Positions 1-64,000 of a stretch of DNA of 64,000 nucleotides are shown in pieces. The position numbers were made by a program, and so were the translations under genes. The notes under the pieces are model-generated. The model did no database searches. It had not been told where the DNA came from and saw nothing but the letters and a program-made list of their open reading frames with translations. Position 1 is the first letter of the stretch; every line of letters begins with the position of its first letter. This DNA is from Phoronis australis (Eukaryota; Animalia; Phoronida): contig NMRA01000214.1 of the NCBI GenBank assembly GCA_002633005.1, positions 23,336-87,335 on the forward strand. Reading direction: 5' to 3'.

Positions 1-660
1 CCGCCCAAGTGCTACGCCCGAGCCTGCCCGTGCTGCCTCCGGCAGCTTGGCTTGGGCCCGCCTAAGTGCTACTCCGGAGCCTGCCGGCGCTGCCTCCGGC
101 AGCTTGGCTGGGGCCCGCCTAAGTGGTACGCCGCAGCCTGCCCGGGCTGCGTCCGGCAGCTTGGCTAGGGCCCACCTATGTGCTACGCCGGAGCCTGCCC
201 GCGCTGCCTCCGGCAGCTTGGCTGGGGCCCGCCTAAGTGCTACGCCGGAGCCTGCCTGCGCTGCCTCCACCGGCAGCTTGGGTGGGGCCCGCCTAAGTGC
301 TACGCCGGAGCCTGCCCGCGCTGACTCCGGCAGCTTGGCTGGGGCGCGCCTATGTGCTACGCCGCAGCCTGCCGCGCTGCCTCCGGCAACTTGGCTTGTG
401 CCCGCCTAAGTGCTACGCCGGAGCCTGCCCGCGCTGCCTCCGGCAGCTTGGCTGGGGCCCGCCTAAGTGCTACGCCGGAGCCTGCCTGCGCTGTCTCCGG
501 CAGATTGGCTGGGGCCCGCCTAAGTGCTAAGCCGGAGCCTGCCTGCGCTGCCTCCGGCAGCTTGGCTTGGGCCCGCCTAAATGCTACGCCGGAGCCTGCA
601 TGTGCTGCCTCCGGCAGCTTGTCTGGGGCCCGCCTAAGTGCTACGCCGGAGCCTTCCTGC
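1..660. repeat. GC-rich minisatellite, ~57-bp unit (ccggcagcttggctggggcccgcctaagtgctacgccggagcctgcccgcgctgcct), about 11.5 copies, probably continuing left of the window
   Basis: Directly visible tandem units. The unit length is a multiple of 3, which explains the repetitive ORFs on both strands. Confidence 0.95.
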
Positions 661-1762
661 TGTGTGCACACCAGAAGCACCAGACAGTTGATCAAAGTTA
701 AGATCCACCCACGTGACTGGCAGCCATATTTGTTTTGGTCGTCTGTTGTGCTTCACAAGTTCGCAAAAATGGTTAAAACTACGCTGTAAACAAACAGGTA
801 TGTCACATTTTCTAAACATGAAGTAAATATCAACTTTATTTCTAGTACATCAACAAAAATTGAAACATAATGACCGCGCATTCTGAACGAATTTTGACCT
901 CACGTGGCAATCGATGCCTGCTTAACTTCAAAGCCGTTTTTCTCGGCTCGTGATTTCAGGGTAGTGACAAGATTCTCGGGCCTATTTTTCCGCAACACGT
1001 GGATCAATTTTTGCGAAATTTGAAAATTTGAAATCCTCTAGAACTGAAATAAAATCGCGTGCCAGGGATTTTTGATACATGGACCACATTTTTAGTTATT
1101 AGACGGAAGGTGACCAAATGACAGAAAGTGGCGTCCTTGCCACAACTCACTCGCAAAAATGCCACAAAATCAAGATCATAAGGATTTTTCACAAAAGTTT
1201 GGTATGGATATGTAGAATGTTGCGTAAGAAAACATTTGATGATAATTCCTGTGCATTTTGAAAAAAAATCGATGTAAAATTGGATTTTTTGAAAATTAAA
1301 AAATCCGATATTTAAGAAAAACGAAGTACAATTAAACTTTTTTCGATTTTTGTCACTTTCAGAGTCATGTCTAACTAGTTAAAACCCCTTTATAATTATT
1401 ATAGATAGAAACCTGGAGATTTGACCAGTGTATACACACCCTCACATGAAGATTGTGTGGATTTTCTTAGCGATCGCCCAGTACCAGCGTTCGAAACACG
1501 CTAACCCAGTGGCCCTGGCCAGTGGTTTTGCAGCCAGGCCAGTAAAATTCCACATATACATATAGGCCCAATGTTGATGTGGTCTCATATTCAAATAACT
1601 GGCCCGGCAGGCCAGCACATTTATTTGCTGTAGGTCGAACACTTCCCAGTTGTATCAAGTTACATAAGGAGCTAATCTTAAACTGGGCTCTCTTTTTCAC
1701 AGTGCTACCTAATCAGTACAGCCGTTCTTACATGCGATTCAGTTACTAATCTCAGACATCAA

Positions 1763-1893
1763 GTGGTGGATTTTAAGGGTTGGGCAAGGGGCCATCGTCC
1801 CCCGAAAATTTTCCCATTTGGCAATTCGCGGGTGCGAATGTCTGACGGGCAAAATCCTGGCTAATATTCTCCACAAAATACTGGATCCGCCCC
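1763..1893. repeat. Short interspersed MITE-like repeat; related inverted copy at ~22310-22431, similar ggcggat...atccgcc ended elements at ~21836-22085 and ~47121-47483
   Basis: Core catttggcaattcgcgggtgcgaatgtctgacgg...cctggctaata closely matches the reverse complement of ~22320-22375. Ends are short inverted repeats. Confidence 0.6.
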
Positions 1894-2643
1894 TCATATC
1901 GGGCCCCTTTTACATTCAAAACCTCAAAAAAGGAAATTAACATGTCAAGAGATAGCCACTACATATGAAGTAATTACTGAAACTCATTATAACGTACCAG
2001 TTTCTCAAAAAACTGACTTAAAATATGTACCTGTACCCGAACGAATCGTCGCTCCAAGCACGTGAAAATGGGTCCCTGCGTACAACACATGCCAAGAAAT
2101 GTAGAATTAAAGAGGAACATGTTATTGCAACATCAAACAAATGTTTAGGGTCCTAAAATTCACATTTCTTAACCAGGTTCTATTACAGTCTGCTCAGCAG
2201 TTCACAAGACGCTTAGTCGTGTCAGCTTTCACTTGAATTCATCGTTTTACATCAATGAGTCATCAAAATTCGATGCGAAACCCATACAAATACATTGAGT
2301 TTTTAAGTAAATGTGTTGTTCTATCTCTCTGTTACGGATTTATAGCAATTTACAAAGTTCGATGGTTACATGATATTCATGCTGGGTCGCTTGAAGCAAG
2401 GTTTGCCTTGCTCACACGAGGGAACATATTTTGTCGCTTACGACTGAAATCAGTCGCGCGGTTTCATAAATACGTGAACGATATCTTGAGGTCTGAACTC
2501 CTGTCACAGCCTGTTGCATTTCACTTCATGGCGAAATGATGTTATCAGTGTCTTGCAAAATAATTTAAGTTGGTGTGAATGGACGAGAACCGTCTTCTTA
2601 AATAACGATCGCAATGTGTTATCCGGACACCTTCTTCTAGGGA

Positions 2644-3794
2644 TCATCTGCCATCTTGTTCTATAATGCTGAAAATCCTCTCAGACTGAGAACTTCTTCT
2701 TCTTCTTCTTCCACTGTCGCTGTCACCTTTCATACTCAGTCTGAGGGTAGCAATGGCGTGTGCCCATGCGTAGATATGGTAGGCAGTCTTACTTACAACT
2801 TTAATATCCTCACTGCAGTACCTATTTAAGATATCCAGTGCACGGGCTGCTACTGATGGTCGGAGTTGGTCCAACGTGAAGTGTTCCAACAGCCATTCAA
2901 ATCCCTGGCTGCTATTACATATCTGCATGCAGCACAGCCAGCTACTCATGTCGTGCTCGTTTACTCCTAAAATCAACAGTGACGCAACTACAGTAGCACG
3001 AACTGCTCGCGGTGGGTTTCTGTACGACCTGAGTTCGGCAATCCTATTTTTACTCAAATGCAGTAAGACTTTCCTGCAGCGTGACATCGTTTGCAGTTTT
3101 TCTAATCGCTCCTTTGCCGTTCTGAACTCTTCTAACACACCACACAATCCTTTTCCTACAACGACAGAAAGCATTCTCTCCATACCGTCTAGATCATGCA
3201 CATTTTCCATCTCATTAATGGTGGATCGAAGCGACAGTGCGAGGACCATGTTTCTACTCTTTTTGACAAGGTCCAAGTCCTCCAGCTGATCTTGTTCTTT
3301 CAAATCTGCCGCTGTACATGCATAGTTTCGCAGTGCCTCTTCGATTCTTGGCCTGTCCGAAGACCTGAGGCTCATCATCAGCGACAGTTTGTTAACCTCA
3401 TGTTTAAGCAGACTAATAGAGTGTCTATCCACCTTACGCGGAGTCTTTGAGATGTCTTCTGTCGTCATTTTGTCACATACATCCATGAACCGTCCCACAA
3501 CATGACCTTCATCCGTTCTACGCAGCTGGTCCAGTAGCCACTTCCGTCCTAAGACTTCATTGTCACCACCTACCGAGCCTGTCCTCATTCCCTTTAAGCG
3601 AGCAATCCTCGTGAACAAGGCATCAAACTCCTCCGCGGCACGTGCCTGCTCTCGTTTGACGTCATCTAAGTACTCATTCCGCTTGTACCAGATGAACATA
3701 ACTATGAATGTCACAGCGCAAACAACTAAGAGGAATATAAGTAAATTGTTCGTCTCCAAAGCGTCGACAACGTGGTTCCACAAGTAGTCAAACC
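2644..3794 (-). CDS. Terminal exon: juxtamembrane segment, TM helix (~3685-3744), cytoplasmic helical region, dynein MTBD-like domain (~2743-3060), basic tail, stop
   Basis: Acceptor cgttttcgttttgcag|GG is in phase 1 with the TSP1 exon and opens the 400-aa ORF. LLIFLLVVCAVTFIVMFIWY is followed by KR. Motif ELRSYRNPP..V..T.....LILG...SW...VSKTAYHIYAWA. Confidence 0.88.
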
Positions 3795-6700
3795 CTGCAA
3801 AACGAAAACGATCTAAAGTTACCGTCTCTGCTGACATTGTCAACAACGCAATTTCTTTTTATCAACGTTACGTGGAAGTCAAGTGATGACGTATCTGCCA
3901 GTATTACGACGCAATCTGGATCCACAAATCGTAATACAAATGCACTGTCACATAAAGAATTGCTCATGCCTTGGATTTTTTTCTGATTCAGATAGTGATT
4001 TTGGTGATGTAGTACTTTAAATTTGTACAACATTATGTTATTTGGGTTAATCGGTACGCTCCGGGGATTGTTGCTGCCATGGTATGGCAGTCGGAGAGTT
4101 CAAAAAGTTTTGGATACACCAGATCCGATGAACTCTTCGTCAGTCTTAGGTCTCTTTCATGAAAAGCGACGGTCGCGTTCTTTTCGGACGGATTGCCATT
4201 TTAGGAAAACAATAACTTTTTTAATGGAGATTCTTTGTGGTCCACTTCTCAATAACCACTTTTCATGAAACAGACCCAAGACTAATGCTAATTTTTGAAA
4301 TTTCATTTGATTCAGGGTCCAAAACGTTCAAATGGCTTCATACTAAAAAGCGAATAATCTCAATCATGATCTTTGAACCGAAGAAATTAAATGTTTTCTA
4401 GTTTTCTTTCTTACTCTTTCCTTGTGGGTCACATGGTATTTCCCTCAAGCAAGCTCTGAAGTGTTTTTGCCAGCCCGGGCAGTACTTTCCACCGTTATCA
4501 GAAGGTGGCGGATTTGTGCAGGTGCGTATCCTTTTCTGTGTTCCCAGGTCGCATGCAGCATTGCAAATCTCCCACTGAAGCCAAGCTGACCATCCGCCGT
4601 GCACTAGTATTGCGACAAAAAGCAATCATTAATTTATTGGGCTTGGAAATTTTGTAATACAAAATAACACATCTTGATTATTATTTGCTTCGTGTGTTTG
4701 ATATCATTTAATTATGGATTAAGTCAATTAGTCAGGTGTGCTTTAGCCGCAAACCATATACTGTAGACGATGTTACAACATAGACTGTCGCCTTAGACAT
4801 GAATTTTCGCTTGTTGTCGAACGGACGATAATTTATGTTGGTGGCGATAACTGATATCGGGATCAACTCCGACATGAATTGTCACTCGACGTATGGTCGA
4901 GTTGTAGGAGCGCTAATGTGCTTGCATCATGTCAAACTTATCGGTAGTCTTTCGGGTTTATTTTTGATTCCCATCAAATACATGTACCATTTTGTGCGGG
5001 TTAAAGATTTTAATTCAACTCGAGAGCATTTGACAAAAAACGCAACCTCACCAACCACTTTAAGTTCCATTGTCACCGAAGCTGTGATTGATTGGTCTCT
5101 ACTGTTGTTAACAGAGCATGTAAACTTTTCCGTTTCGTGCCCCATGTATCTCGTAAACGACAGTTCTTTTTCAATCCAATTTACGCCGTTCTTTCTTGTA
5201 AACACCGTCTCCTCGGTGGACACCATCATGTTAGAAAACAACGATGTCGTCCCAGCCGGGTGAATTTTGGCAACACAGCGAATTGTGGCTTTTGTGGCGT
5301 TTGCGACGACAATGACGTTATCATTGACTTCTGTTACTTCGTCAGCGCTTTCTATTTTCAAGTCCAGTGGCCCGACTATTAAAACCAACTGAAGATAAAG
5401 CAGCCAAGCACACAAACGGGGCACAATTTCGAAAAAGCATTTATAAAACCTGCTTTCCGAAATAATGGGTGAATTTGTGTACGTGCAAGATATGATAGAC
5501 AAGCCTTGGCGAAAAGACGCTTCCATCTGTTTTAATGGTGCGATGTGTTGTAACAGCTTTTAAAAACAACGTCGAAATTAAACGAAGCTCCAACGCACAG
5601 AATTGCGACTAAATATCCATTGGTTTTCGTTTAGATTCCATTACAATTGTGATTAAATCTCTTTAAAATATCGACAGCAGTTTCTCCATTCGGTAATCGC
5701 AATTGCTGCAACTTATATTGCATAGATTACATTCATTTGCATTATGTGAGCATGAGGATACGATGTACTAAATTTTCGAACGAGTTATGCATTTTATCTT
5801 CCGTTGCTTGAGTGATATTTACGTTTTAGGCTGGGATCTTGAAATTTCGTACTCACTAAATGCAGTGCACTCTGTATGATGCTGTATGTGTACATTGTAT
5901 CTTCGTAAGGAGTTGACCTGAACATCAAATTGAGTCATCTTGAGTCTGTTTTTTGACAGTGATTCATGAGTGATATCACAAATTTGGTATTGCACTCCAC
6001 ACAACTGTTTCTATAAAAAATTAAATCTCACTTGAACTAAGTGTATTCTTTGAGAATATGCACATGGTGAAAAGTTAATAATTTCGAAAAAATATTTCAA
6101 GAGAGCGATGCGCTCATTATTACTTAGCCACACCCTTTTCAGAAATTGTAACTGCAAATGGGAGTCTAAGATCAAATTTCTTTCTTTTAAGACTTAAAAG
6201 TCTTGAGCCATTTTCAAGAAACAGGTCCCAGAGGATTGAATTTAGAGTATAGTCAAATGGCTACGAAGACATAAGGCACACATACATGTATTGTACAGAT
6301 TGCATCAAATTTTGAGATGACGCGCTTAGATTGTTGAAGACTTCATCCTTTTGATCTCCGAACGTGTTCTACATACAGTACATCAGGGCCAGGAGGATAA
6401 TCTTTTTAATAGAATTTGTCGAAATTGTTTTTGACATCTTACGTCTTACTTGTTTGCGAATTCAAGATGAGTGTCTAGTGTCCTGTGCTTCGGTATACTG
6501 TGCCTTACGTTGATAAGTGTTTACTCCTAGCTTGCATCTAATGACCCCAGCATTAACGCTATGAGTTCGAGACTGAATCGAAATATGGAATATTCAATCA
6601 AAATCTCAAGTTTTTAAGCAATATTATGTCCTGAGTCAAAAGGTCATCAAGTGTAAACTCTGATTAGAACTAATTTGCAAAAACCTAAACATATTTTGAA

Positions 6701-9700
6701 AGCATGGGAAGATCGTAAATCGTCAGGAATAATTTCAAGTTCCACTTAGGGCACAAAAGACCCCAGACTCTGCTCTGCAGTGTAATTACAGTGTTGATAA
6801 TAATCTGGCGGAATGCAGAAATCCCGGCGCAAGTTATTTGGTTTGCATATTCACATGTGATGTCGAGGATTCTAGACGTCGATGCCTTCATTTTTGGTGC
6901 CCGAGTGTTCCTGGCGACGCACTCCACGGTTCCCGCATGGTGTTCAGTGGTGACGATAGCCGATGACGAGGCCTCGTTGGTATTATTGTCGAAAGTGCGC
7001 ATTCCACGTGCGACCAGACGAGTGGTTGTTCCTTCCACTGTAACTAACCTAATACTGATATGAGATCCAGAGTTGGCGACCCCAGACCTGCACATCACGA
7101 CTAACAAGGTACCGTTGCTGGCCACTACGACACCACCATTCACCCCTTTGGTATTACGCAAAAACATGTCGACCGTGTGTGGACCTCTTGGCGGACCGCC
7201 TCCTGATAGTAATATGGGCAAATTTTTATAAGGTTCCTTAATTCCTGTTCACTTCTTTTAATTCGTTGCTGATGCTTACACAAACAGCTTTAACTGCTAA
7301 AAACTAAAGTTGCTAGCTTCAGTCACTAGAGTCCAGTGCCCGTAAATGCCTTTCATAAAACACTGAGCCCATGGGTGTTGGGAGTAAAATGGTTGTCGTA
7401 AACAAATCGTTAAGACATTAACGTCTGGATTTTTCGGATTTTATATCAGCATGACCTTCAGTTTCTCAACTTGACTTTGACCAATAATACGTACATGTAA
7501 AACTACGTCCTATGATCTAGAAAATACTAGAAATAGCGTATTGCAAAATACGATGTGCCGTCAAGTTCCATAGATGGAAATTGACTAAATTCAAGATGGC
7601 GGCATCTATCATCTTGAATTAGCGTAAAAGATTAGTTTATGTGAACGGTCTAAGACAAGATATTCAAAATTGCTGTTTTGTTTAAAGGGCTTAAAATCCC
7701 AAATTTCTTATCAACAACACCAAACAAATAATCTCGACATTCCATTAGCTGTCAATTTAGAGCATCTGAAAACATTATTTGATGAGGCGCCACTTTCTAA
7801 ACATAGCAAACTCATGTTCCGGTTAGTGTATTATGACTGGAAATTTTCACATCTTTTTTGCTGTCCAGTACAACAAAAATTATTTCGGCATTGAAACGCT
7901 GTTTAAAGTCTTTCAATAGCAGAACGTTTGGTATTGTTAGTATTTTGCCAATGCTACTGGTCAAGTAATTGCAAAATTCCAACTTCAGTGGCAACTGATT
8001 TTGTCGTCTGCTTGCAATATAGCAGCATATAGTTACTCCTGACAATTTGAGAATCAGCTGCCGGTTGTATGAAACAGTTCCAAATAGGGACTCAACTAGG
8101 ATCCTTAAGTCTTTTTGCGTCTTTATGTCTTTATGGACTCACCTATGCAACATTTTTCTATCATTTCATCTTTATTGGGAGCTCCTATTTTATTAATGAC
8201 ATTTTCTAACAATATAACTAAGAACTGAGCCCAGAGTTCATTGAAAATAAATAGGGACTCAGTCCTTAAATTGGGGGTTTCTACATAAATAGATCCCCAA
8301 TTAGTTTCGACATTTGACAATTCAACGTAAAGTTCACTCTCGAGTTGCATCAAAGTCAAAAGTTGACTTAGTGATGAAACTAAAACCATACAAGAAAGGG
8401 CAATTGATGTTTTCACATGTTCAAAAATACACAGTAGACTTGGGGAACTTAATTGAATCCCTATTTGGGACTGTTTCAGGCTACCGGGCACAGGGTTCAA
8501 GTACTGAGAAAATTACAAATATCAATAACCTCCTCCGCAAGATTCTGTGTTACTTTCACCAAGACTGAAGCTCTTCTCTAACATCCATGAGGACACGAAC
8601 CGAAGTGGCAAGTGATGGAAAATTCTGTACGCTCTAGTCCTTTGTTTCTAACCTCTAACCCATTTTTAAGAAAAGGATGTACTATTTTTGTCTTATGTTG
8701 ATAGTGCAGATTTTTGTTTTTTACCATGCAATAATATTGTTGAATGCATTTAGATGAACTGACGTCACTGAGTACAACAGAAAATGAACTAATCGTTACA
8801 CTATAAACTTTTGAAAATAGCAGTAACACCACTCCTTGAGAATCAAGCTTGTTTTCCAAAGGCTTTGCGCCACTAACCCAATGCGCTTACGGCGGGAAAA
8901 CGATAGACCCAGTTATTGTGCACGTATGCACTGTAGCAACGTTTTTTATCTTATTTTGATTTGTCCAATCTGTTGATATTGTAAATTTCCTTATTTATGC
9001 CCATCCCGATTTGACTGCAACTTGAGCTTGTTGGGCTCTACCGTATGTGCGTTAGCATAGGGACAAACACGGTGCTTACTGGAATGGGCTCATTTTAGCT
9101 GGTATTTCAAATTGTTTAGGTGAAGTAAATAATCAAAGTAGATGATTGTCATCCCCGGGATTTCATCATTAGTATTTTTGCCTGGTGCTGAAGTTTTCCG
9201 AGGCCAGGGATTGACACAAGGTAAAAGTGTTTCGCTGTACATCTAGGTCTGTGGCGTTATTGATAAAACAGGACCTTGTTTTAATCAGGAGCTGCATAGG
9301 GTTTAATTTGTGTAGACGATTATCTTCACCGCTAGTTCTCATAAAAATGAGCTTGTCTGTAGTAAACTCCCGTAAAGTCATCAAGGATTACCTGCAGTGT
9401 AACTGAAGTTCATAGAAAGTAAAAATCTGGACTTCCAAACCGCTTGATCTGAGTTGATATCTCACATAAACATTAAAACTATGATAATTCCACATAGAAG
9501 TATTCCATGAAATTGAAAAAACTCACCACCCCCTTTACCTTGTTTGCTTGTAACACGATGCAATATCTCAAGGGTTTTTGTGTGACAGTTTTTGCAAGGT
9601 GGCGTTAGCAGAACCGATCTACTATTTCAAAAGGACCATAGTTAGTATCCTTTACGCACGGGGCCCTTTCGTTACGTATGTTATGTACGGAGAGGCGTAC

Positions 9701-12700
9701 AAAACCTTCCGAAAATTTTTGTTTTTGTCAAAAAACATACGTTTGAAAGGTATAAGTTTGGAAATACTAGGACTTTAAGGCGAACATTTGAAAATCGTTT
9801 GACTGGTTACAAAAATTTGACATCATGCTACATGTATAAAAAACAACCTGCACACAAATTTGATGTTCCTGTTCCATGTTTGCAAAGAAGGCGAAACTCC
9901 GGTTAGTTGGTGGTATTTTCACAGACTGCTATGTACTTGACTAAGATTTTGTGTGGCATGTATTCGATCTTAAAATGAGTACGTAAACTGCTCTTGAAGC
10001 GCTAAATAGATTTCGGGTAGGCCAGGTTGTTATTTTTGGAGTATTGATGTGATCTTCATTTAAGTTAAGGATTTAGGAGCGTTCAAATTTATTTGTACAC
10101 GGATGAAAAATCGGCAAAATCAGTTAGCCAAATCCCGAAGAAATCTTCGCATTCTGCTGAAACGGTAACCGCCTTATCAAGGCCGTTATCAAGGCCAGCG
10201 AAGATGACTCATTTGATTTATTTGCTCATTGAAGTTCCTCGTAAGAACAGGAGTTCATGAATCGCTATCGTTGGAAAAACAATCAGTGGATAATTTTCAA
10301 AAATTTACTAGATAACTTTCGTCGAAAAAAAGAGTAAAGAACAATGGATATTTGAAGATAGAATCGAGTAGCACTTGGCCCAGATCTTCTTAAACATCAT
10401 GTATCATCAAAATGTCTTGAACAAATGAATGAAGTTTTCTTGCAGACGACGTACTTGCCGGAAATAAACCGTGCTATATCTACCAGGTGTCGCTAGTAAA
10501 TAATGGCGTCACGGCTTCTGTGTAAAATCATAGATTTCGTCGTTTGAAAATATATGGAGTCGGAGGTCCATGTACTATAGTCTATGGTTAGACGTAGCTT
10601 AAGTTTAAGATTTGTCTTAACTTCCAAACTTTGAAACTTTACATTCGGCAGGTAAGTCAAAATTTGGACAAAACTTATGTCAAACACTCAAGTCAAACTT
10701 AAGATCTCTTTCTTGAATTGGTTTTGAAACAAATTTAACTTTTATTTTAACATTTACAAAAATTTAAGATTTGTCTTAGCTAAGTCAGTTTTGTTGGAAC
10801 GTGCCGCTGTTTCCCATCTGTAAGGACTAGGCTCGCCAAAAACGAAAGCGTTTACCGCGAGAGCGTCGTCGAATATCACAACGTGAAGCGTTTCGAAGCG
10901 CTTTCCATATTGAACCCAGGGCAAGTGCCAGCACTGGTTTGCGAGAACTCAGTAGGCCTATGAACAAAGCTGAACGGAGAAACTTTGACTGAAGTAGACG
11001 AAGCAGGGGCTGTAACATAAAAGCCGTTTGAAGCGTGCACCGTTGCAGAGCTCAAGCGGTGGCTGCTTTGAAGAAATGCAACCACGAAGGTCGTCAAAAT
11101 TGACCTTGTAGCAAGGTAAATATTTGCAATACAGTTTTTCGACCCTTTTCACTCTACCCTGTACTTTCGTATAAATTTTGTTGACATGCTGCTAAAGCTT
11201 TTAATATATTTTTCCTGAACAGTACGAAGTGGTTACTCGTGTCTACCCAAGAGGCACCGTGGTACCAGAGGGTGTGGCTTTCAAAATGTCGGACCTGCAT
11301 ATGGGCTGTTAAAGTCGCTTTTCATCTATTTTCTAATTTGTGAAATTTTGAATTCACGGTATTGACATTCATTGCTATACCAGATGGTTTAATGATGCAG
11401 TCCGTCACTTGTCAAAACATGGTACATGTAACTGGCGTTTTTAATTATGCACTTTAACTCACACCTAATGTGTACGTGTACACTTGGGCTTACCTGCTTT
11501 TAGTTTTGTCCCGTTCTATAACTTGATGTTGAGCACTATTACTAAAGACAAAACCAACAAAAACTTAGCAGTAAAGTTATCTGCGAGTTACGTTGCAATA
11601 TCCAAACGTTTTGCATGTATGAGGCAGTCGATGTCGTTAAAAAGCAACCGCTTTGCCTCTTTTTGAAATCTGCGTTGAATCCCTCGAAAGTGCTAAATAC
11701 ATTTGATATGGAACCAGTTGCAACATTTGAAACACTGTATTCCATCTGGGGAAAGTTTAGAGCTACTTGAAGCAGTCTCGGGGACGGGAGTAATTTGTGT
11801 AAGCTATTCGTGACTTACCGAACACTTTGATGTTAAGCCGGCTTGAAGCACTCAATGAAGGTTCTCGTACATTAGTTGCAAAACACCACACAGTCGACTT
11901 GTCGTAGTCGTTCGAAACTTCCAAAACGTATTTCCCGCGGAATGTTCCGTACGCAGATCTCTCTCCCTTGGTGTTCGCTTCGAACGTTGTTCCAGATTTT
12001 AAGCGAAATTGAAATTTAAATGAAACCTCTTGGAATGACCTGTCGGTTGAACAGTAGAGGATCACCCTTGCACCTAGCATCAACACCCATGTGCCTCCAC
12101 GATCACGTCTTCCTCCCCAGCAGTGGAATGCCGTTATTCGCAGAGGAACAACTGGAACTGGTTATGATGAACATAAGTGCAGCAATTAAACTGTCTTGAT
12201 CTTGATAGCTCCTCAATTATACAATGCCAGATGTTGACATATTTATTATAACTGTGGGAGAATGCAGCCTCCAACTGCATCTAAATCTGGGGCAGATTGT
12301 CACCCATCTTTTTATTTTGAGGTGTTATATAATCTTTGCACATACGTGTTTATATTCTGTATCTGCGCTATTTTTCTCTCTCATGATATCTGACCTTTAA
12401 CTTCGTCTCCATGTTTTTGTGTCACTGGTAAACTAGCAGTTAGGGTATGGAAAATATTATTCTAATATCAAATTATTGGCTATTTTGAATCCACGTTTCT
12501 CCTCATCGTGTTTGCGTGTCTTCAATACGTGTGACCCAGGTTGTTTTTTCCTATTGGACATGAATCTGTTCTTTCTCTCTTCAACAGTTTGCTACCGCCC
12601 CGATTTTCGTCAACTCCAGTTTTCACTCTCAATTTCTCAACATATCCAACATTCTTCTTTTCCTTTTTAAACTTTATACCACAATATCAGCCTCGAATGG

Positions 12701-15700
12701 CCAATAAAACCATGTAATAACCCGTTTTGTTATCTCACGGCGTAAGATAACATTTTGGCGTGAAACCGAGGCCGGAGTTTTGGGCCGCCGACTGTACCAC
12801 TGCACCAATCAACAGCTGACGTCATCGAACTTGAAAATAGAATACTTAACTGGTCAAGTGCAACAATCACATGTTCAACAAAGGGCATTGTACCGATATT
12901 TATACGCTATGAAAAATAAAACGCATAATTTCCATAAAAAATAAATAACATTTTAATTCAGTGAAAATTTTCTCCCATTTTCTCTCACTTGTAAATCACC
13001 GATCTCCAATAGGCCTTTCTCGAAATTTATGCATGACTCACATTCCAATCCCAGAAGGAGGCTAGTACTAATAAGTCTACAGGAAGCTGTCTGTTTACAG
13101 TGAATCTCTACATAAACAATGGGGCTATTCGGAAAATCTACCATAACTAGAGGGCGTGCGTGTACTAGTGGTGATAGATTAGCAGCCTCGATTTCGCGAG
13201 CCCTTTAAATACATGGTGAAATGGCTTGCAGCCGTGCCAACTAAATCTGAGATTGCGTAAAAAGGGTGTTTCTATGAGAGGAAGTAAGCACGACCTCATA
13301 CAAAGGTAAGGTTTGTGATTATTTTAACGATTATTCCATGATTATTCTACCAATGCCTGTTAACTGAGGCGCTCGCCGATGTCGACTTCGCGGCAGTCAG
13401 TCGCCAGCCAGAGTCTGGTTAATCTTTGTATGTTGTGATATGTGATACGATACTTGACGTAGCAATCGGGGTTTTTTCGTACATCAAAGCATTATTATTG
13501 TTTGGAATGATTTCTAAAAGTTTATCAGTGACAGTTACATCAATCAATGCTGAGTATTTATGCTGTCAANAGTAATATCATTTCCTAGTAGCATTTTGAA
13601 CTTCTCCAAAGTAAAACCTCATAAATAATTTCTGGAATTTAAAGAAAATGACAAACTTTGAATGTTCTACAAACTCAGTCTCAAAAACCGAAACTTAATT
13701 CAAGGAGACTGCTTGAGTTGTCAGGTTGGAATGAAGACATGCAGTCATATAGATTTGCATATATTACAGAAGACTGCAGGTGACACACATACTCTCTCAA
13801 TTTCATGAAAAACCATTTCACAGTAAAAGAAGCGGTCATGCAATGATGCACACACTGGTGTAACCCCTGAGTTCCATAGTGTTTACGCACTAAAAACTGT
13901 TTTGAATCTGAAAAGTTCACGTCACTGCAACCACGTAGATATTTTCTTAGTACACGAATGTATGTATGTGAATAGTATGTAACCACTTTCTGTGTTGGAA
14001 CTTATACCGAGGTATATTAGCAGAGTTGGCAGACCTGGGTGTATTAATTATAGTCCCCTTGATGAACTATTCGTTTTTCTGCAGCTTTATACATGTATAA
14101 GGATTGCTGGAGGAAAATTTGTCAGAGCGTTTCAATTGCCCAGTAGGAACAGAAATTTGGAAAATATTGACCTGGGCAAATCTACAGCCAAACTCATTGG
14201 TTAATGGTGACAAACTCAAAATGTTCTTCACAGCCTTTGAAACCCTAGTTGGATACAGCTTCGTGAGGCTCAATGACATTTGTATCGTCACTGTAGACAG
14301 GCTCAATATCAGATGTAGCTGTACTAAAGTGACTGAATAGAACAAGGGGGCAGCGTGATGGCTGATAAAATATTTTAATTAATAAGATACTCAGTCATAA
14401 GTGTTCAAAACTGAAAATCACTCCATTTCAGAGAAAACAAGAAAAATGTAACAAATAGCCAGTTTGGGAATACATGTGGAGAGTCATTAGGCATATCAAG
14501 GACAATTAATCACTTGTGTATACATTTCAATTTCCTTGAACAATACTGGATCAGTAAATAAATTGTGAACAGCTGCATGTTTTTAGCAATCTTCAGAGGC
14601 CCTATTGCGAATGAATGATACCATTCATATGGTGTTGCAACAAATGACAAGACTTATCCAGTGTAATATTACTGTGTCAATTTATTTTTATCAGCATATT
14701 ATAATGGCTCATATTATAATGGCTCATAACAGCTGACTACTCCTCTTGATGGCCATGTTAGTTTTCAACTACATGTAGAATAACTTTCACTGGAGTACGT
14801 GTAGCCTTTGGACAAATAATTCTTGCCAGATGACTATGAAGACTTTTTACAAAAATCTTGTATGATTGGAACAAGTGTATGGTCACGATCAGCCAGCTCA
14901 GAGGAGGCTGCATGATTGTGAGCAAGATGGCAGCATTAGCCTCGCTTTGGATTACCTCTTATTACTCGTGAGGTAATATTAAGGAAGGTCTATTTGAATG
15001 CGGGTATCGTGTCGTCATGATCCTTTGACTAGAGCATTATAGTCAGTTACCAGTGGTAACCTACGATATTTTCCCGGTCGAAGCTTAGCGTGATAAAATG
15101 TGTACTAAGCTATAATAGTTGCTAATCCATAACTTTTAGATTCCCTTTATTTCTAGTTTGTTTAAATTTCCCATTAGTTTTTAGTAAAAGCATTATTTGA
15201 CAAAAATAGTTCGGCGTTTCTTAAAAGGTCACGACCTCCGACCCTGGGCCTCTGACATAGAAAGTAGTTACAAACCCGGGGTGAGTCGAGAAAGGTAGAT
15301 CGATTCATTGCAATGTTTCTCGTTCAGTATGTCGTATAAATAGATTATAGCATGTTCTCAGTCGTTATCCAAAATCCACTCGGGGCCTAGAATACAGGGA
15401 TAACGACTTCGCCATGTAAAAATCGATATATGCGCTACATACTTTTTCTTCATTTTTGCTATGGGTAGATTTTAACACACCTTTACAGTTAAATGTATTA
15501 AATAGCATTTGCATATATTTCTGTGCTGTTATATATCAGCGCCCTGATATGGACTGGTACAAGTACAGTGTATGAATTCACAATGTGCGTAATTGGTCAT
15601 GTCACGTGTGCAATTGTTTGAAAATCTTTCCCATACAGTTAACTTCGCTACTACCGAAGTTTCGATCAAACTATGGTTAACCGCGAAGTTAAGCGTTAGA

Positions 15701-18700
15701 GTTTTCGTGATCTTCGAAGTTTAAGTTCAGCGAAGTTATCGCAAGGCGGCGTTAATATGACCTTGGCCTTGCTGTTTTGTCACTGGTCGCCAACAAAATG
15801 GCAAGGCCCTTTCCCTCTCCCTTAACGGAAACAAGAACATCAACTTCACAAGACAGCCAACGGTTGGCACGTTGGAAAGATGACGATATTCTAGAAAATG
15901 ACATATGAAAGAATTGTCTCTTAAGTAGGCTAACAGCTGATCCAAACAAAAGCGGTACGGCGTGGCGGGAATTCATTTTGCGCACACTTAACGTTAGTTG
16001 TTTTTTACTGTGGATAAATAGAAACATAATGCTTATAGTACCAAAATAACAATCATTAGAACAAACTATTAACAATTAATAATCAGTCACCGCCGCTGAG
16101 GGCAAATTGCACAAGCAGTGACACCTTCCGATAACTGCGATGGCATCAAAGTTAAGTGTACTCATTGTAGCGAAGCGTCGACGCTTTGCTTTTAAACCCA
16201 CCTTTTTACTTCGGAGTTAAGGGACCGGTCAGAATTTATGGGAGGGGGGAACCGAAGAAAACACAAGAAGACTATTCAAAGTTTCGAACGTTACTTAATG
16301 GGGGGCGTATACATTTTGCAGAATATGAGTGGGCACCTTCAATAATTAAGTAAATATTTTTGGGTGAAAATTAAAAAGTTATGACAAACCAATTGCGATT
16401 CTTGCAACTTTTGGAAGCAACCGGAAATGCATAACCTATTGGCAAAATATAACAATTTGAATATTTTAAATGTTTTAATGCCGGTTTTCAAAGTATATTT
16501 TTAGTCCACTTAACTTTTTCTTAAACTCTTTAGAAACTTCATTAAAAGCCTTGCCAAATCATCAGCTTTTGTCCAAATTTCCAGCTGACATTCATTACTT
16601 GTATATATATATATCACTACTGTCACCCTGATCACTGTCTTTCCGCTCACTGTCTTCCCGCTCACTGTCTTCCTGATTTCTGTCTTCGTAACTCGACACT
16701 ACAACACCTGATTTAAAAAAGTTACTTTTTTCAGTTGTCCACTTGTCATCTTTGGTTTCTTCATCTTTGTACCAGCTCACTTACTTGCTTCTTTCCCCTC
16801 CTCTAACTTCTCAACTATAAGCTTGATATTTTCGGCCAACTCTTCGTTGAATGCGTTCGTGATTAACATGCGGCGAAGTGGTCCCATGTCATAACGTGCA
16901 TTGAACATGGCTGCATTTGTTGATGGGTCTGAAGATAAAATTGATAAGTCCGTACGCGAGAGAACAGTAGATGCAACGGAATCATACGACTCGAACACCG
17001 CACCACTTTGCTTAAATATGGCACAAAATATTGTGTTGCATCTACTCACTAGCCTGATCTCAAATCTACATGTGCGGCTTTTTTCCTTTTATTTCATTTC
17101 TTCCGCATAGCTTATCTTTCTTCTCATTTCCTTGTTTCATCCATACACCAAACTTTCAGTACAATTTATTCAACTCAGCTTTAACTTTTTTGAGGTCTGC
17201 CATCATATGGTTATAAGACTTCAACTACTACACTATGTGCATTTTCACGTGGGTTCCCTGAAACAACGTGGTTCATTTTGTTTCTATAATTTGCATCTGG
17301 GTCCCAATTTTTAAATTTGCTTTTCCACATCTTGTTCTAGTCACCTCTTCCCTTGAACAATCGTCATCTGTGGTGTCGACTGGCGCAGTCTGAAGGGGTT
17401 TGTAATTTGAAAGAATATTTTTATAATTTGTTTATATACACACATGAACGAGTTATCACCCAGTTGATGCCATTTTCTTTCTTAAAGACAGATATTCCTT
17501 TCACTGGCCCAGAACTTGACGATAAGACTGACATTCTTAAGTGATACTCGAACAACTACAAGAGGTCACCTGCTAAGACGAAGCTGCCCCAAATTTTGAT
17601 TTTTTTTTCTGAAAAAGTGCCCATTTCAAGAAAATGGACACTGTTTTGAGAGGGCGCTCTTTTGGAAATCCCTGGTAGAGCATAAATTGATTTATTTTAA
17701 TCAGAGCTGTACCAGTAAAATATGTTAAGAAAGGCAAAATTGTCTCAGGGCTGTTTCAGTGAAATGGTATGAGACAGGATGGAATGCACTTTTTTGATAC
17801 CCGCTACCCTTAATTTCGATTTAATTTTTGAAGACTGGCCACTGACTTTTTTATTAATTTGCTGTCCACCCCTCTTACGTTTTTACTGGAAGAGCCATCA
17901 TCAAGTATTAGTCTCTTTATTTTTGTTCCAGATGCTAACCAAAGTTCCTTGCAAGCGCCCACTTTGTTGATTACCTCATTAACCACTTTTGCAATATCAC
18001 CCATCATCTTCCACTGGACAGTTCTCTGCTGAATATATACAGTATGTAGTACTGCTTGAATGCCAATGGAGCCATAAACTCTTGCGTATGCCAATACAGT
18101 CTCTCTAAATCTCGTCGTAAAACTTCAATCTCTCCCTGTGGGCATTAGGGAAAAGCAATTTCTTGATATTCCCCGGCACTGTAAATAGAAAAAAATCGAA
18201 ATATTAATTTTGGAGGCTTATGTTTGTAGATTTTTAACTCAGTAATGGGCATTAAAATGAATTTTCCGGGTTGTGACGAGTTAACTTTAAAATGGAAGTA
18301 TTTTCTAGTAGTACATCATTCTATGATCCCACATTTCACTTGTTCTGGGGTAATACAAATACTTATAATTTGCAACTCAAACTTCCTAAAATTATGTCAA
18401 GAGGACAAGGGCTTAGTTCAACAAATTTGATTTTAGCTCAGCTTGGGTAAATTCTCAAGCTTCTCAAATGTAATTCATAAAGGGTAAGACCACCAAACAA
18501 GACAGTCAGCAATATTATGATCATAGTTAAAACAAAATGATGTGTTTTAAAAAATCACACACGAAGTTTAAACTTATTTATTCTTTTAGAAATTTGTGAC
18601 ATTATAGACTAATGTTTCGTGACTGAACGCATGGAGAAATTCCTTTTTTCGTACATAATCACAAGATGGAAGTTTCATACAAAAAATGTCAAATTCAACT

Positions 18701-21700
18701 AAAGCAGGTTAAGAAAGAAAAAACAAAAACTTAAAAAACGTTGATCAATTACAGCAAACTATAACCCCTACATTCAAAAGTAAGGAAAATCCCCATCCAT
18801 GATGTCACACATTTTTAAGTGATTTAAATTTTAAATAATTGGGTCATTTTCTTTTCACTAAGAATAGTTTCTACATGTATATCATCACTCTTGACCACTC
18901 TAGAGCATATTTAGTTTTGGTGTTATTTTTCTTTAATAGATCGGTTTCTATTCAAAGTCATAATAATGAATATCATTTAGTTTTAAAAGCAACAATATTG
19001 CCCAAATATTACTGTACCACCAAATTAACTTAATACAATTGCTATACCACGTGCAATGGGTTACATGAGCATGTATGCTTACATTCATCTGTTGGACATA
19101 AGTAGATGGTGAATCAAATACTAGCTATCGATGCACAATTAATAGTGACAATATTCATAAGCGCAGCAGGAAAGGTAGAGTGATGGAAAGCACCGTGCGT
19201 TTAGAAAATAGTGAAGCACCACAAAACCCACTCAAGTAGAAATTAATTATAGTTTTAAGAGGTAAAACAGAAAGTGCCCAAATTTTCATTTTTAAACTGT
19301 CCAGCATTAGTCCAGTAAAAAAAGTCCATTATCAAGCAAGAAAGTACATTTAAATGATTACAGAGTGCAAAACTTAAATATATTAAGAGGCACACACAGG
19401 AACACGTATTTCAGCTCGAAAACTGGTTTAACACTGCTATATTTGAAGCTTACCATGGTGTTCGAATATCATCATCTGAAGTCCCTGACATATAAAGTGA
19501 GGTCTTCATGTTCTACCAAAATGTAAAACAAATTGATTGAGCACTTCCGGTTAGTGGAAGCCAGACGACGTCACGCACATCAAGAATAAAAATTCTTAAC
19601 ATAACACGAGGCCATCTTGTGGTTCTGGTCACACTACTCTCCTTGATTTGACATACGAACCAATGCTTTAAAGCTAAATGTCTTTTAACAATTTTATACC
19701 TCGTTACCATGTGTTCTTTAATGAGGTTTTAATGCAACTGGCCCATGTTTACAATTATCTGCATTTAAATGACAAGCAGTTCTTACAGCGTATCATTGAA
19801 GAGTTGTAAATTAAGATCTAGGTGATAATGATATATGGAATTGGATCTACTACAATTGGCAATTCATTTTGTCTTAAAGCTTCTGAGGATATATAAAACC
19901 TCGGTAATTAATCAGACAAAAATACTTACATTTTTCTGTTTTAGATTGGTCTTGCTGCTCTGTAGCCTGTCACATTCTTCACAAGGGAGGATCACTTAAA
20001 AAGCTTTTCATTGCCTTCACTGACATTTTTAAACGGATTAAATGACCAGGAAGCATCTGAATCATCTCTGCAAGTTTTTTGATATCATCTTCTTCTAACA
20101 TTGACATCATCTCTACATCGTCATAACCTACGTTTTTCATTCTCTCTGCGTTCATATCTAAATTAATTCAGTCAAAGTCTGGCAATTCATTTATCAAGGA
20201 AGCAGTCATTGTCTTGTCTTGGTATGTAACTCTCTGCGTTATTTAAACCACAGAACCATCATACGACGTAGTCAGTTAATGAATAATTGTCAAATAAAGT
20301 GAGCAATTGTCAGTCAACCGTTGGCAGTTTTATCAGGTAAATTATGTGCACACTCCTGCCATTTTGACAACACAGCGCCCTCTCAAGGAATACTAATTAC
20401 CCAAATAGTATTTATTTAACAGCAAAGAAGCACTGTTCTATTTTCGTGGGATAAATTTATCCCAAAATTATTTGTCACGTAAAATTCTACTATTTTAAGT
20501 ATTGTTTCACAAATAAAAGACTTATTTAAAAAGGATCACTAACAGTAAAATATAACTTGACTCCTCATTACATGGTAGAGGGCGCTTTTGGAACATTGGC
20601 TGCCTCCATGAAGAGCCGTCACTCATCAATGATTTAATCAAAGGAAAGACTATATTTATAGAAGATTGTAATTTTTCTAAAGCTGTGCGAGATCATTATA
20701 GTATCAGGATAAAACAGAAGTCAGAACTTCATCAGCTGTCCTTGAGCTTAAAAAATATTTTTCCACTGCGTTAGCTTTAGAAAAAAATAAAACTCATTTT
20801 TTCCAATTTGGCGTTTTAATCAACCCAAGAAACGCGTTCGCAGATAACAAGTTGACTTTAACCAAACCTCGTTGTATCACCTACTAATGCCTTATTGGCG
20901 CCAATCTTGAAAGATAAAAGCAGGAATAAACTAAAAACTCAATACTGTCTAGGTTAAAGATTGGATATCACAGTTCTTGCTTAGTGGTTTTTCCTCACAT
21001 TTGCCGTTTAATTCACTGAAACCGTAGGTCACGCTTACCGGTTAACAAATTTGAACGCAGTTTTCAAAATTTCTCAACCATTTTGTAGGATTGTCGACGG
21101 TTACAGAGTATTATTTAAGAGAATTGGATGGGAAAGTCGTTTTTAACATCTGTTGCAGGCCGAAACCGTGATTGTTATCCTTTTGAGGGGTTGCCTTACA
21201 GACAACATGAGAGCCAGCGTCTGTGGGTGTTTGGAATACAATGAATGCACGCGGATTTTGAGTCATCTACAGCATATGCCGAGGGGAATTATAGACCCTA
21301 TTCACGCCGAAAGGAGGCGCGTTGCAAAACGAGGCTCGCTGCGATAGCTCTGGTGGCTTATCCGCGTTGTTGTACACCGCGTTGCTCGAACCGCAAGAAA
21401 AAATACGGACACTAAACTGCCTGTTTTACAATCCCTAAGGACGTTGGGATTCGGAAGCGCTGGGTCCTTGCCATACGCCGCGGCGAAGAAAAATATGTCC
21501 GTGTAAAATTTATAACTGTTTTCGAATCATAATTTGTATCATCTCGGATGCCGCCATAGCAACGAGGACTGGAGAATCTTCGGCCAGCCAGGCTGTGTTT
21601 TCATGACTATGGGTTGAAGAGCGATGGATTTTTCTTTTCAAAAAGGACAGAGCCCTCAATACCTCAGTTTTGGAGCCAAATATCGGCCCTATTCCCCTCT

Positions 21701-24700
21701 CAAAAATATTGAAAAATCACGCGAAATTCCCGGCCCCACGAGGCCTAAAAATTCCCTTAATGATTGAAAATTTCTCTCCAACGGTTCAAATCACCTGTGA
21801 CTACAGAGGTGACAATTTGAAAAAGTACAAAATCATAGGCGGATTTAAGGGGGGCCGGGCAAAACGTGAAGCGGGAGGACTAAAGTGAGTTCGAGCTAGG
21901 ACCGGTAGCGGCCGAGGGGAGAAAACACGTTCCGTTTTTTTATTAGTCCAACGACAGATTTCCTGAGCAGAAGGTATACATCCTATGCACCCGTAACTTC
22001 CGGGCCGCCTGCGTGCATACAATTGCGCTTTGCCGCTCCTCCGAGGATGTCGGCCCCCCTTCATGGTATCCTAGATCAGCCACTGAAAATGCTACTTGAT
22101 ACAGAGCTATGATAGCTTGCAACAGGGTGGGGTGCTATTGATCATGATCGGGAGGTCAGTAGATTTTCCACTGACCCGTCACCCGGCGAAACTTTCCCCT
22201 CTCAGAAGGCCGCACAGGCACCTTTCCCCTGGAATATGAACGAGACCTTTGAAGAAACATGATAACTATGCTTGTTCCAGGGGGGATCAGGACTTTGAGT
22301 TGGAGGGCCAAGTCAGAGTATTAGCCAGAATTTAGGCCGTCAGACATTCGCGCTCCTGAACTGCCAAATGGAATCTGGGAGAATTTTAGGGGAGGGCATG
22401 GCCCCCTTGGCTCCCCTCTAAATCTGCCACTGTGTTCTGTCCAGTTAACTGAAATTGAGCTCTAAAACGAGGTCATGCTTTGGACGAAAGAATTGGTCGT
22501 ATTAATTTTAAAATTCAACTTGGTCGAGATTGATATTTGAGAAATATAACACATGAATTAGACGTAATTATTAAAACCAAGAAAGCAGAATAGATGGTCA
22601 TATAATTTTTATTTTCAATTGCGAGCCTGGCTTTTTATCGTAATCAAAATATATATTTAATAACATCAAGTATTATTTCAGATCAATGACAAATCGACTA
22701 TTAGTCCCGGTAGTGCCTACCTCACCAAGACCTATGCTTGAAGCTAATAGGCCTATACTCTTGACCAAAAAATTAAACCAGATGTGACTAATTACACATT
22801 ACAGCAACATGCTTTGAGCCACCACTGTCGCATATATCTTCAACTCGTCAACAATACGACCAGATGACCTGGTTCGTGTAGAAAGCATTTTTATCAAGAA
22901 TTTGTTAGAAGAAACGTAACCCTGCATTCATCATGATACCTAATCCGTAACACTGCGATTGCTACAATTTGGTCGTGTATATTTTCATGTTTCGAACCTA
23001 GTTTTCCGGAAAAAATATAGCCTTTCGTCAGAAAACTCTTTGGTGCATTGACTTGTTCATTAACTGTATTTTTCTACGTCTCTGTGGTTAATTATTGACA
23101 CATTTTTTAAGATTTAATGTTCAGGTTGGACTCCAAAGACCGGCCATTTAACTCACGCCATGTAAATTCCCGCTTTGTTTATCGCAGTCAGCCTCGCTTT
23201 GGATTTTAATGTCCGCTGCGTGAATTGGGTCTATAAGATCGGCGCAAAGGCTGCAAGTAATATAAAGAGGGCCTCTGCGAGCTACTAGTTCACGAAGAGA
23301 CTGTGACGATTTTGACTTGATGTGCCAGCATGTCGGTTCATTACGTACCCTTGTCTTCAAGACATACTCTTCGATTGCAATTGCAAAGAAATGTAACCAC
23401 AGTAATACTTCACTGAAAACTAGTTACCAAAAAAGATAATTGCCAGAATGCAGCAGTTTTTAGCATTAAGCATATTTGTGTTGTTGAACGTAAAGTACCG
23501 CGATCACTGTAGAGGTGATGCACAAACCTATAACGAGTGATGCCAGTGTTCGAATCCTGGAGGCAAAAATCTTCCAGTTTTTCAAAAACATTACCTGCAT
23601 GTACACTGAAAAGTTACATGCATGCACATGCGTGGAAAAAACATCAATTGCGCTGAAAATGAATGCTCTGTTCTTACGGGTATGATCATTCCTTTACGAA
23701 AAACACGTGAGAGTGCCTGAGTAATAAAATACTTAAACATTTTACCTAGTACGTCCATGACAACGGAAGAGCTGGCAGACAAATAATCCGACTTCTTATT
23801 TGACGCCTTACACCTGATGCGGACGCCATGCTGCTTGCTAGTGATGAAAAGAGATACCTCGGACGCATAGATCCCTCTACCAACTTTCACAGGTCCTTCA
23901 TCAGGCAGGAGGGATTCCTGCCTTGAACTCGGCATGTATATGTGGAAAGTTATGAAGACCCCTTCTTTACAAAAGTCGGTAACGCACTTCAAGTCCACGG
24001 TCGAATCTTGCGTCACTACGATAGCATTGTTTGGTCCCCAACGACCGCCAGTCTGAGTGATTGTCACCCTAGTAGGTCCAACTACAACAGTCCCAACGCA
24101 AAGCAATTTTTATACTTTCGTGTTAGCACATCGCAAACGGACGCTTACAAAGAAATACAGCAGGAGCCAGGCCGGAAACAAACCGCTTGCATCTAGCTGT
24201 CACACTTATAAACATGATTCACGGGTTCGATACTAAAATTCTTGACCGATTTGAACTGCCAAACACTGCTTCCGAGTCATAAAAACGATGTACACACACC
24301 CAAAGCACAGTGCATTCATTCTCTTACAAACAAGGTTACCAGATTCCCCGTCTGTTTAGGATTTCCCAAGAGCCTGATCACTACACATCGTATTTAAAAG
24401 TTCTGTGAGTATTCCCTGGGCCCAAAGAAACTAATAAAATTGCCAAACCACAGTAATCATGGGTCAGTATACGTAGACCGACTTAAAGCCTGTACAGGAA
24501 ATTATTACTTGCGCTTCTTGTCCCATTATCAGCTATTCATTTCATTAGAACAAGTACAGTGGTAGTATCGTAGTCAACGTGTCCCTGCAATAAATTCAAT
24601 AGCAATTTTACCAAGTACAACTAAGCTGAACTTTATCCGTTGAGCCTTTCTCGGACGCCTGCCATTTTGAGCCACACAGGTTATGGACGATCCGTCGTAG

Positions 24701-27700
24701 TCTGACGTTACGTTCACCGCAAAGATCCCTCTGTACGAAAGATTGGCTACAGGCCAGATTCGCGGTTGTTTGTGCCACGAGATTGATCCCCTTTTGAACA
24801 CATACACTATGCGCACCGCTGGTGACACGTCATCGGTGATACACTGTATGACGAAAAGTGTTCCAGTTGGGACGGCACACGTTGACGATGAACATTTGTG
24901 CACGCCAGAGAAAGCCCACCGCAGTGAGTTTGGTCCATCTGCAACAAACAAAAATGAGTAAATCTGTCCTTGTTGTGAGGGCTTTGTGAGTGGTAAACTG
25001 TCCGCCAAATGCAATCTCAGGCAGCCTTTACCCTTACGAAACAAAATCCCGCATTACTGTACCCATAATGGACTGTGTCACTCGTAATGTAAATCACTCC
25101 TTGTTGATAAAGACACTGCTAAGCAAGCACCATCTAGTCTCTCGCTACTTCCTAGGTTGGATCTTGTGGTTTGAAGTACATTTCCTTAGGATTCTGATGC
25201 CGTCTCATGGGGGTAATGTATGAGTTTACTTAGGAACGTGTGGAAAAACCTGTACATTTACCCATATATCCACCAAACTTTAGAATTTGATTCAGCCAAT
25301 GTATACATTTTCTGAAAGCGGAAATTCTGTAGAAGTGGATTTTTGACCGATATGCCAATGGTTAGGTCACGTGATATTGCTTTGTTCGAAAAATTTAGCA
25401 AAAAGAATGGCACATTCATAGCAAAGCAACAGGATCACTAAAATGACCAAATTTCTTATGGTGTAAATGCTCAAAAATCTCAAAACGACTGCTACAGTTT
25501 TCCAAGTTTTCGTTTCGTTTTCGTTTTCGTTCTGTGCAAATTTAAAGCTGTTCCATAAACTTCAGGTAAGTCCTACATGTATATTTGGTAGTCCTTCATG
25601 CAAAAGTGGGGAATTTTAAAGCAATTTCTAGAAGAGTTTTGGAGACCGTGTAAAAAGCATAGTATCTAGAAGTATCATGTGAGTCAACCTAGCCATTTCT
25701 GAGAAACGATGTTCCGAATTTGGGCAAAATTGACCATTTTTCGATGGCGCTACAAAACCATCTGGTCAATCATACATTTACGTATCTGTTTACCCAGCTG
25801 CATTGCCTACAACGCAGTACAGGTCAGCCTGTCATATTTGAACTTATTGCTCCCAGGCTTAAGGCACGCCAGAACCAAGCGGCACAGAAATTTCATGTGT
25901 GCGACAACCATTTCTTAACGTCGGATAACGAAAGGGCATGCACTCAGAAATAATGAAGGCCGTTACTGAACATGCTCGAAACAAATGGCTGCTGTCATTC
26001 CTTTTACTGCTCCGTCGCTACTTGCAATGTCTTGAAGGAGTTAATATTCTTGTTACTGCAGACGCAATCGTTCATATTGCCTGTGTATATTAAGTATTGT
26101 TTCCTGTTGTACTCATTTTCAAGTACCCCCCAGATTGTGAACTTGTCACGTGGTACTGACATTTAAAAGCGTTTTACCCGCCAGTTCCATTCATTCGTAT
26201 TTCGTATTTCGTATCTGTGTGCAGTGTATGCATCTCATTGGTTTCGTCGTCGAGATTGCAGGGTTTTCATGATGTAAGTAGTGTTCTTTTGCTTATCGTT
26301 ATATTCTGGTTTGTGCAATGCATTCTCTCGTGTCCCGTGTAGTTTCAGTATTTTCGCTTTATTTACTTCGCCGTATTTCGTCCTTCGTGGTTCGTGTCGA
26401 GGGTTTGGGCGTTGTTCGCTGCGACCTTGATATTGCAATTCACAAACCAGTCTGTTTCTAGCTCATATTATTGTAATGGTTTAGCGTGACTTGGTGTCTA
26501 GTTTGCGTCGCGGTATCACGGCAGAATTGTGTATGAATTAGGTTCGTTTTTGTATATAGTATTTTCATATAAGATTCAGTTTATCTGATGTAGCCATTTC
26601 GTTACTTGTACATTTTCTTCGTTGATGTAAATAACGGTTTTGTATATATTGTCACTGCCTGTGCTTGTATTATATTTCGTAGTAGTGACTCAGGGTTTTG
26701 TTTATTTCAGTTTACGGGTTTGTCTATGTACTGACGGCACACGAATAAAAGAATTATGCTGTACGTAGAATCACCTGTGTTTCTCTCGATTGTTCGCTGA
26801 CACTGCGTCAGAACAATTCTATTAAAAGCGAATGAATAATTCGTGCGTCAGAGCTACCAATTAATTCCGTGTTCCGATTGTATTGGTATCAAATTCATGT
26901 CGGACACATATACTTCCCACTCCAAAGATTACGATTTACATATCTTCAGACCAGTTTTACAGTAATTCGTTTCAAGAAGCAGAGCACGGAGGACAGCAAG
27001 ACGTCGGGGTTCACTCACAGCGAAACATCTTCACTTATGGAACGTACATGTAAATGCCGGATTCAGTTTCGTAATTCAACACTCAAACGTCTGCTGCCAA
27101 TCACTACGATACTATAGTTAGCTCGGAACGTAATAGCGAAACATTGGTTTTACTCTAGCGCAATTTTGCGAGGTCTCGTGCGTTTTTTTTCGCAAGAAAC
27201 TAGGAGTACTGAACACACACCAAATAGAAACGTTTTGCAACGCAAGATACTTTCAAGAGACTAATCACCAATTTCCCTGAACAAGCCATTGCGATATCTC
27301 GCGAAGTCTCGTTAAATTGGCAAGAGACTAGCCTTATCGGATGATAAACCTGTAATGGCGATGTCAACAAATCCTTGTTTTGCCACACGTTAATGTCTCA
27401 GTGACGTCCGACTTGAGTGATAAACGCAGGGTTAAACTCTAAATTCATTCTCTGCGTGACAATTAGAGTTTTATTGTTCTTTGTGTGTGGTATCCCCCTA
27501 GAGTTGTTGTGAGACTCGCCAAAAAGGAAAGTCACGCTTGTCCGTTTAGCAGGCTCTGTAAGGAGTTTCAAATTTGCTCCAAATTTTTTTTTGGGATATC
27601 AAGGGTTACAGAGTAGTGTTTTGTTTCAGAAAACGCAATGAGAAAATCGTATTTAATACCTGTTAATATCCCAAACCGTCTGTGATATTCTTTTAAGGCA

Positions 27701-30700
27701 TGCTGGTCCTGAAGCGCGATCTGTTGATGCAGGGCACTAGTGCGAGTGATTAGGAGCTTCGTAAGAATACACAATGGACTCTCCCGAAGTTTTGGTATTA
27801 TAACTAGAAACTCACTCTACGAGACAGTGCCTGTTTCAGTGACTCAAATCAGAAGCCGATAGGTCATGTCAACAGAGCCTGACAACAGCCTATCAGTGCT
27901 TTTCAATCACTATTTTGCGAGAAAAAAATCAATAAAATTGTCAATTTTTCGATAAATTAAAACTAATACGTACATGCTACATTGATTTTCAACTCCGAAA
28001 ACACGCGCCGTACTCCAGGTACTATATTTTGTGCGTGACACCTGACCAATTTCCCATTGTCAGTTCGACTGGCATTGAACATAAATGAAGAGGTCCAAGT
28101 GTAGCTTTCGCCTCCTGGTTGGGAATTTGCCTCCACGTGATCTTCATATGCACTGGCCCATGTCAGGTCCTGCTCCCAAAAAATCGACGCGTTAGGGTAT
28201 ACGTGATCTGTAGAACATGACATCTGCACGACATCCCCAACTAACGCGTATTCAATGGAAGACGACAGCGTAGTTTTGTCTGGACCAACTGGAAAATGAG
28301 CACATTGACAAACAAAAGAAAAAATGGAATACTCGACGCTCAGCATGATGACAACTCTTCAAATTCAAACTTGCGAAATTTCTAGGTCGCCAAATGGGAA
28401 AAGAGGTCTTCAAAACAAAAACACTGAAGCACATATGCTGGTGTAGGAAAGTCCTGGACTCCACAAAAGACTCTTAATTGATAGCACTCGGAAAGACATT
28501 ACGCATGGGTACCTGAATAAACGATCCGAACAAAGGGCCGGGATATTTGAGATCGGCTGTGTGACCTTTTTCTCGTGTGTTCGCTAACGACTGATTTTCC
28601 CAATATTTAGCGCAGGGTCGCCTCTAACATTAGGACAAAGCAGAGGACCGGAAACGTTGTTTGTGCATGTCTCCGTTTTTTACCGTAAACCCCCGATTCC
28701 TGTCCCTATACTTCTTGCACTTGTTTGAGCGCGTGTTGTTTCGTGGGAACTTTGTGGTGTCTAGGAATTTTTATTAGGTCTCCAAGTAAAATCTGATCTC
28801 GCATTGGCGTCCTGAAGGTTGCCAAATCGAACCCTGCATACTCTAATTTGTCGGCTAGCGTAAATCTGAAGTAAGTCAAGTGGGTCACGTTTTTTCTCTG
28901 AACATTAGGAAGTTCCAAACTATATCAATTTGTCTGTCATGGACAACAAACCTAGACATTTAAGCTCTTTGATTACGCGACCACTGCAATTCATTGGCTG
29001 ACGGTACACAGTTTAACCTCATTTGGCAAGTCTATTCATTTACAAAAGGCGTTACAGCCGACCTAAACAGTTGTGCCTATTGTGGTATGCAGAACTTTCT
29101 ATAGCAACTTCCCAAAATACGCAGCGTCCTGTCTCGTTCTATCTTCAATATATGCGTCAGTAATGGCAGGCTTTCTTGTCCCACTACTGCCTTGGTAATT
29201 TCTATTTTCTATAAAAAGTGCCCGTCTATCTAATTCCAAAACTGTTTTACTGTCGTAGGTCAGATATTAAAAATTGAAATAGTGAAAGGCGCACGCACAA
29301 CAAATCCTTTTTCAATTGCACGCGGCCCTACGCTACCAATGGTCGAAAGGATATTTCTATTCTTCAGAGGAATAGAGTTTCAGAACTCGGAATAATTGAT
29401 AGATGCACTTACATTTTACAATTATTTCAACTTCGTCTCGAGCGGTGAACTGGTTGACGGCAGCATTGGTTGCTATGCACACCAGACGACTTGAGTGAAA
29501 TCTCCTGTCGGCCCGAAAAGCAATTTTTTTGCTACATACAAGAAATCTAGATGCCAAGATACAAACTGTGGGTGCTATGTCGTAACTGAGACGACTTTTG
29601 GTGATATCATTCACACGCCATGTGACATTTGCCGATGGGTGAACTTCAGTTGTTTGGCAGTCAATTTCCACTTTTTGATTTTCGAAGACAGAGTGTTGCG
29701 TTTTCAAAACATCGCTGGTCACTTTGTCGACAAACGTGACGCCCTTTGGGCCATCTGAAACAATCAGAATGGCCTGTACTTGCAAAAGACAAGTTTCGAC
29801 AGGTGGATAGTACTCGTACTATTTAAAAAGTTTTCTTGACTGCATGTGCACAATAATACCAAGGACTTCCGAGATTGCGAGTACATCTCAGTCGCTTAGA
29901 CAGTGCATAGAATAATAGGTTCAAACCGCTAGGTGGTTAAATATTTTGGAATTATTCTTGAAGTTTGTGGCTTTAAATTACCAATGCGTCTTCAATCAGC
30001 AGTTTTTGAAGTAAAACACTTTTCAATTTTACCACTTTTCTGCTATAAAACTCGTCGAATTTACTCAGATTAGACAAGGCCGATGTGTTTGGTAAGAATT
30101 AGCATTGATCAGTTGCAAAAGAATGAAGCTACAGTACTGCTATGCAGTACGATCCCACGTGATATGTGGGTGTAAGTAGGATCCCTTAACACCAAATGGA
30201 ACTTAAAATAATAATGAAGAAGACACTAGAAACGCACAAAAAGACGTCACTTGAATTTTCACATCCGTGCGAGTGGTGATCTTTGTGAAATCGTTTGTTG
30301 CTTGGCAACGAATACCCAAATCCTGGTGGTCCACTGCCGGCACAAATGTGAATGTTCTTGTGAAGACAAACGTTCTTTCTCGTATTTCACGGCGTTCAGT
30401 TCTTCTCTGCGACCCCGAAATGGAAGTTACCCACTGAAGTGATGCGTTTGGAAACACTTCATCTGTGGTGCATTGGAGTGTCAACGGTTGATTGAGTGGT
30501 GTTAGTATTCTCCCGTGAATGGAAGCTGTCCCAGTTATGTCGACTTTAGTCGGACCATCTTAAAAACACAGGTCAAGCCGTATATTTATTCAGTGTGGAT
30601 TGGTAAGGGTGCCATGCATATTGTGCAGTACACTTTATTTTATATCAAGAAGTAAATCGGCTGAACTGTTCCGTTGACCTGAAAAGGAAAAGGTTCATAA

Positions 30701-33700
30701 AAACTGGATAATCAACTTAAACCATGACGTGTGTAACTCTTTTCATTCATTCTTCCTCTGGTTGTACACAATGCACGTGTATATTTCTGATACGACAGAA
30801 TCACTGTCAAGTCGCTTTGACTTTTGAAAACGTAATGGAAATATGTCAAGAAATGCGACTCATTAAACAGTTTCACCAAATGAACTTACATCTCAAATCC
30901 TCCCTATTAATATACATCGCAGTGCCCACAAGCCAAAACTCACATGCTACATTCACGTGAAATTGTCTCGTAACCGTGTAGTTAGTTGCGCTGGCCACTG
31001 CGGAACATTTTAATCTTGCTAAGTTCAAACTTCTTTCAGCAGTGAAGGTAAGATTTCTCTTGTATGCAAAGCCGCCATTGACACCTTTGGTCACTTCGAC
31101 TTTCGGCGAAACACCAGTTAAAGGCCAATCCCACCTTAACGTTGCGTTAGGATATACATTGTCGGTTCTGCATTGTATGGTGTAGGTTAAATTCTCCAAG
31201 GTGGAAAAAGTGTTGTCAATGTCGTCGAAAGAGCCAGGCTGCTCACTTAGGTCAGAGATATACACCGCTGTAGGTCCATCTGCAATACCGACACGAGAAG
31301 TCAGTTCTCAACATAGACAAACACTTCACGGGCAGTAATTAAGTTGCACGCCATTGCTGCATGCAGATGTGATTGGAGAGATTTGTGCGATTAGTTCTTC
31401 TTTTCAGTGATGCAGAATGATCAATTTTCAACAGTCCATCAAGCATGTGGCGCCAACCACTGTCTTCAAAATGGTGAATGAATCTTGGTTTGCCGTATGT
31501 GTTTTAGTGTCCATGCCTTGAGCGAAAATCCTATTGTTGCAACTCTTAAAAATGGTGCATATACGCTTCGTCCTTCACTTGTGTTGCTCATAGAAATATC
31601 CTATCAGTGTAAGAAGTGTTGTGACGGTGAACTTATTGTGATGAAAGGTGTATCTCGATCTTCGTTTTTAAGACAGATAAACAAGACGAGGTGCAATTTA
31701 AATCTTGTACAATCTAAAAAATCAGACATATTTCAATAGTTAGAAACAACATTGAGCTTCACGAAACGCTGAATACACGTTGAGCTTTTCGGTGGACAAC
31801 GAATAGCGGAATACACAACAGTAACTTGGTTCCACAACAGAGTGACGTCAATCTATGTGCTTAGTTGAAACCTTCCATTGACGTTTAATATGCGACTTAT
31901 TGCACCATGTGGCCATATTAAAGTAGGGATTTACGCTATCCGTTTCGCAAGTCAATGTTAGTGACAACTGCCTCGGGAAACTAGGGTGCAAGCTCGTCGC
32001 ATGGATATGGGTAGATAGGTGTATCTATCGTTCACTTTGTTTTTCTTTCTTATAATAAAGATAATGGTAAGCATTTATCGGTAACCGGCTGATGAGCGCC
32101 GAAGGTACGATATCCGTGGGACCTCTATTGTTACACAGACGCAGCAAAGGAAAACATTGGTAGCGTATCATAGGCAATAATCCTTACGCCCGTCGCATGG
32201 ATGTCGTAAGTTATATATATCTTGCGAAATCCATACGACATCATTTGGCATGACTATTCGTGAGAACGTTGTGTGCTGTTTCTGTGACTATCCAGCGTGG
32301 TGTTTTCATTGTCAGTGTTCTTGGACCGTCGATCTGTAACTCCCATAAAAGTCACATGGGAGTCTTCGTAGTAGCACATTCAAGCAAAATTAAACTAACA
32401 CGGAATTGTCGATTTTATCTCAGACTACATGGCTTTGACAGCAATGTTCAAAAGTGCAACGGTCGACATCTTATACCTCCAAAATTCAAGCTCCCAAAAG
32501 ACAGATCTCGCAAACCCTACTCCATACAGTGCTCGTGCAAACCTGTACAGGTATTCTATTAGGCCAAAATCTAGTATGTGTTTTTTTTTTGCCTTTGCCG
32601 TAATTGCCTCCAAAGATTCCAACCACGTGTAACTCGGTAACTTTGTTCAGCTTTTACCATTCACTTTTACACAATTAAGAAAATAAATTGTGGTTAGAGT
32701 TTAATTCTAATAAAAGCAGATGATTGTATTGACATCTTAAGGCGATCTCAAACCTTCATTATTTAGTGACCTCCATTTTAACTCGTATATCAAAAGACTA
32801 AGCTTTGTCGACTAGTAAATGAGTATATTTTCTGTACTAAAATGGATCAGGAAATACAAAAATATGTTTTCTATTGATGTACCATCGTTGTTATTAAGTT
32901 AACACCATTTTAAGTCAAAATTTCTTAGAAACGTGCATTCATAGCAAAATAACCCCTCGGTCGATTTTAACGAAACCTTATTTAAATGAAAACTTCACCA
33001 GTTACCTCAAAATGCTGTTAGGAATTTTTATAAGTCTTTTCGTCAACATAAAGTTATCTATTTCAGCATTCACTCACAATGTAAACTGAATTTGAAGTGC
33101 CTAATTAACCTAATTATCATTAAAGCGTACCGTCCCCAGCCAAGTGGTTGGATCATCTGTTACTGTAGGTCATCTGTTCATTGCTATACATACATGTATA
33201 GCACATCACGTGATGGGAGACTGATACGAAACCAAGTAAGACAAGGATTACAGAAATCGAGTAAGTGGTTAAAACACGTCGTTAGCATGAAATCAAACAG
33301 CGAAATGTTAAATTATTTAATGAATTGAGGGATTCGGGTGAAGTTTATCTGTTTTTACAACTTGTTGTGTTCATGACCACAGAGATGTGAGGCGACTCGC
33401 AGACGCAAAAACCCCCTCAGCTCAGGATCAAAACTACGTTTTGTCTTTGTTTTCTCCGGCACCGTTCTATCATACGTACACTTTGTTGACTCATTATTAT
33501 GGCGATTCGGTTAATGAAAGAACTGAAGGTACATAAGAAGTTGCTCTGTTCTGGCGGGAGATTTGATTTGAGTGCCTGCCCTGTAACTGTTTATCTCTGA
33601 TACGTAGTACACAAATATGCACGCAGTTGGGCAGTTCCAAGGTGGTTCAGCTAAATCTTTTTTTCTCGATATACGATGTATATTTTGTAATTGAAGTTCT

Positions 33701-36700
33701 TCGAGAATTAAGAAAAAGTTTTCTGCTAGACAAATGTGAAATGTTATAAGAATGGCTATTTTTGCGAATAAGGTTTGAGATGTCCTTGATACCAAAATGG
33801 TTTATTACCACGATGCACGAGCTATTTAAACTGTGCGTGGGGATACACAATACACAAGCATATCTGTAGCATGAGATAATCACTTTTAAATGTGTGGTTA
33901 CCTCTTGATTAATGTAGGGCCTAATGAAAATGTGTTAAGAAATGCGACTCGTCATCCACTTCCATGCAATAAGCTCACACCCCAGTCTCCATGCCGCAAT
34001 TTGCTTTACCCCTTCTCAAATTCTCCAAGAACACTTACGATAATATACATCTTAGTGCCCAGTACGAAATACTCACATGCTACATTCACGTGAACTTGTC
34101 TCGTAACAGTGACGTTAGTTAGGCTGGCCACTGCAGAACATTTTGCTATAGCTAAGTTCATACTTCTTCCAGCAGTGAACGTAAGATTTCTCTTGTAAGC
34201 AAAGCCACCATTGACACCGTTGGTGACTTCAACTTTTGACAAAACACAAGTCATAGGCCAATTCCACGTTAAAGTAGCGTTAGGATATACACTGTCGGTA
34301 GTGCATTGTATGGTGTATGTTACATTCTCCACGGTTGAAAAAGTGTTGTCAGTGTCCTTGAAAGAGCCAGGCTGATCTTTTAGGTCGGAGATGTACAGCG
34401 CTGTAGGCCCAACTGCAATGACGGGAATAGAAGTCAGTTCTCAACATGGCAAACAGGGCTGTATTTTAACTGGAAGCCGTTGCTTAGGTCTTTAATGGAT
34501 TGTGAGATTTGATTTGTTGAGGTGTGATTTTTATAGTTTGTTCTTTCTTTCAGCCTGTGATGCAGAATGCTCGATTTCCAACAGTCCATCAAACGTGTGG
34601 AACCCACCGCTATCTGCAAAGTGGTGAATGACACCTGAATTGTCGTGTATGTGTCAATGTCTATATCTTGAGCGACAGTGGCATTGTTGCGACTTTTGAA
34701 AACGGGGCTTATAGGCCTCGTACTTGACTTCCCAGTTATTAACGAAATAGAATCCTATCACGATAAGGAATATTGTGATAGCAAATAGGTGAAAATGAAA
34801 CCCAAAACTCGTTGTTCGTTTTTTAGAGAACCAAACAAGGCAAAATGCAGCTTTAAGTCATAGATAAGTCATGGATACGTGTATTTCAATACTTACAAAG
34901 AACATTGAGTTTCACAAAACGCTGAATCCACATTGAGCCTCTGGGTGGTGAACGAATAGCGCGACACACAACAATAACTTGGTTCCACAAAGGAATGACG
35001 GTAATTGATGAATTCAGTTGAAACCTTCCTTTGACGTTCAATATGTGACTTGTTGTACCATGTGACCACGTCATGTTAACGTATGGATTCACACTATCCG
35101 TTTCACAAGTCAATGCAAGTAGCGTATTCGTGAGAACGTTGTGTGCTCTTTCTGTGATAACCCGGAGTGGTGTTTTTATTGTCAATGTTTTTGGACCGTC
35201 TGTAATTTCCATAGAAATCAAATAAGTGTTTTCATGAAAGCATATACCAGCAAAACGAAAATGCGACGGGATCTGGCTTTGACAGAAATATTCAAAGGTG
35301 CAAAGTCCACAATGGAGACCTCAAAAATTCAAGCCTCCAAAGGACAGGCATCCCAAACCGAACTAACTCCAGTGCTCCCTCTAGAGTTCAAATGTACTTT
35401 ATTGAGCCAAAAACATAGTTATCGGGTGTCTTATTTTGTGCCAACAATTCTCAACCACATGTAACTCTACTCAACTTTCCCCATTTATTTTACACAATGT
35501 TAATAATCACTTAAGAAAGCAAACTGTAGTTAGGGTGATATTCCATTATAAGCATCAGATTCTACTGACATTTTGATAGCAAAACGGTTCATTAAAGCAA
35601 GATAAACAGGTTTATGACATACGCCACTAGCATTTTAGACTGTCTGGGTGTACACAATACACATACATATATGAAGCGCGCGGGAATCATTTTCAAGGGT
35701 TCTCGTTTCATTAGATCTTAATTAATGCAATGAAAATATGCCAGAAAATTCGACCCAGAATCTAAGTTCACCAAAGACGCTCACAATCCAGTCTCCACGC
35801 AAACGTTTATTTGGGCTAAAAGTCTCAGTGCTCACTAGCCACCAAAGCTCGTTCCAATGTTATCAACACTTACATGCTACAGTTACTTGAAATTGTCGTG
35901 TAACCGTGGAATTAGTTGCGCTGGCCACTGCGAAACATTTTGCAATGGCTAAGTTGATACTTTTTCCAGCAGTGAAGGTGAGATTTCTCTTGTAGACAAA
36001 CCCGCTGTTGGCGCTTTTGGTCACTTCTACCATCGACAAACAGCCGGTCACAGGCCAAATCCAGCTTAGAGAAACGTTGGGATAGACACTGTCGGTTGCG
36101 CATTGAATGGTATAGGTTACATTCTCCACGGTTGAGAACGAGCTATTCGTGTCGTCGAAAGAGCCACGCTGCTCGCTTAAGTCAGAGATGTACAGTGTTG
36201 TAGGTCCATCTGGAATATCAAGATTGCAAGTCGTTTTTAAATATTAGGAGTCAATTCTTACGCTCTGTCACTAAATCATCGATGGGCATATTTGACATTT
36301 TTATACCACATTGAGATTTGAGCCATTGAGTTAGAAAGAAAAAATTTCGGGTACCTTTTATATTACAAACTGTTGGTTGCTTTTCATGCTCACGTTCAGT
36401 GGCAATTGATTGATTTCACTACATATCTGGCGCGCCTCGCTATTTGCCAAATGGTGAAGGACCGGCACATGAATTGTGCTGGCGTGTATCGTTCACTTTG
36501 TAAGCCTTGTACGATAACGTCAAATTCCAATTTTCAAAGTGGCACTTATACGCATTCCTTTTCCTTGTCTCTTAAATTGATAAAATAAGTAGAATTCTAT
36601 CACGGCATCGAATATTTTGAGGTTGATTTAGTGAGATTAAAAGGTATAACTTGGGTTATGTTTCCCGACAGGTGATCAAGAAGCTTTCAAAATTTGCTCC

Positions 36701-39700
36701 TAAACATGTCCAGTAGAGATATTATAACACTTACACAGAACATTGAGTTTCACAGCACGCTGAATCCACGTTGAGCCTGTCGGTGGAGAACGAATAGCGC
36801 GACACACAACAGTAACTTGGTTCCACATCGGAGTGACGTCAATCGATGAGTTAAGTTGAAACCTTCCATTCAGGTTCAATATATGACTTATTGCCCCATG
36901 TGACCACGTCATGTTAACGTTAGGATTCACACTATTCGTTTCACAAGTCAATGCAAGTGATGTATTCGTGAGAACGTTGTGTGCTGTTTCTGTGATAACC
37001 CTGCCTGATGTTTTTATTGTCAATGTTTTTGGACCATCTGTAATTTCCATAAATGTCATACGGGAGTCTTCTTGTCAGCACATTCAAGCAAAAATTAACT
37101 GGGATGGTATTGCCATGGCATTGATTGACCCACATGTTCAAGTGCAAACTTCGACAGCGAGGGCCTCCAAAGCTCAAGCCACAAAAGGACACGCCTTGGA
37201 AACCCAACAACCGTCAGTGATCGGGCTCATCTTTACAGGTACTCTATTGGCCCAAAAACCTTGTTATTGGGTGTGATATATCGTGCCTTTGTCGTCGTTG
37301 CCTTTAGTGATTCACAAGGACGTGTAATTAAGTAAATCTGTTACCATTGGCTTTTACAAAGGACTGATAAACAATGAAAGTGAAACTCTGGTTAAAGACC
37401 AAAGCTTCAGAATGACAGCTTAATTGCAAAACGGTTCATAAATGCAGGATAAACAAGTCTATAACGTGCTTCACGAGCTATTCAGACTGTCCAAGAGTGT
37501 ACACCATTCACATGCATATACGTAGCGCGAGTGAAGCTTTTTCAACTGTTCTTGTTTTACTAAATCTTAATTAGCGCAAGGACAATATACCGCAAAATGT
37601 CACCCAGAATCCTGTTTCGTCAAAAACTCTTAAAATCTAATAGCCTCGTCGAAATTTATTGGGGCTTAGATTAGTTCCAAAATTCCTTAATAATGTAACA
37701 TCTCAGTGCTCACTAGCCACCAAAGCTCGTTCCAGTGTTACCAACACTCACATGCTACATTTACGTAAAATTGCCGAGCAACCGTGGAATTAGTGGCGCT
37801 GTTTACTGCAAAACATTTTGCAATAGCTAAGTTGATACTTCTTCCAGCAGTGAAGGTAAGATTTCTCTTGTAAACAAACCCGCTGTTGGCGCCTTTGATC
37901 ACTTCTGCGTTCGACAAACAGCCAGTCACAGGCCAACTCCAGCTTAGAGTAGCGTTGGGATAGACACTATCGGTTGCGCATTGAATGGTATAGGTTACAT
38001 TTCCCACTGTTGAGAACGAGCTAACTGTGCCGTCGAAAAAGCCACGCTGCTCACTTAAGTCAGAGATATAAAGTGTTGTAGGTCCATCTGTAATGTTAAG
38101 ACCGGAATGCAGTTTAACGTTAGGAGGCATTTCTTACGCTTTATCCCCGAGTCATCAATGGACAGATTTGACAATATTACACCATATTGAGATTTGATGC
38201 ATTGAGATATTTGGGAAATTTGGTGATTGTTTTTATAGCCACAGTTCAGTTTCAAATGGTTGATTTCACTACAAATATGGCGCCCCTCGCCTTCTGTCCA
38301 CTTGTGAAGGACCGACCCATCGATTATCGCACTTGGGTACATCGTTCACTTTGCATGCCTTGTACGAAAACGTCAAATTGCAAGTTCCAACCTGGCATTT
38401 GAACGCATTCCCTCTAATTGTCTCGTGAAGTGATTAGACAAATAGAATCCTATCACGTTATCAAATATCAAGTGGCCAATTTCGTGGGAAGAAAAGTCCT
38501 CCTGGTTACTCATTTGGGTATCGATGTTTCTTTCAAACCCTTGACAGCTATTTTGTCAACACAGTTGGGCGCCAAATGATTGATTTCACTACACATATTG
38601 TGCACTCTCAATGTGAAAAGTGGTGAAGGATGGGTACATAGGTTGCCGTGCTGGTGTGTCTCGTGCACTGTGTGAGCCTTGTACGATAACGCCAATTTGC
38701 AAATTCCAAAATGGCGGTCACAGGCATTCCGTTTCCTTGTCTCCTTAATTGATTAAATAGGTAAAATACTATTACGATATCAAATATCCCGAGATTGATT
38801 CCGCGAGATTAAAAAGACTATCTTGAGTTATGTTTTCTGCCAGGTGATCAACATGAAAAACAGCTTTCATAATTTCATTCCTAATGCAGTCAAATAGAGA
38901 TATTGTAATACTTACAAACAACATTGAGTTTCACAAAACGTTCGATCCACATGGAGGATCGCGGTGGAGAACGAATAGCGTGACACACAACAGTAACTTG
39001 GTTCCACGTTGGAGTAACGTCGATAGATGAGTTTAGTTGAAATCTTCCTTTGACGTTCAATATGTGACTTGTTGCACCATGTGACCACGTCATGTTAACG
39101 TAAGGATTCACATAATCCGTTTCACAAATCAGTTGAAGTGACGTATTCGTGAGAACGTTGTTTTCTGTTTCTGCCACAATCCCGTGAGGTGTTTTTATTG
39201 TCAAAGTTCTTGGACCGTCTGTAATATCGATAAAAATCACAGTGGTGTCTTCGTGGCAGCATACTCAAGGATGACTAAACTGGGACGGGACTGCCGATTT
39301 TACCTCGTGGTTTCACGCACATGTAAAAAAGTGTAAAACATGATATTCAAAACACAAGCCTCCAAAGGCGAGTCCTCAGCAACCCAACAACTTCCTTTGC
39401 TAATCTTTACAGGCACAGTATTAAAACCTAGTTATTGGATATCTAACTTTGTGCCTTTGTCTTAACTCCCTCCAGTTATTCCCAACCACGTGTAATTCAG
39501 TAAATCTGTTCAACTTTTACCCTTTGCTTTTACACAAGACCAATCAACACTGAAAAGGTAAACTGTATTTGAAGAACAAGTCTAATATAAGCAAAGATTG
39601 TATAAACACCTTATTTAGCAAAACAGTCCATCATCGCAGGATAAACAATTGTATGACGTACGCCATGAGCCAAAATTTATTTGCCATAAATTCTCTAATA

Positions 39701-42700
39701 AATCCTTAATAATATAATTTCTGTGTTGTTACGGTAATATAAAGGAAAATAACCACTTTTCAGTTATCCTGATCAAAACTAACATCTATTTACGTATTTT
39801 TAAACATGTTGAGACAAAACGGGGGACAAAGACAGGGTCGAACGTCAGCACCAACACTTGAAACTTGCGGCATCTTCAGTCTTCATCATCAAGCCGTCCT
39901 CATGCGTTCCACAGACTGCACCAAAATAATATAGTCAAGTTCTATGCACTAGATGCTGCTGTCCACACCGTTGCAAAGGTTTGCCACATAAACATAAATT
40001 TCTATCAGTACTTTGAAAGTATATAAACAAAACATAAGAAAGTCAGCCTCAGTGTTCAGATAACAATTCATCACACACGTTCGCTCACCATCGCCGACCA
40101 ACTAGAACTCTGGGATAAACTAAAAACTGACCCCTAGCTGGAACACTTAACAGTTGTTTCTAGTCATCATAGTTTGTTCCTGTTTTACCAATACTCACAT
40201 GCTACATTTACTTGAAATTGTCGCGTAACCGTGGAATTAGTTGCGCTGGCCACTGCGAAACATTTTGCTTTAGCTAAGTTCATACGCCTTCCAGCAGTGA
40301 AGGTAAGATTTCTCTTGTAAACAAACCCGCTGTTGAAACCGTTCGTCACCTCTAATCTCGACAAAAAACCAGTCATAGGCCAATCCCACCTTAAAGTAGC
40401 GTTAGGAAAGACAAGGTCGGTTGCGCATTGAATGGTGTAAGTAACATTCTCCACGGTTGAGAACGAGCTTTCTGTGTCGCCAAAAGTGCCACGCTGCTCA
40501 CTTAAGTCAGAGATGTACAGTGTCGTAGGTCCATCTGGAACGTCAAGACCGGAAGTCGATCATAAACACTAGGAATCAGTTCTTACGCTTTATCACCAAG
40601 TCATCGAAGGGCCGTGTTACTGGAACCCAGTTAGAGTTTTTGTCTCTATGTGTCTCTGATGACTAGATTCCTGTTTGGGCATGCTCAGTGAGGTTTTTTA
40701 TATTTTTTTACCTTTTCGTTGCAAGTATTTGAAGTTTAAGTTCCAAGTTTGAAGTTTCAGAAGTCCGATTATTCGGTAAGTTATTCGAGTTATGGCACAT
40801 TTTTTCTTTTTTAAAAAGCCTTGTGAATTGTTCTTAGTAATTTATGTTATGAGTTTCAGGCTTATTTAGGTTTTCGCAGTGTTTTCACCTTGAAATTTAC
40901 ATAGGAGGTTGACTAAGGTTTAGGTTATTTTGCTTTGTAAAGAATCTATTTTACAGTCAAGTCGGATACTATTCTCTTTGTATGGGTTTTCCAAACCTGT
41001 TAGTTTGGTAGTCAAGTAAGTTATGCGGTATATATAGATTATTACATGGCGAAGTCGTTATCCCCTGTTATCTAGAGCCCAAGGGGATTTTGGAGAATTA
41101 TCGTCCGAGAGGTGTTAGCCCCGAGACCCTATTCAATTTTTGAATTTCATAAGACAGTTCGAATTTAGTCTTGTCATTTGCCTCAACAGTGACGAACGAA
41201 TGAATTATCTTGAACAGTACACGATTGGGGAACACAATAAAATACTCTGTGGATATAGCAGTATGTCCAGTGACGTAGAATACCCAGCTGTTATGTAGGA
41301 GTTTAGGCAAAGCTACGGTTACAATAGTCTGTTGGCAAACGCTTATATTACAAAAGCCTTAAGCTGGCAAGTGATCAAGTCAGACCAGCCTAAGCAGCTT
41401 GATGATGTTGACCTCTTTTGTTAGAATGTGAAAATGCAGTTAGATCTATAGACGCTATATGGCTGTTCTAGAGTATCCCGACAATCTACGCAATTTAATG
41501 ACAAAGCTGCCTTTCAATATGCTCTAAAATGACGTTCAGGAACTTTTTATTTGAGGGTGAATAACCAAAAGTCAAGCGTAAGAAGGTCAAGACGTCAAAC
41601 GTCCCTGAATTCGGAAGAGCTTCTTTGCCCATGCAAAAGTCTGTTCCTATCGCTGTACTGTACGTAGTCAAAGTCTCGGTTAATGCTTCTCATCCTGTGA
41701 CTTGTATCTTTTGTTATTGAAGTCGCGCTCTTGCTTCGTGTCAGAGTTTCAAGTTGAAGCCGTTGCAGGCCAGATTGTTATTTATACGTAACAAGGGTGT
41801 GTGCTTTGGTTGTCTAAAGCATGGTCACCACTGTAGACAGTGAAGAAACACGTCCATCTGCAGCAAGTGTGGAAAGCTGCATCCTACTATTTTGCATGAC
41901 AACCGAATCTCAACGAGATGTTGCTGAAAAGGCGTCTGCTGTGGAACACGCGTCTGCTGCAGAAACGGTGTGTGCCGAAGTTGGAAATACTGTTGCTAAG
42001 TTGTGCGGTAGTGTAGAGACGTCCACGAGTTCTGCTGGTCCTGTTACTTTTATGGGAACCGGCAACTCTATTACTGAAGATTGTACCGTGGTAATTGTAC
42101 CGGTGAAGGTCAAGTCTCGACATAACATTACTGTAGACTGCTGTGCTTTCTTGGACCCTGGCAGCAATATAACCTTTTGTACATCTGAGTTAGTGCGTGA
42201 TTTACATGTAGCTGGTGCCAAGTCTTCTATCATGTTAGAAACAACGAATTCCTCTCAGAAGATGAACTTGAGGAAGGTTCAAGGCCTTGAAGTGTCCAGT
42301 TTAGATGGTGAGAAGTTTGTTAAACTGCCTGTTCTCTACAAATAGGACATTATGCCTGTTTCCCAAAGACACATTCCAACTAAGGCAGATATTGCCAAGC
42401 GGTATCACTTGTAAAATATTCTTGTTCCAGACATAGATGGCAAAGTGATGCTATTTGTAGGCAATAACATGCCTGAGGCCTACTCATTAAATGAGATTTA
42501 CACGGGCCCCCTGGTAGTCCATACGCTTCAAGAACAGCTCTGGGTTGGCTGTTATCTGATGTTATTCGCAATCAAGTTGACGAGACAAATGCTGATGTCT
42601 CAGGTTATCAAGTTAACCGTGTTGATGTTAAGGTCGTGCAAGATGCTGATAATTTAGAGGAATTGCTGGAAAGTTCTATTAAAGTCCTTGTCTCACGCGT

Positions 42701-45700
42701 TGTTAACCCTTATTACATGGTTAGAAGATGTTATAAGGATCCAAGAAGTACCTACCCCATAACTAATACACGATCCGTACTCGAAAATAGTTTAAATGAA
42801 CGCGCCACTCACGATTCGCACCCGAAGAAACACCGCCATTTTGAACTTGCCGCGAACCCGGAAGTACAATTCATTCAGGAACTCAGGCCGAGAAAACGCC
42901 GTCAGTGCGACTGGAGCAGTGCCTGTACTGTTACCAGCCAGCAAACGGGGATAAAAAATCGACAGCGCGCCTTAATTTTGATAAAATCAAACTACGGACA
43001 ATTTTATGGAATTTGCTGAAGAAATGTGGCGAATAAATTTTGACAGAAATTATTTTGCNNNNNNNNNNNNNNNNNNNNNNNNNNNNNNNNNNNNNNNNNN
43101 NNNNNNNNNNNNNNNNNNNNNNNNNNNNNNNNNNNNNNNNNNNNNNNNNNNNNNNNNNNNNNNNNNNNNNNNNNNNNNNNNNNNNNNNNNNNNNNNNNNN
43201 NNNNNNNNNNNNNNNNNNNNNNNNNNNNNNNNNNNNNNNNNNNNNNNNNNNNNNNNNNNNNNNNNNNNNNNNNNNNNNNNNNNNNNNNNNNNNNNNNNNN
43301 NNNNNNNNNNNNNNNNNNNNNNNNNNNNNNNNNNNNNNNNNNNNNNNNNNNNNNNNNNNNNNNNNNNNNNNNNNNNNNNNNNNNNNNNNNNNNNNNNNNN
43401 NNNNNNNNNNNNNNNNNNNNNNNNNNNNNNNNNNNNNNNNNNNNNNNNNNNNNNNNNNNNNNNNNNNNNNNNNNNNNNNNNNNNNNNNNNNNNNNNNNNN
43501 NNNNNNNNNNNNNNNNNNNNNNNNNNNNNNNNNNNNNNNNNNNNNNNNNNNNNNNNNNNNNNNNNNNNNNNNNNNNNNNNNNNNNNNNNNNNNNNNNNNN
43601 NNNNNNNNNNNNNNNNNNNNNNNNNNNNNNNNNNNNNNNNNNNNNNNNNNNNNNNNNNNNNNNNNNNNNNNNNNNNNNNNNNNNNNNNNNNNNNNNNNNN
43701 NNNNNNNNNNNNNNNNNNNNNNNNNNNNNNNNNNNNNNNNNNNNNNNNNNNNNNNNNNNNNNNNNNNNNNNNNNNNNNNNNNNNNNNNNNNNNNNNNNNN
43801 NNNNNNNNNNNNNNNNNNNNNNNNNNNNNNNNNNNNNNNAACGAATCACGATATATTACTAATAAAACAAAATAATGAAGACTTTTCGAGCAAGCCATAG
43901 CACATTCAGTTACAAGGAAAAAATGGCGGCGTTCAGGACAAGTTCCTGAACTGATGAGCCGGAAATGTGGGTACGGAAATAACCGATGACAACTGGTAAT
44001 CATACGCTCAGAGAGAAGGGTCAAATACTGTTACAAAATCGCTTTTGGCAAGAAAGGCGAAAAGAATATAAAGAAAGGGTGCTGAAAATAAGAATTTATG
44101 TAGTAAGTATTTTCGGATACTGGAACCACATGGGCAGTTTGCAACAAGGACTTTAACCTCGTTTTTCCCGAGAAAACCATTTTTACAAAGAGAGAACATT
44201 CACCAGAAGACTTGGTGTTCAATAAGAAGGTCAGCGATTCAATGAAGTTAGTCCACGGTCATAACAGTGTCGGTTTACCGTTTGTGACCAAAACACGGTG
44301 TTACCCATTAACCAGAGTCAAGCGTTACAGTGGTTGAAATACCTACGAAGAAAACTAGAATCTGACCACAAGTTCTACACAGAGTACATAGACTTTAGGA
44401 AGAAAATCATCGATGCAGGTTATTCCGCTTGGTATCACGGTGTCTCGGTAAATGGTACACTTTTACAAGGTCCCAACCTGACAAATGATTTGATGTCTGT
44501 TTTTCTGAGGTTTCGTCAGGAACCATTTTCAGTGACTGGTGACGTCGAGTCGATGTTTTATCGCGCCTGAAGAATGAGACTCGTTACGTTTCTTCTGGTG
44601 GCCGTATGATGACTTAACAAGGGAGCCAGAGACTTATAGAATGACTCTACATCTTTTTGGGGCGTCATCATAACCAGCATGTGCTGATACTGCGCTTCGT
44701 CAGGCAGCAATCGACCATGGTCTTAAGTTTGCCCGACAGTGTATTCAACAATTTCTATGTCGACGACAGTTTATGTGCAGTTGAGTCAGTATCAAGTGGT
44801 ATTTCTCTTGTAAGAGATTTGTCAAGTCTATGCAGCATGGGTGGTTTCCGACTTACTATGTGGTCCAGCAACAGCAAAGAAATCATTGCATCTATTCCTC
44901 ATGCGGAGAGATCTAAGGACATGATACAGATCGCAGTGTGATTCATGTGGAGCTAACACTGGAAGTTGTGTAGCGACCTGAATCGGACTGTTTTGGTTTT
45001 GTGTTGAGTCTCCCCGACAGGCCTACTACAAGACGCAGTGCCTTGTCCACATGATCCCTTAGGATTACGTCTTCTATGGTACTTCCGGCAAAGATTCTTC
45101 TTCGGTCACTCACGAAACAGAATATTGGGTGGGATGAGCCCATACCAGAGTCAGGTAAGAAAATGTTGCATGATTGGCTTCAACTATCTCTGCTATTGCG
45201 AGGTTAGAGGTTAATCGAAGTGTCAACCCCCATGGTTTTGGGGTAAAGTCTCTTCAGCTGCATGTATTCTGTGATGTAAGAAACTCTGAATATGACGTGG
45301 CTATTTACACTCGTCTTCTAGATTCGGCAGATAAAGTTTTCTGCAGTCTGTTAATGGCCAAGGCTCGTGTAGCGCCGTTGAAGAAGTTAACTACTCCCAG
45401 AATGGAGCTTACAGCTGTACTGCAACTATGGCTGTGAAGCTTGCTACCATGGTGGTTAAGGCAGTTGACTATGAGTTTTAAGATGTGTACTACTGAATCG
45501 ATAACACGTCTGTGTTAAAGTACATTCAGACAATTCCAATATCTCAGTGATGTTTTTGGAAAAGATGGAGGCATGAATATTTGAGTTCGTTGCAAGAGCG
45601 CCAGAAATGGCAACAACCCAGTCATAACATCACAGTTTGTGATATAGTACTCATTGCTGATAACTGTCCCAGGAACCACTGGCTTATGGGTTTTATTACT

Positions 45701-48700
45701 GAAGTGAAAGGTGACAAGAAAGGGTTTGTACATGTACGTATCACCATCGTCAAGACTGCCACACCCTCGCATGAGCGCCCAATCGCAAAGTTGTGCACTT
45801 TACTGGAGAATGATTCTTGAGTTATATTAACGAGACCTGTTGACTCATGTGGAGTTGTGTGTTAAGAAGCAGAATAATCTCCTTGATCGTTTGAAAGCCT
45901 TTCTGAGTTTTTTCACGTGCATCGTTTACTCTGAATGCTTTGTACGAAAGCGTCAAATTGGAAGTCCCATAATGACGCTTACACGCATTCCGTTTACTAG
46001 TCTCGTGAACTGATTAGATAAAAAGAATCCTATCACGTTTTCGAATATTTTGGGAATTAATTTGGGGATACCGTTCTTTCTTTCAAACTGGTGACTGCTT
46101 TTATGTCCATAGAGTTGGATGGCAAATGATTGATTTCACTGCTCATGTGGTGCCCTCGCTCTCTGCAAAATGTTGAAGGACCATCACATGGACTGTCGTG
46201 CTGGTGTGTCTCGTTCACTTTGCATGCCTTGTACGATGACGCCAAATTGCAAATTCCGTTGCATTCCGTTTCCTTGTCTCCTGAATTGATTAAATAAGTA
46301 GAATTCTATAGCGGTATCGAATATTACGAGATTGATTTCGTGAGATTAAAAGGCCTAACCTGGATTACGTTTCCCGTCAGGTGATCAACATGAAAAGCAG
46401 CTTTCTGAATTTTGCTTCTAAACATGTCAAATAGAAATACTGTAGTACTTACAAAGAACATTGAGTTTCACAAAACGCTGAATCCAAATTGAGCCTCTAG
46501 GTGGAGAACGAATAGCGCGACACACAACAGTAACTTGGTTCCACGTTGGAGTAACGTCAATAGATGAGTTTAGTTGAAACCTTCCGTTGACATTTAATAT
46601 ATGACTTGTTGCACCATGTGACCACGTCATGTTAACGTAAGGGTTTACACTATCCGTTTCACAAGTCAGTGCAAGTGATGTATTCGTGAGAACGTTGTGT
46701 TCTGTTTCTGTCACAATCCCGCGTGGGGTTTTTATTGTCAATCTTCTTGGACCGTCTGTAATTACCATAAAAAGCACATGGATGTCTTCGTGACAGTATA
46801 TTCAAGGAAAACTAAACTGCGACGGGATTGTTGATTTCACCTGATGGCTTCACGCACATGTTTCAAAGTGTAACTCTCGACATCAGAGCCGTCAAAACTC
46901 AAGCTTCCAAAGGACAGGCCTTGGAAACCCAACAACCTCCAGCGCTCGTGCTAACAGATACAGCATTAGGCCAAAAACATAGTTATCATATATCTTACTT
47001 TGTGTCTCCGTCATTAATTGCCCCCAATGATTCCCAGTCAGGTGTAACGTAGTAAATCTATTCAGCTGTTACACAAGCCTGGCAACCACTGAGGTAAATC
47101 GCAGTTACAGTGCAATTTTCATAGGCGGATTTCAGGGAGAGAGGCCACCTCCCCCCTTGGCTGCCGGAAAAATAATAAAGCAGCCAGGTCGTGAGGAAAT
47201 AATGAGTTCATTTAATAACCCTGGTAATTAGTATGCGGTTGAAGCAAGATTTGACAATGTGTGCAGTTTCAGTTTGTGTGTGCGTGTGCGTTGTGTGCTT
47301 ATGGGGCTTAGGCCCGATTGCAATCGGTTTCCCGTTTTTTTAGTCGTGAACACTCTCAGAAATTTCATCGAGCACCCCCCTCCCCCTATGTTTTAGGCTG
47401 GGTGCGCCCGCGCAATAGTGTTTTGCGTAATTCCCCGAGACAAAATGTTCCCCCACCCTTGTGATATCCTAGATCCGCCTCTGAATTCTAAAGTAAGCAA
47501 AGATTGTACAAACATGGCAGAACGGTTCATCATCGCAGGACAAAAAAGAGCCAAAATTTATTTTGGCTCAGATTCTCTAATAACTCCTTAATAATTAAAA
47601 TATCAGAGATTACTTGCCATTATAGTTCGTTCTTGTACTTGTAGTTCCAATACTCACATGCTACATGTACGTGAAATTGCCGCGTAACCGTGAAATTAGT
47701 GGCGCTGGCCACTACGAAACATTTTGCTGTGGCTGAGTTCATACGTCTTCCAGCAGTGAAGGTAAGATTTCTCTTGTAGAAAAAACCGCCGTTGACACCA
47801 TTGGTCACCTCTAATTTCGACAAGAATCCAGTCATAGCCCAATCCCACCTTAAAGAAGCGTTAGGAAAGACAAGGTCGGTTGCACATTGAATGGTGTAGG
47901 TTACATTCTCCACTGTTGAGAATGAGCCATCTGTGTCGCCGAAAGAGCCACGCTGCTCACTTAGGTCGGAGATATATAGTGTTGTAGGCCCATCTGCAAT
48001 GTCAAGACTGCAAGTCAATTCTCAATATTAGCAGTCAGTTCTTAGGTTAGTTCTTATATGCTGGTCCGCCTTGATCATTGTCCATTCCTTGGGCGACAAT
48101 GCCAAATTCCCAATTCCAAAAAGGCGCTCCCACACATACCGTTTACTTGTCTCGTGAATTCATTAGGTAGATACAATCCTTTCACGGTATCGAGTAGTAC
48201 AAGATCATTTTCATGAGATCAAAACCCCTAACTTGAATTACGTTTTCTATCAGGTGATCGAGATGAAGGGCACCTTTTATAATTTCGTTCCAAAAAACTG
48301 AAACGAAGAGGTATACTTTTTTATAACATTGAGTTTCATAAAACGCTGAATCCATGTAAACTCTCGGTTGAGAACGAATAGTGCGACACACGATAGTAAC
48401 TTAGTTCCACATCGGAGTGACGTCAATAGATGTGTTTAGTTGAAAACTTCGGGAAACATTCACGTTTAATGTGCAACTTGTTGCACCATATAACCACTTC
48501 ATGTTAACGTTGTCCCTTTCACAAGTCAGTACAAGTGACGTATTCGTTTTGTGCTGTTTCTGTGATAACCGCGAGTGGTGTTTTTATTGTTAATGTGTTG
48601 GGTCATTTTTAATTTCCATAAAAATCTTATGGGTGTTTTAGTGTCATCATATTTGAGAAAAACAAAAATCGGACGGATTTGTCGATTTCACCTCATGGTT

Positions 48701-51700
48701 TCACCCTCATGTTCAAAGGTGTAAAACTGACCCCGGAGTCTAATCTTCGTACTCGAAACCGCGAACTTGAAAATATTTTGAGAAATTTCTTTGCTATTTT
48801 GTGCAAAATCAAGATAAGTGGTTTTTAGACTGTGCTCGAATACATTAGAGTTGATAGATATAAGTTTCTAGTCCGGGTTTGCACTTGGTTACCCTTATAT
48901 TCCTGGTACAAACTTGAATAAAAACTTGAAATTTCGAGTTCAAATTAGAAATTTTAGCCTTAATGTTTGTCAGAATAAATATTGATTACGTAATTAGTAA
49001 GAATAGATCCATTTTAAGTTGCCCAAAATTTGTGCACATGTACTTTAAAATCATGGGGTCAAACTTGGTGACATGTTCTTTAATGTCAAAATCTATTTTT
49101 AGATGGTGTTTACAACTTTGGGTTCTGGGATCAAAGCACTCTAGAGATTCTAGAAATTTCAGAGAACCAATCGTAACAGACAACGGTATGATTAGATAAG
49201 ATTATGTGGTTTTTATTACCCAATCAAGTACGATATCATAATATGGGCTAAAATCAAGAAGATATTCGGATGCGCTAGTAATTGAAGCATAAAGACTTGC
49301 TGATGTGTACAGAGGAAATTGTACGACAGAGCCATCTCGTGGAAGATTCTAGAGAGGATCTTCGCATGGGCAAGGGTTAAAGAACAGGAAGTTAACTAAG
49401 ATCTTGTCACTTGCATCGTGGGTAGTAATATACTGCCTGAAGTGTTGCGTCACCAGAGATTGTGAGCAGCATGAAGAATGGTGGGTGGAAGAAACTGCCT
49501 ACAAGAGTTGTGTGACCAGATACTGTGACCAGCAAGTACACTGTTGCGATACAGTGTTTGTAGTTCGAAGATTCACCAACAGGACAGTCATCCAACAAGT
49601 GGAGAGTCCTAGCTTGGACAGCATATAAGACATTTGATTATTTTGATTGATTCAAGAAATCTTTAAAGAGGGCGCTAGCGTAGTTACTCTTCTTTGTAGT
49701 TGATTACTTAATTACAGGTTTCACTCGTCTAATTAGTGGTTATCATATAACAAATTAATTACTGGATTTCATTACTCCCTCTCCATCTATGCAGAGCATA
49801 GCTACCTTTTAAACAAACCCAGTCAATCTCTGACAGTTTGGTTTGTCATCTGCAAAGTAGGACTAAAAATAATCCATGTACGTCATTGTGTACTCGTGCA
49901 TGGAATAATAGCCACTTATCTTGAGTTTGCGCAAAAGTAGAGTAGAAAATGACAAAAAAATTCGAGTTCCATTTCCAGTAAAAAGATTAGAACCCGGACC
50001 CAGTACCTCAGAGGCCTCCAAAACTCGAGCCTCCAAAGGATTGACCTTGAAAACCAACAACATCCAGTACTTCCTCTAATGTTTACAGGTAAATGTACCT
50101 TATTGGGACAAAATCCCGGTTATTGATTGTGTTATATTGAGCTTTTGTCATAATTGTCTCCAATGATTCCAAACCACATGTAATCCAGCAAATCTGTTCA
50201 ACTGTTACCACTTGGTTTTACATAGGACTACTAAACACTGAAAAGGAAAACTTTTTTTAAAGTGCAATTCTAAAATTAGCATAAGATTGTACTGACACCT
50301 TAATGGCAAAACGGTTCATAACCGCAAGTTAACCAAGTGTGTGACGTACGTCACGAACTATTTGGACTGTCCGTGGGTATATACAATTCAAATGCATATG
50401 TGTATATGTAGCGCACAGAAATTACTTTCAATAATTCTTGCTTCATTAAATTTGAATTAGTGCCAGAATCCAGTTTCATCAAACACGCTCGCATTTTAAT
50501 GTCAGTGCCAAATTTATTTTTTCCTCAGATTCTCCAATAACTCCTTTAAAATGTACAATTTCAGTGCTTGCTAGCCATCATACTGTAGTTTTTTCCTGTT
50601 GTACCAATACTCACATGCTACATTTACTTGAAATTGTCGCGTAACCGTGGAATTAGTTGCGCTGGCCACTGCCAAACATTTTGCTACAGCTAAATTCATA
50701 TGTCTTCCAGCAGTGAAGGTAAGATTTGTCTTGTAAACAAAGCCGCCGTCGACACTTTTGGTCACTTCGAGTTTCGACAAAACTGCAGCCATAGGCCAAT
50801 CCCATCTTAAAGTAGCTTTAGGATATACACTGTCGGTTGTGCATTGAATAGTGTGTGTTACATTCTCCACGGTTGAGAACGAGCTTTCTGTGTCGTCGAA
50901 AAATCCCCGCTGCTCACTTAAGTCAGATATGTACAGTGTTGTAGGTCCATCTGGAATGTCAAGATGGGAAGTCGATTCTAAATATTAGCAGTCAGTTCCT
51001 ACGCTCTATCACTAAGTCATCGATGCGCAAGTGTGACAATGGTGCCCCACGGTGAGATTTAATGCTTTTGGGTGATCTTGAAAACTTGTGGGGTAGCGTT
51101 CTTCCTTTCAAACTGTTGACTGCTTTTTAATCCACAAAGTTCGGAAACGAATAATTAATTTCACTGAACATAAGGCGGGCCTCGCTATCCGCAAAACTGT
51201 CAAGAACTGGCAAATGCATTGTCGTGCTGGTGGGCCTCGCTATCCGCAAAACTGTCAAGAACTGGCACATGCATTGTCGTGCTGGTGGGCCTCGTTCACT
51301 TTCCATGCCCTGTACGAAAATGTTAAACTGCGAATTCAAAGTGGCGCTTATACGCATTCCGTTCACTTGGTTCATGAAATGGTTAGCTAAATATAATGCT
51401 TTCACGGTATGGAATGTTACAAAATCGATTTCGTGAGATTAAAAGGCCTTACTTGAACTACGTTTTCGGTCTGGTGATTGAGATGAAGAGCACCTTACAT
51501 AATTTTGCTACATATCACGTAGAAGGAGAGATATCGCAATTCTTCATTGAGTTTCATAAAACGCTGAATCCGTGTGATAACCCCGAGTGGTGTTTCAATT
51601 CTCTTTGTTTTGGACCGCTTTTAATTTCTGTAAAAATCAAATGGGTGTTTTCGCGTCATCATATTTCAGAAAAACAAAAGTCGGACGGAATTGTCGCTTT

Positions 51701-54700
51701 TACCTCATGGCTTCCTTCATATGTTCAAAGTGTAAATGTGGACCTCAGGGGCCTCCAAAACTGAAGCGTCTAAATAACAGACCTCGGAAGCCCAGCAACA
51801 TCTAATGCTTGCGCTAATGTTTGCAGGTACTTTTTTATTTCAAAACTTCAGTAATTGGATGACCGTGTCGTTTTGCCCCTTTGACGTAATTGCCTCCAAT
51901 GATTCCCAACCACGTGTAATTCAGTAATTATGTTATACTGTAAACATTTGCCTTTACACAACACTAATAAAGACTGTAAAAGTAAACTATTGTTAAAGTG
52001 CAATTCTAATAAACGCATATGATTGTACTGACAACTTAATGGACAAAACCGTTCATAACCGCAGAATAGACAAGTCTATGACGTACATGTACGTCACGAG
52101 CTCTTTGGACTGACCGTGGGTGTACAAAAAGCACATGTATATTTGTAGCGCACAGAAATGACTTTCAACAGTTTTCGTTTAATAGCAATTTAGCGCAATG
52201 ACATTAAGCCACAGAATGCGACCCAGAATCCAGTTTCATCAAACACGCTCGCATTCCAATATCAACGCCAATTTTTTTCCTCGGATTCTCCAATAACTGC
52301 TTAATAATGTAAAGTCTCAGTGCTCACTAGCCACCAAAGCTCGTTCCAATGTTATCAACACTCACATGCTACATTTACTTGAAATTGTCGTGTAACCGTG
52401 GAATTAGTTGCGCTGGCCACTGCCAAACATTTTGCTACAGCTAAATTCATATGTCTTCCAGCAGTGAAGGTAAGATTTGTCTTGTAAACAAAGCCGCCGT
52501 CGACACTTTTGGTCACTTCGAGTTTCGACAAAACTGCAGCCATAGGCCAATCCCATCTTAAAGTAGCTTTAGGATATACACTGTCGGTTGTGCATTGAAT
52601 AGTGTGTGTTACATTCTCCACGGTTGAGAACGAGCTTTCTGTGTCGTCGAAAAATCCCCGCTGCTCACTTAAGTCAGATATGTACAGTGTTGTAGGTCCA
52701 TCTGGAATGTCAAGATGGGAAGTCGACATTAGCAGTCAGTTGCTACGCTCTATCACTAAGTCATCGATGCCTAGATGTGGCAATGTTACACCACAATTAG
52801 ATTTGATGCATTTGGATGGTTAATAACTTTCGTGGGGTATCCTTTCTTTCAATGTTGACTGCTTTTTATCCACAGAGTTTGGCAGCGAAGAATTGATTTC
52901 ATTACACTGATAGCAGCCCTCGCTATCTGCAAAACTGTGAAGGACTGGCACATGGATTGTCGCGCTAGTGGGCCTCGTTCACTTTCCATGCCATCTATAA
53001 AAATGTTACATTAAAAGTTCCAAAATGACGCTTATACGCATTCCGCTCACTTGGGTCGTGAATTGGTTAGTTAGATATAATCCTTTGAAGGTATTGAATA
53101 CTGCGAGACCGATTTCGTGTGATTAAAAGGCTTAACTTGAATTACATTTTCCGTCAGTTGATCGACATGTGATGCAGCTTTCATAAGTTTTGCTCCAAAT
53201 CACGTAATAGGAGAGATGTCATGTTTTTCAAAAAGCATTGAGTTTCACAATACGCTGAATCCAGGTTGAGCACATCGGTAGAAAACGAATAGCGAGACAC
53301 AACAGTAACTTGGTTCAACATCAGGGGGACGTCAATAGAAGACTTTAGTTGAAACCTTCTTTTGACGTTTAATATGCGACTTCTTGCATATTGTGAACGA
53401 TTCATGTTAACGTTAGGACCCACACTATCGGTTTCACAAGTCAATACAAGTGATGTATTCTTGTGAACGTAGTGTTCTGATTCTGTCACAATCCCGTGTG
53501 GTGTGTTTATTGTCAACTCAATGTTCTCGGACCGTCTCTAATTTCTGTAAAAACACACGGGTGTCTTCTTGTGAGCTTATTAAATCAAAACCAATCTGTA
53601 CCGAAAATGCAATTTTGCCCCAGACTACCTCGATTTGACACAAATATTCAAAAATGCACTGGAGGCATCGGAAACAAAAAACGCAAAGTTGCAGGCTGCG
53701 CTTAACTTTACAGGTATTAGCACGAGTGAGAAACAACATGACAACCGTTCTTCCAAGCCGGACAGACTCCCCACAAAACAGGACCTACGGTGATCAAACT
53801 GGACCGCCGCACCAGAAAATGGGATCGACTCACCTAAAAAACATGACCGCCCCATCACGAAACAGGACCGAGAGAGGCTGAACATAGCCGCCGGAGTTGA
53901 AACTTGACCGCAATGACAAGTACTCTGTTTTAGGACGGGCGTAGGCCTGCACAGATGATACAATGGGGCTATTTACTCACGAAGATAAATCCACTGAAAT
54001 GTCTTGTGCGCTACAGGACATCCCATACTGGTCACTTCGCTTTGTAAAATGCAACGCTTTCGAGCTTTAACTTCACGAAGATTATTCATTATGAGAATCT
54101 GTAGACCCGCTGTCATAACTTACATTAATTTTTCGAGTCTTCATGAACCAAGAAAAGCTAACGACAATAAGCTATTCACAGATTTTCAAATACCAAAATA
54201 TCCCTAAGGCCCGCTTATGCGAGACCCTATCGCGTGTTTTTTCTGAAATCAGGGTAACTTAATTCCGCCATAGACTTTTTTAAAAGTCACCAGTATTTAT
54301 ATTATTTTTCTATTACCCGCATTGAGAGTTTTCATGGTTATGTTATTTTGGAATTAAAGCGATTCCCCACAGTGTGTACCAAGATTGTATGTACATGTAC
54401 CTGTGCACCACGCACAATGTAGTGTCTTAAATTTATGGCTGTAGCAATAAGTCTAGGTTAGTATTGTTTTGCCTTTCGTATTGGATGAAACAAAAGAAGG
54501 AAAGTAACATCGATAGCAATACGTTTGATTTACATGTTCAAGATGAAATGCTATTAGTGTTTTCCGAATTACCACTTCATTTCCGTTTCACGTAACTTCT
54601 GTTTTTTATGAAAACCATAAAAGTCCGATGTTTATAGCCTTCAATAAAAAGTGGTACATTTTAAAAACAATCCCTGTTAACATAGAGAATAATTATGAGA

Positions 54701-57700
54701 CGAGTAGTCTTACACGCCATAATTTGGTCACGTCACGTAGTCTATAGTTAAGTCTGAAAAGATCTCTGTACCGATCGGGGCTCAAACCTCATAATTTCTG
54801 CATACCATGCAGACGCTATAGGCCTCTGACTGAACATTAATAATTCTTACTAACAACATATCAACGCATGCCACCTTTAAGTTTCATACGAGTCCGATCA
54901 GCCATTTTTGTGATCTGATGTTCCGAAGTTTCCGAACTTAGACAGTTTCTAGATCACCATCACAAGTCAGCGCTACGAGCGCAAATGCCTGATTTAAGTC
55001 AGTTACATGTACCTGAGCACTAATCTCAAGTCAAGGCTTAAACTTAAGATCATTGAATGAACTATCGCGTTCACATGCTCACAACACTGCGCCATCCCTG
55101 TACTTAGCGATGTTTTATTCGATGCTCCCAGCTGAACTTGTAGCCTCGAGTCCGTGCTGTACGGTGGCCGGGAAAGGACATGCCAATCATGATTTCCCAT
55201 CTCGGGAGGCTGACTCAAGTCGAGCTCTCGATTGATAACTCGAGCGTTCGATTTAGGAAAAATAAAGTAGCATGTCCTTTCCCAGCCACCATACTGATGG
55301 ACTCGAGCAGGTTCACGTAACAATACATGTACTGTAGGAATACAGTGGATGTTCGCAACCAATCGACACTCTCGCGTGTAGCAGCAGTATGCCCAATGCG
55401 ATTTTTTATCCAGTTTTTAATGTGTCGAGTAGGATGGACATGTTCACTTCTTGAACACTGGCATTTCATAAATTTTTTGTATTGGTCTCCGCAAGTTTCA
55501 CTTGCTATATTCAGTATGTTCTATTGCATATGCATCATTATATCAACACTTTAATGTGCGAGGCTAGTATGGAAGGTGTCATAAACTGACTAAGTTAAAA
55601 TCCTTTCAAACCCTGTATCAAATCATATAAAAAACAAATCTCTCAATACTTACGCAGCACATTGAGTTTCACAAACCGCTGAGTCCACGTTGAGCCTGCA
55701 GGTGGAGAACGAATTGCGCTACACACAACTGTGAATTGATTCCACTTCGGGGTGACATCAATAATTGTCTTCAGTTGAAAACCTCCACTTACGTTCATAA
55801 CGCGGCCTACTGCACCGTGTGACCAGGTCATGTTAACGTAGGGGTTAACATCATCCGTTTCACAAGTCAAACTAAGTGACGTATTCGTGAGCACGTCGTA
55901 TGCAGACTTATTGATAGTTCTGTGTAGGGTTTTTATTGCCAATGTTTTTGGACCGTCTGTAAATTCAAGAAATTCGTGAATATCTAATAACATTTCATTA
56001 AGGCAACACTACATCAGACCCGCCTGTGTTGGATTAACCATTAAGTCAAATAAATTACACGTACAGCTTGGGGCCTCGCGGAAAATGGAACTTCCCGTCT
56101 CCATAATGCTCTGTGGCTGGGGCAATCCATTAAGCTAAAAAGCAGTTTCAAAGGGCACGGAATGGGCCCTTGTCTCATCTACGCATGGCCCCCTTAAAAG
56201 CTGTTTCGACAGGGAGGCAGTTCCAACTTTGAGATGGAAGATGTGAATTGTAATAACTGGGCCACAGATGTTTCATAATTTAAGGCCCCAAGAACCTTAA
56301 CTGATGAGGCACTGCGTCCCGTGATTGCTCAAGGGCAGTGGTTTAATAACCGAAGAAAACTGATACAGAAGTGTCATATAATCAACAATTTTGGTCCAGG
56401 TGTTACATTTGGGACCTGATTGCATGTTGAGTGCAATTTATGCTGCTGTAAATACATTAGTTTCAACTATTTTGGGAAAGTTTGATGATCGAACAGGCTA
56501 AACGGCGTCGAGTCGAAACTGACCTTCCTTTTCAACTTCCCATATCAGAGGGCACTGTTGAAGTAGTCCGGGAGAGGAATACGGAAAACTTTATCACATG
56601 GCCGTATTGCGTATGGGATAATATCCTATCGCGGTAAAAAAATAATATGAAGTTGAGTTTATGAGAGTAAAATGTGTAAGTCGGATTTGAATGTGAGCTA
56701 ATTAAACAGGATGGCGAAATATAGTTTCACGGGTCATGCTTCAAATAATATGTCTTGCAGCCCTAAATATCTCAGTCAAATAAGTGACAAAAATCGTCTT
56801 GGAAACAACAACAATTAGACCATGCTATGGGAATTTCTTATATGTAACTACTTTTTTGACGTTGTAAAATAGTTCAATAGAAATAGTGCAATGCTTGCTC
56901 GCCATTGATCATGGTATTACCAACACTCACATTCTACCTTCACCCAAATATCTTCAGTGATATTCAAACCCGTCATGACAGCAGCAGCTGAACAAGTGGC
57001 TTTAGTTAAATGCATGCTTCTGTCTGCCGTGAAGGTAATATTTCTCTGGTAAATAAGTGCTTCGTTGGTGCCTTCGGCTACCTCTACTCGCGACGAAAAA
57101 CCACTCACAGGCCAATTCCACCTGAGAGTAGCGTTAGGATACACACTGTCTGTTTTGCAATGCATGGTGTAGGTTACATTCTCTACAGCTATGAAAGAAC
57201 TGTTGGTGTCGAAACGGCCTTGATTTTCACTTACGTCAGAGATGTACAGTGCGTTGGGTCCATCTACAATTTGAAAGCAGAAGTCAATACTGATCACGCC
57301 CTGTCGAATTTTGCTTTGAATCACGCTGTCATCTAACGGCAGATGTAACAATCTCAAGCCACATGTAATTCACCCTTCGCGGAAAGCGAAACCTTATGGT
57401 GTGCATGTCCACTTGTGGACTGGACATGCACTGTAGGTGTTTGTTTATTGAAATCTGTTGCGCAAATGAAGGTAAGCCATAAAATAGTTTTCTGACGGCT
57501 TTTGAGGTCATGTCCGCGTAGGGTGCCTCCCCCAAAATCCGACTATGCAATGACAGACGGAAGTCGGCGTGCAAGTCTCACTGCACATGCCTTGGTTTGG
57601 CGTCTACCATAGCCAAATAATTCAGGCGATAGTCGAAGGAGCAGGTGTGCTGAAGCCTGGCTTGTACATGTACATGTATGGCAGCTTATGACAGGTAGAC

Positions 57701-60700
57701 TTAACTGTGAGGTAGCGGTTAATCACATGACGAATTGTTCAAACATCACGTCGATTTAGTGCCCCACTACGTCGACGAAGTATTCCATCAAGTTGATTTG
57801 GTTGGTTGTTGCTCCCTAGGAGTCATTGAAACGGCAACGGAGATTTCACCACGCTCCAGTAAGATGCACCACGATAGACTACCGGATATATTTAGGTAAA
57901 CAAGCTACAACTTGGGGACCCTAGCAAAACAAGTGCCCCTCTTTGTAGAAGCCGGGGCTCAAGCTAAATTTTCAAATGTAACACCTTACTCTTAAATCGG
58001 CATTTCCCCGCAGTTCATGTTACAGTTTTAACTGAAGTGCTTTGGGTTTTTAAAGACATAACCGCGCTCATCCAGTCTTGAACTGTTACCGAATGCGTAC
58101 ATGCTTCATTGACAAGTTTACAATTTTAGGACTGGTAAACTCCAATAAACTCCAAAGCATTTTCGTTAGTCACTGTTGATCCCGATGCTCTTGTTAGTAC
58201 AGAAATTGAAATCTTATCAGAATAAGAGATATCACGAGCTTAAGGTTATGAAACTTTTAATATACCTCGCTGTGTGCATTGTTCTCCAAGACGTTGTTAT
58301 GAAATGTCTTTAAAACGTCCCACTTTTGCATCGGGGTTCATTGAAAATAGAACTTTTGTGATTTTCAAGAAATTAAACACCCTTCAGCCACATCAAATTA
58401 AAACAGAATTATGTTTTAGGAATTGCAATATTGTTTTTGAGATCTCATCTTGAACATTATATATCAAACGAATTTTGGTCGTGTTATTGATACCGATGAT
58501 GTGTTAGCAATGTGCATTTTCTTTTTTTGCTAAATTTCACTACAAGGATACGGACGTGTGACTCAATTAAAAGCTGATTTGTAAAGCAATGGAAAACTCA
58601 AATTTTCAGATTCAGGAAATATATAATTTTACTCAGTTAAAATCTGTATTTTTGTATATCTTTGTCTAAATACGCAGACATTTCAATGTGCTTCCACATG
58701 ACCTAAAGTAGTCTAATTCATTTAGTTTATTGGCAGCTAAACACCGCGGAAATGACACTCGCGCTCAACAGGATGGCATTTGGGAACTGCGTCTTTATTC
58801 GTTTAGTCTCAGGCTGCCCTGCTTTAAAAAGTATGACCACCTGAAACCCCCTCGACCCCCTTGACCACTACAACCCTCGACCCCTTCGACCCACAACCCC
58901 CTCGATCCACGACCCCTGACCCACTTTCCCCTCGACCCACGACCTGTGGCAATAGAGGTGTCTGTGCGCTTTTTACATATCTCATATTAATCTTATTACG
59001 TCCCTGGGCGACTTTCCCATAAGACATACGTACACGCGAGTCTGCTCTGGCTGAAGTCTGGTGAAAACAGAAAATGGTCTTGAATAGCGCATTGTGAGTG
59101 CTCTACCGTTATCCCTATGTCGTGCAAGTCAACATAACGCGCAGCACAGTTCCACGAGCGGCTATCACCGGCACAGTTCTAATAAACGTAGGGAGAGAGA
59201 GTACGTTAACGTGATTGTACATAATTTCATATTTTTATTATTTGCTTTATATTTTATACTCGTTTACAATATACTCCATATAACTAGTAAACAAAAGCTC
59301 TTTTCGCCAGAGAAATGTGTTTTGAACAAAGCTGAAAATTTTACTCACAGAGGTGTTTGACATAGAGAAGCAAACTGATTCTGAATTCTTAGCTCAGCAA
59401 AGGTGGGACAAACTAACATGATCTCTGCAAGTAAAGACGTTTTGAGAGCAGAGAAAGTGTATTTCAACCTCTATGCATGGGACAGTACAAAATTCACACA
59501 AACTTAAAGCTCCTCAATACGAGTAAAAATACCAAAACGTCCAGTTTACGCTTTCAGCGGCAAGATTCCACATCTAAATTGAGAATATAGGGACTTTTTC
59601 CCTAGAAATTTAATTTTTTAATTGTAATTCTGTTTGATAGTTTGTTTCAAATAATTTACCTTGGGTTTACTCAAAAATTCAGCCCTCTATTCAACAACCA
59701 TTTGGCACCCCCTGAATTTTACCTGATTTGCACTCCTCCCTTGTACCCCTTTGCTGGCACCTGGGGGCAACCCCCCCCCCCTGAACCCCCAGGAGCATTC
59801 ATTAAAATTATGTAGTTCTTGGAGGTGTGAAGTGTTATAAGAAACGGTTATTTGCCTTATTAAGAACTCAGAACTCAAACATGAAACAAAACCATTATGG
59901 CTTTTGAAGGGGAGCTTCAAGAGAATGAAAGCAAATACACTAAAACAGTCATTTTCATTCTCTAATTTTACCCATTTTTAATCACTCAGTAATTTTATTG
60001 CACTTCGAACGTCATTAAGTATAAATTTATCAGTGTATACATGATTCAAACTCCGCCGCTAAATTAGTGTTGTCTATTCGCCGCTTGGGGCCCTAGTTTT
60101 TCGACTGATAACCATTGCGGCGAATGGCAAGATGGCGGAGTGAACACTCCTATCGTACTACACTCCTTGATAAGACCGGCGTTTTCGTGACAGCTAACAG
60201 CCAGAAGTACGACTTCACTTTTTGTTGTGCCTGGCGATGGGCCATGTTTATTTGGGCGTGACTGCTTAACTCCTTTGCTTGGGCCTGATTGGTGTGACTG
60301 TCTCCTGATTGATCGTAAAGCGGTTAACAAGATATTCGCGAAAGCTAGTGACTTAGACAAAATGTTAAATACGTTTGCTCACTTATTTTCGGATGAATTT
60401 GGTCTCATAAAAGGCGTAGAACCACGTTTGCACATACCATCTGATGTGAAACCACGGGTTTTTAAATCTCGCTCAGTGATATTTGCTCTCTGCGAGAAAG
60501 TAGACGAGGAACTTGACCGTAAGGACCGTTAGGAATTTTTAGCCCTGTGGAATCTTCGAGATGGGCTATAGTCATTGCTTCAGTGGAAAAGGCTAACAGG
60601 AAAATTACTATTTGCGGAGAATATCGATTGATTGTGAACCAAGTTGCACTTCTTGATAGATACCCATCACCGAAAATTGTCGAGCTGCTGACTAAGTTAG

Positions 60701-62350
60701 CGCATGGTAGTCAGTTTCGAAACTACTTACACTCAACGTGACCTGTGTTACCAGGAGCGACTAGCGTGGGGAATCGCGTTAGCCCTGCGAGTTGGTAACG
60801 CGCCATAGACAAGGGTTACCCGGATTCATAGTGTACTTAGATGGCATGGCCGTTACAAGTAAATACGGGATCAGCACTTTGCAAGTCTGAAAACTGTTTT
60901 GCAAAAGCTGTCAGATGCAGGGATCAGATTGAATCATTCAAAGTGTAATTTTTTACTGGACGAGATCGGGTATTTACACCATCGTATTGACTATTGACGC
61001 ACAAGGTCTCCATCCTAAGATTGGGGCCATTAAAAATGCCCCAGTGTCGAAAGATGTGTCTGAACTGAGAGTTTACATCGGAATGGGAAATTACTAGGGG
61101 ATATACATCCAGAATGCGTCAACACAGTTTGCACCTTTGTACAAGTTACTACAAAAAAAACAACTCTTGGCGTTGGACGACCGGCCAAGTACACGCATTT
61201 CATGCATCAAGGGATTTCCTATGTTTTGACGCTGTGCTCGCTCATTATGATACGGAGAAACCGATAGTTTTCACTTGTGATACCTCTGCGTATGGTGTCG
61301 GTGCTGCTATTGCTCATACCCATCCGGATAAGCACCGATGGCTTTTAACTCAGAAACTCTGAGCCGTGCGGAAAAGAAATATAGTCAATTAGACAAGAGA
61401 GGGGCTTCAATTATTTTCGAGCTAAAGCACTTTCATCAGTATTTGTAAGAGGAGAAACTTCGTTTTCGAGACTGACCATCAGTCTTTGCTGAATATTTTG
61501 GAACGAAAAAGGGATTTTGCAACTGACATTTGATCGCTTAACGCGTTTGTCGTTAATACTATCAGCATATTGTTACGTTTGGTATAAACCGGGATCTCAA
61601 CTCGAAAATGCTGACGCGCTGAGCCGATTACCAGTCAACCCTGCTCCGACAGATGTCGCTGTACCCGGACGAACGAATTAGCTCAAGAAACAGTTGTCTT
61701 AGACATGAGCAAACGTGGCAGAGATGAAACGTTTGACTGCACGAGACCCTGTTCTTTCGTAAGTCGTGCACTTTGAGAAACATGATTAGCAGTTGGACAG
61801 TGGTGACCATTTTACAATCGTACAGTGTAAGCTCGAGCTGAGTTTGGAGGATAGTTGTTTGCTTTGGGGGTGTTCTTTAGTAATCCCCACTGCATTGCGT
61901 ACTATCATTCTCAGTGAACTTCATGAAGCCCACCCAGAAATGTTGAGAAAGAAGGCATTGGCTAGGTGCTACGTGTAGTACCCTCATAGATTGTGCAATA
62001 CGTCCGTGGTTCACTTAGTTGAATCACTATTTGGGACTGTCTCAAACAACGGTGCAAAGTACAATAGTAGGATTACTTACGTATGACAGCCAGCGTGATT
62101 TTGATAGCGTTCACTGGACAACATGTAGTGCAGTTCACATTCTTGCCGTGGTCTTGTGCGGTCGGTGAGAACTTTATGTTAGTGTAGTTGTTACCTTGAG
62201 TCTCCCTAGAGTCCACTAAGTTGTGTGAAATCCATGCTGATGGAACAGCTATTGCCTTACAGGTGATGCTGTAATTCTGACCAGACCACGTTACGTAGTT
62301 GGTAGTGTTTATTCTCAAACCGCTGTCTCCTTCTTCCCACCACATCCTAT
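2644..62350 (-). CDS. 5'-incomplete multi-exon gene: single-pass Ig-superfamily receptor/adhesion protein (>=23 Ig-like domains, TSP1, TM, cytoplasmic helical region plus dynein MTBD-like domain)
   Basis: 25 collinear minus-strand exons with AG/GT boundaries. All internal exons are phase 1-1 with lengths divisible by 3. Consecutive junction codons are all sense and often give V-x-Y/F-G-P Ig linkers. No signal-peptide exon was seen in the window. Confidence 0.85.
4415..4603 (-). CDS. Thrombospondin type-1 repeat exon
   Basis: [34 protein letters not shown]...CPG...C...C has the WxxWxxW, CxxxC and RxRxC TSP1 signature. tag| acceptor, |gtaaga donor, 189 nt. Confidence 0.93.
5052..5375 (-). CDS. 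Ig-like domain exon K (membrane-proximal)
   Basis: GPLDLKI...TIRCVA...FTCSVNN...ELKVV. tag| acceptor, |gtgagg donor, 324 nt. Confidence 0.85.
6855..7202 (-). CDS. Ig-like domain exon J
   Basis: GP...LVVMCRS...HHAGTVECVARN...LDIT. cag| acceptor, |gtgaat donor, 348 nt. Confidence 0.85.
8058..8490. mobile_element. MITE with ~35-bp imperfect TIRs and possible CAG target-site duplication (Harbinger-like by inference)
   Basis: Left ccggttgtatgaaacagttccaaatagggactcaa versus right reverse complement ccggtagcctgaaacagtcccaaatagggattcaa. A similar right end occurs near 62010-62055. Confidence 0.7.
10984..11116 (+). pseudogene. Decayed SAP-like domain fragment of a transposon-associated gene
   Basis: Reads LTEVDEAGAVT*KPFEACTVAELKRWLL*RNATTKVVKIDLVAR then AAG|GTAAAT. 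TVAELKxWL..R......K.DLV.R is SAP-like, with two stops. Confidence 0.5.
11819..12151 (-). CDS. Ig-like domain exon H (alternative in-frame acceptor at 12157)
   Basis: ...VILYCSTD...DYDKSTVWCFATN...LNIKVF. |gtaagt donor. Two tandem CAG acceptors 6 nt apart. Confidence 0.85.
12698..20905. mobile_element. Probable large decayed DNA-transposon-like insertion with convergent degenerate coding remnants and nested repeats
   Basis: Frameshifted, stop-ridden protein-like fragments on + (13.7-14.9 kb) and - (16.6-20.2 kb, including CEECDR). Weak terminal similarity (g/c)gccaataa. Boundaries uncertain. Confidence 0.3.
21293..23232. mobile_element. Internally deleted ISL2EU-like DNA transposon (THAP remnant on +, SWIM-like remnant on -)
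   Basis: TIR agacc(ct/ca)attcacgc at both ends, flanked by AT. 21353-21500 reads CCTPRCSN...FTIPKDVGIRKRWVLAIRR (THAP, one stop). Minus strand near 22800-22850 reads ICDSGGSKHVAV (decayed SWIM-like). Confidence 0.7.
23746..24081 (-). CDS. Ig-like domain exon G
   Basis: GPTRVTI...VDLKCVTD...QHGVRIRCKASN...VVMDVL. tag| acceptor, |gtaaaa donor, 336 nt. Confidence 0.88.
24612..24938 (-). CDS. Ig-like domain exon F
   Basis: GPNSL...IQCITDDVSP...DYDGSSITCVAQN...LVVL. cag| acceptor, |gtaaaa donor, 327 nt. Confidence 0.88.
26144..26802 (+). mobile_element. Candidate solo LTR
   Basis: Begins TGTCA, ends TGACA, with AATAAA ~55 nt before the end. No clean TSD. Confidence 0.4.
27974..28288 (-). CDS. 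Ig-like domain exon E (CD80-like C2-type)
   Basis: GPDKTTL...VQMSCSTDHVYPNASIFW...RTDNGKLVRCHAQN...INVA. cag| acceptor, |gtacgt donor, 315 nt. Confidence 0.9.
29413..29754 (-). CDS. Ig-like domain exon D
   Basis: GPKGVTF...IDCQTTEVHPSANVTW...LVCIATN...IIVK. cag| acceptor, |gtaagt donor, 342 nt. Confidence 0.9.
30238..30558 (-). CDS. Ig-like domain exon C
   Basis: GPTKVDI...TLQCTTDEVFPNASLQW...DHQDLGIRCQATN...IQVTSF. aag| acceptor, |gtgcgt donor, 321 nt. Confidence 0.85.
30944..31279 (-). CDS. Ig array type-A exon (A9 in transcript order)
   Basis: GPTAVYISDLSEQ...IQCRTDNVYPNATLRW...LKCSA...VNVA. cag|, |gtgagt, 336 nt, no stops. Confidence 0.9.
31744..32333 (-). pseudogene. Dead type-B Ig exon split by a ~290-bp insertion (~31966-32254)
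   Basis: Clear B-exon homology, but donor GT is changed to CT, there is an in-frame TAG, a 4-nt insertion follows the acceptor, and an internal insertion is bounded by tgac. Confidence 0.85.
34077..34412 (-). CDS. Ig array type-A exon (A8)
   Basis: GPTALYISDLKDQ...CTTDSVYPNATLTW...AKCSA...VNVA. cag|, |gtgagt, 336 nt. Confidence 0.9.
34897..35199 (-). CDS. Ig array type-B exon (intact)
   Basis: GPKTLTIKT...LTCETDSVNPYVNMTWSHG...VVCRAIRSPP...KLNVL. cag|, |gtaagt, 303 nt. Confidence 0.9.
35874..36209 (-). CDS. Ig array type-A exon (A7)
   Basis: Type-A sequence, cag|, |gtaagt, 336 nt, open frame. Confidence 0.9.
36735..37037 (-). CDS. Ig array type-B exon (intact)
   Basis: Type-B sequence, cag|, |gtaagt, 303 nt, open frame. 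Confidence 0.9.
37752..38087 (-). CDS. Ig array type-A exon (A6)
   Basis: Type-A sequence, cag|, |gtgagt, 336 nt, open frame. Confidence 0.9.
38916..39218 (-). CDS. Ig array type-B exon (intact)
   Basis: Type-B sequence, cag|, |gtaagt, 303 nt, open frame. Confidence 0.9.
39727..40152. mobile_element. Candidate solo LTR inserted just downstream of an A-exon donor
   Basis: TGTTA...TAACA ends. The segment is absent from the paralogous introns (e.g. near 50550-50580). TSD imperfect. Confidence 0.5.
40199..40534 (-). CDS. Ig array type-A exon (A5)
   Basis: Type-A sequence, cag|, |gtgagt, 336 nt, open frame. Confidence 0.9.
42683..44152. mobile_element. Nested non-autonomous DNA element with TTAA target-site duplication (Kolobok-like)
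   Basis: ttaa|agtccttgt ... acaaggact|ttaa. Removing it rejoins the BEL frame as ESSINLVFPEK. Confidence 0.75.
43059..43839. other. Assembly gap (run of N)
   Basis: Continuous N stretch. Confidence 1.
46453..46755 (-). CDS. Ig array type-B exon (intact)
   Basis: Type-B sequence, cag|, |gtaagt, 303 nt, open frame. Confidence 0.9.
47658..47993 (-). CDS. Ig array type-A exon (A4)
   Basis: Type-A sequence, cag|, |gtgagt, 336 nt, open frame. Confidence 0.9.
48322..48606 (-). pseudogene. Dead type-B Ig exon
   Basis: B homology with CAA changed to TAA (WN*), several indels, and both acceptor AG and donor GT lost. Confidence 0.85.
48726..50004. mobile_element. Non-autonomous TIR element inserted in the array intron
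   Basis: Left actgaccccggagtctaatcttcgtactcgaaa versus right reverse complement actgggtccgggttctaatctttttactggaaa. The flanks rejoin to match paralogous intron sequence near 51721-51765. Confidence 0.6.
50615..50950 (-). CDS. Ig array type-A exon (A3)
   Basis: Type-A sequence, cag|, |gtgagt, 336 nt, open frame. Confidence 0.9.
51178..51295. repeat. Local tandem duplication of ~53 bp
   Basis: gggcctcgctatccgcaaaactgtcaagaactggca(a/c)atgcattgtcgtgctggt occurs twice in a row. Confidence 0.9.
51544..51618 (-). pseudogene. Type-B Ig exon remnant with most of its interior deleted
   Basis: cattgagtttcataaaacgctgaatcc (3' end of B) is joined directly to gtgataacccc...tggaccg (5' end of B). Splice sites are lost. 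Confidence 0.8.
52366..52701 (-). CDS. Ig array type-A exon (A2)
   Basis: Type-A sequence, cag|, |gtgagt, 336 nt. Protein identical to the 50615-50950 exon. Confidence 0.9.
53231..53535 (-). pseudogene. Dead type-B Ig exon
   Basis: A 5-nt insertion after GPRTL gives TGA. A 2-nt deletion removes the second Cys frame. The donor is lost and the acceptor is GAG. Confidence 0.85.
55144..55308. mobile_element. Small MITE/hairpin with ~40-bp inverted repeats
   Basis: ctcgagtccgtgctgtacggtggccgggaaaggacatgc versus reverse complement ctcgagtccatcagtatggtggctgggaaaggacatgc. Confidence 0.7.
55654..55956 (-). CDS. Ig array type-B exon (intact, most divergent B)
   Basis: GPKTLAIKT...LTCETDDVNPYVNMTWSHG...VVCSAIRSPP...KLNVL. 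cag|, |gtaagt, 303 nt. Confidence 0.9.
56931..57263 (-). CDS. Ig array type-A exon (A1, most divergent A)
   Basis: GPNALYISDVSE...MHCKTDSVYPNATLRW...ATCSA...VKVE. tag|, |gtgagt, 333 nt. Confidence 0.9.
58846..58945. repeat. C-rich degenerate short tandem repeat (ccctcgaccc-like)
   Basis: Directly visible. Confidence 0.7.
60200..61995 (+). mobile_element. Decayed Ty3/Gypsy pol (protease tail, RT, RNase H, integrase zinc region), antisense to the host gene
   Basis: GPCLFGRD; ICGEYRLIVNQ...DRYPSP; decayed YLD(G); LAHYD...CDTSAYGVGA; AEKKYSQLDK; ELHEAHP. Many stops and frameshifts. Confidence 0.92.
62081..62350 (-). CDS. Ig-like domain exon X (most 5' exon visible)
   Basis: GQNYSITCKAIAVPSAWIS...FSPTAQDHGKNVNC...ITLAVI. 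cag|, |gtaagt, 270 nt, phase 1-1. Confidence 0.8.
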
Positions 62351-63609
62351 CTGTGAAAGGAGGAATAAATGTCGTTAAGATCGTACATGAATTCATGTAG
62401 GAACGAAAACGAGGCCGATTTCATGACGGCAAGTGACCTAGGTCACAAGTTTTCTTTGCACTCGACACGTGTTTATTGCATCATTAACACGTCTCCAAGC
62501 CCTTCTCGTCTCGTACTGGTCGGTCCATCGTAGCACACTGGTCGGTCGGAATGACATTTCCACTTTGCGTAATAAAACGTTTCCCTATGACTATCAACTT
62601 AGTTTTCTTGGACCTTTCCAAAGTCTCTTACCCTAGCTGTAGCAGGCCGTGCAGTTGAACGTGTAGCCACAACGTTGATAGTCCCTAGCCGAGAAGGTCG
62701 AGTGTATCACTAGTATGACCATACCGCCATTGCAGAAGTGAAAATTTTAAGAAAGAGTCGTTTAACCATGAAGGAGTTTTAAACACAAATTTTTTGGTTA
62801 TATAATATTCATACATGTTTCATTATATGCGAAATATTTCAATATCATTGTACACTGCAGACATTTGTTTTTCGGGTGCCAAAAATGGCTGAAAAAATGC
62901 GTTACTTAACTGAAACTGATTTTTAGTGCCACATAGCTTCAACCTTGACCACCAAAATTATATTTTTATTACTTTTTAGAGTTAACTAAAAGTAACAAGG
63001 AATGTACTTATTGACAGTTAAAGAGCTTTAATTTCTTTTATTTAATATTCTGGAGCCAATCAAAAGTCGAATTCGGGATTCGCGATTACAGTTTTTTGGC
63101 ATTTGGGACCTCCTCAGTTCAGGTATGACATTAGTCCGGTGAACGCTGGTGATAGCTTCTGACAGCCTGGTATCCATTTAATCTATACAAGCATTTTCAG
63201 AACAATCCAATGCTTGATTTTGAAGTGACAGGCCTCCAAAATCTGAAAAAATCACAGTTTCAATTCGCGAGGTCAAAAATGGGCGTATTTTGAAGGGCCA
63301 TATCTCGGAGACTTAGGTGAATAAAATTTTGCAAGTAATCATTGTGTACCATGATAAACATCTCAGTAAATTTTCGTCCAATTCTGAGATAGTGACCTGA
63401 CATCCTCTGGGTAATTTCATGTGGAATGACCCAGTAATAAGAAGATACATGATGTATTCCCAAGAAACAATAGAATGACACGACTACCTCTGTCGGTGCC
63501 AGTGGAAAGTGTTCGCGTATCTGTCAAAACAAAACTAAAATGCATCACTCCTACAAACGATCGTCTCAATAACGAATAAGAAAATAGCATTACTTGGGAT
63601 AGCCAACAT

Positions 63610-64000
63610 GTCACAAATGTAGAAAGGTTAGACGACTTTCTTGTTTGAATAATTGATAACAGGACATATAAGTGATCAATACAGGACCGTTGGCTTCGAA
63701 AACCATTTTGCTCGTCAACTAAAATATTGTTCTGTTCACAGAAACCCAAAATTCTATTATTCAGCACAGCACTGAAGATTTTACAAATATTGGAAAGAAG
63801 ACAAATCCCACGGTTGTTCAAAGGTAATCTAGAGTCGCCTGTAGAATTCTTAGGTATCGGGATTATAACTGGGTTATACCAGTCAGAAAGCAGTAGTCCA
63901 CGTTTAAAAGATTCATTGAACAATTGGGTTTGAAAAACAACAATAGCTTCGAATCTTAACACCTCATAAGGTATACAGTCATAGCCGACGGCTTTGTTAT
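63610..64000 (-). mobile_element. Non-LTR (LINE) reverse transcriptase fragment, RTE-X-like, truncated
   Basis: W...IIPIPK...NNRGICLLSNICKIFSAVLNNR...ILVDEQNGFRSQRSCIDH are LINE RT N-terminal motifs. Confidence 0.9.

Follow-up and report, generated by a model that had tools for sequence, protein, structure and literature searches.

Organization of the locus

The window, by which we mean the whole 64,000-nucleotide stretch of Phoronis australis DNA analyzed here, carries a gene of predicted giant size on its minus strand. Six-frame translation and splice-site inspection resolved 25 minus-strand exons between positions 62350 and 2644, comprising 23 Ig-type exons, one TSP1 exon, and one terminal exon. 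In the six-frame view, Ig-like frames run down the minus strand from 62.4 to 4.9 kb and are followed by a TSP1 frame and then by a 404-codon frame that ends at 2644. AG acceptors and GT donors are present at all exons, every internal exon is phase 1-1, and conceptual joining of the 25 exons yields a product of 2,929 amino acids (aa) with 0 internal stops, which bears out the original prediction of 25 phase-compatible exons joining into about 2,900 aa without a junction stop, including its count of 23 Ig exons. Any selection of symmetric phase-1 exons would preserve the reading frame, and the absence of junction stops is therefore weak evidence for a single transcript. The product has a single hydrophobic peak (KD 3.08; runner-up, 1.56), with 65 N-glycosylation sequons ahead of the hydrophobic segment versus 1 behind it.

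All features of the gene lie on the minus strand and are described here in the order of transcription. The first, K1 (62081 to 62350), is a divergent, short Ig-type exon with no Ig Pfam match, and the gene probably continues from there upstream of the window. Exons 2 to 15 alternate two types, A (n = 9) and B (n = 5), in duplications that take in introns: A2, a divergent A type (56931 to 57263), B3 (55654 to 55956), A4 (52366 to 52701), A5 (50615 to 50950), A6 (47658 to 47993), B7 (46453 to 46755), A8 (40199 to 40534), B9 (38916 to 39218), A10 (37752 to 38087), B11 (36735 to 37037), A12 (35874 to 36209), B13 (34897 to 35199), A14 (34077 to 34412), and A15 (30944 to 31279). Three additional B-type copies carry disabling stops or frameshifts; these pseudo-exons lie at 53231 to 53540 (frameshifts), at 48353 to 48602 (a stop and a frameshift), and, as an interrupted copy, at 31745 to 32327. 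The remaining Ig-type exons are C16 (30238 to 30558; Pfam C2-set_2 above the cut-off, donor GTGCGT), D17 (29413 to 29754), E18 (27974 to 28288; Pfam C2-set_2, E = 6e-9), F19 (24612 to 24938), G20 (23746 to 24081), H21 (11819 to 12151), I22 (6855 to 7202), and J23 (5052 to 5375). The TSP1 exon (4415 to 4603) encodes six cysteines and matches Pfam TSP_1 above the cut-off, at E = 5e-9. The terminal exon (2644 to 3794) is intronless and encodes a short linker, a transmembrane (TM) helix recognized from hydropathy and sequence (3685 to 3744) and followed by Lys-Arg, a cytoplasmic part of about 345 aa, and a stop.

An Ig-type Pfam match at E ≤ 1 was obtained for 16 of the 23 Ig exons, and two of the 23 passed the curated cut-off. 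Two invariant cysteines and a GP..C..C..V pattern are common to all 22 Ig exons that were aligned (A5 was omitted from the 23, its protein being identical to that of A4), and it is from these features, without Pfam support, that the remaining exons are called Ig. For H21, I22, and J23, Ig identity is given by the cysteine pattern plus one weak Pfam match, in J23. Scanning the window with an Ig profile for missed exons turned up just the three pseudo-exons; the scan is circular for the exons that built the profile and was used for missed exons only. The same profile had no match in a word-index search of longer proteins.

Transcript structure

RNA carrying the same species label comprised three raw runs (X1, X2, and X3) and one contig set. 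Splice joints were examined between positions 2400 and 23770 in raw reads at 97% likeness, with a listing threshold of 3 reads. Four of the 24 joints are supported by RNA, and the four are consecutive (Ig-Ig-Ig-TSP1-terminal exon), each on the minus strand with GT-AG borders: H21 to I22 (11819 to 7202; 5 reads in X1, 0 in X2), I22 to J23 (6855 to 5375; 4 reads in X1 and 4 in X2), J23 to TSP1 (5052 to 4603; 3 reads in each), and TSP1 to the terminal exon (4415 to 3794; 1 read in X1, 4 in X2). The terminal exon is covered to a depth of 6 to 8, on one strand, in X1 and X2 and to a depth of 0 in X3, and expression was thus seen in two of the three raw RNA runs. Ig domains and one membrane helix lie on the same transcript, which makes the product a single-pass IgSF protein. 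Together with the predicted fold described below, the four joints support the proposed Ig-TSP1-TM-MTBD-like order on one transcript (MTBD, microtubule-binding domain), and the last of them moves the start of the terminal exon, originally placed at 3846, to 3794. Because RNA reads splice TSP1 to the terminal exon, the latter is not a separate gene. We therefore rejected the alternative in which positions 2644 to 3846 are a stand-alone single-exon gene that starts at an ATG of its own, on the model of the short TM relative P0082.

Spliced RNA had been proposed as a check on the continuity of the Ig exons with the end of the gene, and it joins H21, I22, J23, TSP1, and the terminal exon; the joint between G20 and H21 (23746 to 12151, an intron of 11,594 bases) is not among the listed RNA joints. 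One reading of this pattern is that the locus holds two genes or main transcripts, namely, a short receptor (Ig exons H, I, and J, TSP1, TM, and tail) and a separate, possibly secreted, Ig-array gene ending in or near the 11.6-kb intron. The unlisted joint fits such a division, since the joint from TSP1 to the terminal exon was listed with a similarly short anchor, and so do the frame of G20, open for 51 codons beyond its donor, the X2 depth of 3.3 directly past that donor, and a same-strand SAM-like unit inside the intron. However, the test of this joint is weak because only 25 bases of G20 were covered, and the H21 acceptor is phase 1 like those of the other Ig exons and leads into the same Gly/Val-Pro start and cysteine pattern. 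Within the intron, none of five ATG-to-phase-1-donor candidates resembles a signal-peptide exon, and the search there for additional Ig exons was negative. Minus-strand reads about 1 to 4 deep occupy many bins of this intron (2 to 3 bins are near zero) in X1 and X2 but not in X3, and the proven intron between I22 and J23 shows the same read pattern; this likeness fits one long primary transcript. We regard two genes as unlikely and a single giant transcript as quite probable, and the full 23-Ig length is likely to be carried on one transcript. No signal-peptide exon was found in the five intervals scanned, which suggests that the 5′ end of the gene probably lies outside the window, beyond 64000.

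The large intron also contains pieces of a degraded multi-exon gene on the minus strand (16598 to 20167) with several good splice sites. They include a SAM-like frame at 19982 to 20167 (SAM_1 at E = 0.31 only) and protein-like frames at 17813 to 18124 and 16598 to 17088. The unit has same-strand read cover in X1 and X2 with no listed joints, and a search at 16598 to 20167 revealed no terminal inverted repeats.

Evolution of the Ig array

Pairwise dN/dS falls between 0.17 and 0.49 in 37 of 38 exon pairs, the 38th being the near-identical A4 and A5, and by this codon comparison the repeated intact Ig exons are under purifying selection (dN/dS about 0.3). A4 and A5 match at 335 of 336 bases, differing at 1, while the surrounding duplicated 1.2-kb unit is 81% alike, a disparity that points to likely exon-limited gene conversion. 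Plain false duplication of A4/A5 was rejected, as the entire duplicated unit is only 81% alike.

A repeat array of this kind might also be spliced in variable subsets from one gene, as Dscam-like or length variants, with the 23-Ig rod being one of many products that serve recognition diversity. All Ig exons are phase 1-1 and could be skipped in frame, and the paralogous copies are 65 to 89% identical (A4/A5 excepted) and are accompanied by pseudo-exons and gene conversion, as in recognition genes with fast turnover. Yet the A and B exons follow one another in alternation, as tandem units whose splice sites are strong and canonical, rather than forming separate cassettes, and with dN/dS below 0.5 in every pair there is no sign of positive selection. 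We consider such variable splicing very unlikely.

Mobile-element remnants were observed in and around the array. A broken Pao/BEL retrotransposon occupies 41818 to 45817 on the plus strand (Peptidase_A17, E = 5e-16; DUF5641, E = 8.5e-23). This remnant, which contains a 781-base assembly gap (43059 to 43839), splits the array between B7 and A8, and the same Ig repeat types flank it on both sides. Positions 60191 to 61359 and 63420 to 63998 hold an LTR-type remnant (RT_RNaseH_2, E = 5e-10) and a LINE-like reverse transcriptase remnant (RVT_1, E = 8e-5). At the opposite end of the window, positions 1 to 654 form a GC-rich 57-bp tandem repeat (11.4 copies, 89% matches) that is open on both strands.

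The cytoplasmic tail is homologous to the dynein MTBD

Searched alone against the PDB with phmmer, the terminal exon matches dynein stalk/MTBD chains at E = 0.0035 to 0.005, and it gives a weak Pfam MT match at E = 0.069. A profile of the tail's family, built from 91 sequences from which long proteins and proteins with strong MT matches were left out, matches the yeast dynein MTBD at E = 1.3e-13. The fold modeled from this 91-sequence alignment has a pLDDT of 83; a fold predicted from the single sequence was of low quality (pLDDT, 38) and was not used. Foldseek placed dyneins first (6kio; root mean square deviation [RMSD], 2.8 Å over 121 columns), and all top five matches in a wide fold search were dynein stalk/MTBD structures (best Z, 14.9; RMSD, 2.0 Å over 124 residues). 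Cytoplasmic residues 192 to 319 (2725 to 3108) constitute the MTBD-like domain, with short CC1/CC2-like helices. It is preceded by two predicted helical-hairpin repeats (cytoplasmic residues about 86 to 191; 3109 to 3426), which are common to a motor-less family described below and gave only middling helical fold matches (Z ≤ 9.3). Sequence and predicted fold both identify the cytoplasmic domain as homologous to the dynein MTBD (H1 to H6 between CC1 and CC2), and the original MTBD-like assignment is upheld on both counts. The tail is without the AAA+ motor ring and the long coiled-coil stalk: it ends in a stop after 345 aa, and in the model short hairpins precede the MTBD.

Compared with the dynein heavy chain (PF12777; 5ayh, 3err, 6kio), the tail is alike in its homologous MTBD sequence, its predicted fold, and the contacts retained in H1. 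It differs in that short hairpins and a membrane helix precede the domain in place of the AAA+ ring and long antiparallel stalk and in the loss of the H3 and H6 arginines. Recent capture of a dynein exon was rejected, as family members score 60 to 76 bits versus about 20 for dynein and a quick tree places the protein outside the PF12777-strong branch. We also set aside a TTLL11 motif called "MTBD-like"; in the relevant part of PMC12366701 this is an unrelated use of the name.

A widespread family of motor-less MTBD-like modules

We searched 1.84 billion representatives exhaustively and recovered 145 relatives at E ≤ 0.001, none of which reached 1e-30; the best are 18 to 44% identical over partial stretches. 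By this sequence measure, the protein has no close relative on record. The originally noted mismatch to hemicentin, UNC5, nephrin/sidestep, and Dscam is upheld. Word-index protein searches with the terminal exon, among proteins of near length and among longer ones, gave no match; these negatives are weak, because the search without a word index found the 145 relatives. An Atlas look-up of the tail returned mollusc hypothetical clusters (0.87 to 0.91) and one cluster with 14% PF12777, with a weak recognition score.

We ran Pfam scans on all 145 relatives, retaining the best five families per protein, and looked up 30 individually. The Pfam MT cut-off was reached by 24 of the 145, and none had an Ig C2/I-set or TSP1 match at the thresholds used among its best five families; the combination of Ig, TSP1, and MTBD-like domains is therefore new. 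The module ranges from sponge to amphioxus and sits at the C-terminal end of very different proteins. It ends 29 hillarin/KY-like transglutaminase proteins from molluscs, Lingula, and amphioxus, two of which carry CARD, and it occurs in EF-hand "trichohyalin-like" proteins of the sea cucumber Apostichopus and the sea slug Plakobranchus, in a sponge (Oscarella) protein, in an annelid protein, and in proteins built of tandem MT-like repeats. E values of the module for these named relatives go down to 1e-14. The tail shares the family hallmarks: at the C terminus, an MTBD-like domain bearing E-x-R, PP, LLG, W, and W motifs comes after helical hairpins. It resembles the other motor-less proteins in its C-terminal hairpins and MTBD-like module while missing their basic patch.

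The tail is not one of a kind: a predicted membrane segment already lies ahead of the module in 9 of the 145 relatives. Examples are the amphioxus CLCA1-like proteins XP_019614282.1 and XP_035689228.1, an amphioxus CD20-like protein, and a VWA-TM protein of the tunicate Styela (XP_077966891.1). Each part of the receptor is individually known, and the databases already contain membrane-bound family members without names. A quick tree of 159 segments places the protein outside the PF12777-strong branch (SH-aLRT, 99) and among KY-like cytosolic members (94, not starred), on a long terminal branch (0.98) and apart from the other membrane members. To explain the membrane-bound label, this tree requires 5 changes, of which starred branches force 3; this suggests repeated grafting of the module onto membrane proteins and does not establish a donor. 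In the literature covered, which was partial and mostly at the level of titles and abstract openings, we found no description of this architecture or of a motor-less MTBD family.

Two further groups of relatives are of interest in their own right. Six (P0002, P0034, P0039, P0074, P0093, and P0098, partly from plankton sources) have 3 to 5 tandem MT-like domains and no motor among their listed Pfam matches (best five families) and are candidate multivalent microtubule binders. P0107 (amphioxus) and P0128 combine KY-like domains, CARD, and the MTBD-like module in one protein, and the CARD sequences hint at a possible link to immune or death signaling.

Microtubule contact residues

The part of PMC7042235 that treats tubulin contacts names six salt-bridge residues of the yeast MTBD: K3117, E3122, and R3124 in H1, R3152 and R3159 in H3, and R3201 in H6. 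In the phmmer alignment three of these six are kept here, all in H1 (K3117, E3122, and R3124). R3152, R3159, and R3201 are replaced by Leu, Asn, and Val, with a Lys one place before the R3201 position; according to the same part of PMC7042235, each such change costs more than 2-fold in affinity in yeast, H3 contact positions can shift between species, and H1 and H6 form the weak-binding surface to which H3 is an addition for strong binding. Since H3 adds strong binding and H1 and H6 make up the weak surface, the sequence of this domain predicts weak microtubule binding at best. With half of the known contact residues lost, the original proposal of coupling to the microtubule cytoskeleton was overstated.

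These losses bear on a second reading of the receptor, in which the same giant protein has an MTBD-derived tail that no longer binds tubulin and instead docks a helical partner or other proteins with the same module, as a signaling or trafficking scaffold. Besides three of the six contact residues, the protein has lost a basic patch of the family after H3: in the span aligned to residues 253 to 267, 83 of 84 members have at least 2 K/R and this protein has 0. An acidic residue (D/E) occupies the R3201 position in 32 of 74 members. The long end branch in the tree and the occurrence of the module on very different proteins, two with CARD, would likewise suit a docking role, as would the contacts that dynein MTBDs make with other proteins: the MTBD fold in 6l4p contacts light chain 1 (LC1), and a passage of PMC11779644 describes contacts with DRC9/DRC10 helices. 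Against this, the E-x-R tubulin contacts of H1 are better conserved than any other polar residues in the family (glutamate at the E3122 position in 90 of 90 members and K/R at the R3124 position in 83 of 90) and are kept here, and the domain remains net basic, at +5 over residues 201 to 311. We think it possible, if somewhat doubtful, that tubulin binding has been given up altogether.

A candidate adhesion receptor with a proposed microtubule anchor

We tentatively favor, at a little under an even chance, a single-pass IgSF adhesion or recognition rod whose motor-less MTBD homologue, identified by sequence and modeled fold, would provide a weak, static microtubule anchor. In this protein, splicing joins the Ig, TSP1, and membrane exons to the sequence for the motor-less MTBD homologue; the TSP1 domain adjoins the membrane, and a long glycosylated rod would lie outside. 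Ig domains are about 4 nm long, and with all of the at least 23 Ig exons on one transcript the rod would reach roughly 90 to 100 nm. Tandem copying of a paired A and B exon may have lengthened it, several B copies being lost along the way. The tail may have entered the gene as a single exon without introns, drawn from a widespread cytosolic module, in an event separate from those that produced the other membrane-bound members. Because it has neither an AAA+ motor nor a long stalk to switch affinity, the domain would be expected to act as a static, low-affinity anchor, mainly through helix H1 and aided by clustering in the membrane. The broader proposition, that an ancient, undescribed invertebrate family of motor-less MTBDs has repeatedly been grafted onto membrane proteins and here, in its most extreme case, equips an Ig rod of about 100 nm to bind microtubules directly across the membrane through a co-opted dynein tip, without adaptors, strikes us as conceivable but rather unlikely as a whole.

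Several known architectures are partly similar. Hemicentin/fibulin-6 also has a long tandem Ig array followed by TSP1, but hemicentin has an N-terminal vWA domain, is secreted, and continues through TSP1 repeats into G2, EGF, and fibulin modules, whereas here a single TSP1 is spliced straight to the TM exon. UNC5 shares the order of Ig, TSP1, TM, and cytoplasmic domain, but it has two Ig domains, two TSP1 domains, and a ZU5-UPA-death tail in place of the at least three Ig domains joined by RNA (probably at least 23), the one TSP1, and the all-helical MTBD-like tail found here. Nephrin, sidestep, Dscam, and the long C2-set rods CEACAM and sialoadhesin are likewise single-pass IgSF proteins of one-exon C2-type domains, and CEACAM has a similar alternating A/B repeat. 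Dscam1 splices its exon arrays in a mutually exclusive manner. In nephrin, sidestep, and Dscam, however, FN3 rather than TSP1 lies next to the membrane, and the tails of all five are short and motif bearing, in contrast to the folded 345-aa helical tail of this protein.

The dynein MTBD is usually studied as part of a motor, and adhesion receptors reach microtubules via adaptors. A membrane receptor that itself carries a dynein-derived domain would connect the cell surface to microtubules directly and, if direct binding holds, would define a new class of receptor-to-microtubule link; its tail would be a natural test of MTBD function without motor and stalk. The wider family, with at least 145 sequence clusters, mostly below the Pfam cut-off, may outweigh this gene in importance.

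The fold search also returned proteins from microtubule assemblies. Chain 9ya2_L, on the Toxoplasma intraconoidal microtubule, matches the tail at Z = 9.3 (RMSD, 3.1 Å over 125 residues), which is middling for helices; from its residue numbers and a table in PMC12819142 it is probably ICMAP2. The relevant passages of that paper draw no link between ICMAP2 and dynein, and the modeled match raises the prospect that ICMAP2 may hide an unnoticed dynein-like MTBD. Other tail matches from microtubule cryo-electron microscopy structures were 9fqr_Xl (Z = 9.4) and 9e5c_2e (Z = 7.0).
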